IMG/VR virus record: IMGVR_UViG_3300042934_000398
Span: 1-64,000 of that record
DNA from: a virus
DNA length: 64,000 bases
Strand: one strand, 5' to 3'
Part shown: positions 1 to 64,000 of the stretch, one piece after another
Position numbering within the stretch: the stretch's first letter is position 1
Layout: the number at the start of each line of letters is the position of its first letter
Program-made: the position numbers and the translations under genes
The notes under the pieces: generated by a model
Databases searched by the model: none
What the model saw: the letters and a program-made list of their open reading frames with translations, nothing else
What the model was told of the DNA's origin: nothing

Positions 1-66
1 ATAGTATTTGATCGAGACAGCTGGAGATTTGAGCATTCACTTATGAAGAATTCAGCAACTAACTAA
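1..66 (+). CDS. istB: IstB helper ATPase, 3' fragment
   Basis: Translates IVFDRDSWRFEHSLMKNSATN*, resembling the IstB C-terminal F-x-x-x-S-W/Y-R motif. Confidence 0.65.
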   Translation: MVFDRDSWRFEHSLMKNSATN

Positions 67-126
67 CCATGAAGGGTGTTACACTTTTGCATTGCATTTT
101 GTTACACTTTTCTATTGCAAAAAACA
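1..126 (+). mobile_element. Right end of an IS21-family insertion sequence
   Basis: IstB-like C-terminus, then two copies of TGTTACACTTTT (77-88, 100-111) and a terminal ...AAAAACA at 126, as in IS21 multi-repeat ends; the junction interrupts a LAGLIDADG ORF. Confidence 0.75.
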
Positions 127-403
127 TGTATACACACCCATCAGCATATAAAAACCCAAGCCAATATGCTTTTTCTTCTGTATCAATTTTGCTGAAAAAT
201 TCTCTATCTAACTCTTTATTTGAATGTTTACAACAATCTTTATCCTTTAATAAAGTTTTACTTCTCTTTCCTAAATTTTTTGACTTTAAAAAATCACTTA
301 TTCTATAAGTTCTACATTTTAATATATTTCTAATATTAGTTAATGTTTCTCCATCGTTGTACATTTTTAAAATAATATTTTCTTGTTCAATAGTAAAATC
401 CAT
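127..403 (-). pseudogene. LAGLIDADG homing endonuclease N-terminus, truncated by the IS
   Basis: HTH-like N-terminus, then FFSKIDTEEKAYWLGFLYADGCVY; the frame then runs into the IS end (MFFAIEK...). Confidence 0.8.
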
Positions 404-428
404 ATTATCACCTATAATTTAACCTTTC

Positions 429-602
429 TTATTTTTGAGCATAAAAAATCTCCAGTGCGTGAAACAACTCTGGAGTCTTTGTGTATTTATATGTATTTAC
501 TTCATTTATTACTTTAATAAAATTGTATTTTATTCCTATACTTTCAAGATATTTCATCTCTGGAGTAAATTGTGTTGAATATTCTTTATCAAATTTTTTG
601 AT
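429..602 (-). CDS. Small phage protein (DUF5659-like), probable ATC start
   Basis: AGGAGG SD, then ATC-KKFDKEYSTQFTPEMKYLESIGIKYNFIK...YKYTKTPELFHALEIFYAQK*; not in the ORF track. Confidence 0.65.
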   Translation of the reverse strand: MKKFDKEYSTQFTPEMKYLESIGIKYNFIKVINEVNTYKYTKTPELFHALEIFYAQK

Positions 603-613
603 AACAACCCCTC

Positions 614-1852
614 CTACATTAACTCAGCAATTTTCGCAATTCTACTTCTATAAATATTTTGTAGTTCAATTTCTCCGTATAAATCTTCGCCACGAAATAC
701 TTCTGACATTCTTCTCATTCCGTTATTAGCCCCAGAATATTGAGCAAGATCAACTTGGGCATTATAATCACCATCAATAATACATACACAATCTTCGCCA
801 ATACGTTGTAGTGCAAGTTTCATTAGAGAAATATCCATATTTTGTGCTTCTGTAATATAAACACCAGCTTTCATTCCAGTTGTATCAAATCCTCTAATAT
901 CTGATAACGGAAGGAGTAGTAATTTACCATCACTTATTAATTCTTGTACTGCATAAATATCTCCTAATTTAGCACTAAGCATATTGCCTATAGAACTATC
1001 TAAAAGTTTTTCGTCTTTTGAACCGGGATAAAAACCAAGCTTTGCAGAATTAGCCGTAGCTACTGTATTACAAAATACAACTATTTTATCTATTTTGTGT
1101 TTGTCTAACATATAAAATAAATATCCTAAAGCCAAATAACTTTTTCCTGTGCCGGCAGCGCCTTTTAACATTGTTATTTTATTAAATGACAAACTGTTTA
1201 AAGCACATAATTGATACACATCTCCTTGATATGGTTTCACCGTACCAAAATAATTAGATTTTACTGTTTCATTTTTAACATTCTCATGTTCTTCTCCAGA
1301 CCATCTAAATTTATCAACTATTTCTCCACTTTTATTTTTAATGATTAAATATTCATTTACCAATAAATCATATGTATTAATATTTAAATGTTCATATAAT
1401 TTAGCCATTTCATCATCATCCAAAGAAACAACTTTGAAACCAGTATAAATATCCTCTTTATCTGTTTTAGTTGATGATACTTCTAACTTAAATATATCTC
1501 TTGCTATAGTTCTACAGCATATGTCATTTGATATAAATGTAATAGGAGAGTGCTGATTATATTGATAAGCGCAAGCAATAATTAAATTGTCAGGTGATGA
1601 TTCTAATTTTAACTTGCTAATAATCTTATCAGTTTTATCATTTGGAATCACAACCTCATATTTATTATTATTTTCATCTAATATATGGATTGCTTTTCTT
1701 GCTCTAAATTTTGTTTCGTCATCTTTATTTTTAGAAGTTTTAATGTGTTCTAATTCATGTAATGTAACTGAGCTGATAATAAAATTATCTTTTAAAACAT
1801 CTTTTTGTAAATTTAATAGTGCATTTGTATCTAGGAATAATTTATATTCCAT
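614..1852 (-). CDS. phoH: PIN-domain PhoH-family ATPase
   Basis: N-terminal FLDTNALL PIN motif, GAAGTGKS Walker A, LGFYPG, IRG, EAQN and DGDxxQ PhoH motifs. Confidence 0.92.
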   Translation of the reverse strand: MEYKLFLDTNALLNLQKDVLKDNFIISSVTLHELEHIKTSKNKDDETKFRARKAIHILDENNNKYEVVIPNDKTDKIISKLKLESSPDNLIIACAYQYNQHSPITFISNDICCRTIARDIFKLEVSSTKTDKEDIYTGFKVVSLDDDEMAKLYEHLNINTYDLLVNEYLIIKNKSGEIVDKFRWSGEEHENVKNETVKSNYFGTVKPYQGDVYQLCALNSLSFNKITMLKGAAGTGKSYLALGYLFYMLDKHKIDKIVVFCNTVATANSAKLGFYPGSKDEKLLDSSIGNMLSAKLGDIYAVQELISDGKLLLLPLSDIRGFDTTGMKAGVYITEAQNMDISLMKLALQRIGEDCVCIIDGDYNAQVDLAQYSGANNGMRRMSEVFRGEDLYGEIELQNIYRSRIAKIAELM

Positions 1853-1892
1853 TAGTCCACCATCTTTCTATAGTATTTTTTTGATTGTATTA

Positions 1893-2057
1893 TTATTTCT
1901 TAATATCATTACGATATTTTTCTAAAACTTTTAAAACCTTTTTACTTTCTACTACGAAATAACTGTGGTACTTTCTGTTTTTATTACCGTTGTGAACATA
2001 CTTGTCAAATCCTTCGAAACGTAAATACTTAGCTTCGTCTTTTCTAATTGGCTTAAT
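1893..2057 (-). CDS. Small basic protein, probable ATT start
   Basis: AGAAGGA SD, then ATT-KPIRKDEAKYLRFEGF...VLEKYRNDIKK*. Confidence 0.55.
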   Translation of the reverse strand: MKPIRKDEAKYLRFEGFDKYVHNGNKNRKYHSYFVVESKKVLKVLEKYRNDIKK

Positions 2058-2217
2058 AATAAATCCTTCTTTCTTTAATAAATTTTCTTCCGTAGAAGAG
2101 ATTACAGTATGTACTTTTGATATACAATCTTGTCATAAGACACGCTTTACCTTTAAGCTATACTGTATTGACCAGAAAGGATGGTGTATACATTTCTGAG
2201 CCATAATCAAACCCTCA

Positions 2218-2290
2218 AGCTTCAACACAGACTTGAACTGTGAACCCACTGCTTACAAGGCAGATGCTCTGCCAATTGAGCTATTGAAGC
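2218..2290 (-). tRNA. tRNA-Thr(UGU)
   Basis: GCTTCAA/TTGAAGC acceptor stem, D arm GCTC/GAGC, anticodon loop CTTGTAA, T arm CACAG-TTCAAGT-CTGTG; CCA not encoded. Confidence 0.93.
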
Positions 2291-2302
2291 AAATATAATA
2301 AA

Positions 2303-2776
2303 AGACCGCAACTTAGACGGTCTATTTACACATGAACGATATTCTAAATTAATGTCCCGTCATTCACGGAGATAAAACTCAATGATTTGCGTAACATAGC
2401 ATGTTAATTAATGTTGATAATGATTATTGGTGGAGTGACATTTCCACATCTCTTTAAGACCTATGGTAAACATAGGAGCGATAGCAGCCTGTTCTATCCT
2501 CAATAATCATTACAATTTTTTAGAGTCACATTACGAGAAATTTCTTCTTTTAATAATCTGAAATTGGCTGTTTTACGCTCATGTGTTATCACACGATTAA
2601 CCACATTTACTCTAACTTCCCATGCACGTTAGAACCAATTAATTAAAATATCGCATTTTGTTTGCTGGTAGCGAAACACCATATTGTAACAAACAATGTT
2701 GAGTACATTGTGAAACTTGTTTCTTTGACATTGGACAGCTCACCTACGGTACGTAAGTGCGCCATCCGTCAAAGAA
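2303..2776 (-). ncRNA. Cluster of multi-stem structured elements upstream of the tRNA
   Basis: 12-bp closing stem 2418-2429/2501-2512 with three internal hairpins; 9-bp closing stem 2721-2729/2768-2776; further stems at 2303-2323, 2562-2640 and 2654-2698; no ORF. Confidence 0.5.
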
Positions 2777-2925
2777 TGGAGAATGATATGAAAACTAAAA
2801 GTCGTTAAAAAGCTTATTTGATTGTGAGTACAATGTATATTATTATTTCCTATACTGTATATATAACACATTAAAATAGTCTACAAAACTAGTGTTTATG
2901 CGTATTACAGTTAAAAAGATATTTC

Positions 2926-3756
2926 CTAATTGCTATAATATGACTTATTTTTAATGTTTTTTATTTCTTTTTTACACTTATCACAGTACTTATGTGGCTT
3001 TGTTTTGTCTTTGTCATACATTATATCTCCACAACACAAACATCTTTTTATTGGTTTATTTCGTTTTACCCCATAATATTCCTTTTGATAGTTTCTCATA
3101 TACCCATCCAATCCTTTACATAAGTAAGCTATAGCAAAATTATCCTCATTCCAAGTATTTATATCAATCGTAAGATGACTTTTATCTTCAAAATCTTCAA
3201 GTGGTACAAAGTTTTCAAACATCCTTTTGAAATATGGTGCAATTAATTTCTTGTAAGCATTCCAACTGATATTCATTTTCTGCTTTGCATATTTTTCTTT
3301 TACGTTTATTGAATCAGCAATAATATTATCAATTTGTGATGTGAGAGTAGTAACATCATATTCTTCTCCAGACTTCCATCTATAATACATTTGCTTTGGT
3401 TGCTTAATCAAATCCATATATTCTTTTTTCAAACAAACATTTCCATCGCACAGATTAGTATAAATATTATTTATCTTTTGTCTAATTAAACTAACAAAAT
3501 CAGTATCTTTTGTCATGGAACGATATGTTATATAACTCACATCGGAATATGTATTAAAAATTTGTCCTATTTCTGTACTTAATAATGACTTTGACACAGA
3601 AAATCTTATGTCCTTCTTATATGTGCTTCGCTTATTTTTACTAGACCATATTAGTTTCATAAATTCTTTTATTATGTCATCTTTTTCTTTGTCTATTATT
3701 GTTTCTTTATAATCATCTAATATTTCATATAAGAACTTATCAGATATATCATACAT
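2926..3756 (-). CDS. RNAP-coupled protein with a sigma region-2-like segment and C-terminal Zn ribbon
   Basis: ATG overlaps the RNAP stop; NFAIAYLCKGLDGYMRNY resembles sigma region 2.4; C-terminal CLCC...CDKC. Confidence 0.55.
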   Translation of the reverse strand: MYDISDKFLYEILDDYKETIIDKEKDDIIKEFMKLIWSSKNKRSTYKKDIRFSVSKSLLSTEIGQIFNTYSDVSYITYRSMTKDTDFVSLIRQKINNIYTNLCDGNVCLKKEYMDLIKQPKQMYYRWKSGEEYDVTTLTSQIDNIIADSINVKEKYAKQKMNISWNAYKKLIAPYFKRMFENFVPLEDFEDKSHLTIDINTWNEDNFAIAYLCKGLDGYMRNYQKEYYGVKRNKPIKRCLCCGDIMYDKDKTKPHKYCDKCKKEIKNIKNKSYYSN

Positions 3757-6358
3757 TCTTTTCACCATCCCATAATTCATAATATTTCCCCAAATATTCA
3801 TAACTATATTCGGTTTTATATGGTGTTTCTACAATCATAGTACGTTTTTTCTCAGGAGTATTTTCTTTAAGATTTTTGATAATATAATCTCCATATCCAT
3901 TCCAAGCCAATACCTTGCTTATTGACATATTTGAATAAGATACTTTAATAACATAATTGGCTAGGATTTCTTCATCTGTAACAATTTCAGATAATTTCTT
4001 TTTGTACTGATTTATTAATATTTGAGATTGATTATATTCACATTCAGTTTGTTTAGAAGATTTTTCATTAATCATTTCACGCCACTTGTCAGCAAACTCA
4101 TTAATTAGATGTTTAATATTATTTATTATTCTTTTGTCATTTAATTCAAATTTACTATTAAGAATTAAACATCTAGTATCAACGACATTTCTATCCCAAA
4201 CTATTTTTTTCTTTTCCCATGTGTCAATATAATCTGCAAGTTCATTCATAGGAGAAGGAGAGTGGTAAGCATTTAATTCAACTTTATCGGCATCGTCTTG
4301 AATTGATTTATTGTGACGTTTTAACTTGTAATATGTATTCATTTTTTTTGGATAGTTATACATCAAGAAAAATGGTAGTTGTTTTAGAAATCTTCTCAAT
4401 CCTTTATTCATTTGCCACCTAACTCCAGTTTTCTGAAAATCAATTTCTTTTCCTTGAAATATTCTAAGCAACGAAACATAATCATCATATATCTTTTTCC
4501 ATTTTGCATCAGTAGTGTACATGTTGCGAATGCTCGTTGCAACATTTGTAATTTCTCCTATACGATTATCTCTACTATTAACTTCATAATCTGTAATATT
4601 GTCTTTATTGTATTTTTTTACTTTTGCAGTTACTTTATCTTCAATGTCTATTATTATTGGTTTATCAATTTTAGACGATACAATGATTGGGTTTATATCT
4701 AATTTTATGGCATCCCCGTCCTCATCCATACCCCCTTGTTGTGGGGCAGACAAATCATACATATTAATCATTACAACGTCTTGGTCTTTAAAATTACTAA
4801 ACCATTTATTTGTTATTTCATTTTCCACAATGTTTACATCATTTACTTCAGAAGGACAAACCAGTGGACTACGGAAAGATAATACTTTTCCTTTTCTAAT
4901 TGTATCACAGTAAAATTCTTTCGCTTTTAAACAACCAACAGGTTCTTTGCCAGAAGCATATTCTAAATATCCTATCATATCCCCAACAACCGTATGGTAA
5001 AATCCATCTGAATAAATTTTTCCATACTTCATATCGTTTATTGTTTTCTTTAATTTACGATGTATATATTGTTTTACTGCTGGATCTTTTAGCATTACAT
5101 CATTTATTAATGCTGCTTCAAGATATTTTCCTTCAGCTTCATATCTATCTGTATCATTAATACCTAAAAACTTATATGTATAAAATTTATCTCCTTTTAT
5201 AATTTTTTCACATAAATCAGTTGAATATTTTGCAATTTTAATCATTTTCCCTTCGTTTTCTGGATCTAAAATATTATAATTCTTATAATTTTTTTCTTCA
5301 AATTGTTTAATATATTTATCATTCCATAAATCAAGGCATTGTAAATATTGAAAATTCATTTTTGTCATTAAATTAATATCTTTTAAATGGTGACTGTATT
5401 TACTAACACCTAATTTGAATTGATATTTCTCAATTGTTTCAAGATACTTATTCCATCCGTCAGAACCATATTTATTTTTAAATATACCAAACCCTTTAAA
5501 CATTGAAATATTCCATAGACAATCAATATCATCAACATTATGCATATTTCCAAAGATATCAGGTATTTCAGTTGTTCCTAAAACATATTTTAAATAAATA
5601 TTGAAATCTTCAAACTCAACAGAATAACCCTTAAAGAATGGAAGTCTAATTTGTAGTCCAATTGGAATATAATCTAGTCCTAGAGCTGTCTTTGCCATTT
5701 CACTTACTTTTCTTGAATGACATCCACATCCGTCAAACGGAGATAATTCAATAGAATGATAACCTTCGTCAATTTCTCTTGCTTTATATTTTTTCACCTC
5801 ACCAGTTTCTTCATCAGTATATTCTTTATCTTTTTCAACTACATATCTAATATATTGATCTTCTAAAACTTTTTTATATTCTCCAATTACAACAATATAT
5901 GGTAATTTGTCTTTAATTAAAGTACAAGAACTGAAAGGGAGACATCTTTGTGCTTCATATTTTGAAATAACACATTCATCTATTTCAACGTCCATTTGAG
6001 TAACCATAAATAATTCTTCGTAAATATTAGCATCGCAAAACGCAGTTATTCCATCTTTGCCTTGAGATGCAGATTTACCAAATCTAACATAGTTTACTCC
6101 GTTATAAGTAAAACCATTGTTCAGAACATATCTTAATTCATTCTCGGTCTTTGGATTCTTTGGTGCTTCAACTAATATAAACTCATTTATTCTTTCTGAA
6201 AAACTTCCACGTATTCTTTCTATCTGGTCAAACAGAATAGAATTACTTTGTGCAATAAGATAATCTACCTCATCATCTTTGGATATTTCCACATTATATG
6301 AATGTTTTATTATTAATTTTAATGGTATTTTCGCTAATACAAATTGTTGTTTGTCCAT
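3749..6358 (-). CDS. yonO: YonO-like single-subunit DNA-dependent RNA polymerase (RdRP-related)
   Basis: 869 aa; FDGCG, QIRLPFFKG, FRSP, catalytic GGMDEDGD (DxDGD), IGEITN, EIDFQK. Confidence 0.9.
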   Translation of the reverse strand: MDKQQFVLAKIPLKLIIKHSYNVEISKDDEVDYLIAQSNSILFDQIERIRGSFSERINEFILVEAPKNPKTENELRYVLNNGFTYNGVNYVRFGKSASQGKDGITAFCDANIYEELFMVTQMDVEIDECVISKYEAQRCLPFSSCTLIKDKLPYIVVIGEYKKVLEDQYIRYVVEKDKEYTDEETGEVKKYKAREIDEGYHSIELSPFDGCGCHSRKVSEMAKTALGLDYIPIGLQIRLPFFKGYSVEFEDFNIYLKYVLGTTEIPDIFGNMHNVDDIDCLWNISMFKGFGIFKNKYGSDGWNKYLETIEKYQFKLGVSKYSHHLKDINLMTKMNFQYLQCLDLWNDKYIKQFEEKNYKNYNILDPENEGKMIKIAKYSTDLCEKIIKGDKFYTYKFLGINDTDRYEAEGKYLEAALINDVMLKDPAVKQYIHRKLKKTINDMKYGKIYSDGFYHTVVGDMIGYLEYASGKEPVGCLKAKEFYCDTIRKGKVLSFRSPLVCPSEVNDVNIVENEITNKWFSNFKDQDVVMINMYDLSAPQQGGMDEDGDAIKLDINPIIVSSKIDKPIIIDIEDKVTAKVKKYNKDNITDYEVNSRDNRIGEITNVATSIRNMYTTDAKWKKIYDDYVSLLRIFQGKEIDFQKTGVRWQMNKGLRRFLKQLPFFLMYNYPKKMNTYYKLKRHNKSIQDDADKVELNAYHSPSPMNELADYIDTWEKKKIVWDRNVVDTRCLILNSKFELNDKRIINNIKHLINEFADKWREMINEKSSKQTECEYNQSQILINQYKKKLSEIVTDEEILANYVIKVSYSNMSISKVLAWNGYGDYIIKNLKENTPEKKRTMIVETPYKTEYSYEYLGKYYELWDGEKNV

Positions 6359-6372
6359 TAATATCCCCCTAA

Positions 6373-6822
6373 TTATAAGTATCTTTTATAAAATTCATTT
6401 GCAATTGGTTCTGACATCTCTAAATACTTTTTATAGCCTTCAAAATAAATACAAGGCTGTCTCATTTTAAAACCTTTTATTTTATCAATAAAATAATCAT
6501 AGATACCACCAGCTAAAATATCTTCGTTTTCAAATATTCCTACAAATTGTTTTTCTTCCCAAAATTGTTTTTGTAAAACCGGATGAAGATTTTTAACATA
6601 TATTGAATATGCTGTTAATTGCTTATAAAAAATATCAAGAGAAGCATTATATCCATCTTCCATAATTCCATTTTCAATTACGTGAACAGTGTTATCTAAC
6701 TCTTCAAAAACAGTAGAGTGACAATTTGGACAAATCATTGTTAAATAATTCATGTCATCAATTAACACAAGTTCATCTTCACATATTGGGCATTTTGTAA
6801 TTCGTTTAAAATTCTTTTTCAT
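6373..6822 (-). CDS. Hypothetical protein with N-terminal Zn ribbon
   Basis: CPIC...CPNC; GAGGAG SD. Confidence 0.7.
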   Translation of the reverse strand: MKKNFKRITKCPICEDELVLIDDMNYLTMICPNCHSTVFEELDNTVHVIENGIMEDGYNASLDIFYKQLTAYSIYVKNLHPVLQKQFWEEKQFVGIFENEDILAGGIYDYFIDKIKGFKMRQPCIYFEGYKKYLEMSEPIANEFYKRYL

Positions 6823-6938
6823 ATTTTCATTCTCCTCTAAATTGATTGTTTATATTTTTGTTAATAGTTTCTAATTCCAAATCAAACATTACTTCTATCA
6901 ATATGTACTAATTGTCTATTATTATCTGCTAATAAACT

Positions 6939-7301
6939 TTATATTAACTTACAGTAATAACAATCATCTTCTTTATCATATCTCACATTCACATCAGGAA
7001 TAACCATCATTACTTCCCGTAATTGACCAGTAGAATATACAAATCCACGCTCACCATGTCTAATTGTATCGAGACAATCATTAACAATAGCAGTAAAGTA
7101 CTCATTGTATTTTCCTTCTGGTATGTAATATCTTTTGCCTATGTATGGTGTTATAGTAGTTCTTATATCTTTAATTATTCTAGTGTGTGCAATAGAGTGG
7201 TTATATTCTCTGGTTACGTTTTGATTCATTCCAGTAAGAGTAGTTCTCCATTTTAAGTTGGTTCTCCAAAAATTATTTGTTGTAGCGTTTATATTGTTCA
7301 T
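6939..7301 (-). CDS. Hypothetical protein
   Basis: AGGAG SD; lies in the minus-strand operon. Confidence 0.65.
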   Translation of the reverse strand: MNNINATTNNFWRTNLKWRTTLTGMNQNVTREYNHSIAHTRIIKDIRTTITPYIGKRYYIPEGKYNEYFTAIVNDCLDTIRHGERGFVYSTGQLREVMMVIPDVNVRYDKEDDCYYCKLI

Positions 7302-7321
7302 TATTATTTATTAATCTCCTT

Positions 7322-7567
7322 TTATAGTTTTTCTGCTAATGTTTCTAACACTTTAAATATATAATTGATTTTACCTATATGGTTATTAAAAGATTTAACT
7401 TTTATCAACGAATCTTTATTTAAATCATATAAAGTATACAAATCAATAATGTTAACCTTGCTCATTTTAATTTTCTTTCCTAAATATCCTGATGCTGCAA
7501 TGCTATTATCTAATAAATCATTCATGATACCTTTGACTAATTTGTTTCTGCATTCGTTTTCGTCCAT
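7322..7567 (-). CDS. Hypothetical protein
   Basis: ORF in operon, AAAGG SD. Confidence 0.6.
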   Translation of the reverse strand: MDENECRNKLVKGIMNDLLDNSIAASGYLGKKIKMSKVNIIDLYTLYDLNKDSLIKVKSFNNHIGKINYIFKVLETLAEKL

Positions 7568-7570
7568 AAT

Positions 7571-8356
7571 TTATTTTACCTTTCTTTCCGTGCTTTGATC
7601 AAATTTTTTACTTAAATATTTCTTTTCTTGTATATATTCTTTTCCCCATTGTAGTTCCTGTTGGTAGTCATATTCTTTATCTATTCTATTTCTTTTATAT
7701 CTGTATTTATTTACAAACATAGTTACTTCAGTATGCCAATTCCCATCATCATCCTGATATCTTGGCAATTCTTGTGACACCAAAATATCTAATTCGTTTA
7801 ATATTTTTACTGATCGTGATATATAACGACCACTCAATCCTATATCTTTTTCAATATCTATGTACATACGATAGCAAAATTCAGGTTTACTAGATTTATC
7901 TCCAATATATCCATCTTGCCTACGTAGCATGTTTGTCCTTATATAAGATAATGTTAATAGTAGAAAAGCAGTATTCATTTTGCTTGTGTCTTTTGTGTAC
8001 TTCTTAAAATCTTTAATCTTCTTAATCTCGTCAAAATAAATTAATGCAAATTGTGTGTCAGGACAGAATTTACTCATATCTAATTCTGCAACACTAAACA
8101 TATCTGCAGATATAGTTCCTTTTACTTTTATGTAAGATAAGTCTTCTAAGCTAGCTATTACTGATGTTACTTGCTCATTTATTTTATTTTTATGATAGTC
8201 TTTTTTGTGACCACACCATTCAACTATATTATTGCAGCTAAATCCAACAGTATCATCAAGCCCCTGCTTAGATGCAAAGTATGAATACACGGAGATTCTT
8301 TTTTCATTTATATCAGTATTATAGATTAATTCTTTTGGTACTAATATGTAGCTAAT
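7571..8356 (-). CDS. Putative winged-HTH replication initiator-like protein (ATT start)
   Basis: YILVPKELIY...RISVYSYF N-terminus and two HTH-like segments; AGGAGG SD 9 nt before ATT at 8356; adjacent to short direct repeats. Confidence 0.5.
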   Translation of the reverse strand: MSYILVPKELIYNTDINEKRISVYSYFASKQGLDDTVGFSCNNIVEWCGHKKDYHKNKINEQVTSVIASLEDLSYIKVKGTISADMFSVAELDMSKFCPDTQFALIYFDEIKKIKDFKKYTKDTSKMNTAFLLLTLSYIRTNMLRRQDGYIGDKSSKPEFCYRMYIDIEKDIGLSGRYISRSVKILNELDILVSQELPRYQDDDGNWHTEVTMFVNKYRYKRNRIDKEYDYQQELQWGKEYIQEKKYLSKKFDQSTERKVK

Positions 8357-8391
8357 ATGGTTATACCTCCTTTCTAGTAATTTTAACTTTA

Positions 8392-8465
8392 GTACACTCG
8401 CCAAGGTGCAATATTCAAAAAATTTTTAATTTAGGTACACTCAAAGTGGCACTTTTGATACACTC
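8392..8465. repeat. Three short direct repeats RTACACTC (iteron- or operator-like)
   Basis: Copies at 8392-8399, 8435-8442 and 8458-8465. Confidence 0.45.
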
Positions 8466-8744
8466 CTAAACAAGATATACAAATAAACAAGAGATTACTT
8501 ATTGCTTACGCAACTTATTGTTGTATTTTTGCATAGTTAATTTATGGTGGTATAGATAATATTTTCTTGTTAGTATGATTTGTTTCTTTTAATAAGTTTG
8601 TGTTAGTATTAATTTCTCGTTTCATATTAAGTCTCCTTTCTGATAAAATAGTTTATATATTTATTCTGTGTCTATTATTATCTGCAATAGATTATAATTT
8701 CAATTTTCGTTTAGATTTAAGTCGTGTCACATATAACTTGTTTC

Positions 8745-8791
8745 ATTTTAACATATGAATTATCATCTGTCAATATTGTTTATTATTATTT
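8745..8791 (-). promoter_or_regulatory. Leftward sigma-A promoter with 15-bp operator motif, reading toward the rep/yonO operon
   Basis: TTGACA (8773-8768), 17 bp, TAAAAT (8750-8745); AAATAATAATAAACA at 8791-8777. Confidence 0.7.
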
Positions 8792-8981
8792 GTAATAAAA
8801 TTTTATAATGTATATTAGTTGTATCCGTCTCAATTAGATCAATTTATATTGGCTCAAGTTTACTGACTAATGTTGACTTAATTTTCTGGCTCTAGTTATA
8901 TATTTTTATTTGTCTTCCTGACGGAATCCAAATAGTAGTATGATTATTATCTAACACAAGTTATTCTATATTTTTTAAAAA

Positions 8982-9360
8982 TTTATTCTGTGGTAATTGT
9001 TTTAAGCCATTATATTTTTATAGGTATAAAATTATATCGTCTGATATGTTTAAATGGCTCTACAGAATTCCTACAAAGAAATACAAGGGTGATTATAAGT
9101 TAATTTTAGTGTAGATTGAGATAATTATAAATATTTGAGATAAATGTTAAAGTAATGGTACATAAATTTGTAATTATTGCATTTGATTGCTTAGTGTAAT
9201 GATTTATTATAGGTTAGTTGATATAGGTTAATATTGATGTTATTTAATTTTTATTCTGTGGAAACGTTTTAAAGGCAGTTTATTATTATAGGTATATTAG
9301 TTATCCTATTTGATGTTAGAGTGGCTATATAAGATTGTTAGAGAATAATACAAGGGTGAT
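8982..9360. repeat. Degenerate ~110-bp direct repeat, two copies
   Basis: 8982-9093 and 9250-9360 share TTTATTCTGTGG...TATAGGTATA...TGGCT...ATACAAGGGTGAT; partial inverted copy near 10625-10685. Confidence 0.6.
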
Positions 9361-10350
9361 AATTGAATGGATATGATGAGAATAGAAGGATATGAGATAT
9401 TTTATATTATTTATGGTGTCATTTATTGATATAGTGATGATAAAATTAGGATGATAGGATATTAATATAACCTGTAGAGTGAATATTTGATGATTATTCA
9501 TCTATAATGGAATATTTTCAATTGAATATCATGGTAGGTAGTATCTGGTAAAGTGGATTATGTGATTAATGTTTAATATACCCCTACTACTATTGTTAGT
9601 TTGATTTTTGATGGTTAATTTTACATATACTTCGATGAGATTCGATTATAGTGGTTATTATATTGGCTCAAAGTGCTTATTTTAGTAGTGTTTAGATAAT
9701 ATATTGGCTGTTTAGATTGGATATTATGTTAGTGTAAATTGGTGCGATTTATGTGAAAATGGGGTTAATTCGATATAATGTAGTAAAATCAATGAGTGTA
9801 GCGATTTTAAATGTAAAAATGGATAAAAATACACTAATTTTGTGATGTTGAAATTAAAATAAATGGCTTAAAATGGGCATTCTACCGAAGCGACTACCGA
9901 ACCATTTTAGATGAATTTAGAACGTTTTTATTAAAATTGTGCTTCGATAAAAATTTTAGATGTCTAGATGTGGATGTAATAGATAGGGCATTATCCGGCA
10001 ACCGGTATTTGGTTATAAATGTAAACTAGTCCCCCATTGTCTATATTGATTATATCATACTATATTACTATGGAATATATGAATAGCATAGAATCAAGGC
10101 TTTTAGATGTATAATTCTATAGTCTTACATTTTATCGAATTATCAATGAATAGTAAATTAATTACATATTGTATAATCTGGTAGATATAAATTGATACAA
10201 TGGGATAATATGGCAATAAAGTATTATGTTATAGGTGTAAAGGTAATAAATTGGCAGTATAATCTGGCACTATCAATATATCATAATTATGATAGAATAA
10301 TGATACCAGTTCGAATTAGCTACTCTGTATCACTTAGTAGTAAATAAAAT

Positions 10351-10425
10351 CTATCCACATTCCATCCACAAAGTTATCAACATAATATAAAAGTTATCCA
10401 CATAGTTATCCACAATATATCCACA
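10351..10425 (+). promoter_or_regulatory. Cluster of six DnaA-box-like 9-mers
   Basis: Exact TTATCCACA at 10394 and 10406; 1-2 mismatch copies at 10351, 10362, 10374 and 10417; all in the same orientation. Confidence 0.7.
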
Positions 10426-10990
10426 ATTGTTGATAGAATATTTATTCATTCCATTGCATAAAATATCATACCACTTCACATAATACAATATTAATATCTA
10501 TATCATATCACATAATAAACTGTTATACATAGTTTCCAATACTACATATGTCACACTAATATAATAGGAATTAAATAGGAATTAATATATCCATCGCATA
10601 ATCACAAATAATAATATACCGTTATAACCACTTAATAGCCTCATACAGCCACTTTACTATTTATCCATACTCTAATACCTTTTTATAAGTTATCTAAGTT
10701 AACTGATAATAGCGAATATATGCCATTATATCATACAATTGTCAGACAATAAAGATACAATATATAGTATAATATCAATCAATAAACCTATAATAACCGC
10801 TATATATAGTATTTACCATTAATAAGTATAATTAATATAATCATGCCTATTTATAAGTAATAAACGTAAATAATAATATACACAATGTATATTTGACATA
10901 ATTTTGACACATATTAATATTAAAATAGTATTAGAAAGATAGGTTAGATGGGAGGTTATACTAATAGGCAAGATATTCATAATTGAAACT

Positions 10991-11239
10991 ATGGCAGATT
11001 TACAAGCGGTATATGATAATAATATTAGACATTTAGAAAGGAAGTGCAATGCAATGACAATTAAAGATATTATAGAAATAGCAGAAAATGAAGACACTAT
11101 GTATTGTTTAGAACAGATAAAACGGATTAAGGATAATATGCAAAGTAAAACAGAGTATGAACAAAAAACTGCACAACTAGAAATTAAAAACTGGGCAAAA
11201 AGAATAAAATATATTTTAGAGAATAACAACAATGAATAA
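10991..11239 (+). CDS. Hypothetical early protein
   Basis: 82-aa ORF, first of the plus-strand block. Confidence 0.6.
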   Translation: MADLQAVYDNNIRHLERKCNAMTIKDIIEIAENEDTMYCLEQIKRIKDNMQSKTEYEQKTAQLEIKNWAKRIKYILENNNNE

Positions 11240-11362
11240 TAGATAATAATAATCAAACAAAGGACTACACGTCAAGCGTGCATGAACGACTGCAAAGTGT
11301 CACAAGTCCATTAGTAACAAACAGTAACCCATAAACCAATCACCTAATAGGAGGTATTCACC

Positions 11363-11524
11363 ATGAAAACTCAATACATTTCAACTTTATCACAAGAAAT
11401 ACAATCACAAATTAAAGCAGATTTACAATCAATCGGACTTAATGCACAAGATATAGAAATTGCAATGAATAGCCGTTTATCAGATTTAGAAGATACAATT
11501 AACATAAGTAAATATTTAGCATAA
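11363..11524 (+). CDS. Small hypothetical protein (53 aa)
   Basis: AGGAGG SD; MKTQYISTLSQEIQ... Confidence 0.65.
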   Translation: MKTQYISTLSQEIQSQIKADLQSIGLNAQDIEIAMNSRLSDLEDTINISKYLA

Positions 11525-11530
11525 TACACT

Positions 11531-11581
11531 AGCCGTTGCATGGTGCATATCTACAAATAGGATTCAATTTCCTAGACGGCT
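11531..11581 (+). ncRNA. tRNA-like minihelix with T arm
   Basis: AGCCGT/ACGGCT closing stem, TGCA hairpin, TAGGA-TTCAATT-TCCTA T-arm. Confidence 0.4.
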
Positions 11582-12070
11582 TTTATCTTTAAAGTAACCC
11601 ATTAACAATAAGTCCTATAGACCGAATAGGCTCTTGCACATTGACAAGTCAAATAAAATGTCTTACAGTACTAGAAACTGTATGGAAATATATAGTCAGT
11701 CCATAGCTAATATAATCTAAAATATGACTATAGCACGTTAAAAGCTAACAATAACAGTTAACTACTAACAGTTGGTACAAAAAGTAATAACAATAACAGC
11801 AACAATTAACAGTGTATTTATACTATGCTAGTAACAAAAAACAGTTAAACAGAAACTATATAATACAATTAGCAAATACAGTATAACAGAATAAAAACGA
11901 ACGGCGAGACTAGTACTCAACCTTAGTAGTAATAAAATCTAACCTTACAATGAATTGCAAAATAATTGTATTTGAAAATCTGGTAAACAGTTTGTATTAT
12001 GTTGCTAGTATAAATATTTACATTGTAACTATTAACAATCAATTATATTTAACAGAAAAGAGGTTATAAC

Positions 12071-12226
12071 ATGACTTTTTTAGATTTAATTAATGAAACT
12101 GGAAATGCTGACTTAATCAGATTATTTTTACAAGATAAAATAAACAAACTTGATTTAGCTAACGCAATAGGTAATAGTAATACAGATTTAGTTATAACTT
12201 ACAAGAATCAGGTAAACAGTAAATAA
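12071..12226 (+). CDS. Small hypothetical protein (51 aa)
   Basis: AGAGG SD; MTFLDLINETG... Confidence 0.55.
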   Translation: MTFLDLINETGNADLIRLFLQDKINKLDLANAIGNSNTDLVITYKNQVNSK

Positions 12227-12258
12227 ACAATTAACAATAAAACAGAAAGGATAGTCCT

Positions 12259-12480
12259 ATGAAAAAACTTTATTATAGTATAATTAATTTACATTTATCT
12301 GGTAGAGAATACGAAATAATTAAGACATACAAAGACGGTAGTAAATTAATAAAGTTCCCAACTTTTGGCGGTCAAACAATTAAAGCATATCAAGACGAAC
12401 TCGACGAAAGTCAAAAAACTGCATGTGAAAATAAGTTACAAGAAGAACAAGAAAAAATAATCAATCATAAATGGCATTAA
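12259..12480 (+). CDS. Hypothetical protein
   Basis: AAAGGA SD; followed by a junction palindrome. Confidence 0.65.
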   Translation: MKKLYYSIINLHLSGREYEIIKTYKDGSKLIKFPTFGGQTIKAYQDELDESQKTACENKLQEEQEKIINHKWH

Positions 12481-12528
12481 ACCAGTAAACAAAACTAACA
12501 TTTTATCAAGAAAGTAGAGGGAATAAAC

Positions 12529-12795
12529 ATGGATTTACGACAAAAGTTAATTAACATCATTTACGATAGTAGTATTTCAGAAGTAACAGAAGATAAAAAC
12601 AATATACAATTGTTAGACTTAATCATGGATTCTTATTGTGACGATTTTATCTTATGGGAAAACGATATAACTATTCAAGAATTATCGGATATGATAAACA
12701 GTGAACGTATCCCAGAAAGTAAAAATCATTCTACTAATAAGGAACTAATAGAACAATTTACAGAAGGCTACAAATTCTTTTTAGGAATTGAATAA
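12529..12795 (+). CDS. Hypothetical protein
   Basis: GAGGG SD; flanked by junction palindromes. Confidence 0.65.
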   Translation: MDLRQKLINIIYDSSISEVTEDKNNIQLLDLIMDSYCDDFILWENDITIQELSDMINSERIPESKNHSTNKELIEQFTEGYKFFLGIE

Positions 12796-12907
12796 ACAGT
12801 CGATAAAATTAAGAATTGAATCGGTTTAGTGATATTAGGCTGTAGACGTGCAAACCGTCAATAAACCACTAACAGTAATAAAAATAATATTATATGGAGG
12901 AATAAGC

Positions 12908-13651
12908 ATGGCAAGTATAGAATTTATTACAAAGCGTATTCAAGGTAAACAAAAAGAGATAGAGAAGTTAAACAAAAAGCTTGAAAGAATTCAAAAAGCA
13001 AAACAATCTAATTGGCAAGTAAATCCTTATTACTATAGCGAATATGATTTAAACAGCACAGAAAAGGAATTGAACTATTGTATTAAACAGCTTGACGAAT
13101 TACAAAATGATTTACAAACAGCAAACGAAAAAGCAAACAGCCGTAATGTATTAGCAATAACACAATTTTTGGATGCATGGCTACAACGTAATATTGAATT
13201 TTACACAGCAGAAAAAGAAAAGTATAACATTGCTTTACAAGATTATTATCAGCACGATAGAGATTATTGTAATTGGTTTAATTCAAAAAGACACGACACG
13301 ACAAAAGAAGAAAGAAACGAAATCGAAAAGAATCACAAAGAGTATAGAAAGACATTCCAAACGTCATGGAGACATATAACACAATTTGACCACGGCGAAA
13401 AAGAATGGCACGAAACAATGATATCAGATTTAAAGCAAGAATATAACCGTAAATATGATTATATTATCGAAAAGACAAACGAAATAGTCGGAACTATTAC
13501 CGATGCAAGTTATCTAACAGTTGACACAAACGACAATCTAAACGGCTACATTATAGGCACTAGAGGGAAAGCAAGTGTTAATACAATAGGTGCAGGCGGT
13601 TACAATATACAATGCTATCATTTTAGAACTTTAATTCATGAGATAAAATAA
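12908..13651 (+). CDS. Coiled-coil phage protein
   Basis: GGAGG SD; C-terminal TIGAGGYNIQCYHFR motif. Confidence 0.7.
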   Translation: MASIEFITKRIQGKQKEIEKLNKKLERIQKAKQSNWQVNPYYYSEYDLNSTEKELNYCIKQLDELQNDLQTANEKANSRNVLAITQFLDAWLQRNIEFYTAEKEKYNIALQDYYQHDRDYCNWFNSKRHDTTKEERNEIEKNHKEYRKTFQTSWRHITQFDHGEKEWHETMISDLKQEYNRKYDYIIEKTNEIVGTITDASYLTVDTNDNLNGYIIGTRGKASVNTIGAGGYNIQCYHFRTLIHEIK

Positions 13652-13655
13652 TCAT

Positions 13656-13720
13656 GCAGAGGACTACCGCTTACATAGGGTAGTAATGCACTAGGCAATG
13701 CCTAACCGTTCCAAGTCGGT
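13656..13720 (+). ncRNA. Twister ribozyme, circularly permuted
   Basis: P1 CTACC/GGTAG, U^AA site, P2 TGC/GCA, P3 TAGGC/GCCTA, P4 ACCG-TTCCAAGT-CGGT, pseudoknots GGA/TCC and AC/GT. Confidence 0.7.
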
Positions 13721-13760
13721 AAATAAGCATAATATTAAAAAAAATGGAGGTTATAACAGT

Positions 13761-14096
13761 ATGATAATGGTAAACAATGCAGAATTGGAAACGATTGACG
13801 AAATGGCTCAAACACTTTTTGATTTATATTTGGATATAGCAGAAGATCAGCAAGTTAATATATTTGTAACGGATGAAACAGGAGACATTAATTCTAATTT
13901 ATTTATAACAAAGAAAGAAATATTGACACATGAAATAATTATACTTGGGAATGAAATATGTGCAGGTAGTCTTCATATGTTTTCACTTGACGAAGATGAA
14001 AGCAATTATATTACGGTTGAAGGAATAAAGTCTGTTTTAGATGGTTATGGATATTTAAACAAAGTTACTTATTATACACTTGATGATTTATTTTAA
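13761..14096 (+). CDS. Hypothetical acidic protein
   Basis: GGAGG SD before ATG at 13761. Confidence 0.65.
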   Translation: MIMVNNAELETIDEMAQTLFDLYLDIAEDQQVNIFVTDETGDINSNLFITKKEILTHEIIILGNEICAGSLHMFSLDEDESNYITVEGIKSVLDGYGYLNKVTYYTLDDLF

Positions 14097-14143
14097 ATCA
14101 CTTCAATAGGATAACTTATTAACTACAAAACTACAAATAAATG

Positions 14144-14172
14144 TTGACAAATAACTTTATATGTAGTAATAT
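14144..14172 (+). promoter_or_regulatory. Sigma-A promoter
   Basis: TTGACA-17-TAATAT. Confidence 0.6.
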
Positions 14173-14223
14173 AATAGTAGAGATAAACAGAACAGTTAAA
14201 CAGCATTAAAGGAGGTTCTCACA

Positions 14224-14361
14224 TTGGCAGATAAAGCAATAAACATTAAGATTAACGAGCGATTATATAAACAAATCAAAATTAAAGTAGCAACGGAAGA
14301 CTTGACAATTAAAGATTATATTATCAAATTAGTTGAGAAAGATTTAAAAGAAAGTAAATAA
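14224..14361 (+). CDS. Ribbon-helix-helix DNA-binding protein
   Basis: AAGGAGG SD, TTG start; AINIKINERLYKQIKIKVATEDLTIKDYIIKLVEKDL. Confidence 0.7.
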   Translation: MADKAINIKINERLYKQIKIKVATEDLTIKDYIIKLVEKDLKESK

Positions 14362-14386
14362 CAATCAAAAATAGGAGGGCTTAACA

Positions 14387-14752
14387 ATGAATAGAAATTA
14401 TACAACAAACTTAGATCTAAATTACAAGAAACAGCAGCAAGTAATAAAAGAAATATGTAACGAATTAAATTTAGTAGTGTTCTATCCTGATTATCACGCC
14501 GATAAGAAAGATAATAACACAGTAATGATATATACACATGAATCAAACGAGTATAACAATAAACTTCCAAAAGACGCAAACAACGATCAATACAAAGATT
14601 ATGTATGTTTTTTAGAAAATACCGATTTAAATGGTATGTTTAGCTTGTCATATATGAATCATGGCAAAATTGATTTACGAGGATATAACACAGAAAAGGA
14701 AAAGATAAAAGATTTCATATCACAGAAACTAGAGGAATACAATAATAAATAG
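14387..14752 (+). CDS. Hypothetical protein
   Basis: AGGAGG SD. Confidence 0.7.
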   Translation: MNRNYTTNLDLNYKKQQQVIKEICNELNLVVFYPDYHADKKDNNTVMIYTHESNEYNNKLPKDANNDQYKDYVCFLENTDLNGMFSLSYMNHGKIDLRGYNTEKEKIKDFISQKLEEYNNK

Positions 14753-14850
14753 TTTGGTATTTATGGTAGGGTATCGGCTCAAATAATCGGTATCACTCCG
14801 TAAGCATTGAAACTGTTAATGATAGTATTAATTATATAGGAGGTCTTAAC

Positions 14851-15048
14851 ATGAATTTAAAAGAAGCAAAGAAAGCATTTGAAGATAATAAAATGGTACA
14901 ACACAAGGAAGACAAGAATATTTGTAATTATATCAGTTGTTTTGATGACGAAGAGACTGGAGTATACTTAAAACATTCTCACACATTTATACCACTAGAA
15001 AAACTTCAATTATTCAATGTACATGATTATGCTAAATCATTATATTAA
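14851..15048 (+). CDS. Hypothetical protein
   Basis: AGGAGG SD. Confidence 0.65.
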   Translation: MNLKEAKKAFEDNKMVQHKEDKNICNYISCFDDEETGVYLKHSHTFIPLEKLQLFNVHDYAKSLY

Positions 15049-15052
15049 GAAC

Positions 15053-15101
15053 AAATAATAATAGACAAACTATTGACATTTAACTAGTAATATAGTAAAC
15101 T
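15053..15101 (+). promoter_or_regulatory. Operator motif plus sigma-A promoter
   Basis: AAATAATAATAGACA at 15053-15067, TTGACA at 15073, TAAACT at 15096. Confidence 0.65.
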
Positions 15102-15127
15102 ATTAAGTGTAAGGAGGTATTAAATAC

Positions 15128-15298
15128 ATGACAAACGCAACAGTTAAACAGCAACGTAAATCAGAAATCGGAATTAGTTTTAAAGTGAACAATGATTTTT
15201 ATAAAAAGATTAAAATACAAGCCACAGAAGAAGAAAAGACGATAAAAGATTTTATCATTGAATTAATTGAACAGAAAACAGGAGTTAAAAACAAATAA
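15128..15298 (+). CDS. Ribbon-helix-helix protein, paralog of 14224..14361
   Basis: GISFKVNNDFYKKIKIQATEEEKTIKDFIIELIE; AAGGAGG SD. Confidence 0.7.
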   Translation: MTNATVKQQRKSEIGISFKVNNDFYKKIKIQATEEEKTIKDFIIELIEQKTGVKNK

Positions 15299-15327
15299 TA
15301 ATAATAATCATGTAGGAGGATTTTAAA

Positions 15328-16017
15328 ATGAAAACATTATATTTTGAAGGTGCAGGATGTGAAAATACTAACAGAGGAGAAATATCAAATTGCAGAATCA
15401 GAACAGCTTTCACAAATAACGATGGTAAAAAAGTATATGTTGAACTTTCTGGGGCAGAAAAGACAATGGATGATTTAAAGAAATATAAAAGGTTTGAAGG
15501 TTATGAAATAGGTGAAGCAATCGGATTTATTGATTCTTGTCATTATATAACAGATAATCAAAAAATTGATGATGAAAACAGTAACCGTATAAATATTGAG
15601 AATAATAGACATTTTTCATATTCATATGATGGTATATTAAAATTTATTAATGAAAATTGTAATTGTTCTTTTGACGACATTGAGGTTTTAGACTGGTTAT
15701 CAGGTTATAGAGTTTTTGCAGATACAACAAAAGAAACTAGAAATACATTTTTAGCTTTTCATTATGGGGATGAATTCATTTACAACAAAGAATTAAATGA
15801 AGCACGAAGAGAAATTGAAAATCATTTCTATAATTTAGAAAAATCAGAAGGTAAACAATACCCAAACTTTTCATTGTGGGTAGATGACAAAGATAAACAC
15901 CTATTACACTTATTAAGACACTTCAACGGATATAATAAACATTGGTCTATTCGTACCGATTCAGAAAATTGGATTGATACAGTAGAAGAAACCACACTAG
16001 GAAAATACGCTTGTTGA
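15328..16017 (+). CDS. Hypothetical phage protein
   Basis: AGGAGG SD; MKTLYFEGAG...CRIRTAF. Confidence 0.75.
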   Translation: MKTLYFEGAGCENTNRGEISNCRIRTAFTNNDGKKVYVELSGAEKTMDDLKKYKRFEGYEIGEAIGFIDSCHYITDNQKIDDENSNRINIENNRHFSYSYDGILKFINENCNCSFDDIEVLDWLSGYRVFADTTKETRNTFLAFHYGDEFIYNKELNEARREIENHFYNLEKSEGKQYPNFSLWVDDKDKHLLHLLRHFNGYNKHWSIRTDSENWIDTVEETTLGKYAC

Positions 16018-16128
16018 TTTTAATATTTACTATGCACATTATAAAGATAATAATACACGTTATAGTGTGCATGAATAAGTATTAAATAGTAACTATAAAC
16101 AATCAATTATAAAATGGAGGAATTAAGA

Positions 16129-16632
16129 ATGGAAAATAATTATAATTATGATTTTGTAATCGTGGAAATGGCAAGCATTAAAGTTTATGATTTTTTAATC
16201 AATGGTGAATCAGTAGCAGAAGCGGAAGCAAGAGGAAATAAATATTATCAAGATGAACTAAAACTTGTAACAAGTCACTTAGAAAATTATGGTGGTGAGT
16301 ATTGGGAAAATCAAGTAAAGGCAATTACTAAAAAGGTTGAATCCGGTTGTAAGCTAATGACTTATGAACAATTCAAAGAAGCAGAAAGAAAACATTTACT
16401 TGATGGAGAACTAACAGAAGTTACAGCGGATCAATTTGAAGATTCTTTAAACGTGTTACCTCCTATTTGTTGGACTACACACAATAATGTTGAAATGTTT
16501 TGTATGTCTGAAATGTATACAGGAAGTTATACTTCACAATATGCACATGATAAAAGAACAGGAAAATATTACACAAAACTAGTTGATTGTAAAGACAGAA
16601 GTACATGGATATGTGAACTATTAACAGTATAG
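16129..16632 (+). CDS. DUF1419-like protein
   Basis: C-terminal FEDSLNVLPPICW...FCMSEMYTG motif. Confidence 0.6.
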   Translation: MENNYNYDFVIVEMASIKVYDFLINGESVAEAEARGNKYYQDELKLVTSHLENYGGEYWENQVKAITKKVESGCKLMTYEQFKEAERKHLLDGELTEVTADQFEDSLNVLPPICWTTHNNVEMFCMSEMYTGSYTSQYAHDKRTGKYYTKLVDCKDRSTWICELLTV

Positions 16633-16650
16633 AAAGAGGTAAACAAAAAT

Positions 16651-16812
16651 ATGACAATACAAGAACAAATTAAACAGCTTGAAAGTGAAGTAAGCTATTT
16701 ATATGATAAGTTTACAAGGGCGGCAGCAAGTAGAAGCGGATCAATTTTAAATCAAATGTTAGATAAGAAACAACAAATTAAGGCATTAAAAGAACAATTA
16801 AACAAACAATAA
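16651..16812 (+). CDS. Small coiled-coil protein
   Basis: AGAGG SD; MTIQEQIKQLESEV... Confidence 0.55.
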   Translation: MTIQEQIKQLESEVSYLYDKFTRAAASRSGSILNQMLDKKQQIKALKEQLNKQ

Positions 16813-16836
16813 TAAACGAAAAGGAGCGTAAACAGT

Positions 16837-17082
16837 ATGAACACAGTATTAGACTAAAACAGAATATCAGGTGTGTGGATACAAATTGATTCGTATGATG
16901 AATTTGATAATTGTATTATTAAACAGTTTGAAGTGCCTAAATGGTGGTTACAGAAGCAAATAGAAGAATAATATAGAACAGTTACAAATTTTATTGATGA
17001 ATACACAAGCGAAGACAGCCAGCCGATATATGAGCAAGCAATACTTGATGATGTAATCTTGTGTGAAATAGAAAGAAAATAA
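16837..17082 (+). pseudogene. Small gene with two in-frame TAA stops
   Basis: AAGGAG SD; stops at 16855 and 16969; frame ends next to the junction palindrome at 17086. Confidence 0.55.
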
Positions 17083-17157
17083 CACTTCAAATTGTAATTT
17101 TATAGGCTATTTATTCCATAATGTAGTATAATAAAATCAAAAACGGAGGGTTTTAAA

Positions 17158-17703
17158 GTGAATAGTAAAGAATACAGATACCATTATATTAAGATTGATA
17201 AGGAAGAACAGGCTCAAACAATATCTGATAAGTTATATTCAATGCTTGAAGTTGACGAGATAGACGGAGATTTTACAGAGGATAACATGACAACGATTGG
17301 TAACATTCTTTATGCGGTGAATGGTTCTTTTACTGGCGGAAATGGTGATAGTTATTACAATCCTACTTTTAAAGATGATGTAAAGTATATTTCTACAATG
17401 TTTCCTGAAATTACTTTTACTGCCGGATGGACTAATCCAGAGGACAAAGAAGACAAAGAACAATTTACTATTATAAACAATGATGTTATAGGAAATCAAG
17501 AAGTAGATAAGGCTAAACAGATGCTAATGTCATTCTATGAAAAGGCTAGAGAAGAATACGACAGACTAGAGCAAGAGTTTGAAGAGATAAACAGAACTAA
17601 TCCTAGTGGCACAGAATGGGCAACGTTACAGGATGCAATGATTATCTATTCTAATATTATAGATAAGCTTAGGCGTGAATATAACAAGTACAAGCAAAAA
17701 TAG
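17158..17703 (+). CDS. Hypothetical protein
   Basis: GGAGG SD, GTG start. Confidence 0.7.
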   Translation: MNSKEYRYHYIKIDKEEQAQTISDKLYSMLEVDEIDGDFTEDNMTTIGNILYAVNGSFTGGNGDSYYNPTFKDDVKYISTMFPEITFTAGWTNPEDKEDKEQFTIINNDVIGNQEVDKAKQMLMSFYEKAREEYDRLEQEFEEINRTNPSGTEWATLQDAMIIYSNIIDKLRREYNKYKQK

Positions 17704-17730
17704 ATTTGATATTGAATAGGAGGGGTTAAC

Positions 17731-17964
17731 ATGGGTAAACAGGATTTATTTGATATAGGTAAACATTTCATAGTTAGTGATTTATGGATATATAAATATT
17801 ATAAAGAAGCTGTAAAACTTGTATTGATGACTTATAAAAAGATATTAAATGTAACAAGTACAGAATCATATAAACTAAGTTATGAATTATGGCTAGAAGC
17901 TAAAAGCGGAATGTATGAACCACCAAAATTTCAAGATTGGTGTATTGATATGGAAACAGAATAA
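17731..17964 (+). CDS. Hypothetical protein
   Basis: AGGAGG SD; flanked by palindromes. Confidence 0.65.
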   Translation: MGKQDLFDIGKHFIVSDLWIYKYYKEAVKLVLMTYKKILNVTSTESYKLSYELWLEAKSGMYEPPKFQDWCIDMETE

Positions 17965-18017
17965 GCAAATCAATGACTATTTTTATTAATATTTTAATAG
18001 AAGGAATGGTGAATTTT

Positions 18018-18308
18018 ATGAATGGATATGAATTGACTGCACAAAGCTATGAAGCACTAATGAAGCGTGATAACTCAAATATAAGCAAAGATGATTGTGA
18101 AAGCAAAATAAAGGTATATAGGACATTAGCAAGTCTATCAGAATCAGAAATAATAGAGATTTTTAATTCCGGTGCGTTTAATGATGTATTAAAAGGTTAT
18201 TGTAAAATGGCATTAAAAAATTGTGGTATAAAAGATAATCAAATATCATATGTCATGGATGAAATAAAATGGTTACTAGATACAATACCAGCAGCACAGG
18301 TCAAATGA
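18018..18308 (+). CDS. Hypothetical protein
   Basis: SD upstream of ATG at 18018. Confidence 0.65.
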   Translation: MNGYELTAQSYEALMKRDNSNISKDDCESKIKVYRTLASLSESEIIEIFNSGAFNDVLKGYCKMALKNCGIKDNQISYVMDEIKWLLDTIPAAQVK

Positions 18309-18478
18309 CGTTAAATACAAATAATAATACACATGTTTCACGTGAAACATATTAATGGAGGAAATAATTATGAACGATAATATATCTTTAACAGAAGAAC
18401 AGAAAGAATTTAATAAACAGGAAGCTAGGTCAAAATTAATCAATATTATATTGGAAAAAATAATGGAGGAAAAATTAA

Positions 18479-18757
18479 ATGCAAGATACAACAAGAACTA
18501 ATAATACAATCCGGTTATTCACTTATGATGATGCAATTGCACTATATAAGCGAGAGAAACGACAAGCGAAGAAAAACACATTAACGGCAATACAGAATTA
18601 CTTTATTGACCATTACATAACACAAAAGATTATTGGATTATTGATACTTATATTGATAACAATGTTAAGTTTGATTATTCAGGATGCAACAGCTTTAATA
18701 TTTATGTTACCGATATGTGTAGGTTTAATGTTGGCTAATGAGCAGTTTATTGGATAG
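18479..18757 (+). CDS. Membrane protein
   Basis: Two C-terminal hydrophobic helices; GGAGG SD. Confidence 0.65.
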   Translation: MQDTTRTNNTIRLFTYDDAIALYKREKRQAKKNTLTAIQNYFIDHYITQKIIGLLILILITMLSLIIQDATALIFMLPICVGLMLANEQFIG

Positions 18758-18915
18758 GAGGGTAAGCAGATGGCTAGAGACTTATTCTTTACAAAAAAGA
18801 CATAGAGATTATATTACATTATATTTTCTTGGTGAGTTTGAAGGTAACTATGATAATGATGCAGAAATAACAGAAGCAAAACGCAGAATACTTGAATATT
18901 AAATTGGCTATATGT

Positions 18916-18965
18916 AAATAATAATAGACATACAGATTGACAAATTTAGTGAGCAGAGTTATAAT
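18916..18965 (+). promoter_or_regulatory. Operator motif plus consensus sigma-A promoter
   Basis: AAATAATAATAGACA at 18916-18930; TTGACA at 18937, 17 bp, TATAAT at 18960. Confidence 0.75.
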
Positions 18966-19036
18966 AGCATTAATATGAAATTATTGTAACAGCAAACAGA
19001 TTATAGTATAATCAAAAATAATAATGGAGGTATATA

Positions 19037-19219
19037 GTGAAGACTAAACAAGAAATATTAAAGGATCTATTTTGTACACTGGCAGAGTTACAAAGTGGAA
19101 CGGCTTCAGGAGATTTAGAAAACTACCTAAGAATTAAATTAGAAACACTATACAATTTGATGGGTGAAGACGTACCAGAGGAATATTGGGAACAGATAGA
19201 AAAAGAAATAAGTAAATAG
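19037..19219 (+). CDS. Hypothetical protein
   Basis: GGAGG SD. Confidence 0.65.
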   Translation: MKTKQEILKDLFCTLAELQSGTASGDLENYLRIKLETLYNLMGEDVPEEYWEQIEKEISK

Positions 19220-19262
19220 CAATTAGAATATTGATTCCATTTGGAAATTAGGAGGGTTTAAA

Positions 19263-19691
19263 ATGAAATATGGAGATATAGTGAAATATAAAGGTCAACT
19301 AGGAGAACTTGTTACAGATGATAAGAAAAACTTTTTGTTCCATCCTGTAAAATTTGGAAATTATTATTACAATCAGTTAGACATTGTTACAGAGAATGAC
19401 ATTGAAGTTGCTAATTTTGATGAACACATAAGTTATATAGAGCAGGAATTTGTATGGGGCGAAGTAATCAAAACGCATTGTATTGGTGAATATCAAATAA
19501 TGGAATTTAAACCAGAACACAAAGAAGATGCAATATCATATCATGGATATATTAATTTTGAAGATACAAACACAACTCATTGTTCTATAGAAAGTGCTTT
19601 AATATCATTAATAGCAAGAAATAAATTAGAAGTAAATGAAGCAAGATATGCGGAGTTATTTATTAACAAAATGCTTAATGGCAATCTGTAA
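19263..19691 (+). CDS. Hypothetical protein
   Basis: AGGAGG SD; flanked by palindromes. Confidence 0.7.
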   Translation: MKYGDIVKYKGQLGELVTDDKKNFLFHPVKFGNYYYNQLDIVTENDIEVANFDEHISYIEQEFVWGEVIKTHCIGEYQIMEFKPEHKEDAISYHGYINFEDTNTTHCSIESALISLIARNKLEVNEARYAELFINKMLNGNL

Positions 19692-19730
19692 CATGTTAAA
19701 ATGATTATTTTATTAGGAGGAGAAATATAG

Positions 19731-20108
19731 ATGAATAAAAATTTAAAACTAAGAGATTACTTAAGTAAAAATAATTTGAATATCGATGGTAGAAATATTC
19801 CTTATCAATTAGTTACGGCTACTGATTATTTATATGCTAAAAACGAAAATATAACAGAAGATGAAAGAGATAATTTTGTAGAAGAGAATAACGAGTTATA
19901 TAAACGAATAAATCAAGTTATGGCACTAAAGCAAGCTTGTGTATTATTTAGAAATACAAGTTATAGTTGTGGGAGTTTATCTGACGATTTATTTGATTTG
20001 AAACTAGAATTAATAAGAGAGTTGAAAGAAAAATATAATTATGATTTTGATGAAAAACTGGTTGAAAGTTATCCAAGTGAAGAAGAGTATAATAAAAAGA
20101 CTAGGTAA
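19731..20108 (+). CDS. Hypothetical protein
   Basis: AGGAGG SD; flanked by palindromes. Confidence 0.7.
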   Translation: MNKNLKLRDYLSKNNLNIDGRNIPYQLVTATDYLYAKNENITEDERDNFVEENNELYKRINQVMALKQACVLFRNTSYSCGSLSDDLFDLKLELIRELKEKYNYDFDEKLVESYPSEEEYNKKTR

Positions 20109-20158
20109 TAAGCACAACAATTGAACACTTTATTGGGTTTTTGAAAGGAGAAATAATT

Positions 20159-20626
20159 ATGTCAGTAAAATTTGCAAAGTATTATAATGTAACAAATTTA
20201 GTAAAGAAAATGATTAAAGACGGTAAATTAGATTGTTATTCAGATTGTATGGATAATCTGTCAGGAGTATATATTTGCAGTGATACAAAAGATTTTTGGG
20301 TTGCGAGAATTAATAAAGATCTGAATGATGAGTATGACGAAGAAGAAGTAGTGTACCTAATTGAAAGAAATAAGATTGATAACTGGGATGTAATTGAAAA
20401 AGTTGGTGAGACATTCAATAAAGAAACTCCTAGACAGTATACAAAAATCGATATGCATAATTTTATCAATGAGACATCTGAAAGAATGTTATTTGAAGCT
20501 GTATTAATGATAGACGATTTTAATGGACTAGAAAATTGGGATAATTATCAATGTGATAGTTTGGAAGATGCAATTGATAACCTTGCTGATATTTATGGAA
20601 TTGAAGAGTTTAAAGTTGCAATGTAA
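20159..20626 (+). CDS. Hypothetical acidic protein
   Basis: AAAGGAG SD. Confidence 0.7.
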   Translation: MSVKFAKYYNVTNLVKKMIKDGKLDCYSDCMDNLSGVYICSDTKDFWVARINKDLNDEYDEEEVVYLIERNKIDNWDVIEKVGETFNKETPRQYTKIDMHNFINETSERMLFEAVLMIDDFNGLENWDNYQCDSLEDAIDNLADIYGIEEFKVAM

Positions 20627-20756
20627 TATTTCCATCCTGACGACTATACAAAACATTGTATAAGGTCGTAGGCGCAAAGCTACAGGATGGATTGAACCAA
20701 GTAGCCAATGACCAATTAATCGCCTAGAATGGCAAAATAGAAAGGATAGAAGGCAT

Positions 20757-20987
20757 ATGGAATTTAAGAAGGAAGATTTAGATAAGAAAGCATGTGATAC
20801 AATTTATGGATGTACTATTAAAATAACATGGAGGCAGTTTATAAAAGCATGGACAAAACTTATTTATAAAGATTGTATTTTAACAAATGAAGAAATAGAA
20901 GGATGGACAGACGATCAATATAATAGAGAAGTGTCTTTTATCTATGGTGTTTATAAGGAAAGTAAGAAACGAAGAAAGTATGCATGA
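20757..20987 (+). CDS. Hypothetical protein
   Basis: SD present; stop overlaps a palindrome. Confidence 0.6.
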   Translation: MEFKKEDLDKKACDTIYGCTIKITWRQFIKAWTKLIYKDCILTNEEIEGWTDDQYNREVSFIYGVYKESKKRRKYA

Positions 20988-21059
20988 AACAATTCTTTTA
21001 AGTGGTTTTGCAGATAATAATGTACATAAAAATAAATTTTAAATTCTTTATAAAAAGCA

Positions 21060-21126
21060 TTGACATCCATAGACACATGTGATAATATGTATACATAAGG
21101 TAAATCAATTAAATCAATTAAATCAA
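21060..21126 (+). promoter_or_regulatory. Sigma-A promoter followed by three tandem TAAATCAAT repeats
   Basis: TTGACA at 21060, TAATAT at 21083, repeats at 21101, 21110 and 21119. Confidence 0.6.
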
Positions 21127-21139
21127 GGAGGTCAATGAT

Positions 21140-21793
21140 ATGAATTTAAAAGTAGGAGAAGTAGCAAAGAGATTAGGGGTATCAGTTAAGACATTGCAAA
21201 GATGGGATAACGAAGGGGTATTTGTTGCTCTAAGAAATCCTAAAAATCAAAGATATTATACGGATGAACAAATTGAACAATTTGCAAGCAAGGCTAAAGA
21301 AACACAAGAAAAATATAAGTTGCTATTTATAGAGGCTGTATATGACGAGTATGAAGATTATGATAAGGTAGATAAAATACTTGAAGAGAATGTAAACAAA
21401 GGATTATTCTATATGTCAGGTGAACACATCGTGTACAAAGTTGAAAATGCGAAAGAATTAGCTTTATTATTTAATGTAGAATTGGAAATTGTAAAAGAAA
21501 GGTCTATCACGATATCCGAATATATTAGATATAATGATGGTGGTGAATATGTAGATATACTTGATATGCAAATTGGAATTGATAAATGTATTGATTACTT
21601 GGTTGAAAATCTTGATATTTACATCAGCGACATTAACAAAGCAATTGAAAACCTCTCAAACGATGATGATTCATTTGATGATGAGATTTCAAAATTAATT
21701 GACAATATGTTACCGATAGTAGCAAAGAAAAAAATTGATTCAGCAATTAAACAGTTGAAAGAAATGTCAAAAGGAAAATTTATTTGGAAGTAA
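21140..21793 (+). CDS. MerR-type HTH protein (excisionase/IS607-like N-terminus)
   Basis: VGEVAKRLGVSVKTLQRWDNEG...RNPKNQRYYT. Confidence 0.75.
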   Translation: MNLKVGEVAKRLGVSVKTLQRWDNEGVFVALRNPKNQRYYTDEQIEQFASKAKETQEKYKLLFIEAVYDEYEDYDKVDKILEENVNKGLFYMSGEHIVYKVENAKELALLFNVELEIVKERSITISEYIRYNDGGEYVDILDMQIGIDKCIDYLVENLDIYISDINKAIENLSNDDDSFDDEISKLIDNMLPIVAKKKIDSAIKQLKEMSKGKFIWK

Positions 21794-21810
21794 AAAAGGG
21801 GGATTTGATT

Positions 21811-22347
21811 ATGGAAACAGTAAAAATCGGTCGTACAGAAGTTAATAAAGAAGAGTTTATCAAAGCAGTAGCAAGCAACAATTCATTTCCAAAGATCATG
21901 TCAGAGTTAGGCTTCAATCCAAATGTGGGAAGCGTAAAGTTAAATATCAAAGATAAGATTATTGAGTTAGGACTTAATCACTCACATATCATGCACTTTG
22001 ATTATCAGACACCAGACGAAGTTATGCAAAGAAAGATTAAGACATTCAACCTTAATGCAGATAACCAAATATACTATGATGAATTTCTTTCTTCTTTGCC
22101 AGAACGAAGTGTAGCTAATTACAAGTCTAGCTGCGGTAACTTCATGGAAGAGTTAAGTGAACAGGATTTTATAACAATAAATAAAGAGCAGATATTAGAG
22201 TTTGCAAGTAGAAAGAAAACAGAATCAATGGTAAACAATGTAACGGCTCATTTAAGGTCAATGATGATTTATCTTGTGAGCAATGATGTAAATGGTGCAG
22301 TAGATAAGGTTAGCAAGGAAATGTTAGTGTGGTTGATTTGTAAATAG
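21811..22347 (+). CDS. Protein with an integrase core-binding (SAM-like) domain and no catalytic domain
   Basis: FLSSLPERSVANYKSSCGNF...ITINKEQILEF...TESMVNNVTAHLRSMMIYL pattern. Confidence 0.55.
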   Translation: METVKIGRTEVNKEEFIKAVASNNSFPKIMSELGFNPNVGSVKLNIKDKIIELGLNHSHIMHFDYQTPDEVMQRKIKTFNLNADNQIYYDEFLSSLPERSVANYKSSCGNFMEELSEQDFITINKEQILEFASRKKTESMVNNVTAHLRSMMIYLVSNDVNGAVDKVSKEMLVWLICK

Positions 22348-22399
22348 TCAGCCAGTACATATAATAATTATAATAAACATAAGCAGAAAGGTTAAACAG

Positions 22400-22717
22400 G
22401 TGAATAATATGAGTACAATTTGTAAGGTTAATGGATTTGAATTAAATGGAGTTAACGGATTTTATAGTTTGGTTATGCCTAGTGGCAGCACTATGGTAAA
22501 CGCATCTGGAAGTAAAGATGAATTGATTTCAGAGTTGAACAGATGGAAAGAAGAAGTTGACTTCAATAATGAGTTTATGTTAGAAGTTGAAAATAAATTT
22601 ATTGATGAATTAAATAAACAGCCATATACTTTCGTAAGAGAGTTTGTACACGAAGAATCGCCACTTGAAGATTTAAGAGAGTGTGAGTGGCAATATAACA
22701 ATGGTATGTGGTGTTAA
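22400..22717 (+). CDS. Hypothetical protein
   Basis: ORF with SD. Confidence 0.65.
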   Translation: MNNMSTICKVNGFELNGVNGFYSLVMPSGSTMVNASGSKDELISELNRWKEEVDFNNEFMLEVENKFIDELNKQPYTFVREFVHEESPLEDLRECEWQYNNGMWC

Positions 22718-22761
22718 AAAGCGAATAGATTACTTATTTGGCTTAGAGAGGGTGATTAAAG

Positions 22762-22905
22762 ATGGATATAAAAGAGCAATTACAGCAAATATATGATGAT
22801 TTATATGAGGTATCTACAGATGTGGATAATAACCAAAATTGGCAAGCAATTAGCAGATTGGCAAATATTCAAAATAGACTTGAGAGTATTGTTGATAAAT
22901 TGTAG
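22762..22905 (+). CDS. Small hypothetical protein
   Basis: GAGGG SD; between palindromes 22725 and 22907. Confidence 0.55.
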   Translation: MDIKEQLQQIYDDLYEVSTDVDNNQNWQAISRLANIQNRLESIVDKL

Positions 22906-22935
22906 AATAAAATGATGTATTGAAAGGAAAATAGT

Positions 22936-23124
22936 ATGGAAGATAGACTTATATTATTTAATAGGGCGTCTATACTAGTTAAAGAGTATGAAACAGACGG
23001 TACTAGCAATAATTTAACAGAAGCCATGTATGATTGCTTAAATGGATATATTAGATTATTTAACCAAGAAATAGAACAACTCAATAAATTAAATTGTATA
23101 GTTGATTTATGTAAAAGCAGATGA
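22936..23124 (+). CDS. Hypothetical protein
   Basis: AAAGGA SD. Confidence 0.55.
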   Translation: MEDRLILFNRASILVKEYETDGTSNNLTEAMYDCLNGYIRLFNQEIEQLNKLNCIVDLCKSR

Positions 23125-23300
23125 ACTCGGAAATCTATAGACAATAATAAACTAAAACAGGAGGAAATAACAATGTTTGGACTGGCAATATTTATATTTA
23201 TATTAATATGTAGTTTAGTATACGAGCAGTACGATAACAAGGTATTATATCCAAAGAGAAAAGCAGATTATGATAAAAGGAAAAGGGAGATGGGATTGAA

Positions 23301-23513
23301 ATGAGTTATATTAAATTATCGGAAATTGAGAAACATAAAAAATTTCAATTGGCTACTATTGCCGGATATAAAATCGAAGAAGATAAAGAAACTCGACGCT
23401 GTAAAATAGTTGGTGCAGATAATTATATTGATAATAATTTTAGAAATATTGACGAAGTGCTATTATTAATCAAAAATGATTTGATGCAGAAAGGTTTTGT
23501 TGTTGCAAGTTAA
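23301..23513 (+). CDS. Hypothetical protein
   Basis: ORF upstream of the recombinase. Confidence 0.55.
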   Translation: MSYIKLSEIEKHKKFQLATIAGYKIEEDKETRRCKIVGADNYIDNNFRNIDEVLLLIKNDLMQKGFVVAS

Positions 23514-23569
23514 TCGGCTTATAGACATTATTCTATTGGCAATGTTATAATTAGAAAGGGTGAATAAAT

Positions 23570-24541
23570 ATGGGATTAGCACAGGTTAAACAGGAAGAAA
23601 AAATAGAGTGTAGTATAATTATGTTTCCACAAGATAATATAATAGAAAAAAAAGAGGAAGATACTGTAAAAGAAATTAAATTGAGACTAGATGGCACACC
23701 TAAGATTATCGTTAGGAATAAGAAAAAAGGTCAGAAGTCTGAAGTATATCCATTCAGGACACAAGAAGACATTAAAAACATGATGAATTATTTTATCGAC
23801 AATAAATCATGGCACAGCTATTTATTATTTGTCTTAGGTATCAATATGGCTAGGCGAGTGGGTGATACCTTAAACCTCACATGGAAACATTTTTATTTTC
23901 CAAATGGCAGAATGAGAAGTGATGTACTTGAATTTGAGGAAGAAAAAACAGATAAATTTGCTAATCCTAGAATTAATAATGCTTGCCGTGAAGCTATTAA
24001 ACTATTTATAGAGAAAACTGAAGTAGAACCTATGGAGAATTACGAGAAACCTGTATTTATGCAACTATCTGGGACTGGTAAAGGAAAGGTGTTTTCAAAG
24101 TCTGGTTATTGGGTTAATTTGAAAAAGGCTGCTAAAGCTTGTAATATAGGATACAACATAGCAGCACATAGCACTAGAAAAACTTATGGATATTGGAGTA
24201 GAAAACTCCACCCAAACGATACAGATTCCATGCAAATATTACAGTCAACTTATAATCATTCGTCTGAATCTGTTACTAATAAATATATCGGATTAACAAA
24301 GGAAAAAATAGATCAGTATTACGACGATATGGGTGATTTCTTTACAGAGTATATTATGGGTGACAAACAGTTTCAAAATACAGAGAACAAACCTATTGTA
24401 TCACTTGATAGTAATGATTTAAGGGACATAATAACAATGGCTTATCAGGAAGGCAGAAAGAACGCTAGTAATAATGATATAGATAGCAATTTAGATATTG
24501 TTAATAGTATTATGGATTTAGCAGAAGAGTTGATGAAATAA
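23570..24541 (+). CDS. Tyrosine recombinase, catalytic-domain type
   Basis: GINMARRVGD (R), EEKT (K), HSTRK (HxxR), NHSS (H), NKYIG (Y); own TAGACA-17-TATAAT promoter. Confidence 0.9.
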   Translation: MGLAQVKQEEKIECSIIMFPQDNIIEKKEEDTVKEIKLRLDGTPKIIVRNKKKGQKSEVYPFRTQEDIKNMMNYFIDNKSWHSYLLFVLGINMARRVGDTLNLTWKHFYFPNGRMRSDVLEFEEEKTDKFANPRINNACREAIKLFIEKTEVEPMENYEKPVFMQLSGTGKGKVFSKSGYWVNLKKAAKACNIGYNIAAHSTRKTYGYWSRKLHPNDTDSMQILQSTYNHSSESVTNKYIGLTKEKIDQYYDDMGDFFTEYIMGDKQFQNTENKPIVSLDSNDLRDIITMAYQEGRKNASNNDIDSNLDIVNSIMDLAEELMK

Positions 24542-24579
24542 ACAGACTACTAACAACTATTAAACGGAGGATTAATTAA

Positions 24580-24825
24580 ATGGGTTTATTAGGAAGTATA
24601 GCAGGTATATTATCGATGGGTGGATTAGATAATCATAATGTTAATCAAAAGATAAAACAAATGGATGACGATCCTAATTGTACAACTAAAACTGACAGGT
24701 GGTATAGAGAACATAATACTACACCGGAAGAGCAAGAAAAGTTGAGACTGAGAGAATCAATGATATATAGAAAAGAACATGGAATGACATATTATTTGAA
24801 TGATGATGATTATAGGTTGAAATGA
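24580..24825 (+). CDS. Hypothetical protein
   Basis: GGAGG SD. Confidence 0.6.
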   Translation: MGLLGSIAGILSMGGLDNHNVNQKIKQMDDDPNCTTKTDRWYREHNTTPEEQEKLRLRESMIYRKEHGMTYYLNDDDYRLK

Positions 24826-24860
24826 ATAAATCAGAGCTTTGATTTGGAATGGAGGTAAGT

Positions 24861-25082
24861 ATGAAAGTATCAAAAGATATTCAATATAAAATGCACAAAG
24901 CAGCTAGACTGCACTCAGAAGCAAATAAATTAATGGAAGATGTAAATGATTATTTTGAAAAGAATGGAATAGATGAAGATGTATTGAGATGTGGGAATGG
25001 AATATCGCTAGAAGAGGTTGAACTTGGAAACGATATAGTGGATGAATTTGTGTCATGGGCAGAAAATGATTTTGAATTATAG
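24861..25082 (+). CDS. Hypothetical protein
   Basis: GGAGG SD; flanked by palindromes. Confidence 0.65.
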   Translation: MKVSKDIQYKMHKAARLHSEANKLMEDVNDYFEKNGIDEDVLRCGNGISLEEVELGNDIVDEFVSWAENDFEL

Positions 25083-25128
25083 AAACACAACCAAAAACGA
25101 TTTTGATTTGAAAATAGGAGGAAATAAA

Positions 25129-25368
25129 ATGGAACAGAGCTGCGATACATGTAATAACAGATATGTTTGTGAGGGTGAATTTGAGTTCAATTGTAAAGAG
25201 TCAGGATATATGAGATATAGCAAAGATACAAGAGACAATAAAGAAAAAATTAATATACCAAAATATGATGAGTTAGTAAAAGCCTTAGAATATGCACACA
25301 GATTTGCGAGTAGAAATGATAGTTATGATCAAGAATATGTTAAAAATGTAATTGATAAATGCAGATGA
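25129..25368 (+). CDS. Hypothetical Cys-containing protein
   Basis: AGGAGG SD; flanked by palindromes. Confidence 0.65.
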   Translation: MEQSCDTCNNRYVCEGEFEFNCKESGYMRYSKDTRDNKEKINIPKYDELVKALEYAHRFASRNDSYDQEYVKNVIDKCR

Positions 25369-25399
25369 AACTTAAATTTGATTATGAATGGAGAAAATA

Positions 25400-25786
25400 A
25401 TGAAGAGAGATATGGATTTGATAAGAAAAATATTATTTGATTTAGAGAAACAAAGTGATGGGACACCTGTATATGATTTAGAAATTGATGGTCATTCAGA
25501 TAAAGAGGTTGCATACCATTGTAAATTATTATATGACGCTGGATATGTATTAAACTATGATGCAAGTTATGCAGATGGCGATTATTTAATCGGATTTGGA
25601 GTTGGAAGTATTTCGTGGGACGGACACGAATTAATTGATACCATTAGAAATGATACTGTTTGGAATAAGACAAAAGACACCGTTGTTAAAAACGGATTAT
25701 CTATGACGGTTGATGTCATTAAGGAAATAGCTACATCAATATTATCTGGTATGACACAGGCAGCAATTAAAGGGTTGACAACTTAA
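25400..25786 (+). CDS. DUF2513-family winged-helix protein
   Basis: MKRDMDLIRKIL...YHCKLLYDAG...SWDGHELIDTIRNDTVW. Confidence 0.8.
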   Translation: MKRDMDLIRKILFDLEKQSDGTPVYDLEIDGHSDKEVAYHCKLLYDAGYVLNYDASYADGDYLIGFGVGSISWDGHELIDTIRNDTVWNKTKDTVVKNGLSMTVDVIKEIATSILSGMTQAAIKGLTT

Positions 25787-25818
25787 AACGAGGATTTCAT
25801 CAAGAAAGGAGCAATGGA

Positions 25819-26033
25819 TTGGGAGGATCAACAACTAGATTTAGTAAGTGTTATTGTTCTAAATGTAGAGATAAATATTATAAAGCATATTTAATAACTC
25901 ATAGAAGAACAATTGACTGGAATAACGTTTCTGCTGTTGCTAAAAATGGAGAATACATAACATTACATTGTAAAATAACTGTGGTAATGAATGGAAGTCC
26001 AATAGTAAATCAGCACATAGAATATTCAAATAG
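25819..26033 (+). pseudogene. Zn-finger protein with an apparent frameshift
   Basis: CSKC...LHC; the alternative frame continues NCGNEWKSNSKSAHRIFK*, ending in the palindrome at 26030. Confidence 0.5.
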
Positions 26034-26046
26034 AACTAGATATTGA

Positions 26047-26328
26047 TTGGAAAGGGAAAATAAATTGGATATTAAAAAGGCAATAGAAATTATACAGGGA
26101 AATATAAACGCTAAAAAAAATGATGAACTGCAAGCCATTGAAATAGCTGTTAGAGAAATGAAAAAGTCAATAGCTATGAAACCAATAAATAATGGTAACT
26201 GGGTTTCAAAAACATGTCCAACATGTGGTGAAGGGTTATCAGAGCATCATGGAGATGGATATTATAGTGATAATATTTGTTTGGAAAGTTGTCCTAATTG
26301 CAGGCAGCTACTTGATTGGGACGATTAA
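26047..26328 (+). CDS. Zn-ribbon phage protein
   Basis: CPTCG...CPNCRQLLDW; exact start uncertain. Confidence 0.65.
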   Translation: MERENKLDIKKAIEIIQGNINAKKNDELQAIEIAVREMKKSIAMKPINNGNWVSKTCPTCGEGLSEHHGDGYYSDNICLESCPNCRQLLDWDD

Positions 26329-26371
26329 CCATTTAAAACATGAAATTGATGTGTAGTTGAAAGGAGAATAA

Positions 26372-26539
26372 ATGAAAGAAGTGTATTGTTGTGATAAAAT
26401 GAAAAAAGAAGGATGGTATGTGGAACAAAAAGATAATAAGATAATTCTTCAAGAAGAGTACAGTCCACATTACATAGATAATGCAAAATATTGTCCTTGG
26501 TGCGGTGAAAACTTAGAAAATATATTAAAAGAAAGCTGA
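26372..26539 (+). CDS. Small Zn-binding protein
   Basis: YCCDKM...YCPWCG; AAAGGAG SD. Confidence 0.6.
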   Translation: MKEVYCCDKMKKEGWYVEQKDNKIILQEEYSPHYIDNAKYCPWCGENLENILKES

Positions 26540-26583
26540 AAAATAAACGATTGAAGTGGCTAAATAGAAAAGGAGTTGTAATT

Positions 26584-26811
26584 ATGAATAATAAGATTAA
26601 AACACAAACAGAATTAAAAAATTTTATTCATACACAAATAGAAAAATATACTAATACAATAATATTGCGAATTTTAAAAGAATTTGAAATGGAAGAAAAG
26701 TACGCTTATATCAAAAAAGAATGTGTAGATGGATATGATAAACAATTGGTAAACAGTATTAATGATGCAATCTTTTCGCTTTTAGTAAATAATGTGAATA
26801 ACAATAAATGA
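26584..26811 (+). CDS. Hypothetical protein
   Basis: AAAGGAG SD. Confidence 0.6.
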   Translation: MNNKIKTQTELKNFIHTQIEKYTNTIILRILKEFEMEEKYAYIKKECVDGYDKQLVNSINDAIFSLLVNNVNNNK

Positions 26812-27037
26812 ATCATTTGGTTTGGAAAGATGGTGATAAGATGGGAATAGTAATTATTTGTTTTAAACGATATGAAAGCAAATACGAAACAAATGATACA
26901 GAAATTTATGAATGGATTGAATATTCGTCTTTGGATGAATTTGAAAAGCATTATCCTAATTGTAAAGTAAAGTTTGTTTTTACAAAAGAAGATAATTTAA
27001 TACGATGAAATGTATAATTGATAAGGAGGATCAAATT

Positions 27038-27298
27038 ATGACATTAAGCCAAATGAAAAAGGATGTCGAATATCTTCTCGAAGAATATGGTCATCCAGAA
27101 GATATATGTGGAGATGTATGTAATACAGAGTTATTTTTAAATTTATTAATGGGGAAGATATCAAGAGAAGAATGTTTAAAAAATATGATGCAAAGATACT
27201 ATGAAAAAGGTACTGACGATGGCGAAATTCCTCAAGCAGATAAGAAAGCACAACGTATATTTAAAAGATGGTTAGATAGTGAATTATTAATAGATTGA
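27038..27298 (+). CDS. Hypothetical protein
   Basis: AAGGAGG SD after palindrome 27005. Confidence 0.65.
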   Translation: MTLSQMKKDVEYLLEEYGHPEDICGDVCNTELFLNLLMGKISREECLKNMMQRYYEKGTDDGEIPQADKKAQRIFKRWLDSELLID

Positions 27299-28016
27299 CG
27301 ATTTGATTATCTTATAGAAAGGTAGGTAGCTAATTATAATAACAGAATTTGAATATGGAAGTATTAAATGTAAAAGCATTTGTTATAACTGTATAAACAA
27401 AAAACAATGTGGAGTTAAAATGGATGCGGAATCAAAGAAGAAAGTTGTGATAAACTGTTTGAACAAAATTAATATTAAAAAGGAAGAAGACGATTGATAT
27501 GAACAGAACACTAACAGAAGACGAGTTAACTAAAGAAGAAGAAATTATCAGAGATTATTGTTTCAAAAAGTCTTACGATTCTGATAGGTTAGCTCAGGTG
27601 CTAAGATATGGATTAGATCACGAACAGTTAATAGTTTTGTGTAGAGATATATTAGATAATTGCAGATAAAATAACTATTTTATCATTTCTAAAGCAGGAC
27701 AAGCTATAAGAATAAGTATTAAATAAGTATTACATAATACTATTTTTAAAAAGTTAATAAAAATAATAATAAACATGTTAAAAAACATATTGACATGTTT
27801 ATTTGTGTGTGCTATCTTTTTATTATAGAAAATAATAATATACATTAAGTATAAACTAATTATTAATTGTATATAATATATTATGAATGAAAGGATGGTG
27901 CAAACGATTAATAATATCAAACTAAAACAATTTAAATGAATAAACGAAGGAGATTAATCAAATGAACTGTTATATTGACAATTCTAGTTGAATGAAAATG
28001 AAAAGGAGAGATTATT

Positions 28017-28409
28017 ATGATTATTAAAAGAGGAGATATTTTTTATATTGATATTAAAAACGATGAATTAGATCCACACAAACAGATAGGTTGTAGACCT
28101 TGTATTATCATATCTAATGATATGAATAATAAACACAACAGCAGAGTACAGTACATACCATTGACCAGTAGGGACAAAAAGTATATACCTACTCATGTAA
28201 TTTTGAAAACTACAGAAGGACTTCAGAAAGAATCAATTGCTTTATGCGAATGTATTGACGGAATTAGTAAGGCGTATATCAAAGAAAAGATTGGTCATGT
28301 ATCTGAAGAAGATATGATAAAAATAGAGAATGCTATGGATATTCAGTTAAATCCAAGTAGAACAGTAAGATTTGTTGTAAGAAATCCTAGACAATATGCT
28401 CATGCTTAA
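28017..28409 (+). CDS. mazF: PemK/MazF-family endoribonuclease
   Basis: IKRGDIFY, QIGCRPCIIISND, IPLTS, ALCECI, IGHV motifs. Confidence 0.88.
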   Translation: MIIKRGDIFYIDIKNDELDPHKQIGCRPCIIISNDMNNKHNSRVQYIPLTSRDKKYIPTHVILKTTEGLQKESIALCECIDGISKAYIKEKIGHVSEEDMIKIENAMDIQLNPSRTVRFVVRNPRQYAHA

Positions 28410-28513
28410 AAATAGATAATATTAAACATAATTAAAATATAAATATTGACAAATGGATGATTATGTATTATATTATTGTTATATGTATGAATCATAGGGA
28501 GGATGAGTATTAT

Positions 28514-29779
28514 ATGAAAGACGATAAAGCATTAAGAGAAGTGTTGCAAACGAAAATTGCCCAAATTAAAGCAGAATATCCTAAAATAGTAATAAAAGAA
28601 ATTTCACAGACTATGGCGAACACTTATAATGTGAAACATGGATTAAGTATCGACATTATAAACGGCATATATCCTATAGAAAACTTAACTTATGATATGT
28701 TGTATAAATTAATGAAATCCATTCACACACTTACAGCATCAAGATTTATGACACTAGATTCTTCTGATTTATATGCACCATCATATTTTACAGATATTGA
28801 AATTGAAGAATTTGAAAAACCTGTTCCGGAAGAAGAAGATAATTTTGATATTGTTATTAAAGATTGGCACGAAACAACAATGGATCAATATAGAGTAATT
28901 CATATTTTTACCGATATAAATGAGAAAATTCGCTGGAGAAACTATAATAAACTTCGTTTTAATCCAGAAACTCAACGAGATTTAATTGAAATAAAATCAC
29001 AAAAAGGTACGATAGTAAAAAAACTTGACATCAATAGAAAAGCCGTGAATAATATGAAGGAACTTATGATTAAGGGATTATATTTCCCAGTTCCTTGTAT
29101 TATTAATATTAATCCAGATAAATGCGAAGAGCCAGTAATTATAAGAGGCAATACTTTAACTATACCAAAAGAAAATCATATTGATTTAATTGAGGGATTT
29201 CATAACTATATTGCTGAATGTGAAGTTAAAGATGAAAATCCTGATTGGAATTTTCCGTGTGAATTGAAATTAATGTTTTTAGATACTGATAGATGTAATG
29301 ACTTTATTAATCAAATGGATCAGAAGACTCATTTTAGAGAACCACAAAAAGCTAGAATAGACACACAGTCTCAAGAAAATTTTATAATTGACAGATTAAA
29401 TTCAAATAGTAAATATCATCTAGTAGGTACTATAGATAAAGATATGAGAGTCTATTTATATAAAATTATAAAATATATTTTTGAGGTTCAGGATAGAAAA
29501 CAAGCTGTAGATATTTTTGAACATTTGAAAGATAATTTAAATTATATAATCGAAAATACAGATCATTATAATATTGCATTTAACAAAACTGAATTTTTTG
29601 TATATTTGATGATGATAAAAAGTTCAATAGATTCTAATATAGATTTTGAAAGTATATATAGAAAAATCGATATTAATAGTATCTTTGAAGAATTTAAGAT
29701 TAGAAATGCACCAAGCGCATCGTATTATGCTAAATTAAAATCTATAATTAACGAGGTGATTAAAAATGCCAATGTATAA
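28514..29779 (+). CDS. DndB/ParB-like (DGQHR-type) protein, SPbeta YopQ-like position
   Basis: FNPETQRDL and LIEGFHN motifs; overlaps the downstream integrase-like gene. Confidence 0.55.
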   Translation: MKDDKALREVLQTKIAQIKAEYPKIVIKEISQTMANTYNVKHGLSIDIINGIYPIENLTYDMLYKLMKSIHTLTASRFMTLDSSDLYAPSYFTDIEIEEFEKPVPEEEDNFDIVIKDWHETTMDQYRVIHIFTDINEKIRWRNYNKLRFNPETQRDLIEIKSQKGTIVKKLDINRKAVNNMKELMIKGLYFPVPCIININPDKCEEPVIIRGNTLTIPKENHIDLIEGFHNYIAECEVKDENPDWNFPCELKLMFLDTDRCNDFINQMDQKTHFREPQKARIDTQSQENFIIDRLNSNSKYHLVGTIDKDMRVYLYKIIKYIFEVQDRKQAVDIFEHLKDNLNYIIENTDHYNIAFNKTEFFVYLMMIKSSIDSNIDFESIYRKIDINSIFEEFKIRNAPSASYYAKLKSIINEVIKNANV

Positions 29780-30764
29780 CGAATTTCAAAAAAATAGATA
29801 TTTAGAAAGCTCAGACTTTAAATTTGAAGAAAGTGTAAAAGATGTAGTTAAAAGATTATTTGAAGGTGCTGCAAAAATTGAATTACAAGAGAATTGTGAT
29901 TTATCATTATTTAATCGTTCTCAAGTAATAAACCTATTGAAAGGTTATAATTCAAAATCTAAGAATTATTTAAGGTTAATAGTGAATCAATTTTCATATT
30001 ATTATACTTGGTGTTTATCTGAGGGATTAGTGGATAATACTAATATCATAAATCAATACGATTATAACTTAACTAAACCAATTATAGATGATATAGTAAC
30101 TTTGGATATTATAAGAGATAAATATTTTTTAGTTGATTATTTTTTAGATAATGTTTATAAAAATGAAAAAATTGATATAACTGATAAATACATTTTTTAC
30201 GCATTGTTCAGCGGAATTTGTGGTATTGAATTTAGCGACTTAATAAATTTAAGATTAGATGATATTAATAAAAAAAGAAAGGTTGTTAATTTAATTTCCG
30301 GTAAAATACTTAAAGTAGATGACATTTTTATAGAACTTGCAGAGGAAGCAGATAAATCACTTGTATATTGCCCAGATGGAATTGAAAGTGTTAATAGATC
30401 AAAAGATCCAGATAGATATAAATATGACGAAAGTTGTTACATTCTTAAACCTTGTGGTAATCGTTCGTTAAATAGACCAATAACAAAAATGATTTTAGGT
30501 ACAAGATTAAGACAACTACAAAAACATCTTAATAATAGATTTATTAATGGTGGTTCTATTTATTTTAATGGAATGGTTAATTTTATTAAAAATAAATTTG
30601 AATCAGAAGGTATAACTTTACGTCAAGCAGTATTTGAAAAAAGGAATAAGTTATCATACGTGTATAATGATAAACTTCAAGAATATATCAATGAATTTGG
30701 TTCAAATATGATAGATAGAGCATTTAGAGCTAAAATTGTTGATATTATCGAATTATATGAGTAG
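29766..30764 (+). CDS. Tyrosine-recombinase-fold protein, probably a catalytically dead lysogeny repressor (YopR/MrpR-like)
   Basis: MYNEFQKNRYL, SAM-like N-terminus, ALFSGICGIEFSDLINLRLDDI; no HxxR motif. Confidence 0.6.
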   Translation: MPMYNEFQKNRYLESSDFKFEESVKDVVKRLFEGAAKIELQENCDLSLFNRSQVINLLKGYNSKSKNYLRLIVNQFSYYYTWCLSEGLVDNTNIINQYDYNLTKPIIDDIVTLDIIRDKYFLVDYFLDNVYKNEKIDITDKYIFYALFSGICGIEFSDLINLRLDDINKKRKVVNLISGKILKVDDIFIELAEEADKSLVYCPDGIESVNRSKDPDRYKYDESCYILKPCGNRSLNRPITKMILGTRLRQLQKHLNNRFINGGSIYFNGMVNFIKNKFESEGITLRQAVFEKRNKLSYVYNDKLQEYINEFGSNMIDRAFRAKIVDIIELYE

Positions 30765-30771
30765 AAATAAA

Positions 30772-30789
30772 GGGTGGTGAATTCCACCC
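30772..30789 (+). terminator. Hairpin after the repressor-like gene
   Basis: GGGTGG/CCACCC stem followed by an AT-rich tract. Confidence 0.5.
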
Positions 30790-30851
30790 AATATTTTAAA
30801 CAAATATAAATAAAAACAAACACTAATAAATAAAACAATTTATATAATAAC

Positions 30852-30903
30852 TTGAAAAATTATTTTCAATATAGTATAATATAAGAACAAAGAACAAATG
30901 TTC
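30852..30903 (+). promoter_or_regulatory. Sigma-A promoter with LexA (SOS) box
   Basis: TTGAAA-17-TATAAT, then GAAC-AAAT-GTTC at 30892-30903. Confidence 0.7.
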
Positions 30904-31061
30904 GGAAATTGCTAAACAGTATAAAAAAAGAAGCACAGAAAACTTTGGTCGGCTGACTGTGCTTCTAACAAATACCAATTAAAATAGTGTATAGGTATGA
31001 TTTAATTATAATACAAATCTTCCTATCACGCAATAATTAAATTATGGGAGGATTTATATTT

Positions 31062-31367
31062 ATGGGAATTATGGAAGAAAAATTATTTGAATTGGAAGAG
31101 ATTATTGGAATTAATACATATGAGCGAGGCTTGAATATATATAATATTGTAGATATTGATAAATCAGGAGTAGAAAAACAGCATACTATAGAATTATCAA
31201 AAGTTGATATAGATAGCGGAGTTATCATGTTTATTGATTTTAATGATGAAATTATAAAATGCTTTTTAACTGAATCTATTGAAATCATAACTATTACTTA
31301 TAATCCAGAATTGTACAAGCTGATATTCAAAGACGGCAGACAAACGTTTATCTTTCCTGTAAAGTAG
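31062..31367 (+). CDS. Hypothetical protein under the SOS-box promoter
   Basis: GGAGG SD; followed by GGCAG/CTGCC hairpin at 31390-31411. Confidence 0.65.
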   Translation: MGIMEEKLFELEEIIGINTYERGLNIYNIVDIDKSGVEKQHTIELSKVDIDSGVIMFIDFNDEIIKCFLTESIEIITITYNPELYKLIFKDGRQTFIFPVK

Positions 31368-31440
31368 TTAAATAATATATAGTTCACATGGCAGTCTGTA
31401 ATATGGCTGCCTGTAATTTTATTATTATTAAATTTAATAC

Positions 31441-31489
31441 AAATAATAATAAACATATAGTTGACATTATGAATTTTGTGTGGTAATAT
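31441..31489 (+). promoter_or_regulatory. Operator motif plus sigma-A promoter
   Basis: AAATAATAATAAACA at 31441; TTGACA at 31461; TG-N-TAATAT at 31484. Confidence 0.7.
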
Positions 31490-32153
31490 TATACACATGA
31501 AGAACAAATAATAAAAATGAGGAGGATATATGAATGGCGGAGATAAGAGATGGGTGAAAAGAATAAAATATTAGATGATACAGAAGAGAGAAGTTATAAG
31601 GTATTTTTAGCTTATAATGAAAAGTTGTTAATTAAGGCAGAAGAAGATTGTAATGAGGAAAAGATTAAATTATATACAAATAATATTAAACATTATAAGA
31701 AGTTATTAGGAATAAAAGATAAATAATCAAAGCAAATACGATTAATATTATAATATAAGAAAGGAATATAAATGAAAAAGAAAAGGTGTTGTTATAACTG
31801 TATATTTTCAAAATACATAAATGGCGAATCAATTATAACGAGTGGATATAAGTGTTACAAGAATCCTTTTAAGCCTGTATTTATTGGATTAACTGGTTAT
31901 TGTAAAAAAGCAGATAAATGAATACGCTTATTAACAGTTTAGAAAGGAGATAATATATGGTTAATGGACGTACCATTGAAGAAGAATTAAAAAGAATTGA
32001 TGATTTCTTTGAGAAACAGACTGTAGAAGAATTTGAAGAAATGGCTGTCGAGTGTGGTATTAATGAAATTTTACCAAGTGATCAGAGTAGTTATAATAAA
32101 GTATTTGATAGTTGATAGAAGAGTAATTTGCTTGTCATTTGAAAGGAGAGTAT

Positions 32154-32492
32154 ATGAAAAAGAGTATACGAGTTAATGATTGGAATGGATTTTGCGAATC
32201 CACTAAAACAATTGAAGTCGACGAAGAGGAATTAAATAATACATATATAAATGAATATGGCGTTGAATTCCTAAAACATGATGGAGAGTTGTATATGTGC
32301 GACGGAAGCATGTGTGATAGTTTTGAAAGAAGAGATAACATGAGAATCAATATTGATATTGAAGATGATAAATGTTGTAACACTTGCAGAAATGGAATGC
32401 AGGTATGTGAGTCAGAAAGAGGGTATTGTATAGAATGTAAGTGTAACGGTGAATACAAAGACGAAACTGATATCTGTGATAGCTATAAGTAA
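32154..32492 (+). CDS. Cys-rich hypothetical protein
   Basis: AAAGGAG SD. Confidence 0.6.
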   Translation: MKKSIRVNDWNGFCESTKTIEVDEEELNNTYINEYGVEFLKHDGELYMCDGSMCDSFERRDNMRINIDIEDDKCCNTCRNGMQVCESERGYCIECKCNGEYKDETDICDSYK

Positions 32493-32822
32493 TTACACTA
32501 CATTTATAAAAGTTAATCAATACAAGAATTTATCGTCTTATTAGAAAGGAAGTGATTACAATAGACAGATTAACAGGCAAAGACCATACTTATCAAGACT
32601 ATGAATTTATGGACATGGTATGGGCGTATATATGAATAAAATATCAAAGTATGAAAACAGTTTATTAGAGCCAGATGAAGCAAAACAACTAGTCTCTGAT
32701 ATATGTAAAAATAATATTGATGAATGGAGAATTAAATTACAAGATATGTACGTAAAAATTATGACGATGCGATGAATAATAATTGTAAATCACAGTAGAC
32801 ATTGATACGGAAAGGAGATATA

Positions 32823-33056
32823 ATGAAAACCGAATTAATATTAACAGATGATGAAATAAATAGAATTGCAAATAAGTTAGAAGAAATAATTGATAAGAAA
32901 AACAATTTAAATGTTTCAATATTAAAATATGGATTAATTAGAGAATTTGCAGGTATGGATTTGTGGTTTGAAAAATTAACCGATACTCTTGACGGATTTG
33001 TGTTAAGAGATAAAAATAATGGAAGTGTATTAGGTATATTCCCAGAACAAGAGTAA
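32823..33056 (+). CDS. Hypothetical protein
   Basis: AAAGGAG SD; flanked by palindromes. Confidence 0.6.
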   Translation: MKTELILTDDEINRIANKLEEIIDKKNNLNVSILKYGLIREFAGMDLWFEKLTDTLDGFVLRDKNNGSVLGIFPEQE

Positions 33057-33099
33057 GGCAAATAAAATTAAATTTTTACGAGGAGTTAGAAAGGATATT

Positions 33100-33357
33100 A
33101 TGAATAAAACAATAAAGATAAACAAAGATGAATATATAGTTACATTTGAATCCACAGGTAAGTATTGGGTAGGCAATAGTGATGGTTCTATTAGTAATAA
33201 TGGAATGTTATCTGAAAAACTAACAGAAGAAGAAAGTAAACTTTATACACACGGAAAAAACAAAAAGTTTGGTTTTGATGTTTTTGAATTTGGTCATGAT
33301 ATTTATATACATAGAGAAACTGGAGATAAAATAGAATTACCTAAATTATTGTCATAG
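33100..33357 (+). CDS. Hypothetical protein
   Basis: AAAGGA SD; flanked by palindromes. Confidence 0.6.
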   Translation: MNKTIKINKDEYIVTFESTGKYWVGNSDGSISNNGMLSEKLTEEESKLYTHGKNKKFGFDVFEFGHDIYIHRETGDKIELPKLLS

Positions 33358-33405
33358 AACATCAAACTGGTATTTGGTAATCTTTTTTTAGAAAGGAGAA
33401 AAACA

Positions 33406-33720
33406 ATGGCAATTAATGTAATGTGTATGAATGATAGATGTAAATTCTATTGGGAAGACAATTGTATGAGAAATTTAAATGAAGAAAGAATCGAGATTAG
33501 TAAAGAAGGAAAATGCGAAACCTTTGAGGAAGGCGTAAGCGAATGGTACGCTGCAGAAGAACAATGTGCTAATTATAAAATGCATAATGAAGTATACGCT
33601 GAATTAACAGTTATTAATTGTTCTACGTGTAAACATCAAGGCAAACAACATCCTCACACTTGTGATATATGTACATAATTAGATCAAGAAGAAGATTATG
33701 AAATGTGGGAACATAAATAA
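33406..33720 (+). pseudogene. Cys-rich protein with an in-frame TAA near the C-terminus
   Basis: CDICT*LDQEEDYEMWEHK*; the second stop abuts palindrome 33725. Confidence 0.5.
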
Positions 33721-33766
33721 CATAACCAATTATATGATTGATGTTCTTTTTGAAAGGAGAATTTAG

Positions 33767-34201
33767 ATGGTATTAAAAGAAGAAAAGAGAGATTTATTTA
33801 ATGTTCCAGAAGATTACTATTTTGCTCATTGCATTAGTGCTGATTTTGGTATGGGTAAAGGAATCGTAGTTGAGTTTAACAAACGATATAACATGAAAAA
33901 TGAATTGATAAAAAAGTACAAGATTAATAATTGGAATGGAAATGGATATTGTTTGTCTAAGGATAGAGTATTCAATTTGATTACAAAAGAAAAGTACTGG
34001 AATAAACCTACATATGAAACATTAAGACAATCTTTGGAATCTATGAAACAAGAAATGTTATTCTTTGATGGTATGGTAACTAAGCTTGCAATTCCTAAAA
34101 TTGGCTGTGGATTAGATAGATTACAGTGGGATAAAGTAAAAGAAATTATTAAAGATGTATTTAATGATATGGAAGTAGAAATATTGGTTTGTTATTTATA
34201 A
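33767..34201 (+). CDS. Macrodomain ADP-ribose glycohydrolase (TARG1/DarG-like)
   Basis: AHCISADFGMGKGI, NLITK, PKIGCGLDRLQW. Confidence 0.85.
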   Translation: MVLKEEKRDLFNVPEDYYFAHCISADFGMGKGIVVEFNKRYNMKNELIKKYKINNWNGNGYCLSKDRVFNLITKEKYWNKPTYETLRQSLESMKQEMLFFDGMVTKLAIPKIGCGLDRLQWDKVKEIIKDVFNDMEVEILVCYL

Positions 34202-34252
34202 AATAGCGAATAAAATGTGGCTTCAATTTGAAGTTAGAAAGGAAAATAAATA

Positions 34253-34639
34253 ATGTCAGAAGTTAAATTAAATGAACATGGTGTAAACGCTAATATTAAA
34301 GCACACATTCTACCAGAAGAGAAGATGAGAAAACTTGGATTCACAGACTTTTGTAATGAAAGATGGTATTTTTGTAAGATGATTAAGTTTCCAAATGAGA
34401 AGAGATACAGAAATTTTGAAATTTCTTTTGGTGTTTCAATTACAAAGGATAATCATGATGATCTTAGAATTGATGTATTGGATAATGACTTTTGCCAACC
34501 TTTTGATTATCAATATATGTTAGAGCGTAATGATAGACATGAAATTTCTTTAATCGTTCGAGAACAAGTGGAAGAGTGGATGAAATATTTACAAAAAGAA
34601 GGTGTACTAAGCGGTCACATATATGGTGAATACATTTAA
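34253..34639 (+). CDS. Hypothetical protein
   Basis: SD; IDVLDNDFCQPFDYQ. Confidence 0.7.
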   Translation: MSEVKLNEHGVNANIKAHILPEEKMRKLGFTDFCNERWYFCKMIKFPNEKRYRNFEISFGVSITKDNHDDLRIDVLDNDFCQPFDYQYMLERNDRHEISLIVREQVEEWMKYLQKEGVLSGHIYGEYI

Positions 34640-34642
34640 TAC

Positions 34643-34690
34643 AAATAATAATAAACATCTATTGACAAGCTGAATTACATATGGTAATAT
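34643..34690 (+). promoter_or_regulatory. Operator motif plus sigma-A promoter
   Basis: AAATAATAATAAACA at 34643; TTGACA at 34662; TG-N-TAATAT at 34685. Confidence 0.7.
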
Positions 34691-34788
34691 TAGATAGTCA
34701 GCATGGCATATAAGATATTAACCAAGTATCTAATATATAAATACATAAAGAAGATAATAATAAACGAAATATAAAACTAAATAGACAG

Positions 34789-35061
34789 GTGGTGAGAAAT
34801 ATAAAAACGTCAAATCAGAAAGGAGTGTACCAATGCCAGTCTTGTAACACAATATTTTATAGCAATAAAATAAGAAAGGTGCAAACAGAGCATGAGACAT
34901 ATAAATGTTCCTGTCCAGAGTGTGACAGTGAAGACTTGAAGTTAATTGATTTATTGGTAGATGAAGAAGAAAATACATATAAGAACGATAAGTTTTATGG
35001 AGTTGGTAACAGATTAAAGAAAATGTACGAATGGGATGAATATGTAAGTATGAGATGCTAA
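34789..35061 (+). CDS. Zn-ribbon protein
   Basis: CQSC...CPEC. Confidence 0.6.
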   Translation: MVRNIKTSNQKGVYQCQSCNTIFYSNKIRKVQTEHETYKCSCPECDSEDLKLIDLLVDEEENTYKNDKFYGVGNRLKKMYEWDEYVSMRC

Positions 35062-35111
35062 AGATAGAAGATAATAATAAACTATTAAAATGATTATAAA
35101 AGGAGAATGTT

Positions 35112-35330
35112 GTGGAAAGTATTTTAACAGATGAACACAAAGAATTAATTAATAAAAAGATTAAGAAGGCAATTAATGATTTAGATTTTACTGAAATTTT
35201 AGCTGAATATATAGAAAAAGAATTAGATACTATTTATGATGGTGCAGGTATTAAAGAAAATCTTGAAAGTATGGTAATGGAAGTAATTAGGCAAAATTTA
35301 GTAAAAAGTGGTTTATTGAAAGATAAATAA
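35112..35330 (+). CDS. Hypothetical protein
   Basis: AAGGAG SD. Confidence 0.6.
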   Translation: MESILTDEHKELINKKIKKAINDLDFTEILAEYIEKELDTIYDGAGIKENLESMVMEVIRQNLVKSGLLKDK

Positions 35331-35372
35331 GCACAACAAATGGTTGTTTGGTTATAAAGAGAGGAGAATAAT

Positions 35373-36170
35373 ATGTTTTTTAAAAAGAAAGAAGATACAA
35401 CACATAATGAATATGAAATTAATACAAATGAAAATAACACATTAGAAGGAAATGAAGAAAAAACTGACAAAACAGAAGAAGAATGGATTTGGGTAGAAGG
35501 TTATAAAGGTACAGATAAAGACATGAAGTGCCGTGATATGCAATATGAGTTAAATAAGACGTATGAACACGAAGGTAAAATTGAATTATGTGAATCAGGG
35601 TTTCACTTCTGTAAAGAATTAAGTAATGTTTTTGGATACTATTCATTAGATAATGGTAATAGATTTTTCAAGGTAAAATGTCTAGTAATTAAAGATAAAT
35701 GGGAGTCGGGCGACAATAAATTCACTGCCAAAGAAATTATTTTTACAGAAGAATTAGGATATAAAGAATTAGAAAAATTTATTATTAAAAAATATTCATT
35801 TGTACATAACAAAAATGAATGGAATGAACTAAGTGAAATTGGTATTAAGAAATTTTACAGAAAGTATTTTATGAGTATTATGTCAGATGCTGGTTATGGA
35901 GAAACATTTTCTAATATCTTATATGATGATATAAATAAGAAAATCGAAGAAATAGAGTCTGAAAATAAGAGAAGATACATAGAGGCAAATTCTTATAGTA
36001 ACATATATTATCCAAACCAATATATTTCAAAGCCTGTAAGAAATCCATTTTATATTTATGAGCCATCATATGATTATACTAGATTCGACGAATTGATTAA
36101 TAAAGTAAAAGCATTTCAAGAAGAGGGATTATCAAAAGATATGTCGGTTTATTTACTACTGAAAAGGTAA
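35373..36170 (+). CDS. Phage protein (DUF7666-like N-terminal domain)
   Basis: GYKGTDKDMKCR...IELCESGFHFC. Confidence 0.65.
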   Translation: MFFKKKEDTTHNEYEINTNENNTLEGNEEKTDKTEEEWIWVEGYKGTDKDMKCRDMQYELNKTYEHEGKIELCESGFHFCKELSNVFGYYSLDNGNRFFKVKCLVIKDKWESGDNKFTAKEIIFTEELGYKELEKFIIKKYSFVHNKNEWNELSEIGIKKFYRKYFMSIMSDAGYGETFSNILYDDINKKIEEIESENKRRYIEANSYSNIYYPNQYISKPVRNPFYIYEPSYDYTRFDELINKVKAFQEEGLSKDMSVYLLLKR

Positions 36171-36275
36171 TCAAAAGCGCATTTCATTTGGAATTTGAAA
36201 GGAGAGAATAATGAGGAAATTAGCAAGTGTTAAAGTAGTAAGTGATATGATGCCAATTGAAGGAATGTGGATGTA

Positions 36276-36893
36276 ATGGGTAAATATAGTGGTTTAAAAA
36301 TTGGTGATAAATACAATAATTGGACTGTTGATTCAGAATGTTACAAAGACAAGAACGGTTCTGATGTTTACATGTGCAACTGTATTTGTGGAGAAAGAAA
36401 GCAAGTAGAAGGAAAGGCTTTAATTCTTGAAAGAAGTAAATCATGTGGGTGTATAAAAAGAGTAAATGCCGAAGAACAAAAGAAACGCATTAAGGAATAT
36501 AAAGCAAAATATTTTCAGGAAAACAAAGATAAAATTTATAAAAGAACTATTAATAATCAAAGATTACAAAGAGAAAAAGATATATAAGAATTTGGTATAG
36601 ATAGGTATTCTTTAAAAAGTAGATATAATATTTCACTTGAACAATATAAAGATTTATTAGATAAACAAAATAACAAATGTTGCTTGTGTAATGTCTTATT
36701 TGATAAAGAAGATAATTCAAAAAGACCATGTATCGATCATAACCATGAAACACAAATTATACGCGGAATCATATGTAAGAATTGTAATTCTGCACTTGGT
36801 ATGTTTAAGGATAATACTTTAGTTATGAAAAATGCAATAGAATATTTAGAAAGAGATGGTATATATAATGATGAGAAAATTAGCGCATATTGA
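36276..36893 (+). pseudogene. Endonuclease VII/HNH homing endonuclease with one in-frame stop
   Basis: CNCICG...SCGC N-terminal domain; TAA at 36585; same frame continues YNISLEQY...CCLC...IDHNHET...RGIICKNCN. Confidence 0.75.
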
Positions 36894-37950
36894 AAAAATT
36901 GAATGGTTAAGTCCTATTAAAGATAGGGATAAAATTGAATTAGTAGGGGTTTCTGGTTGGCAATGCATAGTAAAAAAAGGGGAATTTAATATTGGTGATA
37001 AATGCTGTTACATAGAAATTGATAGTGTAATGCCAGAGACTGAACAATTTGAATTTCTAAGAAGTAAAAAGTTTAGAATTAAAACTATGAAGATGGCAGG
37101 AGTAATCAGTCAGGGTATTTGTTTCCCATTAAGTATTTTGCCAGAAGGTGATTATGAATTAGATCAAGATGTTACTGAGATTTTGGGAATTAAACAGTAT
37201 GAAGAAACAATGGACATTGAAAGAAATGCACCAGCATCATCAGATAGTAAAAAGAAATATCCTAATTTCTTAATGAAATTTAATTGGTTTAGAAAGTTGG
37301 TATTACCAAAGAAACAAGCTAAAGGATTTCCAGAATTTATTAGTAAAACAGATGAAACTAGAATTCAGAATGCACCATTTTATTTACAAAACAAAAACGA
37401 ATGGACAGCAACAGAAAAGGTTGATGGTCAATCAGGAACGTTCTTTTTAAGAAAAGAAAAATGTAAACGAATATTTAAAAAGACTACATATGAGTTTGGA
37501 GTATGCTCTAGAAATCTTAGAATCTGGAATGAAGATAGTTCTTCATATTGGACTGTAGCTAAGAAGTATAATATTAAACAAGTGTTATTAAATAATATTG
37601 GTGATAATGAGTTTATGGCTATTCAAGGTGAATGTATAGCTGCTAATGTACAAGGAAATAAATACAAGGTTACTGCGCCAGATTTATATGTGTTCAATGT
37701 ATTAACTCCAAATGGAAGATTAGGCTCTGTAGAAGCAAAAGAATGGGCTGAACAGAATGGATTGAAATTTGTACCTATAATTGATGAACATTATATCTTA
37801 CCTGATAGTGTAAAAGAAATATTAGCATATGCACATGGAGAAAGTAAATTATATCCAACATTAAGAGAAGGTATCGTGTTTAGAAGTAAAGATGGAAAAC
37901 AGAGTTTTAAGGCAGTTGATCCACTTTTCTTACTAAAACATGATGAATAA
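36871..37950 (+). CDS. RNA ligase (Rnl2/DRB0094-like, N-terminal OB fold)
   Basis: MRKLAHI, EIDS, KTDETRIQN, TEKVDG motif I, QGE, REGIV, SFKA. Confidence 0.88.
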   Translation: MRKLAHIEKIEWLSPIKDRDKIELVGVSGWQCIVKKGEFNIGDKCCYIEIDSVMPETEQFEFLRSKKFRIKTMKMAGVISQGICFPLSILPEGDYELDQDVTEILGIKQYEETMDIERNAPASSDSKKKYPNFLMKFNWFRKLVLPKKQAKGFPEFISKTDETRIQNAPFYLQNKNEWTATEKVDGQSGTFFLRKEKCKRIFKKTTYEFGVCSRNLRIWNEDSSSYWTVAKKYNIKQVLLNNIGDNEFMAIQGECIAANVQGNKYKVTAPDLYVFNVLTPNGRLGSVEAKEWAEQNGLKFVPIIDEHYILPDSVKEILAYAHGESKLYPTLREGIVFRSKDGKQSFKAVDPLFLLKHDE

Positions 37951-37995
37951 TACTATAAGATCATTCTTTGAATCGGTTTTGAGAAAGGGGTAAAT

Positions 37996-38259
37996 ATGAC
38001 AGAAGAAAATAAGAAAAGATGTAGAGAAGAAATTGAGTTAAGAAACTGGAATAAGTTAGGGATTATTGAACCAAATGTATCACCTTTAGTATGGAATAAA
38101 GAAGTTGAATTAATGTATGAGGATATGGATGGGCAACCATGTAGATGTAATGCAATTTATGTTCATAATAGTTTTGGTTCAGATTATTTTCAAGCGACAA
38201 ATGGGATGGCTAAAGGGAATCGTATGAGTAGTTGTATCGCTTATAGAGAATTAAAATAA
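37996..38259 (+). CDS. Hypothetical protein
   Basis: SD after palindrome. Confidence 0.6.
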   Translation: MTEENKKRCREEIELRNWNKLGIIEPNVSPLVWNKEVELMYEDMDGQPCRCNAIYVHNSFGSDYFQATNGMAKGNRMSSCIAYRELK

Positions 38260-38278
38260 ACTTATAGAGGTAGATAGT

Positions 38279-38515
38279 ATGAAATATTATTACAGTGAAG
38301 ACCTGATAAATATTATTATGATATGTAATCAAGATGAAAGTGATATAAATAATATTGTTGCTCAAAGCCTTATAAAGAGATGTGAAAAAGCAATGGCTTG
38401 TAGTGATATAAAAATACGTTTTACTAAAAGAGATAGAGATTTTCTTTTGGATAAAATGTGGAAAGATATAGATGAAAATGCTAGGTTTACAATTATGCGA
38501 ATTATGGGAGTGTAG
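38279..38515 (+). CDS. Hypothetical protein
   Basis: GAGG SD. Confidence 0.55.
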   Translation: MKYYYSEDLINIIMICNQDESDINNIVAQSLIKRCEKAMACSDIKIRFTKRDRDFLLDKMWKDIDENARFTIMRIMGV

Positions 38516-38780
38516 ACACAATAATAATTTAAATAAAGTAGACTTATAAGGAGGATTTATGAGTAGTGATTTTAAAGATAGACTTTTAAAACGATCAGAT
38601 AATAATTGTGAAAATGTTTTAGATAACCATGATGTAGATGACTATTATGAGGACGAAAATAACTACAATGATGATGATTGGAACGAATACGTAAATGACT
38701 ATTATGAGAATTATGTAGCAAAATATTCGGATTAATTACGATGAAACTATACTTTGATAGGAAAATGAAAGGAGAAATAA

Positions 38781-39176
38781 ATGAAATTTGAAAGTAAATT
38801 TGAGTTAGGACAGCAAGTATGGGGTACAGTTATTAATGATAAAAGTACATATGAACCAGTGGAATGTGATTTATGTGATAGCACAGGGTTTGTCATCGTA
38901 AAAGGGAAAGATGTAGAATACATTTGCCCTCAATGTTTTGGAGACAAACAATATAAGAAATTAGGTAAAGAAATGACAATCTGCAAAACTGGTAAAATAG
39001 GCAAAATATGTGTAGAACAGTATGATAGTCAATATAAAAATACAAGTGGAACAAAATATATGATCGACAAAACAGGAGTAGGAAGTGGAACTGTGTGGCG
39101 TGAAGAAGAATTATTTGCATCCGAAGAAGAAGCTCAAAGGGCTTGCGATGAATTTAATAAAAACAATTTACTATAA
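38781..39176 (+). CDS. Hypothetical protein with two CxxC motifs
   Basis: AAAGGAG SD; flanked by palindromes. Confidence 0.7.
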   Translation: MKFESKFELGQQVWGTVINDKSTYEPVECDLCDSTGFVIVKGKDVEYICPQCFGDKQYKKLGKEMTICKTGKIGKICVEQYDSQYKNTSGTKYMIDKTGVGSGTVWREEELFASEEEAQRACDEFNKNNLL

Positions 39177-39217
39177 AGGACGAATTTTATCGTGAAATAG
39201 AAGGGATGTGACAGATA

Positions 39218-40405
39218 ATATATAAAACAAAAATAATACCAGTTAAGTGTAGCAAAACTGATTATCATTATTTATTGAGACTGAACAAATTGTCAGCCGA
39301 AGTTTGGAATTATTGCGTGAAGATTGATAAAGAATATTATACAAATAATAAAAAATATATGGATATGAGAACTATACAAACAGCAGTTAAGTGTTATAAC
39401 AATCTTCACGCAAAAGGAATTTACTATGTTTATAGAAAGTATATGTTTGCAAGAGATTCAATGTTTAGGTCAATTAAAGCAAAGCATGATACAAGCAATA
39501 AAGTAAAATTACCTTATAAGAAAAAGAAGTATTTTAATACAGGTTGGGATTATCAAAGTATTAAATATGATTTTGAGAAAGGATTGATAAAATTATCAAG
39601 ACCAATATCGCATGATGAAAATGGTAAGAAAATAAACAATCCACCTGTCAAATGTTATACAAAAAACATTCCACAAGATATTAAAGAGATTGAATTGGTA
39701 TATCGTAATGGATTATATTTAGTAATTAAATATAAGGAAGAAGATATACAACAATTAATTCAATCCAATAATTCAGCGGCTATTGATCTTGGAGAAATAC
39801 ATAGCATTACATCTATAGATAATAATGGACATGCAATAATTATTACTGGAAGAAAATTAAGAAGTATCAAGAGGTTAAGAGATAAAGAACAAGGTAAATT
39901 AAGAAGTAAAATGTCGAAATGTAAAAAGCATAGTAAACAATATAAGACATATAGAAATGCATTATGGAATTTAAAGTATAAGACAGAAAGGCAGATATTT
40001 GACTGTGTTCATAAGATATCAAAATTATATCTCGATTACTGCTTAGAGAATAATATTTCTAAAGTTTACTATGGTGATTTAGACAACTGCACTCGAAATT
40101 CATCTGAAAAGATTGGTAAAATGGTTGGTCAGAAATTAAACGAATGGAACTATGGAGAACTCACTTTACAGCTACGAAACAAATTGGAACGATATGGAAT
40201 AGAAATGATAAAAGTAAGTGAAGCATATAGTTCTCAGACCTGTCCTCATTGTGGAAAGCGTCACAAGCCAAATTCTCGTAACTATGATTATAGGTGTGGT
40301 TATCATCAGCACAGAGATTTGGTAGGAGCAATAAACATTCTTAATTTCAATGAAGACATTAAACAAGAATATCATACAAGTTTTAAGTATCTACGGATAG
40401 AGTAA
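39218..40405 (+). CDS. tnpB: TnpB (IS200/IS605 OrfB) RNA-guided nuclease homolog, probable ATA start
   Basis: AIDLG (RuvC-I), YYGDL, EAYSSQTCPHCG, HRDLVGAINI; no tnpA nearby. Confidence 0.85.
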   Translation: MYKTKIIPVKCSKTDYHYLLRLNKLSAEVWNYCVKIDKEYYTNNKKYMDMRTIQTAVKCYNNLHAKGIYYVYRKYMFARDSMFRSIKAKHDTSNKVKLPYKKKKYFNTGWDYQSIKYDFEKGLIKLSRPISHDENGKKINNPPVKCYTKNIPQDIKEIELVYRNGLYLVIKYKEEDIQQLIQSNNSAAIDLGEIHSITSIDNNGHAIIITGRKLRSIKRLRDKEQGKLRSKMSKCKKHSKQYKTYRNALWNLKYKTERQIFDCVHKISKLYLDYCLENNISKVYYGDLDNCTRNSSEKIGKMVGQKLNEWNYGELTLQLRNKLERYGIEMIKVSEAYSSQTCPHCGKRHKPNSRNYDYRCGYHQHRDLVGAINILNFNEDIKQEYHTSFKYLRIE

Positions 40406-40486
40406 TCTAAAGTAGTAGATGGCTAGGTTGGAGTCCTAAGTAGTCCGTTGTAATTTGACGAGAAATTTTCAGTAATGAAAAAGCCA
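40381..40486 (+). ncRNA. Putative omegaRNA/right-end scaffold of TnpB
   Basis: Hairpins TATCTAC/GTAGATG, TAGA/TCTA and TAGG/CCTA overlap and follow the stop codon. Confidence 0.4.
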
Positions 40487-40533
40487 ACCAAATATAATTT
40501 TGATTTGATTAGAAGAAATGAGGTGATTTTACG

Positions 40534-40944
40534 ATATTTTATTGTCCAAAATGCAAGAAGTTAGATATTAATTTTAAAATGAATTCAGACATTCCACATG
40601 TAGTAAACATCAGAGATGGTTACGGACACCCTCTTTATCATATGAAGTGTGAATGTGGAAATTATCTATCAGCAGGAATCCATTTTACAAAGGAAGAAGT
40701 AGAAAAGGATTCTGGTTTACTTGATTATATTAAAGAGGTTATCACTGGTTATAACAAAGATGGATGTTTTTATATGGATGGCTATTATAAATATGTGGAA
40801 GATAGAATAAACAAGATAGAACAACGAAATAAAGAAGTATTAGAAGAACGAGCAAGAATTTCTGTTATGAGTGAATTAGAAAAGAAAGAATATTTTGAAA
40901 AGAAATATGAAGAAATGATGAAACGGCTAGGAGAGGAGAAATAA
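40534..40944 (+). CDS. Zn-ribbon protein, probable ATA start
   Basis: Frame extends upstream to IFYCPKCKK after GAGGTG SD; also CECG. Confidence 0.55.
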   Translation: MFYCPKCKKLDINFKMNSDIPHVVNIRDGYGHPLYHMKCECGNYLSAGIHFTKEEVEKDSGLLDYIKEVITGYNKDGCFYMDGYYKYVEDRINKIEQRNKEVLEERARISVMSELEKKEYFEKKYEEMMKRLGEEK

Positions 40945-40945
40945 T

Positions 40946-41242
40946 ATGGAAAGATTAACTAAGATTACGACAAGTGGATTTGATAATAAGAAAGTTGACA
41001 CAGAAGATTATAGCGTATATGAATTATTACAAATGGTATTAGGCAAGTTGGCAGCATATGAAGATACAAATTTAATGCCTGATGAAGTGGAAGAACTACA
41101 AGGACGAATTGAACATTTGCAAAAATTCTATGATTACTTTTGCGAATTATATGGTACAGGTTTAGATGTCGCTAACTGGCATTTAAATGGAGATCTAGAA
41201 CCGTTTGATAACTTTTTCGATAGTGCGGAAGAGTCAGAATAA
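40946..41242 (+). CDS. Phage protein
   Basis: MERLT...KLAAYEDT. Confidence 0.7.
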   Translation: MERLTKITTSGFDNKKVDTEDYSVYELLQMVLGKLAAYEDTNLMPDEVEELQGRIEHLQKFYDYFCELYGTGLDVANWHLNGDLEPFDNFFDSAEESE

Positions 41243-41285
41243 ATGTGACATTTTATTATGATATTTAATAAGAAAAGGAGATAAT

Positions 41286-41777
41286 ATGAGACAAATAAGA
41301 AGAAATGTATTTGAAACAAATTCAAGCAGCACACATAGTATTTGTATTACCAGTAGAGATAAGTTATTAAATATTCCTAAATCAATCCACTTTAGATTAG
41401 GTGAATTTGGATTGGAATGTGAAAATTATCATGATAGCTCATCTAAAGCAGAGTATCTATATACAGCAATTATGTGTTGTGAAAGAACAAAACTATTAGA
41501 AAAGATTAAAGAATACTTAGATAAAAATGGAGTTGAGTATTCGTTTGATGAACCAAGATATTATACAGGAACATATGGCACATGGATTGATAACGCAAGT
41601 ATTGACCATACAGAAGATTTACCAGAAATTATTAATGATATTTGTGGCGATGAAGTTAAGTTGCTTAGATATTTATTTTCAGAAGAAAGCTTTGTTTTAA
41701 CAGGAAATGATAATGATGACGAAGATGTAGATATTAACGTTGACTATGAACATGTAGAATATTATAAAGGAAATTAG
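41286..41777 (+). CDS. TNSSS-motif protein A
   Basis: MRQIRRNVFETNSSSTHSICI. Confidence 0.75.
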   Translation: MRQIRRNVFETNSSSTHSICITSRDKLLNIPKSIHFRLGEFGLECENYHDSSSKAEYLYTAIMCCERTKLLEKIKEYLDKNGVEYSFDEPRYYTGTYGTWIDNASIDHTEDLPEIINDICGDEVKLLRYLFSEESFVLTGNDNDDEDVDINVDYEHVEYYKGN

Positions 41778-41790
41778 GAGGATAAATAAT

Positions 41791-42177
41791 ATGAAACAGA
41801 TTAGACGTGGAGTTTTTGAAACAAATAGTAGTAGTACTCATTCAATTACAATGTGTTTAAAATCCGATTATGATAGATGGGTAAAAGGTGAGATTCTTTT
41901 ATTTAAAGGAAGCGGATGGTCATTTGAAGAAGGATATAAACCACAAAAGAATAATTTTTATACAAGAGCTGAAGCCATTGAGTTTATGAAACATGATAAG
42001 TATTGTTCTAATGATACTAATTGGGACGACAACGATGCGGTAGATGAAATACTTAGAGAAAATGAGTTTGTAGATTCTGATTATGAAAATGACGAATTAG
42101 AATGGTACGAAGAAACATACATCACACCATCAGGAGAAGAAGTAATTGCTTTTGGTGAATACGGATATCAGGGTTAA
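41791..42177 (+). CDS. TNSSS-motif protein B
   Basis: MKQIRRGVFETNSSSTHSITM. Confidence 0.75.
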   Translation: MKQIRRGVFETNSSSTHSITMCLKSDYDRWVKGEILLFKGSGWSFEEGYKPQKNNFYTRAEAIEFMKHDKYCSNDTNWDDNDAVDEILRENEFVDSDYENDELEWYEETYITPSGEEVIAFGEYGYQG

Positions 42178-42191
42178 GAGGAGAGAATAAT

Positions 42192-43091
42192 ATGAGACAA
42201 TTGGGAATGTACATAAACGGTAATTATAAAGTAAAGATATTTAGTGATGGAACAAAGGTAAGAGAAACAAATGAAAATGAGTTTATCGCTGCATTCCCTG
42301 AGAATATGGATGTAAAGATAACAAATCAATGTGATATGGGATGCATCTTCTGTCATGAAGATAGTAAGATTGATGGAAAACATGGAGATATTCTTAATCA
42401 AATATTTATTAATACTTTGCACCCATATACTGAAATGGCAATAGGTGGTGGTAATCCATTATCTCATCCAGACTTAATTCCTTTCTTAGAGAAGCTAAAA
42501 GTGAAGAAGATTATTGCAAACATTACAGTTAATCAAGTTCATTTTGAAACTAGTCAAGAATTAATTAAGAAGTTGGTTAATGAAAAGTTGATTTATGGAC
42601 TAGGTGTGTCTCTTGTAGATGCTTCAAAAGGATTTGTAGAGTTGATTAAGCAATATGATAATGCTGTAATTCATGTTATTAATGGAGTTTTGAAACCTTC
42701 TGATATTGAAGTTTTAAAAGACAATGATTTAAAAATGCTTATTCTTGGATACAAACACTTTAGAAGAGGTATTAGTTGGTATGAAGTAAGACAGGACGAT
42801 ATTACAACAAAACAGGAATGGCTATATAAAAATCTAGCAGAAATCACAAAGCAGTTTAAAGTAGTTAGTTTCGATAATCTAGCGATTGAGCAACTTAATG
42901 TAAAAAGATTGATGAGCGAGAAAGATTGGAATGAGTTTTATATGGGAGATGACGGCATGTACACCATGTATGTTGATCTTGTTAATCAGAATTTTGCTAG
43001 ATGTTCAGTGGCAGAAAAAAGATATGGGTTACTAGATAATATTGAAGATATGTTTAACATAGTTAGAGATGAAAAACTGGCAATGAAATAG
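42192..43091 (+). CDS. Radical SAM enzyme
   Basis: ITNQCDMGCIFCHE (CxxxCxxC), GGGNPLSHP. Confidence 0.9.
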   Translation: MRQLGMYINGNYKVKIFSDGTKVRETNENEFIAAFPENMDVKITNQCDMGCIFCHEDSKIDGKHGDILNQIFINTLHPYTEMAIGGGNPLSHPDLIPFLEKLKVKKIIANITVNQVHFETSQELIKKLVNEKLIYGLGVSLVDASKGFVELIKQYDNAVIHVINGVLKPSDIEVLKDNDLKMLILGYKHFRRGISWYEVRQDDITTKQEWLYKNLAEITKQFKVVSFDNLAIEQLNVKRLMSEKDWNEFYMGDDGMYTMYVDLVNQNFARCSVAEKRYGLLDNIEDMFNIVRDEKLAMK

Positions 43092-43567
43092 AAAACTTAT
43101 TTGCTTTTGGAAAGGAAGATATATGACCATTAAAGATTTATATGTTTATGCTCAAGAACGAGGTATTGAAAACTGCGAAGTAGAAATTCAATATGCTGAT
43201 GGCGGTGGATGTTATCATGGTACAAGAGATTTAAATGAGCACGATATAGAAGTAAAAGAAGAAAGTTATGGTAAGATAGTTGTTTTGTAAAAATAGAATA
43301 AATTCGATATTCGATTAAGAAAGGAGAGTTATTATAATGGAAAATGATAAATGTGTATTCTTTAGTAAAGATGATTTCAGTGAAGAATCATGGGAAATAC
43401 TTTGTTCAGAGTTTGAAGTAGATTCAGAACAATCAAGTTTTTGTGGACATATTATTGTAGAGGAAGATGATTCATTTGACTTGGATGATGACGATGATGA
43501 AGAGTAATAAATAATATTAGACAACAAAACAAGTGATTGATGTTCTTATTGGAAAGGAGGAGTTGCC

Positions 43568-43810
43568 ATGATGTCGTCATCTTTTACAGCAGGTGGTAGG
43601 TTATTTTGCTCTTATTGCGGCAAAGAAATGCTTAATTGTAAGTGTAATTGTGAAAAAGCTAAAAAGGATATCGAAATTCAAAACGATATATTTATAAGTC
43701 AAGAAAATTTAAGAATTTTAATTTCAGAGAGACTTTCGGAAAAAGATATTAGAAAAATACAGATTGAAGAAGATATTAAAGCATTAAATAATGAACTTAA
43801 ATCATTATAA
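43568..43810 (+). CDS. Hypothetical protein
   Basis: AAGGAGG SD; CSYC. Confidence 0.6.
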   Translation: MMSSSFTAGGRLFCSYCGKEMLNCKCNCEKAKKDIEIQNDIFISQENLRILISERLSEKDIRKIQIEEDIKALNNELKSL

Positions 43811-43848
43811 ATTGAGCCTTTTATCGACTTTGGAAAGGAGTAATTAAA

Positions 43849-44115
43849 ATGTGTACTGAGAAACAAAATGGTTATCAACCAACAAATAAAGTATCAGGAT
43901 GTGTACCACCTTCAAATGGTTCAGTTTTTGATGTTAATTCAGACGATAAGACATGTGACAATTGTATCAAATCTGACGTTTGTAATATAAAAGAAGATAT
44001 AATCAAATCGACTGAAGATATCTTTAAAATTGTTAATAGTATAGAGGATAAAATAAAAGTTTCTATTTCTTGTAATAAGTTTGCAGCAAAAAATAAATAT
44101 ACAGGAATAAGATAA
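43849..44115 (+). CDS. Hypothetical protein
   Basis: AAAGGAG SD. Confidence 0.6.
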   Translation: MCTEKQNGYQPTNKVSGCVPPSNGSVFDVNSDDKTCDNCIKSDVCNIKEDIIKSTEDIFKIVNSIEDKIKVSISCNKFAAKNKYTGIR

Positions 44116-44141
44116 AGTTTACTAATTTTCAAATTAAATAC

Positions 44142-44189
44142 AAATAATATCAAACAAGTATTGACAATATATAAATAATAATATACAAT
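44142..44189 (+). promoter_or_regulatory. Sigma-A promoter with two operator motifs
   Basis: Motif at 44142; TTGACA at 44161; second motif at 44173-44187 overlapping the -10 TACAAT. Confidence 0.65.
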
Positions 44190-44223
44190 AAACAAGTAGC
44201 AAGCGATTGGTTAGTTTTGGAAG

Positions 44224-44505
44224 GTGGTGAGAGATATAACAAGGAGCAGATTACCTACATATAAACAAATTGAAAAGATGATAGACGAAGAGATAATTAA
44301 GAATCCAATTTCAGATACAAATGGTATTAATCCTGTAGTATTTGAACCAAACAAAAAATATACTCACTTAATTAAACTTGATTATGAGAAGAAATTGGAT
44401 AGCATTGAAATTATTAGTTCAGAAATAAGACGAGCAGTATTTGAAGAATATTTTAATGCATGTATCAAAGTAATAGGAGAAATGAATCAGTTAATAAAAC
44501 ATTAA
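44224..44505 (+). CDS. Hypothetical protein
   Basis: ORF after the promoter. Confidence 0.55.
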   Translation: MVRDITRSRLPTYKQIEKMIDEEIIKNPISDTNGINPVVFEPNKKYTHLIKLDYEKKLDSIEIISSEIRRAVFEEYFNACIKVIGEMNQLIKH

Positions 44506-44550
44506 ATATAAATAATAATAAACATATAAAAGAAAAGGAGAATACATATT

Positions 44551-44811
44551 ATGATTATTACAGTAACAAATCCATTCAAATCAATGTATATTGAAGATGC
44601 AGAAGGTTCTTTAAGAATTGATGAAGGTATGAAGATTAAATTCGTAGCAGAAACAGGTGAAGTAATTAGTGGTACATTAACTAAGATTTCTGGCAAAGGT
44701 GAGAAAACAAAATTACAGATTATTCCTTATGGAGCACAGAAAGAAGAAATTTGGGCATTGACTGTTATGCAAGAGTCATCACTAGGTATAGATGAGGATG
44801 TTTGTGATTGA
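44551..44811 (+). CDS. Hypothetical protein
   Basis: AAGGAG SD. Confidence 0.65.
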   Translation: MIITVTNPFKSMYIEDAEGSLRIDEGMKIKFVAETGEVISGTLTKISGKGEKTKLQIIPYGAQKEEIWALTVMQESSLGIDEDVCD

Positions 44812-46223
44812 GAAAAACGTTCTTAGATGATTTACCTGTAAATTATAAGGGAATAGATTGGACTCATTGTTTGGGATATGAAATTAATTTTATATATGAC
44901 GATATAATAGGAATAATTAAAATTATTAAGTATAACAAAGATAAGCAAACTTTAATAGTAAAATACAAAGATAAAATAAAACTAATAAAATGTAATAGTT
45001 TAAAAAACGCTTATTTAGCAAATGTTATTGGAAAACAATCTAAATGGTTTAAGCTTGAAATTAGTACAAAAATCAAAGATAACAAGCGTAATTTAACTAT
45101 ATTAGATCAAGAATATCGCCGAGATAGTAAAGAACGGAAATGGAAATGGTATAGATATAAGTGCAATGTATGTGGTTGGGATAATGGATGGATTGAAGAA
45201 AATCGTTTATTATCAGGAAAAGGATGTTCATGTTGCGATGGCAAGACTGTTGTTGAAGGAATTAATGACATCCCAACTACTGCTCCATGGATGATTCCAT
45301 ATTTCAAATGTGGTTATGATGAAGCGAAGTTATATACACGTCGATCACAGCAAAGAATATATCCTATTTGTCCTGATTGTGGAAGAGTAAAACAAAATAG
45401 TATACAAATATATTCGATTTATGAAAATCATTCAATAGGATGCATCTGTAGAGATGGTATATCATATCCAAATAAATTAATTTATTATGTTATAGAACAA
45501 TGCAAAAATCAATTTTATTCTTATGTAAGAGAATATAGTCCAGAATGGGCGATGGGTAAATTTTATGATTTATACTTAAAAACATTAGATAATAAAGAAT
45601 ATATTATTGAAATGGATGGTGCTATAGGTCATGGTAATAAAATATTACCTAATTCAGAGATTACATTACAAGAAAGCATAGAAATAGATAATTTAAAAAA
45701 TAGCTTAGCCAATGAACATAAAATTGATATAATCAGAGTTGATTGTATACAAAGTGATTTAGAATACATAAAAAATAATATTTTAAATAGTAGAATTAAT
45801 AATATCCTAGATTTATCAAGTGTTAATTGGAAACAATGTGATGAAATGGCAACAAAAAGTTTGGTTAAAATAGTATGTAATATTTACAGTAAAAACACAT
45901 TATTATCGACGGCAGATATTTCAGATATGGTAGGTATTCATCAAAGCACTGTGAGAGTATATTTGATTAAAGGTACAAAATTTGGTTGGTGCAAATATAA
46001 TCCTGAAGAAGTCACAAATAAAAATCACATAAAAATTTGGGATAATAATCGTAAAAAAGTTATATGCACAACAACAAATAAAAAATTTAATTCAATAATA
46101 GAAGCGTCAAAATATTATGGATTAAAATCTTCATCTGGCATAGGTGAATGTTGTAATAAAAAAATAAAGTCAGCTGGAAAATTGCCTGACGGAACAAAGC
46201 TACAATGGGAATATATTAGATAA
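44808..46223 (+). CDS. Putative homing endonuclease (Zn fingers, PD-(D/E)xK-like core, IENR1/NUMOD-like tail)
   Basis: CNVC/CSCC/CPDC, YDLY...IIEMDG, KKVICTTTNKKFNSIIEASKYY. Confidence 0.7.
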   Translation: MRKTFLDDLPVNYKGIDWTHCLGYEINFIYDDIIGIIKIIKYNKDKQTLIVKYKDKIKLIKCNSLKNAYLANVIGKQSKWFKLEISTKIKDNKRNLTILDQEYRRDSKERKWKWYRYKCNVCGWDNGWIEENRLLSGKGCSCCDGKTVVEGINDIPTTAPWMIPYFKCGYDEAKLYTRRSQQRIYPICPDCGRVKQNSIQIYSIYENHSIGCICRDGISYPNKLIYYVIEQCKNQFYSYVREYSPEWAMGKFYDLYLKTLDNKEYIIEMDGAIGHGNKILPNSEITLQESIEIDNLKNSLANEHKIDIIRVDCIQSDLEYIKNNILNSRINNILDLSSVNWKQCDEMATKSLVKIVCNIYSKNTLLSTADISDMVGIHQSTVRVYLIKGTKFGWCKYNPEEVTNKNHIKIWDNNRKKVICTTTNKKFNSIIEASKYYGLKSSSGIGECCNKKIKSAGKLPDGTKLQWEYIR

Positions 46224-46258
46224 GCAGACCAATGATGCTTTTTATTGGGATTTAGGAG

Positions 46259-46708
46259 GTGAGACAAATGAAATTAAAGGATAAAATTAGGCATAAACTA
46301 ATAAAGTTTCTATTGATAGACGAGGTAGAAAAAAATTGTATTGAAGAAACTAAAAACGTCAAAAGAGAATTAGATAAAGAAATACTTCATTTAAATAGTG
46401 GATGCGATAATTTATTTCAGTCTATAAGGCAAATAGATGCAAATGTTAAAAATAATAAAGAATCAATAGATATATTACATAATACAATCAGAAATGTAGT
46501 TTCGGTAGGAGCAGATGTAATTCCATATGAAAATAATAGAAGTTGGGCGGTAGTTTGTATAGAAGGAAATTATAATCTTGTCAAATTTATTGATTTACAT
46601 GGTGCAGACTATAGGCAGATTTTAAACTTTCTCAAACAATATGAAGGTTCAAGAATGGTTGTTGATGCACCTAACCCAAGATATTTTGAGAGTATGTTTA
46701 AGTTTTGA
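46259..46708 (+). CDS. Hypothetical protein
   Basis: AGGAGG SD; flanked by palindromes. Confidence 0.65.
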   Translation: MRQMKLKDKIRHKLIKFLLIDEVEKNCIEETKNVKRELDKEILHLNSGCDNLFQSIRQIDANVKNNKESIDILHNTIRNVVSVGADVIPYENNRSWAVVCIEGNYNLVKFIDLHGADYRQILNFLKQYEGSRMVVDAPNPRYFESMFKF

Positions 46709-46758
46709 TAAAAGTTGTATTTTATTGTAAATAATATAAATCATAGGAGGTGAAATAA

Positions 46759-46986
46759 ATGAGTAATAGTAGTTCAAAAAGTAGTAGTGGAATGGGAGTA
46801 TTGGGAGTATTGCAGATAGTATTTATTGTTTTAAAGTTATGTGGAGTTATTAAATGGTCATGGTTAACTGTATTTATTCCGCTTTGGATTGAATTAGCTT
46901 TAGTAGCAATTGTATTAATTATTATTGCAATAGCTGGTAAATCAGTTGGTGGAAGGAAGAATAGGAGCAATAAAATCAAATGGTAG
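46759..46986 (+). CDS. Small membrane protein
   Basis: LQIVFIVLKLCGVIKWSWLTVFIPLW. Confidence 0.75.
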   Translation: MSNSSSKSSSGMGVLGVLQIVFIVLKLCGVIKWSWLTVFIPLWIELALVAIVLIIIAIAGKSVGGRKNRSNKIKW

Positions 46987-47185
46987 AATACATAGTTAAG
47001 AGTCAATTAAATCAATCACAATCAAACTTAGTAGATGCATTTAAATTAGAATGTTCTGCTTCTGATATTAAGCAAAATAAAGAAGCTAAAAGGCTTGCGA
47101 GATATATCAATAAGCATGGTAAAAGAACTGATAGGATTTGTAACATGATATCTAAGTTATGTAAATAAAATTTGGAGGAATTAAG

Positions 47186-47386
47186 ATGGGCATTTGTGAA
47201 GTGCTAACAATTATTTTTGTGATCTGTAAGTTATTAGGTGTTATTTCTTGGTCATGGTTTTTAGTATTATTACCGGAGATTATTGCAGTGGTGTTGTATG
47301 TTTTGATTTTTGTATTTCAAGTATCAATATTTAAGAAAGCTACAAAGAATTTTGATAAATTCGATGACAAATTTTTTAAGTTCTAA
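47186..47386 (+). CDS. Small membrane protein, paralog of 46759..46986
   Basis: LTIIFVICKLLGVISWSWFLVLLP. Confidence 0.75.
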   Translation: MGICEVLTIIFVICKLLGVISWSWFLVLLPEIIAVVLYVLIFVFQVSIFKKATKNFDKFDDKFFKF

Positions 47387-47601
47387 TTAAGGAGAGAGAT
47401 GATATGTTTAGGATTAACAGTCCACCTAATTACAAATAATAATAGACAACATATGGTGTATTGCAAGTAATCAACAACAATATATAGACGATAAAAGCAC
47501 ATCAATTCGGGGTTTTATTCGGTATTTATAACCACATAAATAGATAATAATAAACAAGGCAACTATTAAAAATTATAATACATAATAAGGAGAAATAAAA
47601 T

Positions 47602-48795
47602 ATGGCAAAGTATGAACGCAAGAAATTAGAAAAGAAAAATTGGACAGCAAATTTCGCATTAATCGGAGAAGCAAAAGTTAATGATTTTACATTTAAGATT
47701 GATGAAAAATCAGAAAAGTCTGATTGGGTTTACAATGTATTGAATCTCGGTGTTGACTGTGGAGAAAAACATGGTGTAGTTTACACAGAGTTGATGGGGG
47801 GATATGGTTCTGAGAGAGACAATATTCTATATGTGCATGGAAAAAAAGAAGATGGAAAAGATGATTTTGATAACAGATTTACTATTGATTGGGATGATCG
47901 TTTTGATGAAAGTGTGTTATCTGAAATCGGAGAAATGTGTTTCTTAACTGTAGGACTTGAAAAAGATAAGAAAGATAAAACATTCTACAAGAAATTCTTA
48001 TCTCCATATGATGCAATTGCATATATAAAAGAAAACCTACAAGAAGGAACAGTGTTAAATGTTAAAGGTAATTTAAAATATCAGTTATATAACGATAATG
48101 TAACTGTTAAGAAAGAAATTACAAGTATTGTACTTTCAGGAGCAGAAGATTCAAGTAAGTATCGTGCTAAATTTACACAAACTCTTCTATTAACAAAAGA
48201 TAGTCTTGACAAACCAGACAAAGATAAAGGTGTATTACCTGTATATGCAAAGGTTCTTGAGTATGTTAAAGATTACAAAGGCAAGGAAGTAAAACAGTTT
48301 ATTCCTATCACTAGATTATTTGAATATGAAGTTGACTTAACAAAAAGAGAACTTGTTGAAAAAGTCGTAGCTAAATTATTCAAAGTAAAAAAAGGTGTTA
48401 CAGAGATTACATTCGAAGGAGATTTCGTTGAGGGTGGTGCTGTGGTAACTGCGACAGAAGATGATTTGCCACAGGATATTAAGGATTTGATTGAAATTGG
48501 AGCATACACACTTGAAGAAGCACTTGCAAAATGTACTGTAGGTGGTGGCAAAGAAAGACGAATGATTCTTAGAAAACCTGTATTCAAGATGGTTGGCGAA
48601 GAAGGCAAGGAAGTTCCTGTTGTACAAAAAACAGAAGAGAAATATGCAGAAGAAGATTTAATTCTTGATTTTATGATTGAGTTTGGCGAGGAAGAAGAAG
48701 CAGAAGAAGATCAAGATGATAACAATGAAGACGATGCAGAAAATGTTGAAGAAACTTCTACAGAAGAAGATAATTCTTGGTTGGATAATCTATAA
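47602..48795 (+). CDS. Putative ssDNA-binding protein
   Basis: Heads the replication operon; very acidic tail ending WLDNL. Confidence 0.55.
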   Translation: MAKYERKKLEKKNWTANFALIGEAKVNDFTFKIDEKSEKSDWVYNVLNLGVDCGEKHGVVYTELMGGYGSERDNILYVHGKKEDGKDDFDNRFTIDWDDRFDESVLSEIGEMCFLTVGLEKDKKDKTFYKKFLSPYDAIAYIKENLQEGTVLNVKGNLKYQLYNDNVTVKKEITSIVLSGAEDSSKYRAKFTQTLLLTKDSLDKPDKDKGVLPVYAKVLEYVKDYKGKEVKQFIPITRLFEYEVDLTKRELVEKVVAKLFKVKKGVTEITFEGDFVEGGAVVTATEDDLPQDIKDLIEIGAYTLEEALAKCTVGGGKERRMILRKPVFKMVGEEGKEVPVVQKTEEKYAEEDLILDFMIEFGEEEEAEEDQDDNNEDDAENVEETSTEEDNSWLDNL

Positions 48796-48825
48796 AAAAT
48801 AATAATATACACAAAACTATTAACT

Positions 48826-48853
48826 TGCTACTGTCTGAAATATGGCAGTAGCA
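48826..48853 (+). terminator. Intergenic hairpin
   Basis: TGCTACTG/CAGTAGCA stem. Confidence 0.45.
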
Positions 48854-48881
48854 TACAACATGAATATAAGGAGATTATTGA

Positions 48882-49994
48882 ATGGGAAAATACGGAAAAA
48901 AGAATCATGTTAAACTAGATCCATTAGCTTATAACTTATGCCTTCTTGGAGAATCAAAAGTTGGAAAAACTACACTTATTAAAGAAGTATGTGAAAAGTT
49001 GGCAGGAGATGATGGATACTTATTTTTAGAATGTTTCCACGAAGCAGGTGCAGACGCAATTGAAGGAATTAATTATGAAGATGTTCCTGATTGGGAGTAT
49101 TTTGAGGAAATTTGTGAAGACATTATTGATAACAAGACTAAAGATTATGCAGAATTAAAAACAGTTGTCATTGATACATACGATCAATTAATTACTCTAG
49201 CAGAACAGGAGTCAATTAGATTGTGGAATAGAGACAATCCCGACAAAAGAGCAGATAGTATTAATGCTGCATGGGGAGGTTTTGGTAAAGGAGAAAAGAA
49301 AGCAATTGAACTTATGTTTAATAAGTTTGCCGAGTTAAGGAGAGTTGGGGTTGCAACAATTATTATTGGTCACGTAAAAACAAAAGATGTTACAGATGTT
49401 GTTAGTGGTGAAACATATCAGACACTTACAAGTGATCAACAACAGAATTATTTCAACGCTTTAAAGAAAAATCTTCACTTCTTGGGACTTGCATACATAG
49501 ATAGAACTATCATAAAAGAAAAAACTGGAAAGAAAAATATTGTTACAAAGAAAGAAGAAACTGTAAGTAAAGTACAGGAAGAAACAAGGAAAATTAAGTT
49601 TAGAGATGATAATTTCTGTGTAGATAGTGGTTCAAGATTTGCTGAAATTGTTTCTGAAATTGATTTGAATGCAGATCAATTTATTAAGGCGATTACTGAC
49701 GCAATTAAAGCAGAACAGTCTAAGTCTGGCAAAACATTAGAACAGACCAAAGAAGAACAGGCAAAAGAAGAGGCTGATAAGATAAAATCTATTGCTAAAG
49801 CAGAAGAAGATAACAAATCAAAAAAAGCTTTAAACGAAAAAATTGCTATGATTACTGAATATATCAAAGAGAATAAGTCAGATATGAGCTTAATTAAACC
49901 TATTTTAGAGTTAAGCAAAGAGTTGGGTTATTCAAAACCAACAGATATTACCGATGTTGATGATGCAGATAAAGTATTAGAACTCATCAAATAA
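48882..49994 (+). CDS. AAA ATPase (Sak4-like recombination protein)
   Basis: GESKVGKT Walker A, VVIDT, IIGH. Confidence 0.75.
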   Translation: MGKYGKKNHVKLDPLAYNLCLLGESKVGKTTLIKEVCEKLAGDDGYLFLECFHEAGADAIEGINYEDVPDWEYFEEICEDIIDNKTKDYAELKTVVIDTYDQLITLAEQESIRLWNRDNPDKRADSINAAWGGFGKGEKKAIELMFNKFAELRRVGVATIIIGHVKTKDVTDVVSGETYQTLTSDQQQNYFNALKKNLHFLGLAYIDRTIIKEKTGKKNIVTKKEETVSKVQEETRKIKFRDDNFCVDSGSRFAEIVSEIDLNADQFIKAITDAIKAEQSKSGKTLEQTKEEQAKEEADKIKSIAKAEEDNKSKKALNEKIAMITEYIKENKSDMSLIKPILELSKELGYSKPTDITDVDDADKVLELIK

Positions 49995-50057
49995 CTAGTT
50001 TGAATTAGAAATAGGGAGTGTTTATTGCACTCCCTTAATATTAAAGGTGGTGAATTT

Positions 50058-50513
50058 ATGGCAAAAATGACAAAGGAAGAATTAAAACAATGGGATGATT
50101 TATATTGGTATGTAAAAAAAGAGATAATGCTATATGATGAAAATCAGGCATTACCAAACAATATTGTATTAAGGTTAAAAGGACTGACGCAAGGTAAATT
50201 AATAGCAAATAATAAAACAGAAAACAAAGCTAAATATACATATGAAACAATTTTATATACATTCAAAATATGTAAAACAACAATTATGAGTGCATTATAT
50301 GGTAAAACATTTAAAAATGAAATGAGTAAATTTATATATATCGCAGCAATAGTAGAAAACAATATTAACGATGTTTATATGAGAATTAGCAATGCTAAGA
50401 AATCACAAGAAAAAACAGAAGTAATTAACATAGATACTGTTTGTCATGAATGTGCTGAATACACAAGAAAGACAGATGATAAGGTAAATAAAAAATTAGA
50501 GGGGTTATGGTGA
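50058..50513 (+). CDS. Hypothetical replication protein
   Basis: Between the ATPase and helicase genes. Confidence 0.6.
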   Translation: MAKMTKEELKQWDDLYWYVKKEIMLYDENQALPNNIVLRLKGLTQGKLIANNKTENKAKYTYETILYTFKICKTTIMSALYGKTFKNEMSKFIYIAAIVENNINDVYMRISNAKKSQEKTEVINIDTVCHECAEYTRKTDDKVNKKLEGLW

Positions 50514-50514
50514 T

Positions 50515-52014
50515 ATGGCGACAAATAAAAGTATAAAATTGACACCATTCCAAGAGGAATTGGTTGCAACTTTAAAAAAAGTGAATGAATTTAAAGAGGC
50601 TTGTGAAGCCAATGTTGTTGCTATTTTATATAAACAACCTGAATTAATATATGAAACAAATTTAAAGTTGGATGATTTTAATAGTAATGTATGGAGAGTT
50701 TATTTCACAATAGCCAATGATTTAATTCAAGTTGAGGATAAAAAGATTTTAGACGAGATTACAGTTGGTCTATACCTTGAGAAGCACTCAAAATTAAGTA
50801 AACAATATGATGAGTATAATGGGTATGAAACAATTTCAAAAGCTGGTTCATATGTAAAGGTTGAAAATTTTGATGGATATATTAAGGATTTAAAAAAATG
50901 GAATAAAGTCATTCAGTTAGCTAAGTGGGGTTTTCCAGTAAAGGATAGATTGAGTGATTATTGCGATATGAAAGCTGAAGATATCTATAACGAATTTGAA
51001 ACATTTATTAATCATATGTTTATGGACGTTGAAGGAGAAGTTAAAAGTTATAATGCTTTTGATGGATTACATGAGTTAATAGATGAGCTTGATAAGGGTG
51101 CAGGTATTGGATTGCCATTACATAATTGTGAAATACTTAATAAGGAAATAGGTGGTTTAAATCCAAACGGAAACATATATGGTCTAGGTGCTAACTCTGG
51201 AATAGGTAAATCAACAACTGCAATTAACTATATTTTCCCATCAATAATTAAATACGACGAAAAAATAGTTATGATGATCAATGAAGAAGATCAAACAAAA
51301 GTACAAAAAGAGTTATTAATATGGGTAGCAAACAATATTTTCAAAGAAGAATTGCATAAATACATATTAAGAGATGGAAAATTTAGTGAAGAAACAAAAA
51401 AATTACTTAGAAAATGTGCTGATTGGTTGGCAGAAAAAAAAGACAATAAGAATATTACAGTTATACCTCTTGAAAGATATTCAGCTAAAACTGCAATTAA
51501 GATTATTAAGAAGTACAGTGGTTTAGGATGTAAGTATTTTATACTTGATACTCTAAAAGAAAGTTGTGATGCTAAATCAGACGAAATATTTAAATCCATG
51601 ATGCGTGATACAGTGGAATTATATGATGTTGTAAAACCTTCAGCAAAAAATGTATGCCTATTTATGACATATCAGTTAGGAAAGGCAAGTATTAAACAAA
51701 GATATTTAACTAACAATGAAATAGGACAGGCAAAGTCTATTGTCGATGTAATGTCTGTAAATCTTATGATGAGAAAACCTTTTGATGATGAGTATGCAGG
51801 TGGAAAACGTGAAATAGTGGGATATAAGTTAGAAGGAAAGAATGGCAAAAGTAGAATACCATTTAAGCTAGACAGAGAGAAACATTATATGATTATGTTT
51901 ATTCCTAAGAACAGATTTGGACAGACAGACGCATTTCAAATTATTAGTGAATATAACTTATCAACAAATGTTTATAAAGATATTGGTATTACAAATATAG
52001 TACAAGACTTCTAA
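50515..52014 (+). CDS. dnaB: DnaB-like replicative helicase
   Basis: GANSGIGKST, ILDTLK, YQL, KNRFG. Confidence 0.8.
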   Translation: MATNKSIKLTPFQEELVATLKKVNEFKEACEANVVAILYKQPELIYETNLKLDDFNSNVWRVYFTIANDLIQVEDKKILDEITVGLYLEKHSKLSKQYDEYNGYETISKAGSYVKVENFDGYIKDLKKWNKVIQLAKWGFPVKDRLSDYCDMKAEDIYNEFETFINHMFMDVEGEVKSYNAFDGLHELIDELDKGAGIGLPLHNCEILNKEIGGLNPNGNIYGLGANSGIGKSTTAINYIFPSIIKYDEKIVMMINEEDQTKVQKELLIWVANNIFKEELHKYILRDGKFSEETKKLLRKCADWLAEKKDNKNITVIPLERYSAKTAIKIIKKYSGLGCKYFILDTLKESCDAKSDEIFKSMMRDTVELYDVVKPSAKNVCLFMTYQLGKASIKQRYLTNNEIGQAKSIVDVMSVNLMMRKPFDDEYAGGKREIVGYKLEGKNGKSRIPFKLDREKHYMIMFIPKNRFGQTDAFQIISEYNLSTNVYKDIGITNIVQDF

Positions 52015-52053
52015 TAATAAATAATAATAAACAATGGAAAGGATGATATTTAC

Positions 52054-53151
52054 TTGGATGTTGTAAGTTTAAAAGAATACATATACAAAGAAAACAAAAT
52101 TGAATACATATTAGAACAGATTGGATGTCATTCGATTAAATATCATCCTAATAAAGAGTATTTTTCATGTGGAAACATTAGTAATAAAGATGGCGATGGA
52201 GATAATATCAATGCAATTAATATTAAAAACAACATGTATTTAAATTGCGTTAATTATACAAGAAAAAAACATTTTGATGATAAATCTGATTTGATTACAT
52301 TAATACAATACAACAAAGATTTATCATTTAAAAAGGCTATGAGATATACACATAATTTATTAGGATTGCAATTTACATATAAAAAAGAAGAAGAAAAGAA
52401 AAAGGATGTTTTTGATCCACTTGCAGTATTTAAGAAAGTTAAAAAATACAGAAAGCAAAACAATGTATCAGATATAGAAGTGTTAGATGATGAGATACTA
52501 GAAGATTATACACCATGTATTCATGTTAATTGGGTTAAGGAAGGAATTACTCAATATACAGTAAACAAGTTTCAATTAGGATATAGCTTTAGAAGACAGA
52601 GAGTTATAATCCCTGTTAGGTATTGGCTTACTGGCGAATTAATTGGTATCACTGGAAGAACTATGGTAGAAAACTATGATGAATTTGATATACCAAAATA
52701 TTTTGCTATTAAGCCATATACAAAAACTATTAATCTGTATGGATTGTATGAAAACTATGAAACTATTGAAAAGGCTGGATATGCGATAATTTGGGAGTCT
52801 GAGAAATCGGTTTTAAAACGTCATAGTTTGTTGGATGGTACTGGTGTTGCAGTTGGTTGTCATGATATTTCTGATGAACAAGTAAGAATACTATTAGGAT
52901 TAAATATTAGTGAGATAATTATAAGCTTTGATAAAGGTATAGATATAGATTATATAAGACATTGTTGTGAAAAGTTTTATCACTTACGAAAGGTAAGTTA
53001 TATATATGATAAATGGGATTTATTAGAAGACAAAGAAGCTCCTGCCGACAAGCCAAATAAGATATATGAGTTTTTATTTAAGTATAGGACAGTCTATGAT
53101 GAATTTGAACATAAAGAATATTTGAAATCACTAGAAAGGAAGATTAAATGA
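52054..53151 (+). CDS. dnaG: DNA primase
   Basis: RVIIP, GITGR, PKY, LYGL, WESEKS and SFD Toprim motifs. Confidence 0.75.
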   Translation: MDVVSLKEYIYKENKIEYILEQIGCHSIKYHPNKEYFSCGNISNKDGDGDNINAINIKNNMYLNCVNYTRKKHFDDKSDLITLIQYNKDLSFKKAMRYTHNLLGLQFTYKKEEEKKKDVFDPLAVFKKVKKYRKQNNVSDIEVLDDEILEDYTPCIHVNWVKEGITQYTVNKFQLGYSFRRQRVIIPVRYWLTGELIGITGRTMVENYDEFDIPKYFAIKPYTKTINLYGLYENYETIEKAGYAIIWESEKSVLKRHSLLDGTGVAVGCHDISDEQVRILLGLNISEIIISFDKGIDIDYIRHCCEKFYHLRKVSYIYDKWDLLEDKEAPADKPNKIYEFLFKYRTVYDEFEHKEYLKSLERKIK

Positions 53152-54317
53152 GAAAAACATACGAAGAGTTAAATAATATAAAAGATAAATATGGAGTTGA
53201 TACACTATGGAGTTGGTCACGATATTATAAATACAAGACTTCTCCATATGAATATTTCTTATCATATGTAGTAAATCCTAAAGTAAAACCAGATAGAGAT
53301 GATTCAATATATGGTGCTAGTGGAGGATTTGCACACGACATCTTAGAGAAGTTTTATAAAAAAGAAATTACATACAATGAATTAGCTACTGAATTTGACG
53401 ATGCAGCAATTACATTAGAAGTTGCAGATTTGAAATTTGATAGAAGTAATGAAGAAAAGAACGATACAATCAAAGAAAAGTATATGGCTAATTTAAAACA
53501 CTTCTTCAAGAATCATAAACCTATTACAGTAAAAGTAGATTTAGAAAGATTTATTACAATTAAAGTAGGTAAATATATATTTCAAGGATATATTGATCTA
53601 ACAAAGAAGGATTCAGATGGTAATTTTATTATTCAGGATTGGAAAACATCTTCAATTTATAAAGGAGAAAAAGCAATTGGAGAGGCAGGACAGCTTATTT
53701 TATATGCAGAAGGATTACGACAATTAGGTATTCCACTAGAAAAAATTAAAATATGTTGGAACTTCCTTAAATATGTTAACGTTACAACTGAATTAAAGAA
53801 TGGTAAAAATAATATTAGACAAATAGAACGATGTAAGATAGGAGAAAGTTTAAAAGCAAACTCAAAAACATGGTTGAAACATTTCGGTTATAGCGAAGAA
53901 GAGATTGACGACTATATTGAATTGCTAATCACAACCAATGACATTAAATGTCTACCAAAAGAAGTGCAAGAAAAATATATTATTGATGATTGTTATATAT
54001 TTGTAGATTTAACACAGGATCTTATTGATGAATTGAAAGAAGATATTGTTAAAACTCTTGATGAGATTTGTGACATAGAAGAACGATATAAAATAACTAA
54101 AGATGAGTCACTATTCTTTGATTCAGATGAAAGCGTAGATAAACAAAGTTATTATTTTGCTAATTTATGTTCTTATTCAGCAAATTTACATAAACCATAT
54201 AAGAAATATTTAGATAAATTAGAAACCAAAAAGAATGGAACTGATATGTTTGGTGGAGTTGGCAGTGATTTAAACGATAATGAAACAGATGATTTGGAAT
54301 GGTTAAATAGTTTATAG
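53148..54317 (+). CDS. PD-(D/E)xK exonuclease (RecB/Cas4-like)
   Basis: SWSR, GYIDL, IQDWKT, QLILY. Confidence 0.8.
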   Translation: MRKTYEELNNIKDKYGVDTLWSWSRYYKYKTSPYEYFLSYVVNPKVKPDRDDSIYGASGGFAHDILEKFYKKEITYNELATEFDDAAITLEVADLKFDRSNEEKNDTIKEKYMANLKHFFKNHKPITVKVDLERFITIKVGKYIFQGYIDLTKKDSDGNFIIQDWKTSSIYKGEKAIGEAGQLILYAEGLRQLGIPLEKIKICWNFLKYVNVTTELKNGKNNIRQIERCKIGESLKANSKTWLKHFGYSEEEIDDYIELLITTNDIKCLPKEVQEKYIIDDCYIFVDLTQDLIDELKEDIVKTLDEICDIEERYKITKDESLFFDSDESVDKQSYYFANLCSYSANLHKPYKKYLDKLETKKNGTDMFGGVGSDLNDNETDDLEWLNSL

Positions 54318-54328
54318 GAGGTGGTTAA

Positions 54329-57300
54329 GTGGATAATAATTATACGGTGTATCATTTACATGACGATACAAGTAATTGTAATGGATACGCAGATTCATGT
54401 TCTAATTTTAAAGAGTATATTAAACTTGCAAAAAAGCAAGGAATGAAAGCGATTGCATTTAGTAATCATGGTGGAATATATGATTGGATAAAGAAAAAAC
54501 AAGAGTGTGATAAAGCAGGAATTAAATATATTCACGGAGTAGAGTTATATTTGTGTGGGAAATTAGAGGATGATGATAGAGGCGGACATATTGGTTTATA
54601 TGCAAAGAATTATAAAGGTGTACTTGAGCTAAATGAATTGATTTCATTATCCACATCAAAAGGTGTTTGTGAAGATAATTCTGATAGACACATGTATTAT
54701 AATCCACGTATTTCGCTTGAAGAATTGATGAATACAAGTGACAACATTATGGTTGTTACAGCTTGTTTAGCTTCGCCATTGAATAAATGGGACAATAATG
54801 AAAAAATAAACGATTATAATACAATTGTTGAATGGTTGTCAAAAAACAAACATAGATGTTTTCTTGAAATACAATACCATAATTGTGAAGATCAAATTAG
54901 ATATAATAATAAGTTGTATAAATTAAGTTTAGAAAAAGGTATACCTTTAATTGCTGGAACAGATACACATTCATCAAGTAAATACAAAGCAGAATGCAGA
55001 AAGATATTACAGATATACAAAAAAAGTTTCTATGGCAGTGAAGATGAATTTGATTTGACGTGGAAAAATTATGATGAGTTGGTTGAAGCATTTAAATTAC
55101 AAAAATCACTAGCAGAAGAAGTTTTTATGAATGCAATTAATAATACTAATGTATTTGCTAATATGGTTGAAGATTTTAAGTTTGATAAGAATTTTAAATA
55201 TCCGACATTATATGGTGATAATGTAAGACAGCAGTGGATGGATTTGATTTATAGAAAATATGAAGAAAAAAAATCTAATAATTGTTTAGACTTAATAAAT
55301 CATACTGAAAAAGAGTATAAAGAAAAGATAAAAGAAGAATTTAAAGTAATGTGTAAACTTGGAATGGAAAGCTTTATGATGTTTATGTCTGAATTGTTAG
55401 AATGGTGTACAAACAATGGTATACCATATGGTTTTGGAAGAGGTAGTGTGGCCGGTAGCACTATTGCTTACATAACAGATATTACAGATACAGATCCTAT
55501 TGTGTGGAAAACAGTATTTTCTAGATTTTGTAATGAAGATAGAATATCGCTTGGAGATATTGATGTAGACTTTGCACCAGAAGACAGAGAAAAAGTTTAT
55601 AAATATATTATCGAAAGATTTACTCCACAAAAAACAGCATATATTGCTGCATTTTCAACATTACAAGATAGAGGATGTATAGATGTATTAGCTGGTGGAC
55701 TTGGATATAAAGATTTGGGAAAAGTAATGGATATTAAAAACCAATTTGACGAATTATTTAATACATATAGTAAAATTATGCAAGAAGAAGTAAATAGCGA
55801 AGAATTGGTTGAAAACGGTATATTAGAATCATCTACAATCACTTTTGATAATCATAATATTTATATGACTAGAATTAATAACAAGGATGCGAAAATAAAA
55901 GCAGAAAAAACTAAAAATTCATATGACTCTTTAATTAATGATAACCAAGACTTATTCTACTATTTAAAAGGATTAAAAGGTACTATAGTTGCAAAAGGAA
56001 CTCATCCTAGCGGTATTATAGGATCACCTATAACACTGGCTGATAGTATTGGATTATTCTATAAAGATGGAGATTTAAACATGCCTGTATCAACATGTGC
56101 GATGAAAGCTGTCGATTCGCTTAACTACGTAAAATTTGATATATTAGGACTTAAAACAGTTGGAATTATTAAAGATGCTTGTAGATATGCTGGAATACCA
56201 TACCCAAAAGCTCACGAAATAAATTGGGAAGATGATAAAGTTTGGAATAATATGATAGAGACTCAACAAGGGGTGTTTCAGTTTGAAGGTGATTATGCAT
56301 TTGATTTGTTGAAGAACTTCAAACCACACACAGTTAACCATATGTCTATGGTAAACGCAGCACTAAGACCGTCTGGCAAATCATACAGAGATAAAATGAT
56401 TGCAGGTGAATTTAATAAAAATCCATCAGAAGAAATTGATAAATTACTAGAAGATAATAATGGATATTTAATATTTCAAGAGGATACAATTAAATTCTTA
56501 ACAGATATTTGTGATTTTACAGGTTCTGCCGCAGACACTACTCGTAGATGCTTAGATGAAAATTCTTTAGTGTTAATGTCTAATGGAAACAGAAAAAGAA
56601 TAAAAGATGTTGAAGTTGGTGATAAGGTTGTATGTATTGATAACAGTAATAATATTACACATAAACCTGTTATCAATAAATTTAATAATGGTATAAAACA
56701 GACTTATAAAATTTATACACAACAAGATAATTATATTATTGCTACAGATAACCACAAAATATTAACACAGAACGGATGGAAACAAGTAAAAGAATTAACA
56801 AATAATGATTATGTAATGACACCATCTGTAATACATCCTACATCTGATAATTTAAAACCAAATCAGAGACTTTCTGAAAACGAAATGTTTTTATTAGGGT
56901 TATTAATTGGAGATGGCTCGATTGGAGATATAAACAATATACATTTTACAAATTCAGAACTTTGTGTTATAGAAAAATTTAAAAACTGTGTATCTGAATT
57001 ATCAAGATATAATAAAAATTGTGAGTTCACAGATCATATTCAAAATGGAGTTGAAGTTGACTATATATACTCAATTTATATTAAATCAAAAAATCATAGA
57101 ATGATTTTACAAAACTTATTAACAAAATATGACCTAGTAAAGAAGGCTGGATTGAAAAGAATACCTTATGAAATTATGAATTATCCAGTAGGTAGCAAAT
57201 TAACAAATCTACTTGCAGGATTGTTTAATACTGATGGTGGTTACAACTTAAAAAATACTTGTATTGAATATTATACAACAAGCAGAGAACTTGCCTACCA

Positions 57301-58933
57301 AATAAAGTCATTGTTAATGAAGTATAATATATATTCATATGTAGAGTCAAAAAATGTAAAAGGATATGATTATATGTGCTATCATTTAATCATACGACAA
57401 GTTGATTCAGTAGAAAAGTTTTGTAACACAATAGCAACATTGATTGTTGGAAGAAAAAAGGATGATTATTTTAATATTTTAGAGTTAGCAAAAAATAGAA
57501 CATTACAATATGATTACATTCTTCCAGAAGAGTGTTATGAAGAAATTATAAAGAATGCCAATGATAGAAATATCAGTTTTTCAGATATAGGAAATCAAAT
57601 TGGAGGATATAAACACAATGGATTTAAATTAAATAAAAACAGCACAATAACAAATACTAAAGCATTAGATATTGTAAAGTTTGTATACAGTCCTAAAACT
57701 TATGAATTATTAATGGCTGAATATATACCGTTGAAAATAATTAAAATAGAAGAATATGGTATTTCAAATGTTTATGATATTGAGGTAAAAGACAATCATA
57801 ATTATGTTGCCAACGAAATAATAGTACATAATTGTATAGGCAAAAAGGATCAAGAAGGTTTGAAAGAACAATTACCTAAAATCCTCGAAGGATACTGTAA
57901 ACACTCTAGTAAACCAAGAGAAATAGCGGAAAAAGAAGCAGAACAATTTGTTCAGATTGTAGCCGATAGCTCGGAATATCAATTTGGATTTAACCATTCT
58001 ACCAGCTACAGTATGAATGGATATGCTTGTGTAAATTTGAGAACATATTATACAATTGAATTTATTACTGCTTACTTGAATAGAGCTGAAAACGAAGAAG
58101 ATACAAATAATGGTATTAATCTTGCAAGATATTTTAATATAGAAATTAAACCAATACAATTTGGTAAATCTCTTTCAGAATATACCATAGACAGAAAAGA
58201 CAATACTATCTACAAAGGAATATTATCAATTAAGTATTGTAATTCAAAAATAGCAGAAGAACTAATGGAGTTATCCAAAAATAAATATAATAACTTTATT
58301 GAATTATTAACAGATATACATAAACAAACTTCAGTAGATGCAAGACAATTAACAATTCTTACAGGTCTTAACTTCTTTAGTATGTTTGGTAATAATAAAT
58401 ACTTGCTTAATGTAATTGAGGTTTATAATAATCTCTACAATGTAAAACAAATTAAAAAAGCTGATTTTGATAAACTTCAACTTAATGAGTTTTTGATGAA
58501 AAAATATAGTAGTAAAGAAACAGAGAAATTATACAAAGAACTCGATACAAAAGGACTTGTAACAGAAATGTGTTCTAAATTAGAAGATAAACCAATGTCA
58601 ATCATTGAACATATTAAATTTGAAATGGAATATTTGCAATATACTACATACGCAAATCCAAAAGTAAGTAAAGATTATTACGTAGTATTGGACTTTAAAA
58701 CTTATAATAATCCAGCTACTCCATATTTATTAGTAAGAAATATTAAGACTGGAGAAGAATTTAAAACAAAGATAACATCAGCAAAAATATTTAAACTTAG
58801 TCCATTTGGTCAATATAGTATATTGAAGATATATGAGTTTAGAGAACAGTTTAAAAAGAGAAAAGTTGGAGAAGAGTGGATTCCAACAGATGAAACAGAG
58901 AAGATTATAACTGCATTTGAGTGTATAAAATAA
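54329..58933 (+). CDS. dnaE: DNA polymerase III alpha subunit with intein
   Basis: PHP domain (YHLH, NHG, TDTH), GRGSVAGS, DIDVD, HPSG, KFDILGL, FNHS. Confidence 0.95.
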   Translation: MDNNYTVYHLHDDTSNCNGYADSCSNFKEYIKLAKKQGMKAIAFSNHGGIYDWIKKKQECDKAGIKYIHGVELYLCGKLEDDDRGGHIGLYAKNYKGVLELNELISLSTSKGVCEDNSDRHMYYNPRISLEELMNTSDNIMVVTACLASPLNKWDNNEKINDYNTIVEWLSKNKHRCFLEIQYHNCEDQIRYNNKLYKLSLEKGIPLIAGTDTHSSSKYKAECRKILQIYKKSFYGSEDEFDLTWKNYDELVEAFKLQKSLAEEVFMNAINNTNVFANMVEDFKFDKNFKYPTLYGDNVRQQWMDLIYRKYEEKKSNNCLDLINHTEKEYKEKIKEEFKVMCKLGMESFMMFMSELLEWCTNNGIPYGFGRGSVAGSTIAYITDITDTDPIVWKTVFSRFCNEDRISLGDIDVDFAPEDREKVYKYIIERFTPQKTAYIAAFSTLQDRGCIDVLAGGLGYKDLGKVMDIKNQFDELFNTYSKIMQEEVNSEELVENGILESSTITFDNHNIYMTRINNKDAKIKAEKTKNSYDSLINDNQDLFYYLKGLKGTIVAKGTHPSGIIGSPITLADSIGLFYKDGDLNMPVSTCAMKAVDSLNYVKFDILGLKTVGIIKDACRYAGIPYPKAHEINWEDDKVWNNMIETQQGVFQFEGDYAFDLLKNFKPHTVNHMSMVNAALRPSGKSYRDKMIAGEFNKNPSEEIDKLLEDNNGYLIFQEDTIKFLTDICDFTGSAADTTRRCLDENSLVLMSNGNRKRIKDVEVGDKVVCIDNSNNITHKPVINKFNNGIKQTYKIYTQQDNYIIATDNHKILTQNGWKQVKELTNNDYVMTPSVIHPTSDNLKPNQRLSENEMFLLGLLIGDGSIGDINNIHFTNSELCVIEKFKNCVSELSRYNKNCEFTDHIQNGVEVDYIYSIYIKSKNHRMILQNLLTKYDLVKKAGLKRIPYEIMNYPVGSKLTNLLAGLFNTDGGYNLKNTCIEYYTTSRELAYQIKSLLMKYNIYSYVESKNVKGYDYMCYHLIIRQVDSVEKFCNTIATLIVGRKKDDYFNILELAKNRTLQYDYILPEECYEEIIKNANDRNISFSDIGNQIGGYKHNGFKLNKNSTITNTKALDIVKFVYSPKTYELLMAEYIPLKIIKIEEYGISNVYDIEVKDNHNYVANEIIVHNCIGKKDQEGLKEQLPKILEGYCKHSSKPREIAEKEAEQFVQIVADSSEYQFGFNHSTSYSMNGYACVNLRTYYTIEFITAYLNRAENEEDTNNGINLARYFNIEIKPIQFGKSLSEYTIDRKDNTIYKGILSIKYCNSKIAEELMELSKNKYNNFIELLTDIHKQTSVDARQLTILTGLNFFSMFGNNKYLLNVIEVYNNLYNVKQIKKADFDKLQLNEFLMKKYSSKETEKLYKELDTKGLVTEMCSKLEDKPMSIIEHIKFEMEYLQYTTYANPKVSKDYYVVLDFKTYNNPATPYLLVRNIKTGEEFKTKITSAKIFKLSPFGQYSILKIYEFREQFKKRKVGEEWIPTDETEKIITAFECIK
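56549..57832 (+). mobile_element. 428-aa LAGLIDADG intein in DnaE
   Basis: RR|CLDENS... IIVHN|CIGKK; LLGLLIGDG and LAGLFNTDG blocks. Confidence 0.92.
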
Positions 58934-58943
58934 GTGAGGTGAT

Positions 58944-61223
58944 TTGGTGAGTGATAACGGAACAAAAGAATTTGAGTTTCAGTGTAGAGTAGTTAGATGT
59001 ATTTATGATACAGAAGATTATAGAGTGTATGCAGTGGATGTAGATAAAGATAAATATAATTTTATTAAGTTTACTAAATATGGAACAGCAGTTATAAGTG
59101 GCAATCTACATCAACTTGGAGAAGGAATTTTGTATTCAGTAAAAGCAACAGAAGAAATAACTAAGAATGGTTATGGATATAAAGTAAATAATATTAAACG
59201 AGACAGACCAAACACCTCTCTTGATATGCAGTTGTTCTTACAAGAAATATTAACTCCAATGCAAGCAGATACATTATTTAAAGTTTATCCTGATATAGTG
59301 GATAGAGTAATTAATAATAGACTAGAAGACATTGATTTATCATTAACTAAAGGAATTAAAGAGTATACGTTTGAGCGTATCAAAGAAAAGATTGTTGAGA
59401 ACTTTGCATTAGTAGAGCTGGTATCAGAGTTTCAAGGATTACTTAGTCTAAATATGGTTAAAAAGTTGTATGATAAATATCCATCTACAGAAAAAATTAG
59501 ATATGAAATGAAGAATAATCCTTATAAATGCCTGTGTGTAATCTCAGGCATTGGATTTAAAAAAGCTGATGGATTACTATTGGAAATAGAAAAGGCTTCT
59601 ATAGAAAATGTTTCAAAAGGGTTAAAACCTATTATAGATTTTAATTCTGATTTAAAGACAAGCAAGCAAAGATGTTTATCATGTATCTTATTCTTATTAG
59701 AAGAAAACGAAAACAACGGTCATACTAAAATGGATCTAGTAGATTTAAAAAACCAATGTGATAAACTAGTGCCAGCTTGTGCTTATCATTTCATAGATGC
59801 AGTAAAAGAAGAAAGTATATATTATGATAAGAGCAGTAGAAATGTTGCATTAAAAGAAACATATAATACTGAATTATATATAGCAAAGAATATTTCATAT
59901 GGATTATCTGTTAAAAACGAATGGAATATTAATGTAGAGAAATACAGAAATTCAAGTGAATTTTCACTTACAGACGAACAGCTACAATCAATTAATTATT
60001 TATGTAAATACAATATAAGCATATTGAACGGGTTTGGTGGTAGTGGTAAGAGTTCATGTACACAAGCAATAATTCAGATGTTAGATGATAATAATAAATC
60101 GTATGTGTTATTATCTCCGACAGGTAAAGCAGCAAAAGTATTAAAGGAATATTGCAAGAGAGAAACATCAACTATTCATAGAGGTTTAGCTTATATTCCA
60201 CCTAACACATGGACATATTGTATGAATAATAAACTCGATAGTGATGTTGTGGTTATTGATGAGTTTTCAATGACAGATATATTTTTATTCAAACATGTAA
60301 TCGATGCAATAGATTTTAATAGAACTAAGTTGTTAATGGTTGGTGATTCTGCTCAGATACCTTCAGTTGCTTGTGGTAATCTATTGCACGACTTTATGCA
60401 ATCTAAAGTTATACCAACTACGTCATTAACTAAAATCTTTAGATATGGTAAAGGTGGATTAATGACGGTTGCTACAGATGTTAGGAATTGTAAGAAATAT
60501 CTGTCTGACAGTTTAAGTCAGTGTACATACTTTGGAGATAATAAAGACTATGCTTTTATTAATGTAGATGACAAGCAATCAGTTAAAAACGTTCTTGCAT
60601 TATATGAAAAATTATTATCACAGAATTACAAAGTAGAAGATATACAGGTGTTAACAGCATATAACAAAGGAGAATATGGTACAGTTGTATTAAACAACCA
60701 CCTTCAGAAGATAGCTAATAAAAATTTTGGATCAGACACATTTCTTAAATATGGTGAAACAACTTACTATGTTGGTGATTTGATTATACAGAAACAGAAT
60801 AATTATAAAGCAAAAGTATATATTGACGATGATTTCTGTATTGATGACGAGAATTTAAATACTACGTTTATTGCAAATGGAGAGTGCGGAATTGTATTAA
60901 GCATAAATAGATTTGAAATGATAATTGACTTTGATGGTGTGAAGGTTAGTTATTCAAGAGAAGATTTGCAGAGTGTTGGATTGGGATACGCTATTTCAAT
61001 TCATAAATCTCAAGGTAGTAGTTCAAAGGTAATTATTCTACTGACACCAAAGTCTCATACATATATGCTTAATTCAAATCTAATTTATGTTGGACTCACT
61101 AGAATGAAAGAGCGTTGTTTTCATATTGGTGCTGCATCAACAGTTAATACTTCTATAAAAAATAAAGAGAACTTTAACAGAATGACATTTATGCAATCCA
61201 TGTTAAAAGAAAATACAAAGTAA
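58944..61223 (+). CDS. recD2: RecD2-like SF1 helicase
   Basis: GIGFKKAD HhH, GFGGSGKS, IDEFSM, GDSAQI, YAISIHKSQG. Confidence 0.9.
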   Translation: MVSDNGTKEFEFQCRVVRCIYDTEDYRVYAVDVDKDKYNFIKFTKYGTAVISGNLHQLGEGILYSVKATEEITKNGYGYKVNNIKRDRPNTSLDMQLFLQEILTPMQADTLFKVYPDIVDRVINNRLEDIDLSLTKGIKEYTFERIKEKIVENFALVELVSEFQGLLSLNMVKKLYDKYPSTEKIRYEMKNNPYKCLCVISGIGFKKADGLLLEIEKASIENVSKGLKPIIDFNSDLKTSKQRCLSCILFLLEENENNGHTKMDLVDLKNQCDKLVPACAYHFIDAVKEESIYYDKSSRNVALKETYNTELYIAKNISYGLSVKNEWNINVEKYRNSSEFSLTDEQLQSINYLCKYNISILNGFGGSGKSSCTQAIIQMLDDNNKSYVLLSPTGKAAKVLKEYCKRETSTIHRGLAYIPPNTWTYCMNNKLDSDVVVIDEFSMTDIFLFKHVIDAIDFNRTKLLMVGDSAQIPSVACGNLLHDFMQSKVIPTTSLTKIFRYGKGGLMTVATDVRNCKKYLSDSLSQCTYFGDNKDYAFINVDDKQSVKNVLALYEKLLSQNYKVEDIQVLTAYNKGEYGTVVLNNHLQKIANKNFGSDTFLKYGETTYYVGDLIIQKQNNYKAKVYIDDDFCIDDENLNTTFIANGECGIVLSINRFEMIIDFDGVKVSYSREDLQSVGLGYAISIHKSQGSSSKVIILLTPKSHTYMLNSNLIYVGLTRMKERCFHIGAASTVNTSIKNKENFNRMTFMQSMLKENTK

Positions 61224-61227
61224 TTAC

Positions 61228-61276
61228 AAATAATAATAAACAAGATGTTGACAACATAGTTAACCTGTGATATGAT
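61228..61276 (+). promoter_or_regulatory. Operator motif plus sigma-A promoter for ligA
   Basis: AAATAATAATAAACA at 61228; TTGACA at 61248; TG-N-TATGAT at 61271. Confidence 0.7.
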
Positions 61277-61376
61277 TAATTCAAGCGAAAGAGATAAGGC
61301 TAGATTAATGGCATCACAGGTTTTTAGTACATATTGAAAATAATAATAAACAGAAAACATTTAAAAGGAGAATGGA

Positions 61377-63329
61377 ATGAATAATTTAGAAGAAATGAAG
61401 TCATTAATTAAACAGTTAAACGAAGCATCAACAGCATATTATAAGTATGATAAGCCTATTATGTCGGATAAAGACTATGATGCGCTCTATGACCGACTTG
61501 AACAGTTAGAAAAAGGCACAAGTATCATTATGGTAAATTCACCTACTCAGAAAGTACAAGGTGAAATACTAGAAGGATTAACTAAAGTAAAACATAGTAA
61601 GCCTATGTTATCCGCTAACAAAACTAAAGATATTAATGAAGTAAAGAGATTTGTAGGAAATCAATTGTGCGTAGAAATGTGGAAATTGGATGGATTGACA
61701 ATTGTAATACGTTATGAAAATGGTTTATATAAACAAGCCATTACAAGGGGTGGAGGAGATACAGGAGAAGATGTTACACATACAATCAGACATTGTATTA
61801 ATTTACCTTTAAAATTGCGTACAGATGTTAATATAGAAGTACGTGGAGAGTGTGTAATATCGTGGGAGAATTTTGATAAAATCAATGAAACACTAGAAGA
61901 ACCATATAGCCATCCACGTAATTTAGCTGCTGGTAGTGTTAGACAATTAGATTCAAACGTAGCAAAGGAAAGATATTTAGAGTTCATAGCATTTGAATTA
62001 GTACAAGATAATAATATTGAAAAACTTGATACAGATGTTTCATTAGGATGGTTATCTGATTTAGGATTTCAGGTTACTGAAAGAGAATTCGTACAGAATG
62101 GTGTTGCTAATGTGGAAGATGTAGATTTAAAATTTAATCCAATAAACTATAAATATCCAGTAGACGGAACTATTTATAAATATGAGTTTTATGATTATGG
62201 CGAATCACTAGGAACTACAGTACATCATCCTTTGAATATGATTGCTAGAAAGTGGAAAGATGACACATACGAAACAACACTTGTGGATATTGAATGGAAT
62301 ACTTCTCGCACTGGTTTAATTAATCCTGTTGCTATTTTCTCACCTGTAGATTTGGGTGGTGCAATTACAACTAGAGCAACATTACATAATATCAGTTATA
62401 TGGAAGATTTACAGTTAGGAATTGGTGATACGATTACGGTTTATCGTGCCAATATGGTTATTCCTAAAGTTGATGATAATTTAACTAAAAGCAATACATT
62501 TAAGATTCCAGATAAATGTCCTGAGTGTGGTAGTGATATAGAAGTAAAAAATGACAATGGATCAAAATTCTTATATTGTACTAATCCAAATTGCAAAGCC
62601 AAGTTGATTAGTAGATTAACCCATTTCGTAAGTAAATATGCGATGAACATTGATGGGATGTCAGAAGCCACTATTGAAAAATTTGTTGAATTAGGATGGC
62701 TTAATGAGTTGGTAGACATTTATAATCTGAAACAACATAGAAATAAAATGATTACATTAGATGGTTTTGGTGTAAAGTCTGGTGATAAATTATTAGCTGC
62801 AATTGAAGAAAGTAAGCATGTGAAGCTAGAAAATTTCATTTATAGTTTAAGTATCCCACTAATCGGTAAAACAGCAAGCAAAACAATCAGTAAGTATTGT
62901 AAAGGAGATACAATTAATTTCTATAGATTGATTAATGAAGACTTTGATTTTACTAACCTTGACGACTTTGGTGGTACAATGCATGAATCTATTGCAAACT
63001 GGTTTAGAAATAATTATGAGATATACAGAAGTCTTGCTACTATAATGAATTTTGTAATAGAAGATAAAGCAAATAATAATACACAGAATAGTAAATCGTT
63101 GGACGGTATGACATTTGTAATTACAGGATCAGTTAATCGTTATAAGAATCGTGAGGAATTAAAAGCGGATATTGAAAGTAGAAATGGTAAAGTTGCAGGA
63201 AGTGTCAGTAAGAGTACATCATACCTTATAAATAACGATAATACATCAACGTCTGGTAAAAATAAGAAAGCACAAGAGTTGGGAATTAAGATTATTACTG
63301 AAGATGAGTTTTTAGAGATGATTAAGTAA
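61377..63329 (+). CDS. ligA: NAD-dependent DNA ligase
   Basis: KLDG, TRG, EVRGE, PRNLAAGS, TLHN, Zn finger, C-terminal BRCT. Confidence 0.95.
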   Translation: MNNLEEMKSLIKQLNEASTAYYKYDKPIMSDKDYDALYDRLEQLEKGTSIIMVNSPTQKVQGEILEGLTKVKHSKPMLSANKTKDINEVKRFVGNQLCVEMWKLDGLTIVIRYENGLYKQAITRGGGDTGEDVTHTIRHCINLPLKLRTDVNIEVRGECVISWENFDKINETLEEPYSHPRNLAAGSVRQLDSNVAKERYLEFIAFELVQDNNIEKLDTDVSLGWLSDLGFQVTEREFVQNGVANVEDVDLKFNPINYKYPVDGTIYKYEFYDYGESLGTTVHHPLNMIARKWKDDTYETTLVDIEWNTSRTGLINPVAIFSPVDLGGAITTRATLHNISYMEDLQLGIGDTITVYRANMVIPKVDDNLTKSNTFKIPDKCPECGSDIEVKNDNGSKFLYCTNPNCKAKLISRLTHFVSKYAMNIDGMSEATIEKFVELGWLNELVDIYNLKQHRNKMITLDGFGVKSGDKLLAAIEESKHVKLENFIYSLSIPLIGKTASKTISKYCKGDTINFYRLINEDFDFTNLDDFGGTMHESIANWFRNNYEIYRSLATIMNFVIEDKANNNTQNSKSLDGMTFVITGSVNRYKNREELKADIESRNGKVAGSVSKSTSYLINNDNTSTSGKNKKAQELGIKIITEDEFLEMIK

Positions 63330-63360
63330 TAATAATATTAAACGAAAGGAATGATGATTT

Positions 63361-63921
63361 ATAGCTATACCTAAGAAATTTAGAAACAAATACATAATAA
63401 ATGGGGAAACAACAACCATAGAAATGAAAAAGAGAGATGGAAGAACGTTTTATACGACCATTGATACTGACGATCTACAAAGGCTAATAGACTTAAAAGT
63501 TACATGGCATGCAATATTAAATCCAGTAAACGGTTTGTGGTATGCACAAGCAGGAATTTATTTGGGTTGTGAAAATGGAAAATACAAATATTCAAGTATG
63601 ATGATGCAGTGGTTTATTGGAAATCCAGATAATATTAAAGGAATTCAAGTAGATCACATTGACCATGATGGACTGAATAATAGAAAATCAAATTTAAGGA
63701 TTTCTAAGTATGAAGAAAATTTAAGAAACAGAAAATCAAAGAATATAACCAATAAGTCAGGATATAGAAATGTAAGTCAAAATGGTAAATGGTGGGTAGT
63801 AACTATGAGAGTTGATGGAAAGCATGTGGAATTAGCTAAGTTTAAAAATGTAGATGACGCTGGTATATGTGCTGAGATTTTACGTGAAAAATATTATGGA
63901 GACTATGCAGGAGAAAGCTAA
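63361..63921 (+). CDS. HNH-AP2 homing endonuclease, probable ATA start
   Basis: VDHIDHDGLNNRKSNLR, NKSGYRNV. Confidence 0.8.
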   Translation: MAIPKKFRNKYIINGETTTIEMKKRDGRTFYTTIDTDDLQRLIDLKVTWHAILNPVNGLWYAQAGIYLGCENGKYKYSSMMMQWFIGNPDNIKGIQVDHIDHDGLNNRKSNLRISKYEENLRNRKSKNITNKSGYRNVSQNGKWWVVTMRVDGKHVELAKFKNVDDAGICAEILREKYYGDYAGES

Positions 63922-64000
63922 TAAGTTAATACTTTGGAGTGCTTTTAGAAAGGAGAAATTTAATGACAAGTGCAAAAGACGCAAGAAAACAATTAAATGA

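Follow-up and report, generated by a model that had tools for sequence, protein, structure and literature searches.

An 18-bp palindrome at accessory gene junctions of an SPbeta-like soil phage: a candidate joint for gene exchange

Xer/dif sites, plasmid pdif modules and loxP or FRT cores are built alike, with a 6-8-bp central region flanked by a pair of inverted arms, and recombination takes place between copies whose central regions are identical; in pdif modules the genes are bracketed by dif-like sites. Integron attC sites are 57-141 bp long and adopt a single-stranded fold, and their recombination depends on a dedicated IntI beside attI and Pc. The SPbeta-like soil phage described here carries a junction palindrome in which exactly six variable bases separate two 6-base arms. 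Where the dif and lox types have conserved arms of 11-13 bp, conservation here is limited to 6 bp per arm and a G at -3. As in integron arrays, most genes are promoterless and a recombination-site-like inverted repeat comes right after each stop codon, but none of the attC/IntI hallmarks (attC length, single-strand fold, a dedicated IntI by attI and Pc) was found in this phage.

Other phages also carry short repeated elements between genes. The PeSLs of T4-type phages, like the palindrome, are short conserved intergenic elements flanking small accessory or ORFan genes in hyperplastic regions, and in both systems the insertion, deletion and replacement breakpoints of close relatives map within the element; recombination between PeSL copies has been proposed to shuffle modules (PMC2839356, PMC4122927). 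However, a PeSL combines a sigma-70 promoter with a GC-rich terminator stem-loop, whereas our element is an 18-bp AT-rich dyad with no promoter and no stable stem, and each copy has its own spacer, common to exchange partners. The stoperators of Cluster A mycobacteriophages are protein-binding sites with a similar spread across the genome, up to about 30 of them (PMC6550527). They are 13 bp long, asymmetric and oriented with transcription, and are bound by a monomeric immunity repressor that also binds the early promoter operator (PMC6550527, PMC9283540). In contrast, the palindrome is symmetric and the promoters of this phage carry another motif.

SPBRE, the operator of SPbeta MrpR, is also an AT-rich imperfect inverted repeat, ATACA-N7-TGTAT; its reader is a tyrosine-recombinase-fold protein and several copies adjoin the SD (PMC10516654). 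It differs from the palindrome in half-site and spacing, its spacer is conserved and its ~10 copies are promoter-proximal. SPbeta carries both SPBRE and a junction palindrome, and the MrpR ChAP-seq peaks in SPbeta fall on SPBRE only (PMC10516654). The junction palindrome that we computed for SPbeta and six relatives (TRAAA-N6-TTTYA) shares with the one here an N6-specific AAA-N6-TTT core, a place in the stop-to-SD gap of small early genes, and breakpoints at its edges. The phage studied here belongs to a clade far from SPbeta (MrpR ~20%, YopQ ~25% identity) in which the palindrome has A1/T18 on the outside and varies at the third base (ATMAAA-N6-TTTKAT), where SPbeta has TAAAA-N6-TTTTA(A). We found no published description of an SPbeta-like gene-junction palindrome.

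The preliminary description of this DNA proposed about 45 copies of ATYAAA-N6-TTTRAT. Over the whole 64-kb stretch that was analysed (the window), this consensus is at chance level (one match, 0.63 expected; 20 against 11.5 with up to one mismatch, 122 against 114 with up to two), and 6-N6-6 inverted repeats of any sequence are not enriched. At the junctions, where it placed the sites, the signal is strong for a relaxed N6 form. Inverted repeats matching at 5/6 or more with spacer 6 are present in 45 of 90 stop-to-SD junctions (shuffles, 28.1 +/- 3.6); in the same scan there is no excess at odd spacers. The true form is ANNAAW-N6-WTTNRT, with the half-site AT[C/A]AAA. It occurs 27 times at spacer 6 in stop-to-SD junctions and 1-6 times at the other spacers from 2 to 11; in coding DNA the pattern runs at ~0.5/kb whatever the spacer, and single half-sites are not enriched in the spacer scan. 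Between 11 and 48 kb there are 21 strict copies in junction context at N6 (2-8 at other spacers) and 85 one-mismatch copies (~63 at other spacers). A realistic total for the window is ~22 strict and 10-20 degenerate palindromes. The five examples originally cited all lie at their coordinates, and the spacer scan upholds a spacer always of 6 nt with variable sequence. The junction palindrome is a real element, though the earlier consensus and count were loose.

The distance of the left arm from the stop codon ranges from -1 to +11 nt, and the arm often includes the codon; the right arm lies ~16-34 nt ahead of the next start. This bears out the position first described, at or after a stop and before the next SD. 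Palindromes occupy 34 of 99 accessory-array junctions, and the 22 junctions of the replication block and the 77-85.6 kb block have none. In the pattern scan 47.6-64 kb and the minus-strand junctions were free of copies, and their reported absence from the core replication genes and the minus-strand operon therefore stands, as it does within the radical-SAM trio, whose junctions of 13-14 nt are too short for a copy. A site and a TTGACA promoter meet at only one junction, where 3.7 were expected, in keeping with sites at promoterless accessory-gene boundaries. Each genome has ~25-35 copies in the short intergenic gaps of one operon set, and none in replication or structural blocks; these operons are probably early ones.

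In what follows G000 is the studied phage, and G001, G005, G009, L038, L098 and L127 are the compared genomes or contigs. A strict copy, ACAAAA-ctaaca-TTTTAT (12489..12506), lies 11 nt after a stop and 23 nt before a start. AGCAAA-aataga-TTTGAT (17693..17710) overlaps the stop codon, and TAAGCAA comes just before ATCAAT-gactat-TTTTAT (17969..17986); AGCAAT-tagaat-ATTGAT (19218..19235) and ATAAAT-cagagc-TTTGAT (24826..24843) follow. At ACCAAA-aacgat-TTTGAT (25090..25107) homology to G001 stops 1 nt past the right arm. The left arm contains the stop in ATGAAA-cttaaa-TTTGAT (25365..25382; TGA), ATGAAA-tgtata-ATTGAT (27005..27022) and ATAAAT-gtgaca-TTTTAT (41239..41256), the last being the left border of the radical-SAM trio. 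ATAAAA-taacta-TTTTAT (27666..27683) is the place of a ~1-kb insertion in G001, and at ATCAAA-ctggta-TTTGGT (33361..33378) a 1.4-kb block of five genes, missing there, has its right end. A probable copy, ATCAAT-acaaga-ATTTAT (32516..32533), lies 26 nt after a stop and is followed by the SD-like AGAAAGGAAG; ACCAAT-tatatg-ATTGAT (33725..33742) has the tail GTTCTTTTTGAAAGGAG, and AACAAA-tggttg-TTTGGT (35335..35352) has TAAGCAC just before it. ATCAAA-agcgca-TTTCAT (36170..36187), ACAAAA-caagtg-ATTGAT (43524..43541) and ATAAAT-tgagcc-TTTTAT (43807..43824) are further junction copies, and ACCAAA-tataat-TTTGAT (40487..40504) lies 3' of the TnpB gene. ATGAAA-ctatac-TTTGAT (38741..38758) is a branch point of Logan contigs; its linker and SD are 92% conserved in G001, with different genes on both sides. 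A block 99.8% identical in G001 has ACCAAT-gatgct-TTTTAT (46228..46245) at its left edge, with identity from the first spacer base, and ATAAAA-gttgta-TTTTAT (46708..46725) at its right, with identity to 1 nt past the right arm; at ATCAAT-tcgggg-TTTTAT (47501..47518) the 85% G001 backbone homology restarts at base 1. The degenerate copies are AACAAT-tgaaca-CTTTAT (20116..20133; eight of nine fixed positions, TAAGCAC just before), ATAGAT-tgacga-TTTGAT (27290..27307; G001 homology begins at the left arm), ATCACA-gtagac-ATTGAT (32789..32806), ATAAAA-ttaaat-TTTTAC (33062..33079) and ATAAAG-gacgaa-TTTTAT (39173..39190; 5' of TnpB).

The arms show no covariation among 63 sites (p 0.97, 0.16, 0.29). 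Mismatches at arm pair 2/17 are most often C.A (8 of 26), with G.U in 1 of 26, and the mean MFE of the sites is -1.3 kcal/mol against -0.8 in shuffles, many copies being at 0. Symmetry without covariation or appreciable fold energy indicates a symmetric protein site in double-stranded DNA rather than a hairpin, with binding, predicted from sequence, by a dimeric protein.

The boundaries of gene gain, loss and replacement against a 97-99% identical relative coincide with sites, a test that the earlier proposal itself suggested. Of the 29 intergenic block ends between G000 and G001, 9 lie inside site windows (7.4% under the null, p=1.7e-4); relative to the sites, blocks start at -3..+6 and end at +16..+18. 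This clade has a single close pair, and it is the SPbeta sister variant that gives the strongest statistics: in a set of seven genomes from the SPbeta group, palindrome windows that make up 6.8% of intergenic positions take in 58 of the 150 intergenic block ends (p=1e-28), and a breakpoint occurs at 39 of 43 palindrome junctions against 41 of 91 others (OR 11.9, p=2e-7). SD windows, the control in this group, are not enriched (1.1x, p=0.43). As homology blocks in both comparisons start at the left edge of a palindrome and end at the right edge, the crossover lies within a joint common to both parents. L127 and G005 have the left arm and spacer GTCAAA-TGGAAG in common and diverge right after, L098 terminates at an arm/spacer boundary, and one shared island of 51 nt is linker alone. 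Related genomes share a joint, spacer as well as arms, beside genes that differ on one side or even on both, and G000-type and G001-type variants were found together in one soil metagenome.

Crossovers favour the joints without being confined to them, since in the SPbeta group ~60% of the breakpoints between genes lie away from palindromes and about half of the G000/G001 block ends are at promoters, at SDs or within genes. Between G000 and G001 the crossovers at 38741 fall outside the 18 bp, 3 nt upstream of the site and past the SD, and that at 33361 falls at the SD. Mixing of half-sites within a genome is mostly accounted for by the SD and A-rich gene ends. Passive homology could favour joints too, as 16-18 bp of shared identity exceeds the shared SD; in laboratory phi3Ts-SPbeta hybrids, 15 of 16 joints arose by long-homology recombination (10.1101/2020.05.06.055103).

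The N6-specific palindrome recurs in G005 (20 copies against 0-6 at other spacers), L127 (14 against 1-5) and the complete genome G009 (33 against 6-12), and as the sister form TAAAA-N6-TTTTA in SPbeta (14 against 0-2). In L038 it is at 8 of 18 junctions, its right arm adjoining the SD. G005, G009 and L038 stand for three lineages besides that of the studied phage. The consensus is common across lineages, whereas the promoter box is lineage-specific.

We favour, with moderate confidence, the view that the 18-bp sites are fixed joints between accessory gene slots in a clade of SPbeta-like temperate phages. A joint is a symmetric pair of AT[C/A]AAA half-sites exactly 6 bp apart, lying between stop and SD at a promoterless junction, and crossovers fall within a joint that both parents carry; a dimeric protein would recognise it as double-stranded DNA. 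The arm consensus is the same despite diverged promoter operators and repressors, so the putative reader is probably conserved, either host-encoded or a conserved phage protein. Our preferred mechanism, at somewhat less than even odds, is that this reader promotes breakage and rejoining between same-spacer copies, by allelic exchange of the dif/lox type when phages or prophages reside together.

A somewhat less probable alternative is that the sites are regulatory first, with a dimeric repressor or roadblock binding them in early operons for stoperator-like silencing or timing. Crossover would then be passive, with general homologous recombination acting at the sole sequence common to unrelated neighbours, as proposed for PeSLs (PMC2839356). 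The symmetric protein-site signature, the confinement of the copies to the gaps of one operon set and the right arm adjoining the SD in L038, as at several SPbeta MrpR sites, would all fit. Repressors with a tyrosine-recombinase fold operate in this phage family (PMC10516654), and general recombination is active in SPbeta-like phages (10.1101/2020.05.06.055103). However, the promoters have their own lineage-specific box, and as MrpR peaks only at SPBRE promoters a second regulator would be needed. The SD windows, likewise conserved, draw no breakpoints, and spacers look conserved at syntenic joints of diverged genomes, which a spacer-indifferent regulator would not need. ORF 29766 (29766..30764, plus strand), a second apparent recombinase, is an MrpR/YopR-like protein of tyrosine-recombinase fold (Pfam MrpR_N_CB 4e-14; blastp against SPbeta YopR 6e-6; top PDB matches MrpR/YopR entries). 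MrpR of SPbeta represses but lacks recombinase activity, and ORF 29766 probably reads a separate 15-bp promoter box rather than the palindrome. The neighbouring YopQ-like protein (28514..29779, plus strand; blastp against SPbeta YopQ 1e-6) is conserved alongside the arrays in G001, G005 and G009.

The integron-like system originally proposed, in which promoterless cassettes are excised as circles by the small array-resident tyrosine recombinase, ORF 23570, and reinserted at any site with differing 6-bp spacers tolerated, is unlikely. The 6-N6-6 geometry suits a recombinase core site and the site-bearing junctions lack promoters. ORF 23570 (23570..24541, plus strand; Pfam Phage_integrase 2.5e-12), a candidate reader, is indeed intact, retaining the catalytic residues R, K, HxxR, H and Y; its ~60 N-terminal residues are too few for the usual core-binding domain, but would suit short arms. 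It scores 20 bits against the 220-bit cut-off of the XerA/integron-integrase model. Small recombinases lie within the arrays of G000, G001, G005 and G009, but are 20-35% identical or not detectably related (35% between ORF 23570 and its counterparts in G001 and G005; no close homologue found in the complete, palindrome-rich G009), yet the arms are the same throughout, which argues against ORF 23570 as the site recombinase. The ~1-kb G001 insertion lies between copies with spacers TAACTA and GAACTA, equal at five of six bases, but this sole site-flanked insertion brings along an AT-rich upstream region of its own as well as an ORF with an AP2 domain, and so is not a simple promoterless cassette. 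An attC-like system is contradicted by an 18-bp site without covariation or stable fold. Non-orthologous spacers match at chance (~20 pairs, 20.6 expected), and block edges show exchange partners sharing the whole site, spacer included; this is same-spacer exchange, not the Tn916 or integron type. As relatives switch from shared to unshared genes at the sites, fixed gene-swapping joints look likelier than an integron.

An RNA-level element, a small hairpin in polycistronic mRNA for processing, 5' end stabilisation or tuning of downstream translation, is very improbable. Its position would fit, constantly between stop and SD on the coding strand of operons, and a MazF-like endoribonuclease and an RNA ligase are among the phage's gene products, but the fold energies and the lack of compensatory changes speak against it, and SDs at the junctions of the replication and other blocks are normal with no site beside them. 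A compositional artefact of stop codons followed by A-runs and T-rich leaders in an AT-rich genome, suggested by stops inside left arms and the chance-level first consensus, is ruled out by the spacer scan, with its ten-fold excess confined to spacer 6 and no excess of single half-sites, by an arm-to-arm distance that stays fixed while the offset to the stop varies, and by recurrence in four other genomes.

Whether the putative reader rejoins same-spacer copies or general recombination crosses at regulatory sites, either mechanism would allow accessory genes to be swapped slot by slot, leaving their neighbours undamaged.

The junction palindrome, an 18-bp dyad of two 6-bp arms around a 6-bp spacer (N6), is real and biologically meaningful. 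It stood at chance level when the window was taken as a whole but was strong, at spacer 6, between a stop codon and the next Shine-Dalgarno (SD) sequence. All five example sites cited in the preliminary description are present where it placed them; its consensus, ATYAAA-N6-TTTRAT, fits none of the five and occurs once in the window against 0.63 expected, and allowing up to two mismatches gave 122 matches against 114, again chance level. Generic 6-N6-6 inverted repeats showed no excess across the whole window, EM motif discovery in upstream regions returned only the SD, and the enriched 6-mers came mainly from the SD and a promoter box.

The junction test used 90 stop-to-SD segments from the genome’s plus-strand block, with dinucleotide shuffles as the null. 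Inverted repeats with at least 5/6 positions paired at spacer 6 occurred in 45 of the 90, against 28.1 +/- 3.6, with weak enrichment at spacers 4 and 8 and none at odd spacers. The family pattern ANNAAW-N6-WTTNRT gave 27 junction-segment matches at spacer 6, against 1-6 at spacers 2-11, while coding DNA carried about 0.5 per kb whatever the spacer and the half-sites alone were not enriched. Between 11 and 48 kb, strict copies in junction context numbered 21 with the 6-bp spacer and 2-8 with other spacer lengths; one-mismatch copies exceeded background by about 20. These two figures lead to an estimate of about 22 strict and 10-20 degenerate sites, in place of the roughly 45 first proposed.

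The left arm begins -1 to +11 nt relative to the upstream stop codon, often containing it (A-TAA-AA, A-TGA-AA), and about 16-34 nt separate the end of the right arm from the next start, offsets that confirm the placement of the sites between stop and SD. Information content is at background outside positions 1-6 and 13-18, except for a G at -3 (often as TAAGCAN); this G and a tail such as GTNCTTNTTGAAAGGAG are the recurrent flanks. Each genome holds about 26-34 copies, located at junctions. Sites occupy 34 of the 99 intergenic junctions of accessory arrays; two other blocks, that of replication (47.6-64 kb) and one at 77-85.6 kb, have 22 junctions between them and no site, though the SDs there are ordinary, and the first impression that core replication genes lack copies was thus correct for the 47.6-64 kb junctions. 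About ten strong promoters and two terminators partition the region into multi-gene operons, with the sites at intra-operon junctions. Just one junction has both a site and a TTGACA-type promoter, against 3.7 expected, which agrees with the earlier proposal of promoterless units read from upstream promoters. Within the accessory array a TnpB/Cas12f-like gene (OrfB_IS605 and TNB domains, 39275-40405) is bracketed by copies at 39173 (degenerate) and 40487. Site 36170 is followed by a good SD and ATG, and a small unannotated ORF probably runs from 36212 onward; a simple ORF caller put the next start at 36276.

The window makes up the leading 64 kb of a contig that totals 99.4 kb (28% GC, CheckV completeness estimate about 61%), with plus-strand genes extending from 11.3 kb onward. 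Its predicted genes mark it as a temperate phage of the SPbeta-like kind, though a distant one. In ORF 29766 the N-terminal domain of MrpR is recognised (Pfam, 4e-14), SPbeta YopR/MrpR aligns with it over the full length (E=6e-6) and its best PDB sequence matches are the MrpR/YopR structures, while ORF 28514 is YopQ-like (E=1e-6) and ORF 28017 PemK/MazF-like (3e-22). The interval 28017-30789 comprises the MazF/PemK-like gene, a promoter (28446), an operon of the YopQ-like and MrpR-like genes and a terminator (30772-30789). As the trio is syntenic across the palindrome-bearing relatives G001, G005 and G009, the interval is a lysogeny-control module of the SPbeta type, here carried by a phage that is very distant. 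At 18334-18349, in a 61-nt intergenic gap, TGTTTCACGTGAAACA fits without mismatch (0.17 expected at up to two mismatches) the pattern TGTTNCACGTGAAACA, which we take to be the canonical ParB/Spo0J parS centromere palindrome; the match suggests that the prophage may replicate as a plasmid or else rely on ParB from the host. An intein bearing a LAGLIDADG homing-endonuclease domain (Pfam, residues 733-1168) lies within the DnaE-type polymerase (1534 aa, 54329-58933).

The palindrome is a property of the lineage and is N6-specific in each of G005, L038, L127 and G009, lineages whose proteins are only 40-80% identical to those of the window. Junction matches numbered 20 at N6 against 0-6 at other spacers in G005 (116 kb), 33 against 6-12 in G009 (complete, 140 kb) and 14 against 1-5 in L127, which lies within G009. 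In L038 the site stands at 8 of 18 junctions, and TTTGAT directly adjoins GGAGG. A Cys-rich 49-aa protein (31772-31921 in the window, 66% identity in G005 and G009) is among the best-conserved proteins common to all palindrome-bearing genomes. L001 and L002, found as integrase homologues (43% GC), proved not to be relatives. The exact extended-tail pattern had no match among viral contigs, and a metagenome scan and one further viral scan added no new close relatives. Logan contigs from runs X2 and X3, whose joints were interpreted only where the sides exceeded 30 nt, reproduced the differences seen in G001. In soil metagenome X3, both the window’s arrangement of 24000-43999 (depth about 6-8) and the G001-type arrangement (about 28-33) were present, so the two variants coexist in nature.

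Aligned with G001 (38.5 kb), the window gave 13 colinear blocks, their identities ranging from 76 to 99.8%. One gene on its own (46234-46726) reaches 99.8% in a backbone of 85%; on the left this block opens with the first spacer base of site 46228, whose left arms are not the same in the two genomes, and on the right it stops one base past the right arm of site 46708. From the first base of site 47501 onward, backbone homology is restored. At site 27666 lies an insertion of about 1 kb in G001 (6990-7999 of its contig, L095), between two copies whose spacers, TAACTA and GAACTA, are the same at five of six bases. The insertion has its own AT-rich upstream region, a 48-aa ORF and a 259-aa ORF whose predicted protein, with AP2 and zinc-ribbon matches that are weak and below Pfam cut-offs, we read as homing-endonuclease-like. 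The linker at 38741 (site, spacer and SD) is 92% conserved against G001, and the genes on both sides are different.

An automated pipeline placed 9 of 29 intergenic block ends of this pair within strict-site windows, against a null of 7.4% (p=1.7e-4), so that the boundaries of gene gain, loss and replacement are indeed enriched at the sites; about half of all block ends fall elsewhere, at promoters, SDs or inside genes. Blocks start at site offsets -3 to +6 and end at +16 to +18. Nucleotide divergence between G005 and the window is too great for fine breakpoint mapping. In an independent pair, L127 and G005, left arm and spacer are common (12/12) at the junction after a conserved 49-aa gene, with divergence beyond, and a 51-nt island of linker alone is in common; contig L098 terminates at an arm/spacer boundary. 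The sharing of left or right site halves within a genome is mostly explained by SDs and A-rich gene ends.

A sister form occurs in SPbeta itself, where the early region holds 14 copies of TAAAA-N6-TTTTA, against 0-2 when the spacer has another length; in seven SPbeta-group genomes combined the counts were 72 and 0-6. Like this form, with its AAA-N6-TTT core, the window’s site is an N6-specific, AT-rich dyad lying between stop and SD among small early genes, and it too marks homology switches. Two ‘palindrome’ misc_features stand in the SPbeta GenBank record (77856-77871 and 82394-82411 of L129), near yopM and yopS. We collected 280 de-duplicated homology-block ends from the group, 150 of them intergenic. 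Site windows, which make up 6.8% of intergenic positions, received 58 of the 150 (p=1e-28), whereas SD windows of equal size were not enriched (1.1x, p=0.43). Breakpoints occurred at 39 of 43 palindrome-bearing junctions and at 41 of the 91 junctions without a palindrome (odds ratio 11.9, p=2e-7). Block starts cluster at the left edge of the site and block ends at its right edge, a pattern that places the crossover inside a site which both genomes carry in full, spacer and all; the offsets between the window and G001 have the same geometry. The earlier suggestion that different spacers are tolerated in exchange is therefore not supported. In laboratory phi3Ts-SPbeta hybrids, 15 of 16 joints lie in long homology, where crossovers cannot be localised (10.1101/2020.05.06.055103), and different SPbeta-like phages are reported to carry alternative anti-defence genes at the same locus (10.1101/2023.05.01.538930).

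On these alignments we take the sites to be palindromic joints where SPbeta-like phages exchange accessory genes. The proposal that the array is an integron-like cassette system thus survives in outline, with promoterless units and breakpoints at the sites, but not in its integron-like details, as the site has no attC fold and exchange partners share the spacer.

Both arms follow one half-site consensus, AT[C/A]AAA, and the palindrome has the look of a symmetric site that a dimeric protein would recognise in double-stranded DNA. Its arm consensus is constant while immunity operators diverge, which points to a conserved phage protein or a host protein as the likeliest reader. Among host regulators, the spacings that we assume for the cre, CodY, ComK, FNR, ARG box, IHF and dif motifs do not fit the site.

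The small tyrosine recombinase encoded within the array (ORF 23570) is a candidate reader. Its catalytic R, K, HxxR, H and Y are present, but its relatives are 20-35% identical or undetectable in genomes with the same arms. About 60 residues precede the catalytic fold; the protein scores 22.9 bits on the XerD model (cut-off 329.6) and has no relative with a solved structure by sequence. Counterparts in G001, at the same locus, and in G005 are 35% identical. The DNA on either side of the gene (23570-24541; G001 2590-3360) is 93-97% identical between the window and G001, and by this comparison the recombinase gene is itself a swapped allele. The complete genome G009 has no close homologue; its in-array recombinase is marginally related to the G001 allele (E=1e-4) and weakly YopP-like (E=0.002). 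Genes of the 23570 type also occur in the palindrome-poor genomes G006 and G011.

The MrpR-like protein (29766) is disfavoured as reader. Upstream of TTGACA promoters, at a distance of 4-6 nt, is a 15-bp box that is not palindromic, ACAAATAATAATARACA (for example at 15057-15072, 18921-18936, 34645-34661, 44143-44160 and 61231-61247). There are 30 copies, strand-biased, in the window’s contig, 18 in G001 and 0-3 in G005, L127 and L038, and G005 promoters carry a different box, AAATAACATATAAAACAA. The ACAAATAATAATARACA box behaves like an immunity-specific operator that co-diverges with its repressor, probably the MrpR-like protein, which we accordingly assign to the promoter box and not to the palindrome; the box would be this clade’s analogue of SPBRE, the MrpR operator of SPbeta. 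MrpR ChAP-seq in SPbeta gave peaks at SPBRE promoters only (PMC10516654), and SPbeta carries both SPBRE and the junction palindrome. The site does not resemble a selected RNA or single-stranded DNA hairpin, and the RNA-hairpin reading is rejected: among 63 copies from two genomes, pairing at the three free arm positions was no commoner than base composition predicts (permutation, p=0.97, 0.16 and 0.29), predicted folding of the 26-nt element yielded a mean of -1.3 kcal/mol against -0.8 for shuffles, with zero in many copies, and at arm pair 2/17 C.A (8/26) far exceeded G.U (1/26).

Phage mosaicism has long been ascribed to conserved boundary sequences between modules. To our knowledge clear, testable examples are rare, the promoter-early stem-loops (PeSLs) of T4-type phages being the main one. 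These are the closest published analogue (PMC2839356), as intergenic elements that flank accessory genes in plastic regions, with indel and replacement breakpoints inside. However, a PeSL combines an early sigma-70 promoter with a stable terminator stem-loop, whereas the window’s sites avoid promoter-bearing junctions, have no stable stem and show a strict 6-N6-6 geometry with a site-specific spacer. The core sites of dif, lox and FRT resemble the joints in their inverted arms around a 6-8-bp centre (strictly N6 here) and in a central region shared by partner sites, since homology blocks take in the complete site whether they start or end there; their arms have about 11-13 conserved bp, against 6 bp plus the G at -3. 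Cluster A mycobacteriophage stoperators also number tens of copies in short intergenic gaps, but are asymmetric, transcription-oriented and identical to the immunity-repressor operator at the early promoter, while here one consensus serves both half-sites and the promoters carry the different 15-bp box. SPBRE (ATACA-N7-TGTAT type, promoter-adjacent) differs in half-site and spacing.

Integron cassettes share with these units the lack of promoters and reading from an upstream promoter. An attC site, an imperfect inverted repeat of 57-141 bp, folds in single-stranded form, whereas the joint is 18 bp long, with neither stable fold nor covariation. ORF 23570 scores 20.3 bits on the XerA/integron-integrase model, against a cut-off of 220, and reading of the intergenic regions revealed no attI-like double site beside it. 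No published description of the junction palindrome was found in the literature.

It is possible, though we consider it rather unlikely, that the joints serve a dedicated slot-exchange system in SPbeta-like phages, this clade included. Two copies of a joint with the same 6-bp address would be cut and rejoined by a dimeric enzyme that is conserved; the small tyrosine recombinases resident in the arrays (YopP in SPbeta) may be this enzyme. Co-resident phages could in this way exchange accessory and anti-defence genes one slot at a time, without flanking homology.

An 18-bp site of strict geometry thus marks accessory gene gain, loss and replacement across phage lineages whose proteins have otherwise diverged to 40-60% identity, and its sister form occurs in a genetically tractable model phage, SPbeta. 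If a protein targets the joints, they would represent a novel way for viruses to exchange genes in a directed manner and offer a ready-made standard connector for phage engineering; if none does, they would still be an unusually clean case of short-homology modular exchange.

Follow-up and report, generated by a model that had tools for sequence, protein, structure and literature searches.

Gene-by-gene mosaicism and chimeric intercistronic linkers in the small-gene arrays of a phage related to SPbeta and c-st

The window analysed here comprises the first 64 kb of a 99-kb viral contig (28% GC, G000), which belongs to a large Clostridium-type phage related to the c-st/SPbeta type (SPbeta, Clostridium phage c-st) with a low-GC Firmicute host. 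A megablast search with 20 kb of the window against the GenBank phage collection gave no match. Dozens of genes are co-oriented on the plus strand, and the small genes among them are separated by spacers of 30–50 nt, the "junction sites" of a preliminary description of this DNA. In such a spacer, the stop codon is followed by a weak AT-rich inverted repeat (ATMAA-N8-TTKAT), a leader and a strong Shine-Dalgarno sequence; the palindrome often includes the stop codon itself. The family consensus is a TAAGCAC-like trailer on the left and a TTGAT-GTNCTTWTT leader on the right, the latter preceding GAAAGGAG, the extended Shine-Dalgarno sequence of the linkers. An EM motif search in G000 yielded a low-information motif (stop context plus TTTGAT), and the same kind of search in distant loci recovered nothing but the Shine-Dalgarno sequence. 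Most linkers are too short for a promoter, and promoter-like and operator sequences, including promoters with a 15-bp operator, are restricted to the longer gaps. Only two close mosaic relatives were found, G001 (IMGVR_UViG_3300042923_000401) and G007 (IMGVR_UViG_3300042922_000432), of which G001 covers most of the region. The sites compared are listed below.

12803..12830, plus strand: site 12803; its 12-mer (12816-12827) is shared with 37968
14099..14106 and 17083-17090, plus strand: CACTTCAA, a chance-level 8-mer
20107..20158, plus strand: spacer of site 20116; its left 14-mer (20107-20120), shared with 35326, includes a tandem stop
20129-20137, plus strand: right 9-mer of the spacer of site 20116, shared with 46241 and contig position 64460
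22720..22727 and 34205-34212, plus strand: AGCGAATA, a chance-level 8-mer that gives no evidence for a shared half
25083..25128, plus strand: spacer of site 25090; both arms as in 40485-40508, loop different
33725..33766, plus strand: spacer of site 33725; right-half 14-mer (33735-33748) shared with 43534, downstream genes unrelated
35326..35372, plus strand: spacer of site 35335; only the left 14-mer matches 20107, right part unrelated (LCS left 14, right 4)
37951..37995, plus strand: spacer of site 37955, behind an RNA ligase gene; contains the 12-mer at 37968-37979
38738..38787, plus strand: spacer-only island (50 nt, 92% identity with G001), flanked on both sides by unrelated genes
40476..40518, plus strand: spacer of site 40487, downstream of a TnpB gene; 43-nt match to G001 only, both flanking genes differ
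43524..43567, plus strand: spacer of site 43524; right-half 14-mer (43534-43547), with a 10-nt version at contig position 76333
46224..46267, plus strand: spacer of site 46228; homology to G001 (99.8%) from 46234, exactly past the left arm
46708..46726, plus strand: strict palindrome directly behind gene 46268-46708

The flanks of these sites had been described as recurring in pairs. All words named for them were recovered, displaced by at most about 13 nt, and the description stood for the longer ones only: the shared 14-, 12- and 11-mers are far above chance, while AGCGAATA (four copies on the plus strand of the window vs. 1.1 expected) and CACTTCAA (three copies on the plus and two on the minus strand vs. 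0.8 expected per strand) are at chance level. With expectations per 64 kb taken from a Markov-1 model, TGATTGATGTTCTT was found at 33735 and 43534 (0.001 expected), AATAAGCACAACAA at 20107 and 35326 (0.002) and TTGAATCGGTTT at 12816 and 37968 (0.004). CAACCAAA at 25088 and 40485 is followed, at equal spacing, by the 11-mer TTTTGATTTGA at 25101 and 40498 (0.2). TTTATTGGG has three copies (20129, 46241 and contig position 64460), each directly 5' of a Shine-Dalgarno sequence. As reported before, the left part of site 20116 is that of 35335 and its right part that of 46228. In-register alignments limit the word matches to non-coding DNA, with their ends at ORF borders, and the genes flanking matched spacers are not paralogues. 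Among the matches listed, scans of IMG/VR with both 14-mers returned only unrelated chance hits; for that collection a 14-mer is too short. No relative emerged when metagenomes were scanned with gene 20159-20626.

The sharing of halves was quantified for 64 operator-free spacers with an alignment-free test, since the automatic choice of a palindrome centre is ambiguous in AT-rich DNA. Words of at least 11 nt are shared by six pairs of left halves and five pairs of right halves, compared to 0.9 ± 0.9 in Markov-2 simulations (an approximately six-fold enrichment per spacer half), and words of at least 12 nt by three pairs per half vs. 0.2 under the same null. Left and right similarity are nearly uncorrelated (Spearman r 0.05, reached by 80 of 1000 permutations). 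The halves are shared independently, as had been proposed, although the real pairs behind this number only four or five in the window. Similarities no greater than chance, which had been named as evidence against this proposal, were not found for the long words.

Genes shared between the window and G001 or G007 have 93–100% amino-acid identity and are interleaved with unrelated genes. The breakpoint sample of approximately 26 to 35 ends was read off blastn blocks and in-register alignments on the basis of a crude gene model; the more distant G002, G003 and G004 were excluded from this mapping because they have too little DNA in common with the window, and served for the inverted-repeat statistic only. 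Block ends cluster at the linkers: 18 of 26 lie at most 21 nt from a gene start or stop, a zone that makes up 13.8% of the sequence (P = 1.7e-10). They were located at the stop codon (22906, 34640, 37951, 38738), 9–25 nt within the upstream ORF (27289, 69840), in the left arm or loop (46234, 65833), directly past the right arm (27682, 46726, 66206, 69879) and at the Shine-Dalgarno sequence (24559, 25122, 28502, 33385), and some are found inside ORFs (21288, 23679, 44769). Of roughly 22 breakpoints in linkers, only 2–3 are located in the palindrome centre, and a replaced segment does not have matching boundaries on its left and right.

Crossover at a defined point of the spacer centre, giving every cassette two terminal half-sites, had been suggested for these sites and finds no support in this scatter. 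Both arms are sometimes linked to the upstream gene, while elsewhere the whole spacer is linked to the downstream gene. Compared with G001, the entire spacer 25083..25128 is kept with its upstream gene, and homology stops at the Shine-Dalgarno sequence (25122). G001 and more distant relatives lose homology to the window at 37950/37951, one base past the stop. The gene upstream of spacer 46224..46267 is not the same in G001 and this phage, and downstream of gene 46268-46708 each of G000, G001 and G007 has a different gene, with divergence within 5 nt, at the right arm. Homologues of gene 33767-34201 (46–53% identity) were discarded as uninformative, their upstream DNA being unrelated.

Spacer-only islands with unrelated genes on either side are present at 38738-38787, 40476-40518 and 63927-63956. 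The G001 copy of the first is chimeric, its final 20 nt matching the window leader at 22919; spacer 19334-19383 of G001 consists of the left part of the 38738 type and the right part of the 22919 type, joined across a shared Shine-Dalgarno core. Homology at the crossover can be seen in one chimera only, because the parents of most exchanges were not encountered. The gene-level mosaic and the chimeric G001 spacer agree with the earlier view that the spacers are recombinational mosaics, the pieces of which can move separately from the neighbouring genes.

The palindrome is short (about 18–20 bp), AT-rich and degenerate. Its strict motif was found in 10 copies, not 45, with 4.4 expected; all ten are non-coding, and most of the sites named in the preliminary description do not fit it. 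For the 4-nt core at a spacing of 6 nt, the contig holds 34 copies, of which 21 are in coding DNA. Inverted repeats are in excess at even loop sizes in five related genomes, with their centre 26–31 nt upstream of the start codon. The information per motif position is low, 5-of-6 inverted repeats are present in about 20–25% of shuffled spacers, and a tally of perfect 5-bp arms revealed no dominant arm. Judged by its sequence, the palindrome is too unspecific for a site-specific recombinase. An RNA hairpin was rejected as an explanation: folding of the spacers of G000 equals that of shuffles (mean MFE -3.4 kcal/mol, mean z 0.0), the mismatch types of the arms have no G-U bias, and no Rfam family matches at the spacers. 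A link of the arms to the AAATCAAT repeats in front of a MerR-type gene was rejected as well, as AAATCAAT is not enriched (25 vs. 17 expected). Some role for the inverted repeat is hinted at by five block ends that coincide precisely with the 3' edge of its right arm.

Besides the linkers, the phage carries several features with a possible bearing on recombination or regulation.

18334-18349: parS-like site
23570..24541, plus strand: small tyrosine recombinase in the middle of the accessory array (323 aa; generic PF00589 match, 47 bits)
29766-30764: MrpR_N_CB protein
48882..49994, plus strand: Sak4-like single-strand annealing protein (phrog_124, 4.8e-23), potentially the driver of short-homology recombination
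53148..54317, plus strand: PD-(D/E)XK exonuclease, likely the partner of the annealing protein

The tyrosine recombinase is the only candidate for a site-specific alternative. A similar small recombinase is syntenic in G001 and G002; identity between the G000 and G001 alleles is only 35%, though the linkers are alike.

The reading favoured here, held with slightly better than even confidence, is ordinary homology-assisted recombination inside the conserved intercistronic linkers, which would shuffle one or a few genes at a time and leave chimeric spacers behind. Each linker draws on a small set of short conserved pieces, namely the A-rich trailer containing or following the stop codon, the weak inverted repeat, the T-rich leader and GAAAGGAG. 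Related phages residing together in one cell would recombine within these pieces, probably guided by short homology rather than by selection alone, and likely by means of the Sak4-like protein and the exonuclease or of host RecA; the survivors would be recombinants with intact ORFs. Exchange would recur at varied linker points, from the stop codon through the palindrome and the edge of its right arm to the Shine-Dalgarno sequence, and each time replace one or a few genes. As these points differ, chimeric linkers would result, the left and right parts of which have different nearest relatives. Counting against linker recombination, the inverted repeat is real, yet neither needed nor explained by this model.

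In the classical model of phage mosaicism from the Hendrix-school literature, illegitimate recombination occurs at random sites and selection retains intact genes. Here this would produce a mosaic with borders at gene boundaries and leave the linker pieces without a guiding role. Block ends that are spread across the entire linker instead of falling on one point, and the ends inside ORFs, would be expected under such a process, which is nevertheless considered unlikely: it leaves unexplained why identical 12-14-mers and islands of 30–50 nt (92–95% identity) recur in linkers flanked by unrelated genes, within and between genomes, and why the only chimera with both parental types visible is joined across a shared Shine-Dalgarno core. 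Selection on a common functional motif, be it a leader for translation or mRNA processing or the site of a phage DNA-binding protein, would make the halves alike by constraint and not by exchange. The consensus on each side and the enrichment of the inverted repeat at a set distance from the start codon fit this, while exact 14-mers and 50-nt islands exceed what a loose consensus of low information per position yields, the RNA evidence given above is negative, and constraint cannot generate the gene-level mosaic relative to G001 and G007; it is thus regarded as rather improbable. Chance matches in AT-rich sequence would suffice for both 8-mers, and the frequency of 5-of-6 inverted repeats in shuffled spacers and the hits listed from IMG/VR point the same way. 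As an account of the whole they have next to no credibility, and for the long words, given their expected numbers under both Markov models, chance is refuted.

Two further readings assign the palindrome an active role. If the array were integron-like, a dedicated tyrosine recombinase would cut the 6–8 bp palindrome centre and move cassettes with a half-site at each end. The inverted arms at fixed even spacing, the syntenic recombinase gene within the array, homology that begins inside the palindrome at 46234 and 65833, and breaks near the loop in words shared within the genome are all in line with this. Few linker breakpoints, though, lie in the palindrome centre, with others at the stop codon, past the right arm or at the Shine-Dalgarno sequence, segment boundaries mismatch, the strict motif numbers 10 copies vs. 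4.4 expected, the 4-nt core is far too unspecific, neither attC-like boxes nor a stable fold are present, and the recombinase alleles diverge while the linkers resemble each other. Furthermore, a plasmid-type prophage, to which the parS-like site points, would need a tyrosine recombinase for dimer resolution anyway. An integron-like system is therefore deemed very improbable. Hardly less doubtful is a promoterless phage-borne system distinct from both integrons and promoter-early stem-loop (PeSL) cassettes, in which palindromes embedding or following stop codons would be active sites, with a phage protein binding or nicking their edges and so stimulating gene-by-gene cassette exchange. Candidate proteins would be the array-borne tyrosine recombinase (syntenic in three relatives) or a nuclease; the five ends on the right arm's 3' edge and the three downstream genes joined within 5 nt behind one gene are compatible with it.

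In large temperate phages of the SPbeta/c-st type from Firmicutes, small accessory genes occupy tens of kilobases, and how they turn over is poorly understood. In the region studied, turnover proceeds gene by gene, its limits set by a recognisable architecture of the linkers, and chimeric linkers are its footprints. For reading such arrays, it follows that linker halves are unreliable as markers of the ancestry of the adjacent gene.

Among known systems, linker or boundary sequences of lambdoid phages belong to the modular theory of Susskind and Botstein, and boundary sequences are reported for HK620 and its relatives. Lambdoid boundary sequences are short, conserved, situated at gene borders and proposed to guide the homologous exchange of modules. 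The linkers described here resemble them in these respects, whereas the lambdoid modules are multigene functional units and exchange proceeds gene by gene in the present arrays, which contain dozens of small genes and share a recognisable linker architecture. With integrons (attC x IntI) the arrays have in common co-oriented, mostly promoterless small genes, 30–50-nt gaps that hold a Shine-Dalgarno sequence only, imperfect palindromes between the genes and a tyrosine recombinase gene nearby. In contrast to the 55–140-bp attC sites with R/L boxes, the sites measure about 18–20 bp, the stop codon is often within the palindrome, the crossover point is not fixed but scattered over the linker, and no stable folded strand is formed. 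To read the region as a "phage integron" is tempting but unsupported. SPBRE, the 15-bp operator motif of MrpR/YopR, is found at some ten promoters of SPbeta (Kohm et al. 2023, PMC10516654). It is likewise a repeated intergenic element of a phage with a YopR-like repressor, matched here by the MrpR_N_CB protein. As an explanation of the palindromes, SPBRE was rejected, since it is a promoter operator and another motif fits it here: its counterpart is likely AAATAATAATAWACA, which lies at the gaps bearing promoters.

Several properties of the linkers recur in the PeSL cassettes that T4-type phages carry (Arbiol et al. 2010, PMC2839356; Comeau et al. 2014, PMC4122927). Both are repeated composite intergenic motifs that begin within AT-rich DNA at a stop codon and extend to the next gene's Shine-Dalgarno sequence and start, and both are densest in hyperplastic, variable arrays of small orphan genes. 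In either case the motifs bound the insertions, deletions and replacements that distinguish close relatives, and exchange gives chimeric motifs of a left and a right parent, as described for T4-type phages (PMC2839356). PeSLs are about 100 nt long, compared to 30–50 nt here, where most linkers have no room for a promoter; the short ones contain the stop, inverted repeat, leader and Shine-Dalgarno sequence only, and apparently no strong sigma-70-type early promoter. Instead of the G/C-rich terminator of a PeSL, a stable stem-loop, the inverted repeat has A/T arms with frequent mismatches and is thermodynamically negligible, and the phage is a temperate c-st/SPbeta-like one of a Gram-positive host. 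Homology-assisted linker exchange offers a concrete, testable model for these arrays that is comparable to the PeSLs of T4-type phages.

The junction sites, defined by right-aligning the DNA upstream of every plus-strand start (gene calls from a crude model of our own), are gaps of 30–50 nt separating consecutive genes. They run from the stop codon through a short A-rich segment, a T-rich one (frequently TTTGAT or TTTTAT) and 5–12 further bases to a strong Shine-Dalgarno sequence (GAAAGGAG) and the ATG.

The words reported in the preliminary description as shared between distant spacers were all recovered close to the positions given there. The long ones, two 14-mers, a 12-mer and an 11-mer accompanied by an 8-mer partner at fixed spacing, are not due to chance, as only 0.001–0.2 occurrences are expected per window. 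No weight can be given to AGCGAATA and CACTTCAA, also put forward as shared halves, with 4 and 5 occurrences at an expectation near 1. TTTATTGGG is present in three copies on the contig, each immediately 5' of a Shine-Dalgarno sequence. In in-register alignments of the sites the identity ends at the ORF borders, and the genes flanking sites that share words are not paralogues. The majority of shared spacer words of at least 10 nt belong to a separate element, AAATAATAATAWACA, a motif of 13–15 bp recurring at longer, promoter-bearing gaps; with this element set aside, only five junction-type words of at least 11 nt are left.

Positions of the AAATAATAATAWACA motif
15051, 18316, 44133, 48797, 52019, 61240 and others: in the window
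75012, 77456, 79714, 80148: in the rest of the contig

The claim that left and right halves are shared independently was borne out in 64 operator-free spacers from the contig and from the non-orthologous part of a close mosaic relative, IMGVR_UViG_3300042923_000401 (G001). Six left-half and five right-half pairs have at least 11 nt in common, compared to 0.9 ± 0.9 in Markov-2 simulations, and there is almost no correlation between left and right similarity (r 0.05). Site 20116 (spacer 20107–20158), which shares a left 14-mer with 35326 and a right 9-mer with 46241, had been cited as an example. It is consistent with independence but taken alone is not evidence for a mechanism, since about two sites belonging to both a left and a right pair are expected under plain independence at the observed pair numbers.

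Only two close relatives were found in the collections searched: G001 (38.5 kb), retrieved via gene 35373–36170 and compared over its whole length, and IMGVR_UViG_3300042922_000432 (32 kb), retrieved via gene 46268–46708. Several genomes of this phage lineage are contained in the samples 3300042922, 3300042923 and 3300042934. About half of the G001 genes are common with the window at 93–100% amino acid identity, the remainder having no homologue in the contig. On the DNA level, the two are related by a chain of blocks of 76–99.8% identity with unrelated DNA in between. Of 26 block ends, taken from blastn and ungapped inspection against the two relatives, 18 are no more than 21 nt away from a gene start or stop, while such positions make up 13.8% of the sequence (P = 1.7e-10). 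Arms in the following list are the halves of an AT-rich inverted repeat within the spacers.

Block ends in the comparison with the close relatives
22906, 34640, 37951, 38738: at, or 1–3 bases past, a stop codon
27289, 69840: 9–25 nt within the upstream ORF
46234, 65833: in the left arm or the loop
27682, 46726, 66206, 69879: directly past the right arm
24559, 25122, 28502, 33385: at the Shine-Dalgarno sequence

As to whether the halves travel with their neighboring genes, right parts, at least their last ~20 nt, are usually kept with the downstream gene, as expected from the location of its ribosome-binding site. Only in about half of the cases do left parts remain with the upstream gene. Both arms were kept with the upstream gene in several events. 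Downstream of gene 46268–46708, the three phages carry three different genes, with divergence points within 5 nt of each other.

Three spacers are kept between phages as islands of 30–50 nt despite unrelated genes on either side.

Spacer-only islands
38738–38787: 92% identity
40476–40518: 43-nt linker
63927–63956: spacer-only island

The stretch 69840–69879 is kept together with the last ~25 nt of the upstream ORF; elsewhere in that gene, and downstream of the stretch, the sequences differ. In G001, the island at 38738–38787 is chimeric, its first 27 nt being of the 38738 type and its last 20 nt identical to the window's leader at 22919, with the switch point within the Shine-Dalgarno core common to both types. 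Further words of 14–18 nt are common to non-orthologous spacers of the contig and G001. Together, the chimera and these words provide direct evidence that linker pieces have been reassorted and that at least one exchange passed through a short shared run.

Other rearrangements were observed in the same comparison. At G001 15009–15242 (window 34601–34640), an extra ORF of 55 amino acids is inserted 3' of gene 34253–34639, between duplicates of the ~40 nt at the 3' end of this gene, one of them diverged; this arrangement is the trace of an insertion through homologous exchange. The segment 39173–40518 comprises a TnpB gene (39275–40405) and a 3' tail between two linkers, in the place of which G001 has unrelated genes and only the 43-nt linker 40476–40518 is kept. 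The MerR-type HTH gene (21140–21793) is mosaic within its ORF: it matches the G001 gene at 77% identity over the N-terminal 47 residues and is unrelated to it beyond them, with the break (21288) at a domain border.

The A-rich/T-rich pair was tested as a palindrome, NATMAA-N8-TTKATN. In non-coding DNA, 13 copies of its 4-nt core have a gap of 6 nt, compared to 3–8 copies at other gap lengths, and 28 of 62 short spacers contain a 5-of-6 inverted repeat around a 6-nt loop (12 in shuffles). This surplus is found at loops of 4, 6 and 8 but not of 5 and 7, the signature of a fixed centre, and the pattern is the same in G001 and in three more distant relatives. Convincing copies are far fewer than the 45 initially counted: the window contains 10 copies of the strict pattern (4.4 ± 2.2 expected), all with non-coding centres and four with a TAA stop codon within the left arm, and most sites named in the preliminary description do not match this pattern. 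The inverted repeat is thus real but weak. Folding of the spacers as RNA was no better than that of shuffles (mean z 0.0), arm mismatches had no G-U bias, and no Rfam family matched at the spacers. At 13656–13720, too, none of the Rfam families, including twister, scored up to its gathering threshold.

The contig (99,443 bp, viral according to IMG/VR, estimated completeness 61%), whose first 64 kb constitute the window, has a GC content of 26–32% in the window. From ~11 kb on, almost all genes are on the plus strand and most are small.

Marker genes
28017–28409: PemK/MazF-like toxin
29766–30764: MrpR(YopR)-type core-binding-domain protein
39275–40405: TnpB
54329–58933: Pol III alpha with intein
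Further markers: RNA ligase; DnaB-like helicase and primase; NAD ligase; Sak4-like annealing protein and PD-(D/E)XK exonuclease

Among named phages, Clostridium phage c-st is the nearest (YorF homologue, 52% amino acid identity), and the order of PemK/MazF-like, YopQ-like and YopR/MrpR-like genes (28017–30764) matches CST027–CST030 of c-st. Identity and common order mark the phage as a large one of the SPbeta/c-st-like type, with a low-GC Firmicute as predicted host. The Pol III alpha intein contains a LAGLIDADG homing endonuclease domain (residues about 740–1170). A skipping-rope RNA (Rfam, 66 bits; gathering score 36.7) at 2422–2508 on the minus strand adjoins tRNA-Thr (2218–2290). A perfect 16-bp palindrome (18334–18349, TGTTTCACGTGAAACA) is parS-like, resembling the sites that ParB proteins of chromosomes and plasmids use. 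It shares its gap with the 15-bp operator motif and is in keeping with a plasmid-like prophage, as c-st is.

The data fit recombination within the conserved linkers at many positions, after which recombinants with intact ORFs would survive. A Sak4-like annealing protein together with an exonuclease would allow exchange between short, imperfect homologies, which is plausible by analogy with phage annealing proteins in general. The integron-like alternative, crossover by a recombinase at the palindrome centre, is not upheld: too few block ends are found there, the boundaries of a replaced segment do not match each other, and the motif is too unspecific, 21 of 34 matches of the 4-nt core being in coding DNA. 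The position of the inverted repeat is less variable relative to the following start codon than relative to the stop, and five block ends fall at its 3' edge, for which reason a small probability is kept for an active role. The array does encode a small tyrosine recombinase, whose position is kept in G001 and in one more distant relative (G002), although the proteins of the contig and G001 are only 35% identical; dimer resolution in a c-st-like plasmid prophage would be a simpler role for it.

Among known systems, the 15-bp promoter motif SPBRE serves as the operator for MrpR in SPbeta (PMC10516654). Its better match here is the separate AAATAATAATAWACA element rather than the linkers, and this element probably serves as operator for the MrpR/YopR-like repressor. 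The closest analogue of the linkers is the promoter-early stem-loop (PeSL) of T4-type phages, a composite intergenic motif extending from stop codon to Shine-Dalgarno sequence in hyperplastic regions, where orphan genes are inserted, deleted or replaced through exchange between copies, with chimeric motifs as a result (PMC2839356; PMC4122927). A strong promoter and a stable terminator stem-loop, the two defining functional parts of PeSLs, are absent from the linkers described here, which work like PeSLs, yet stand outside the PeSL family.
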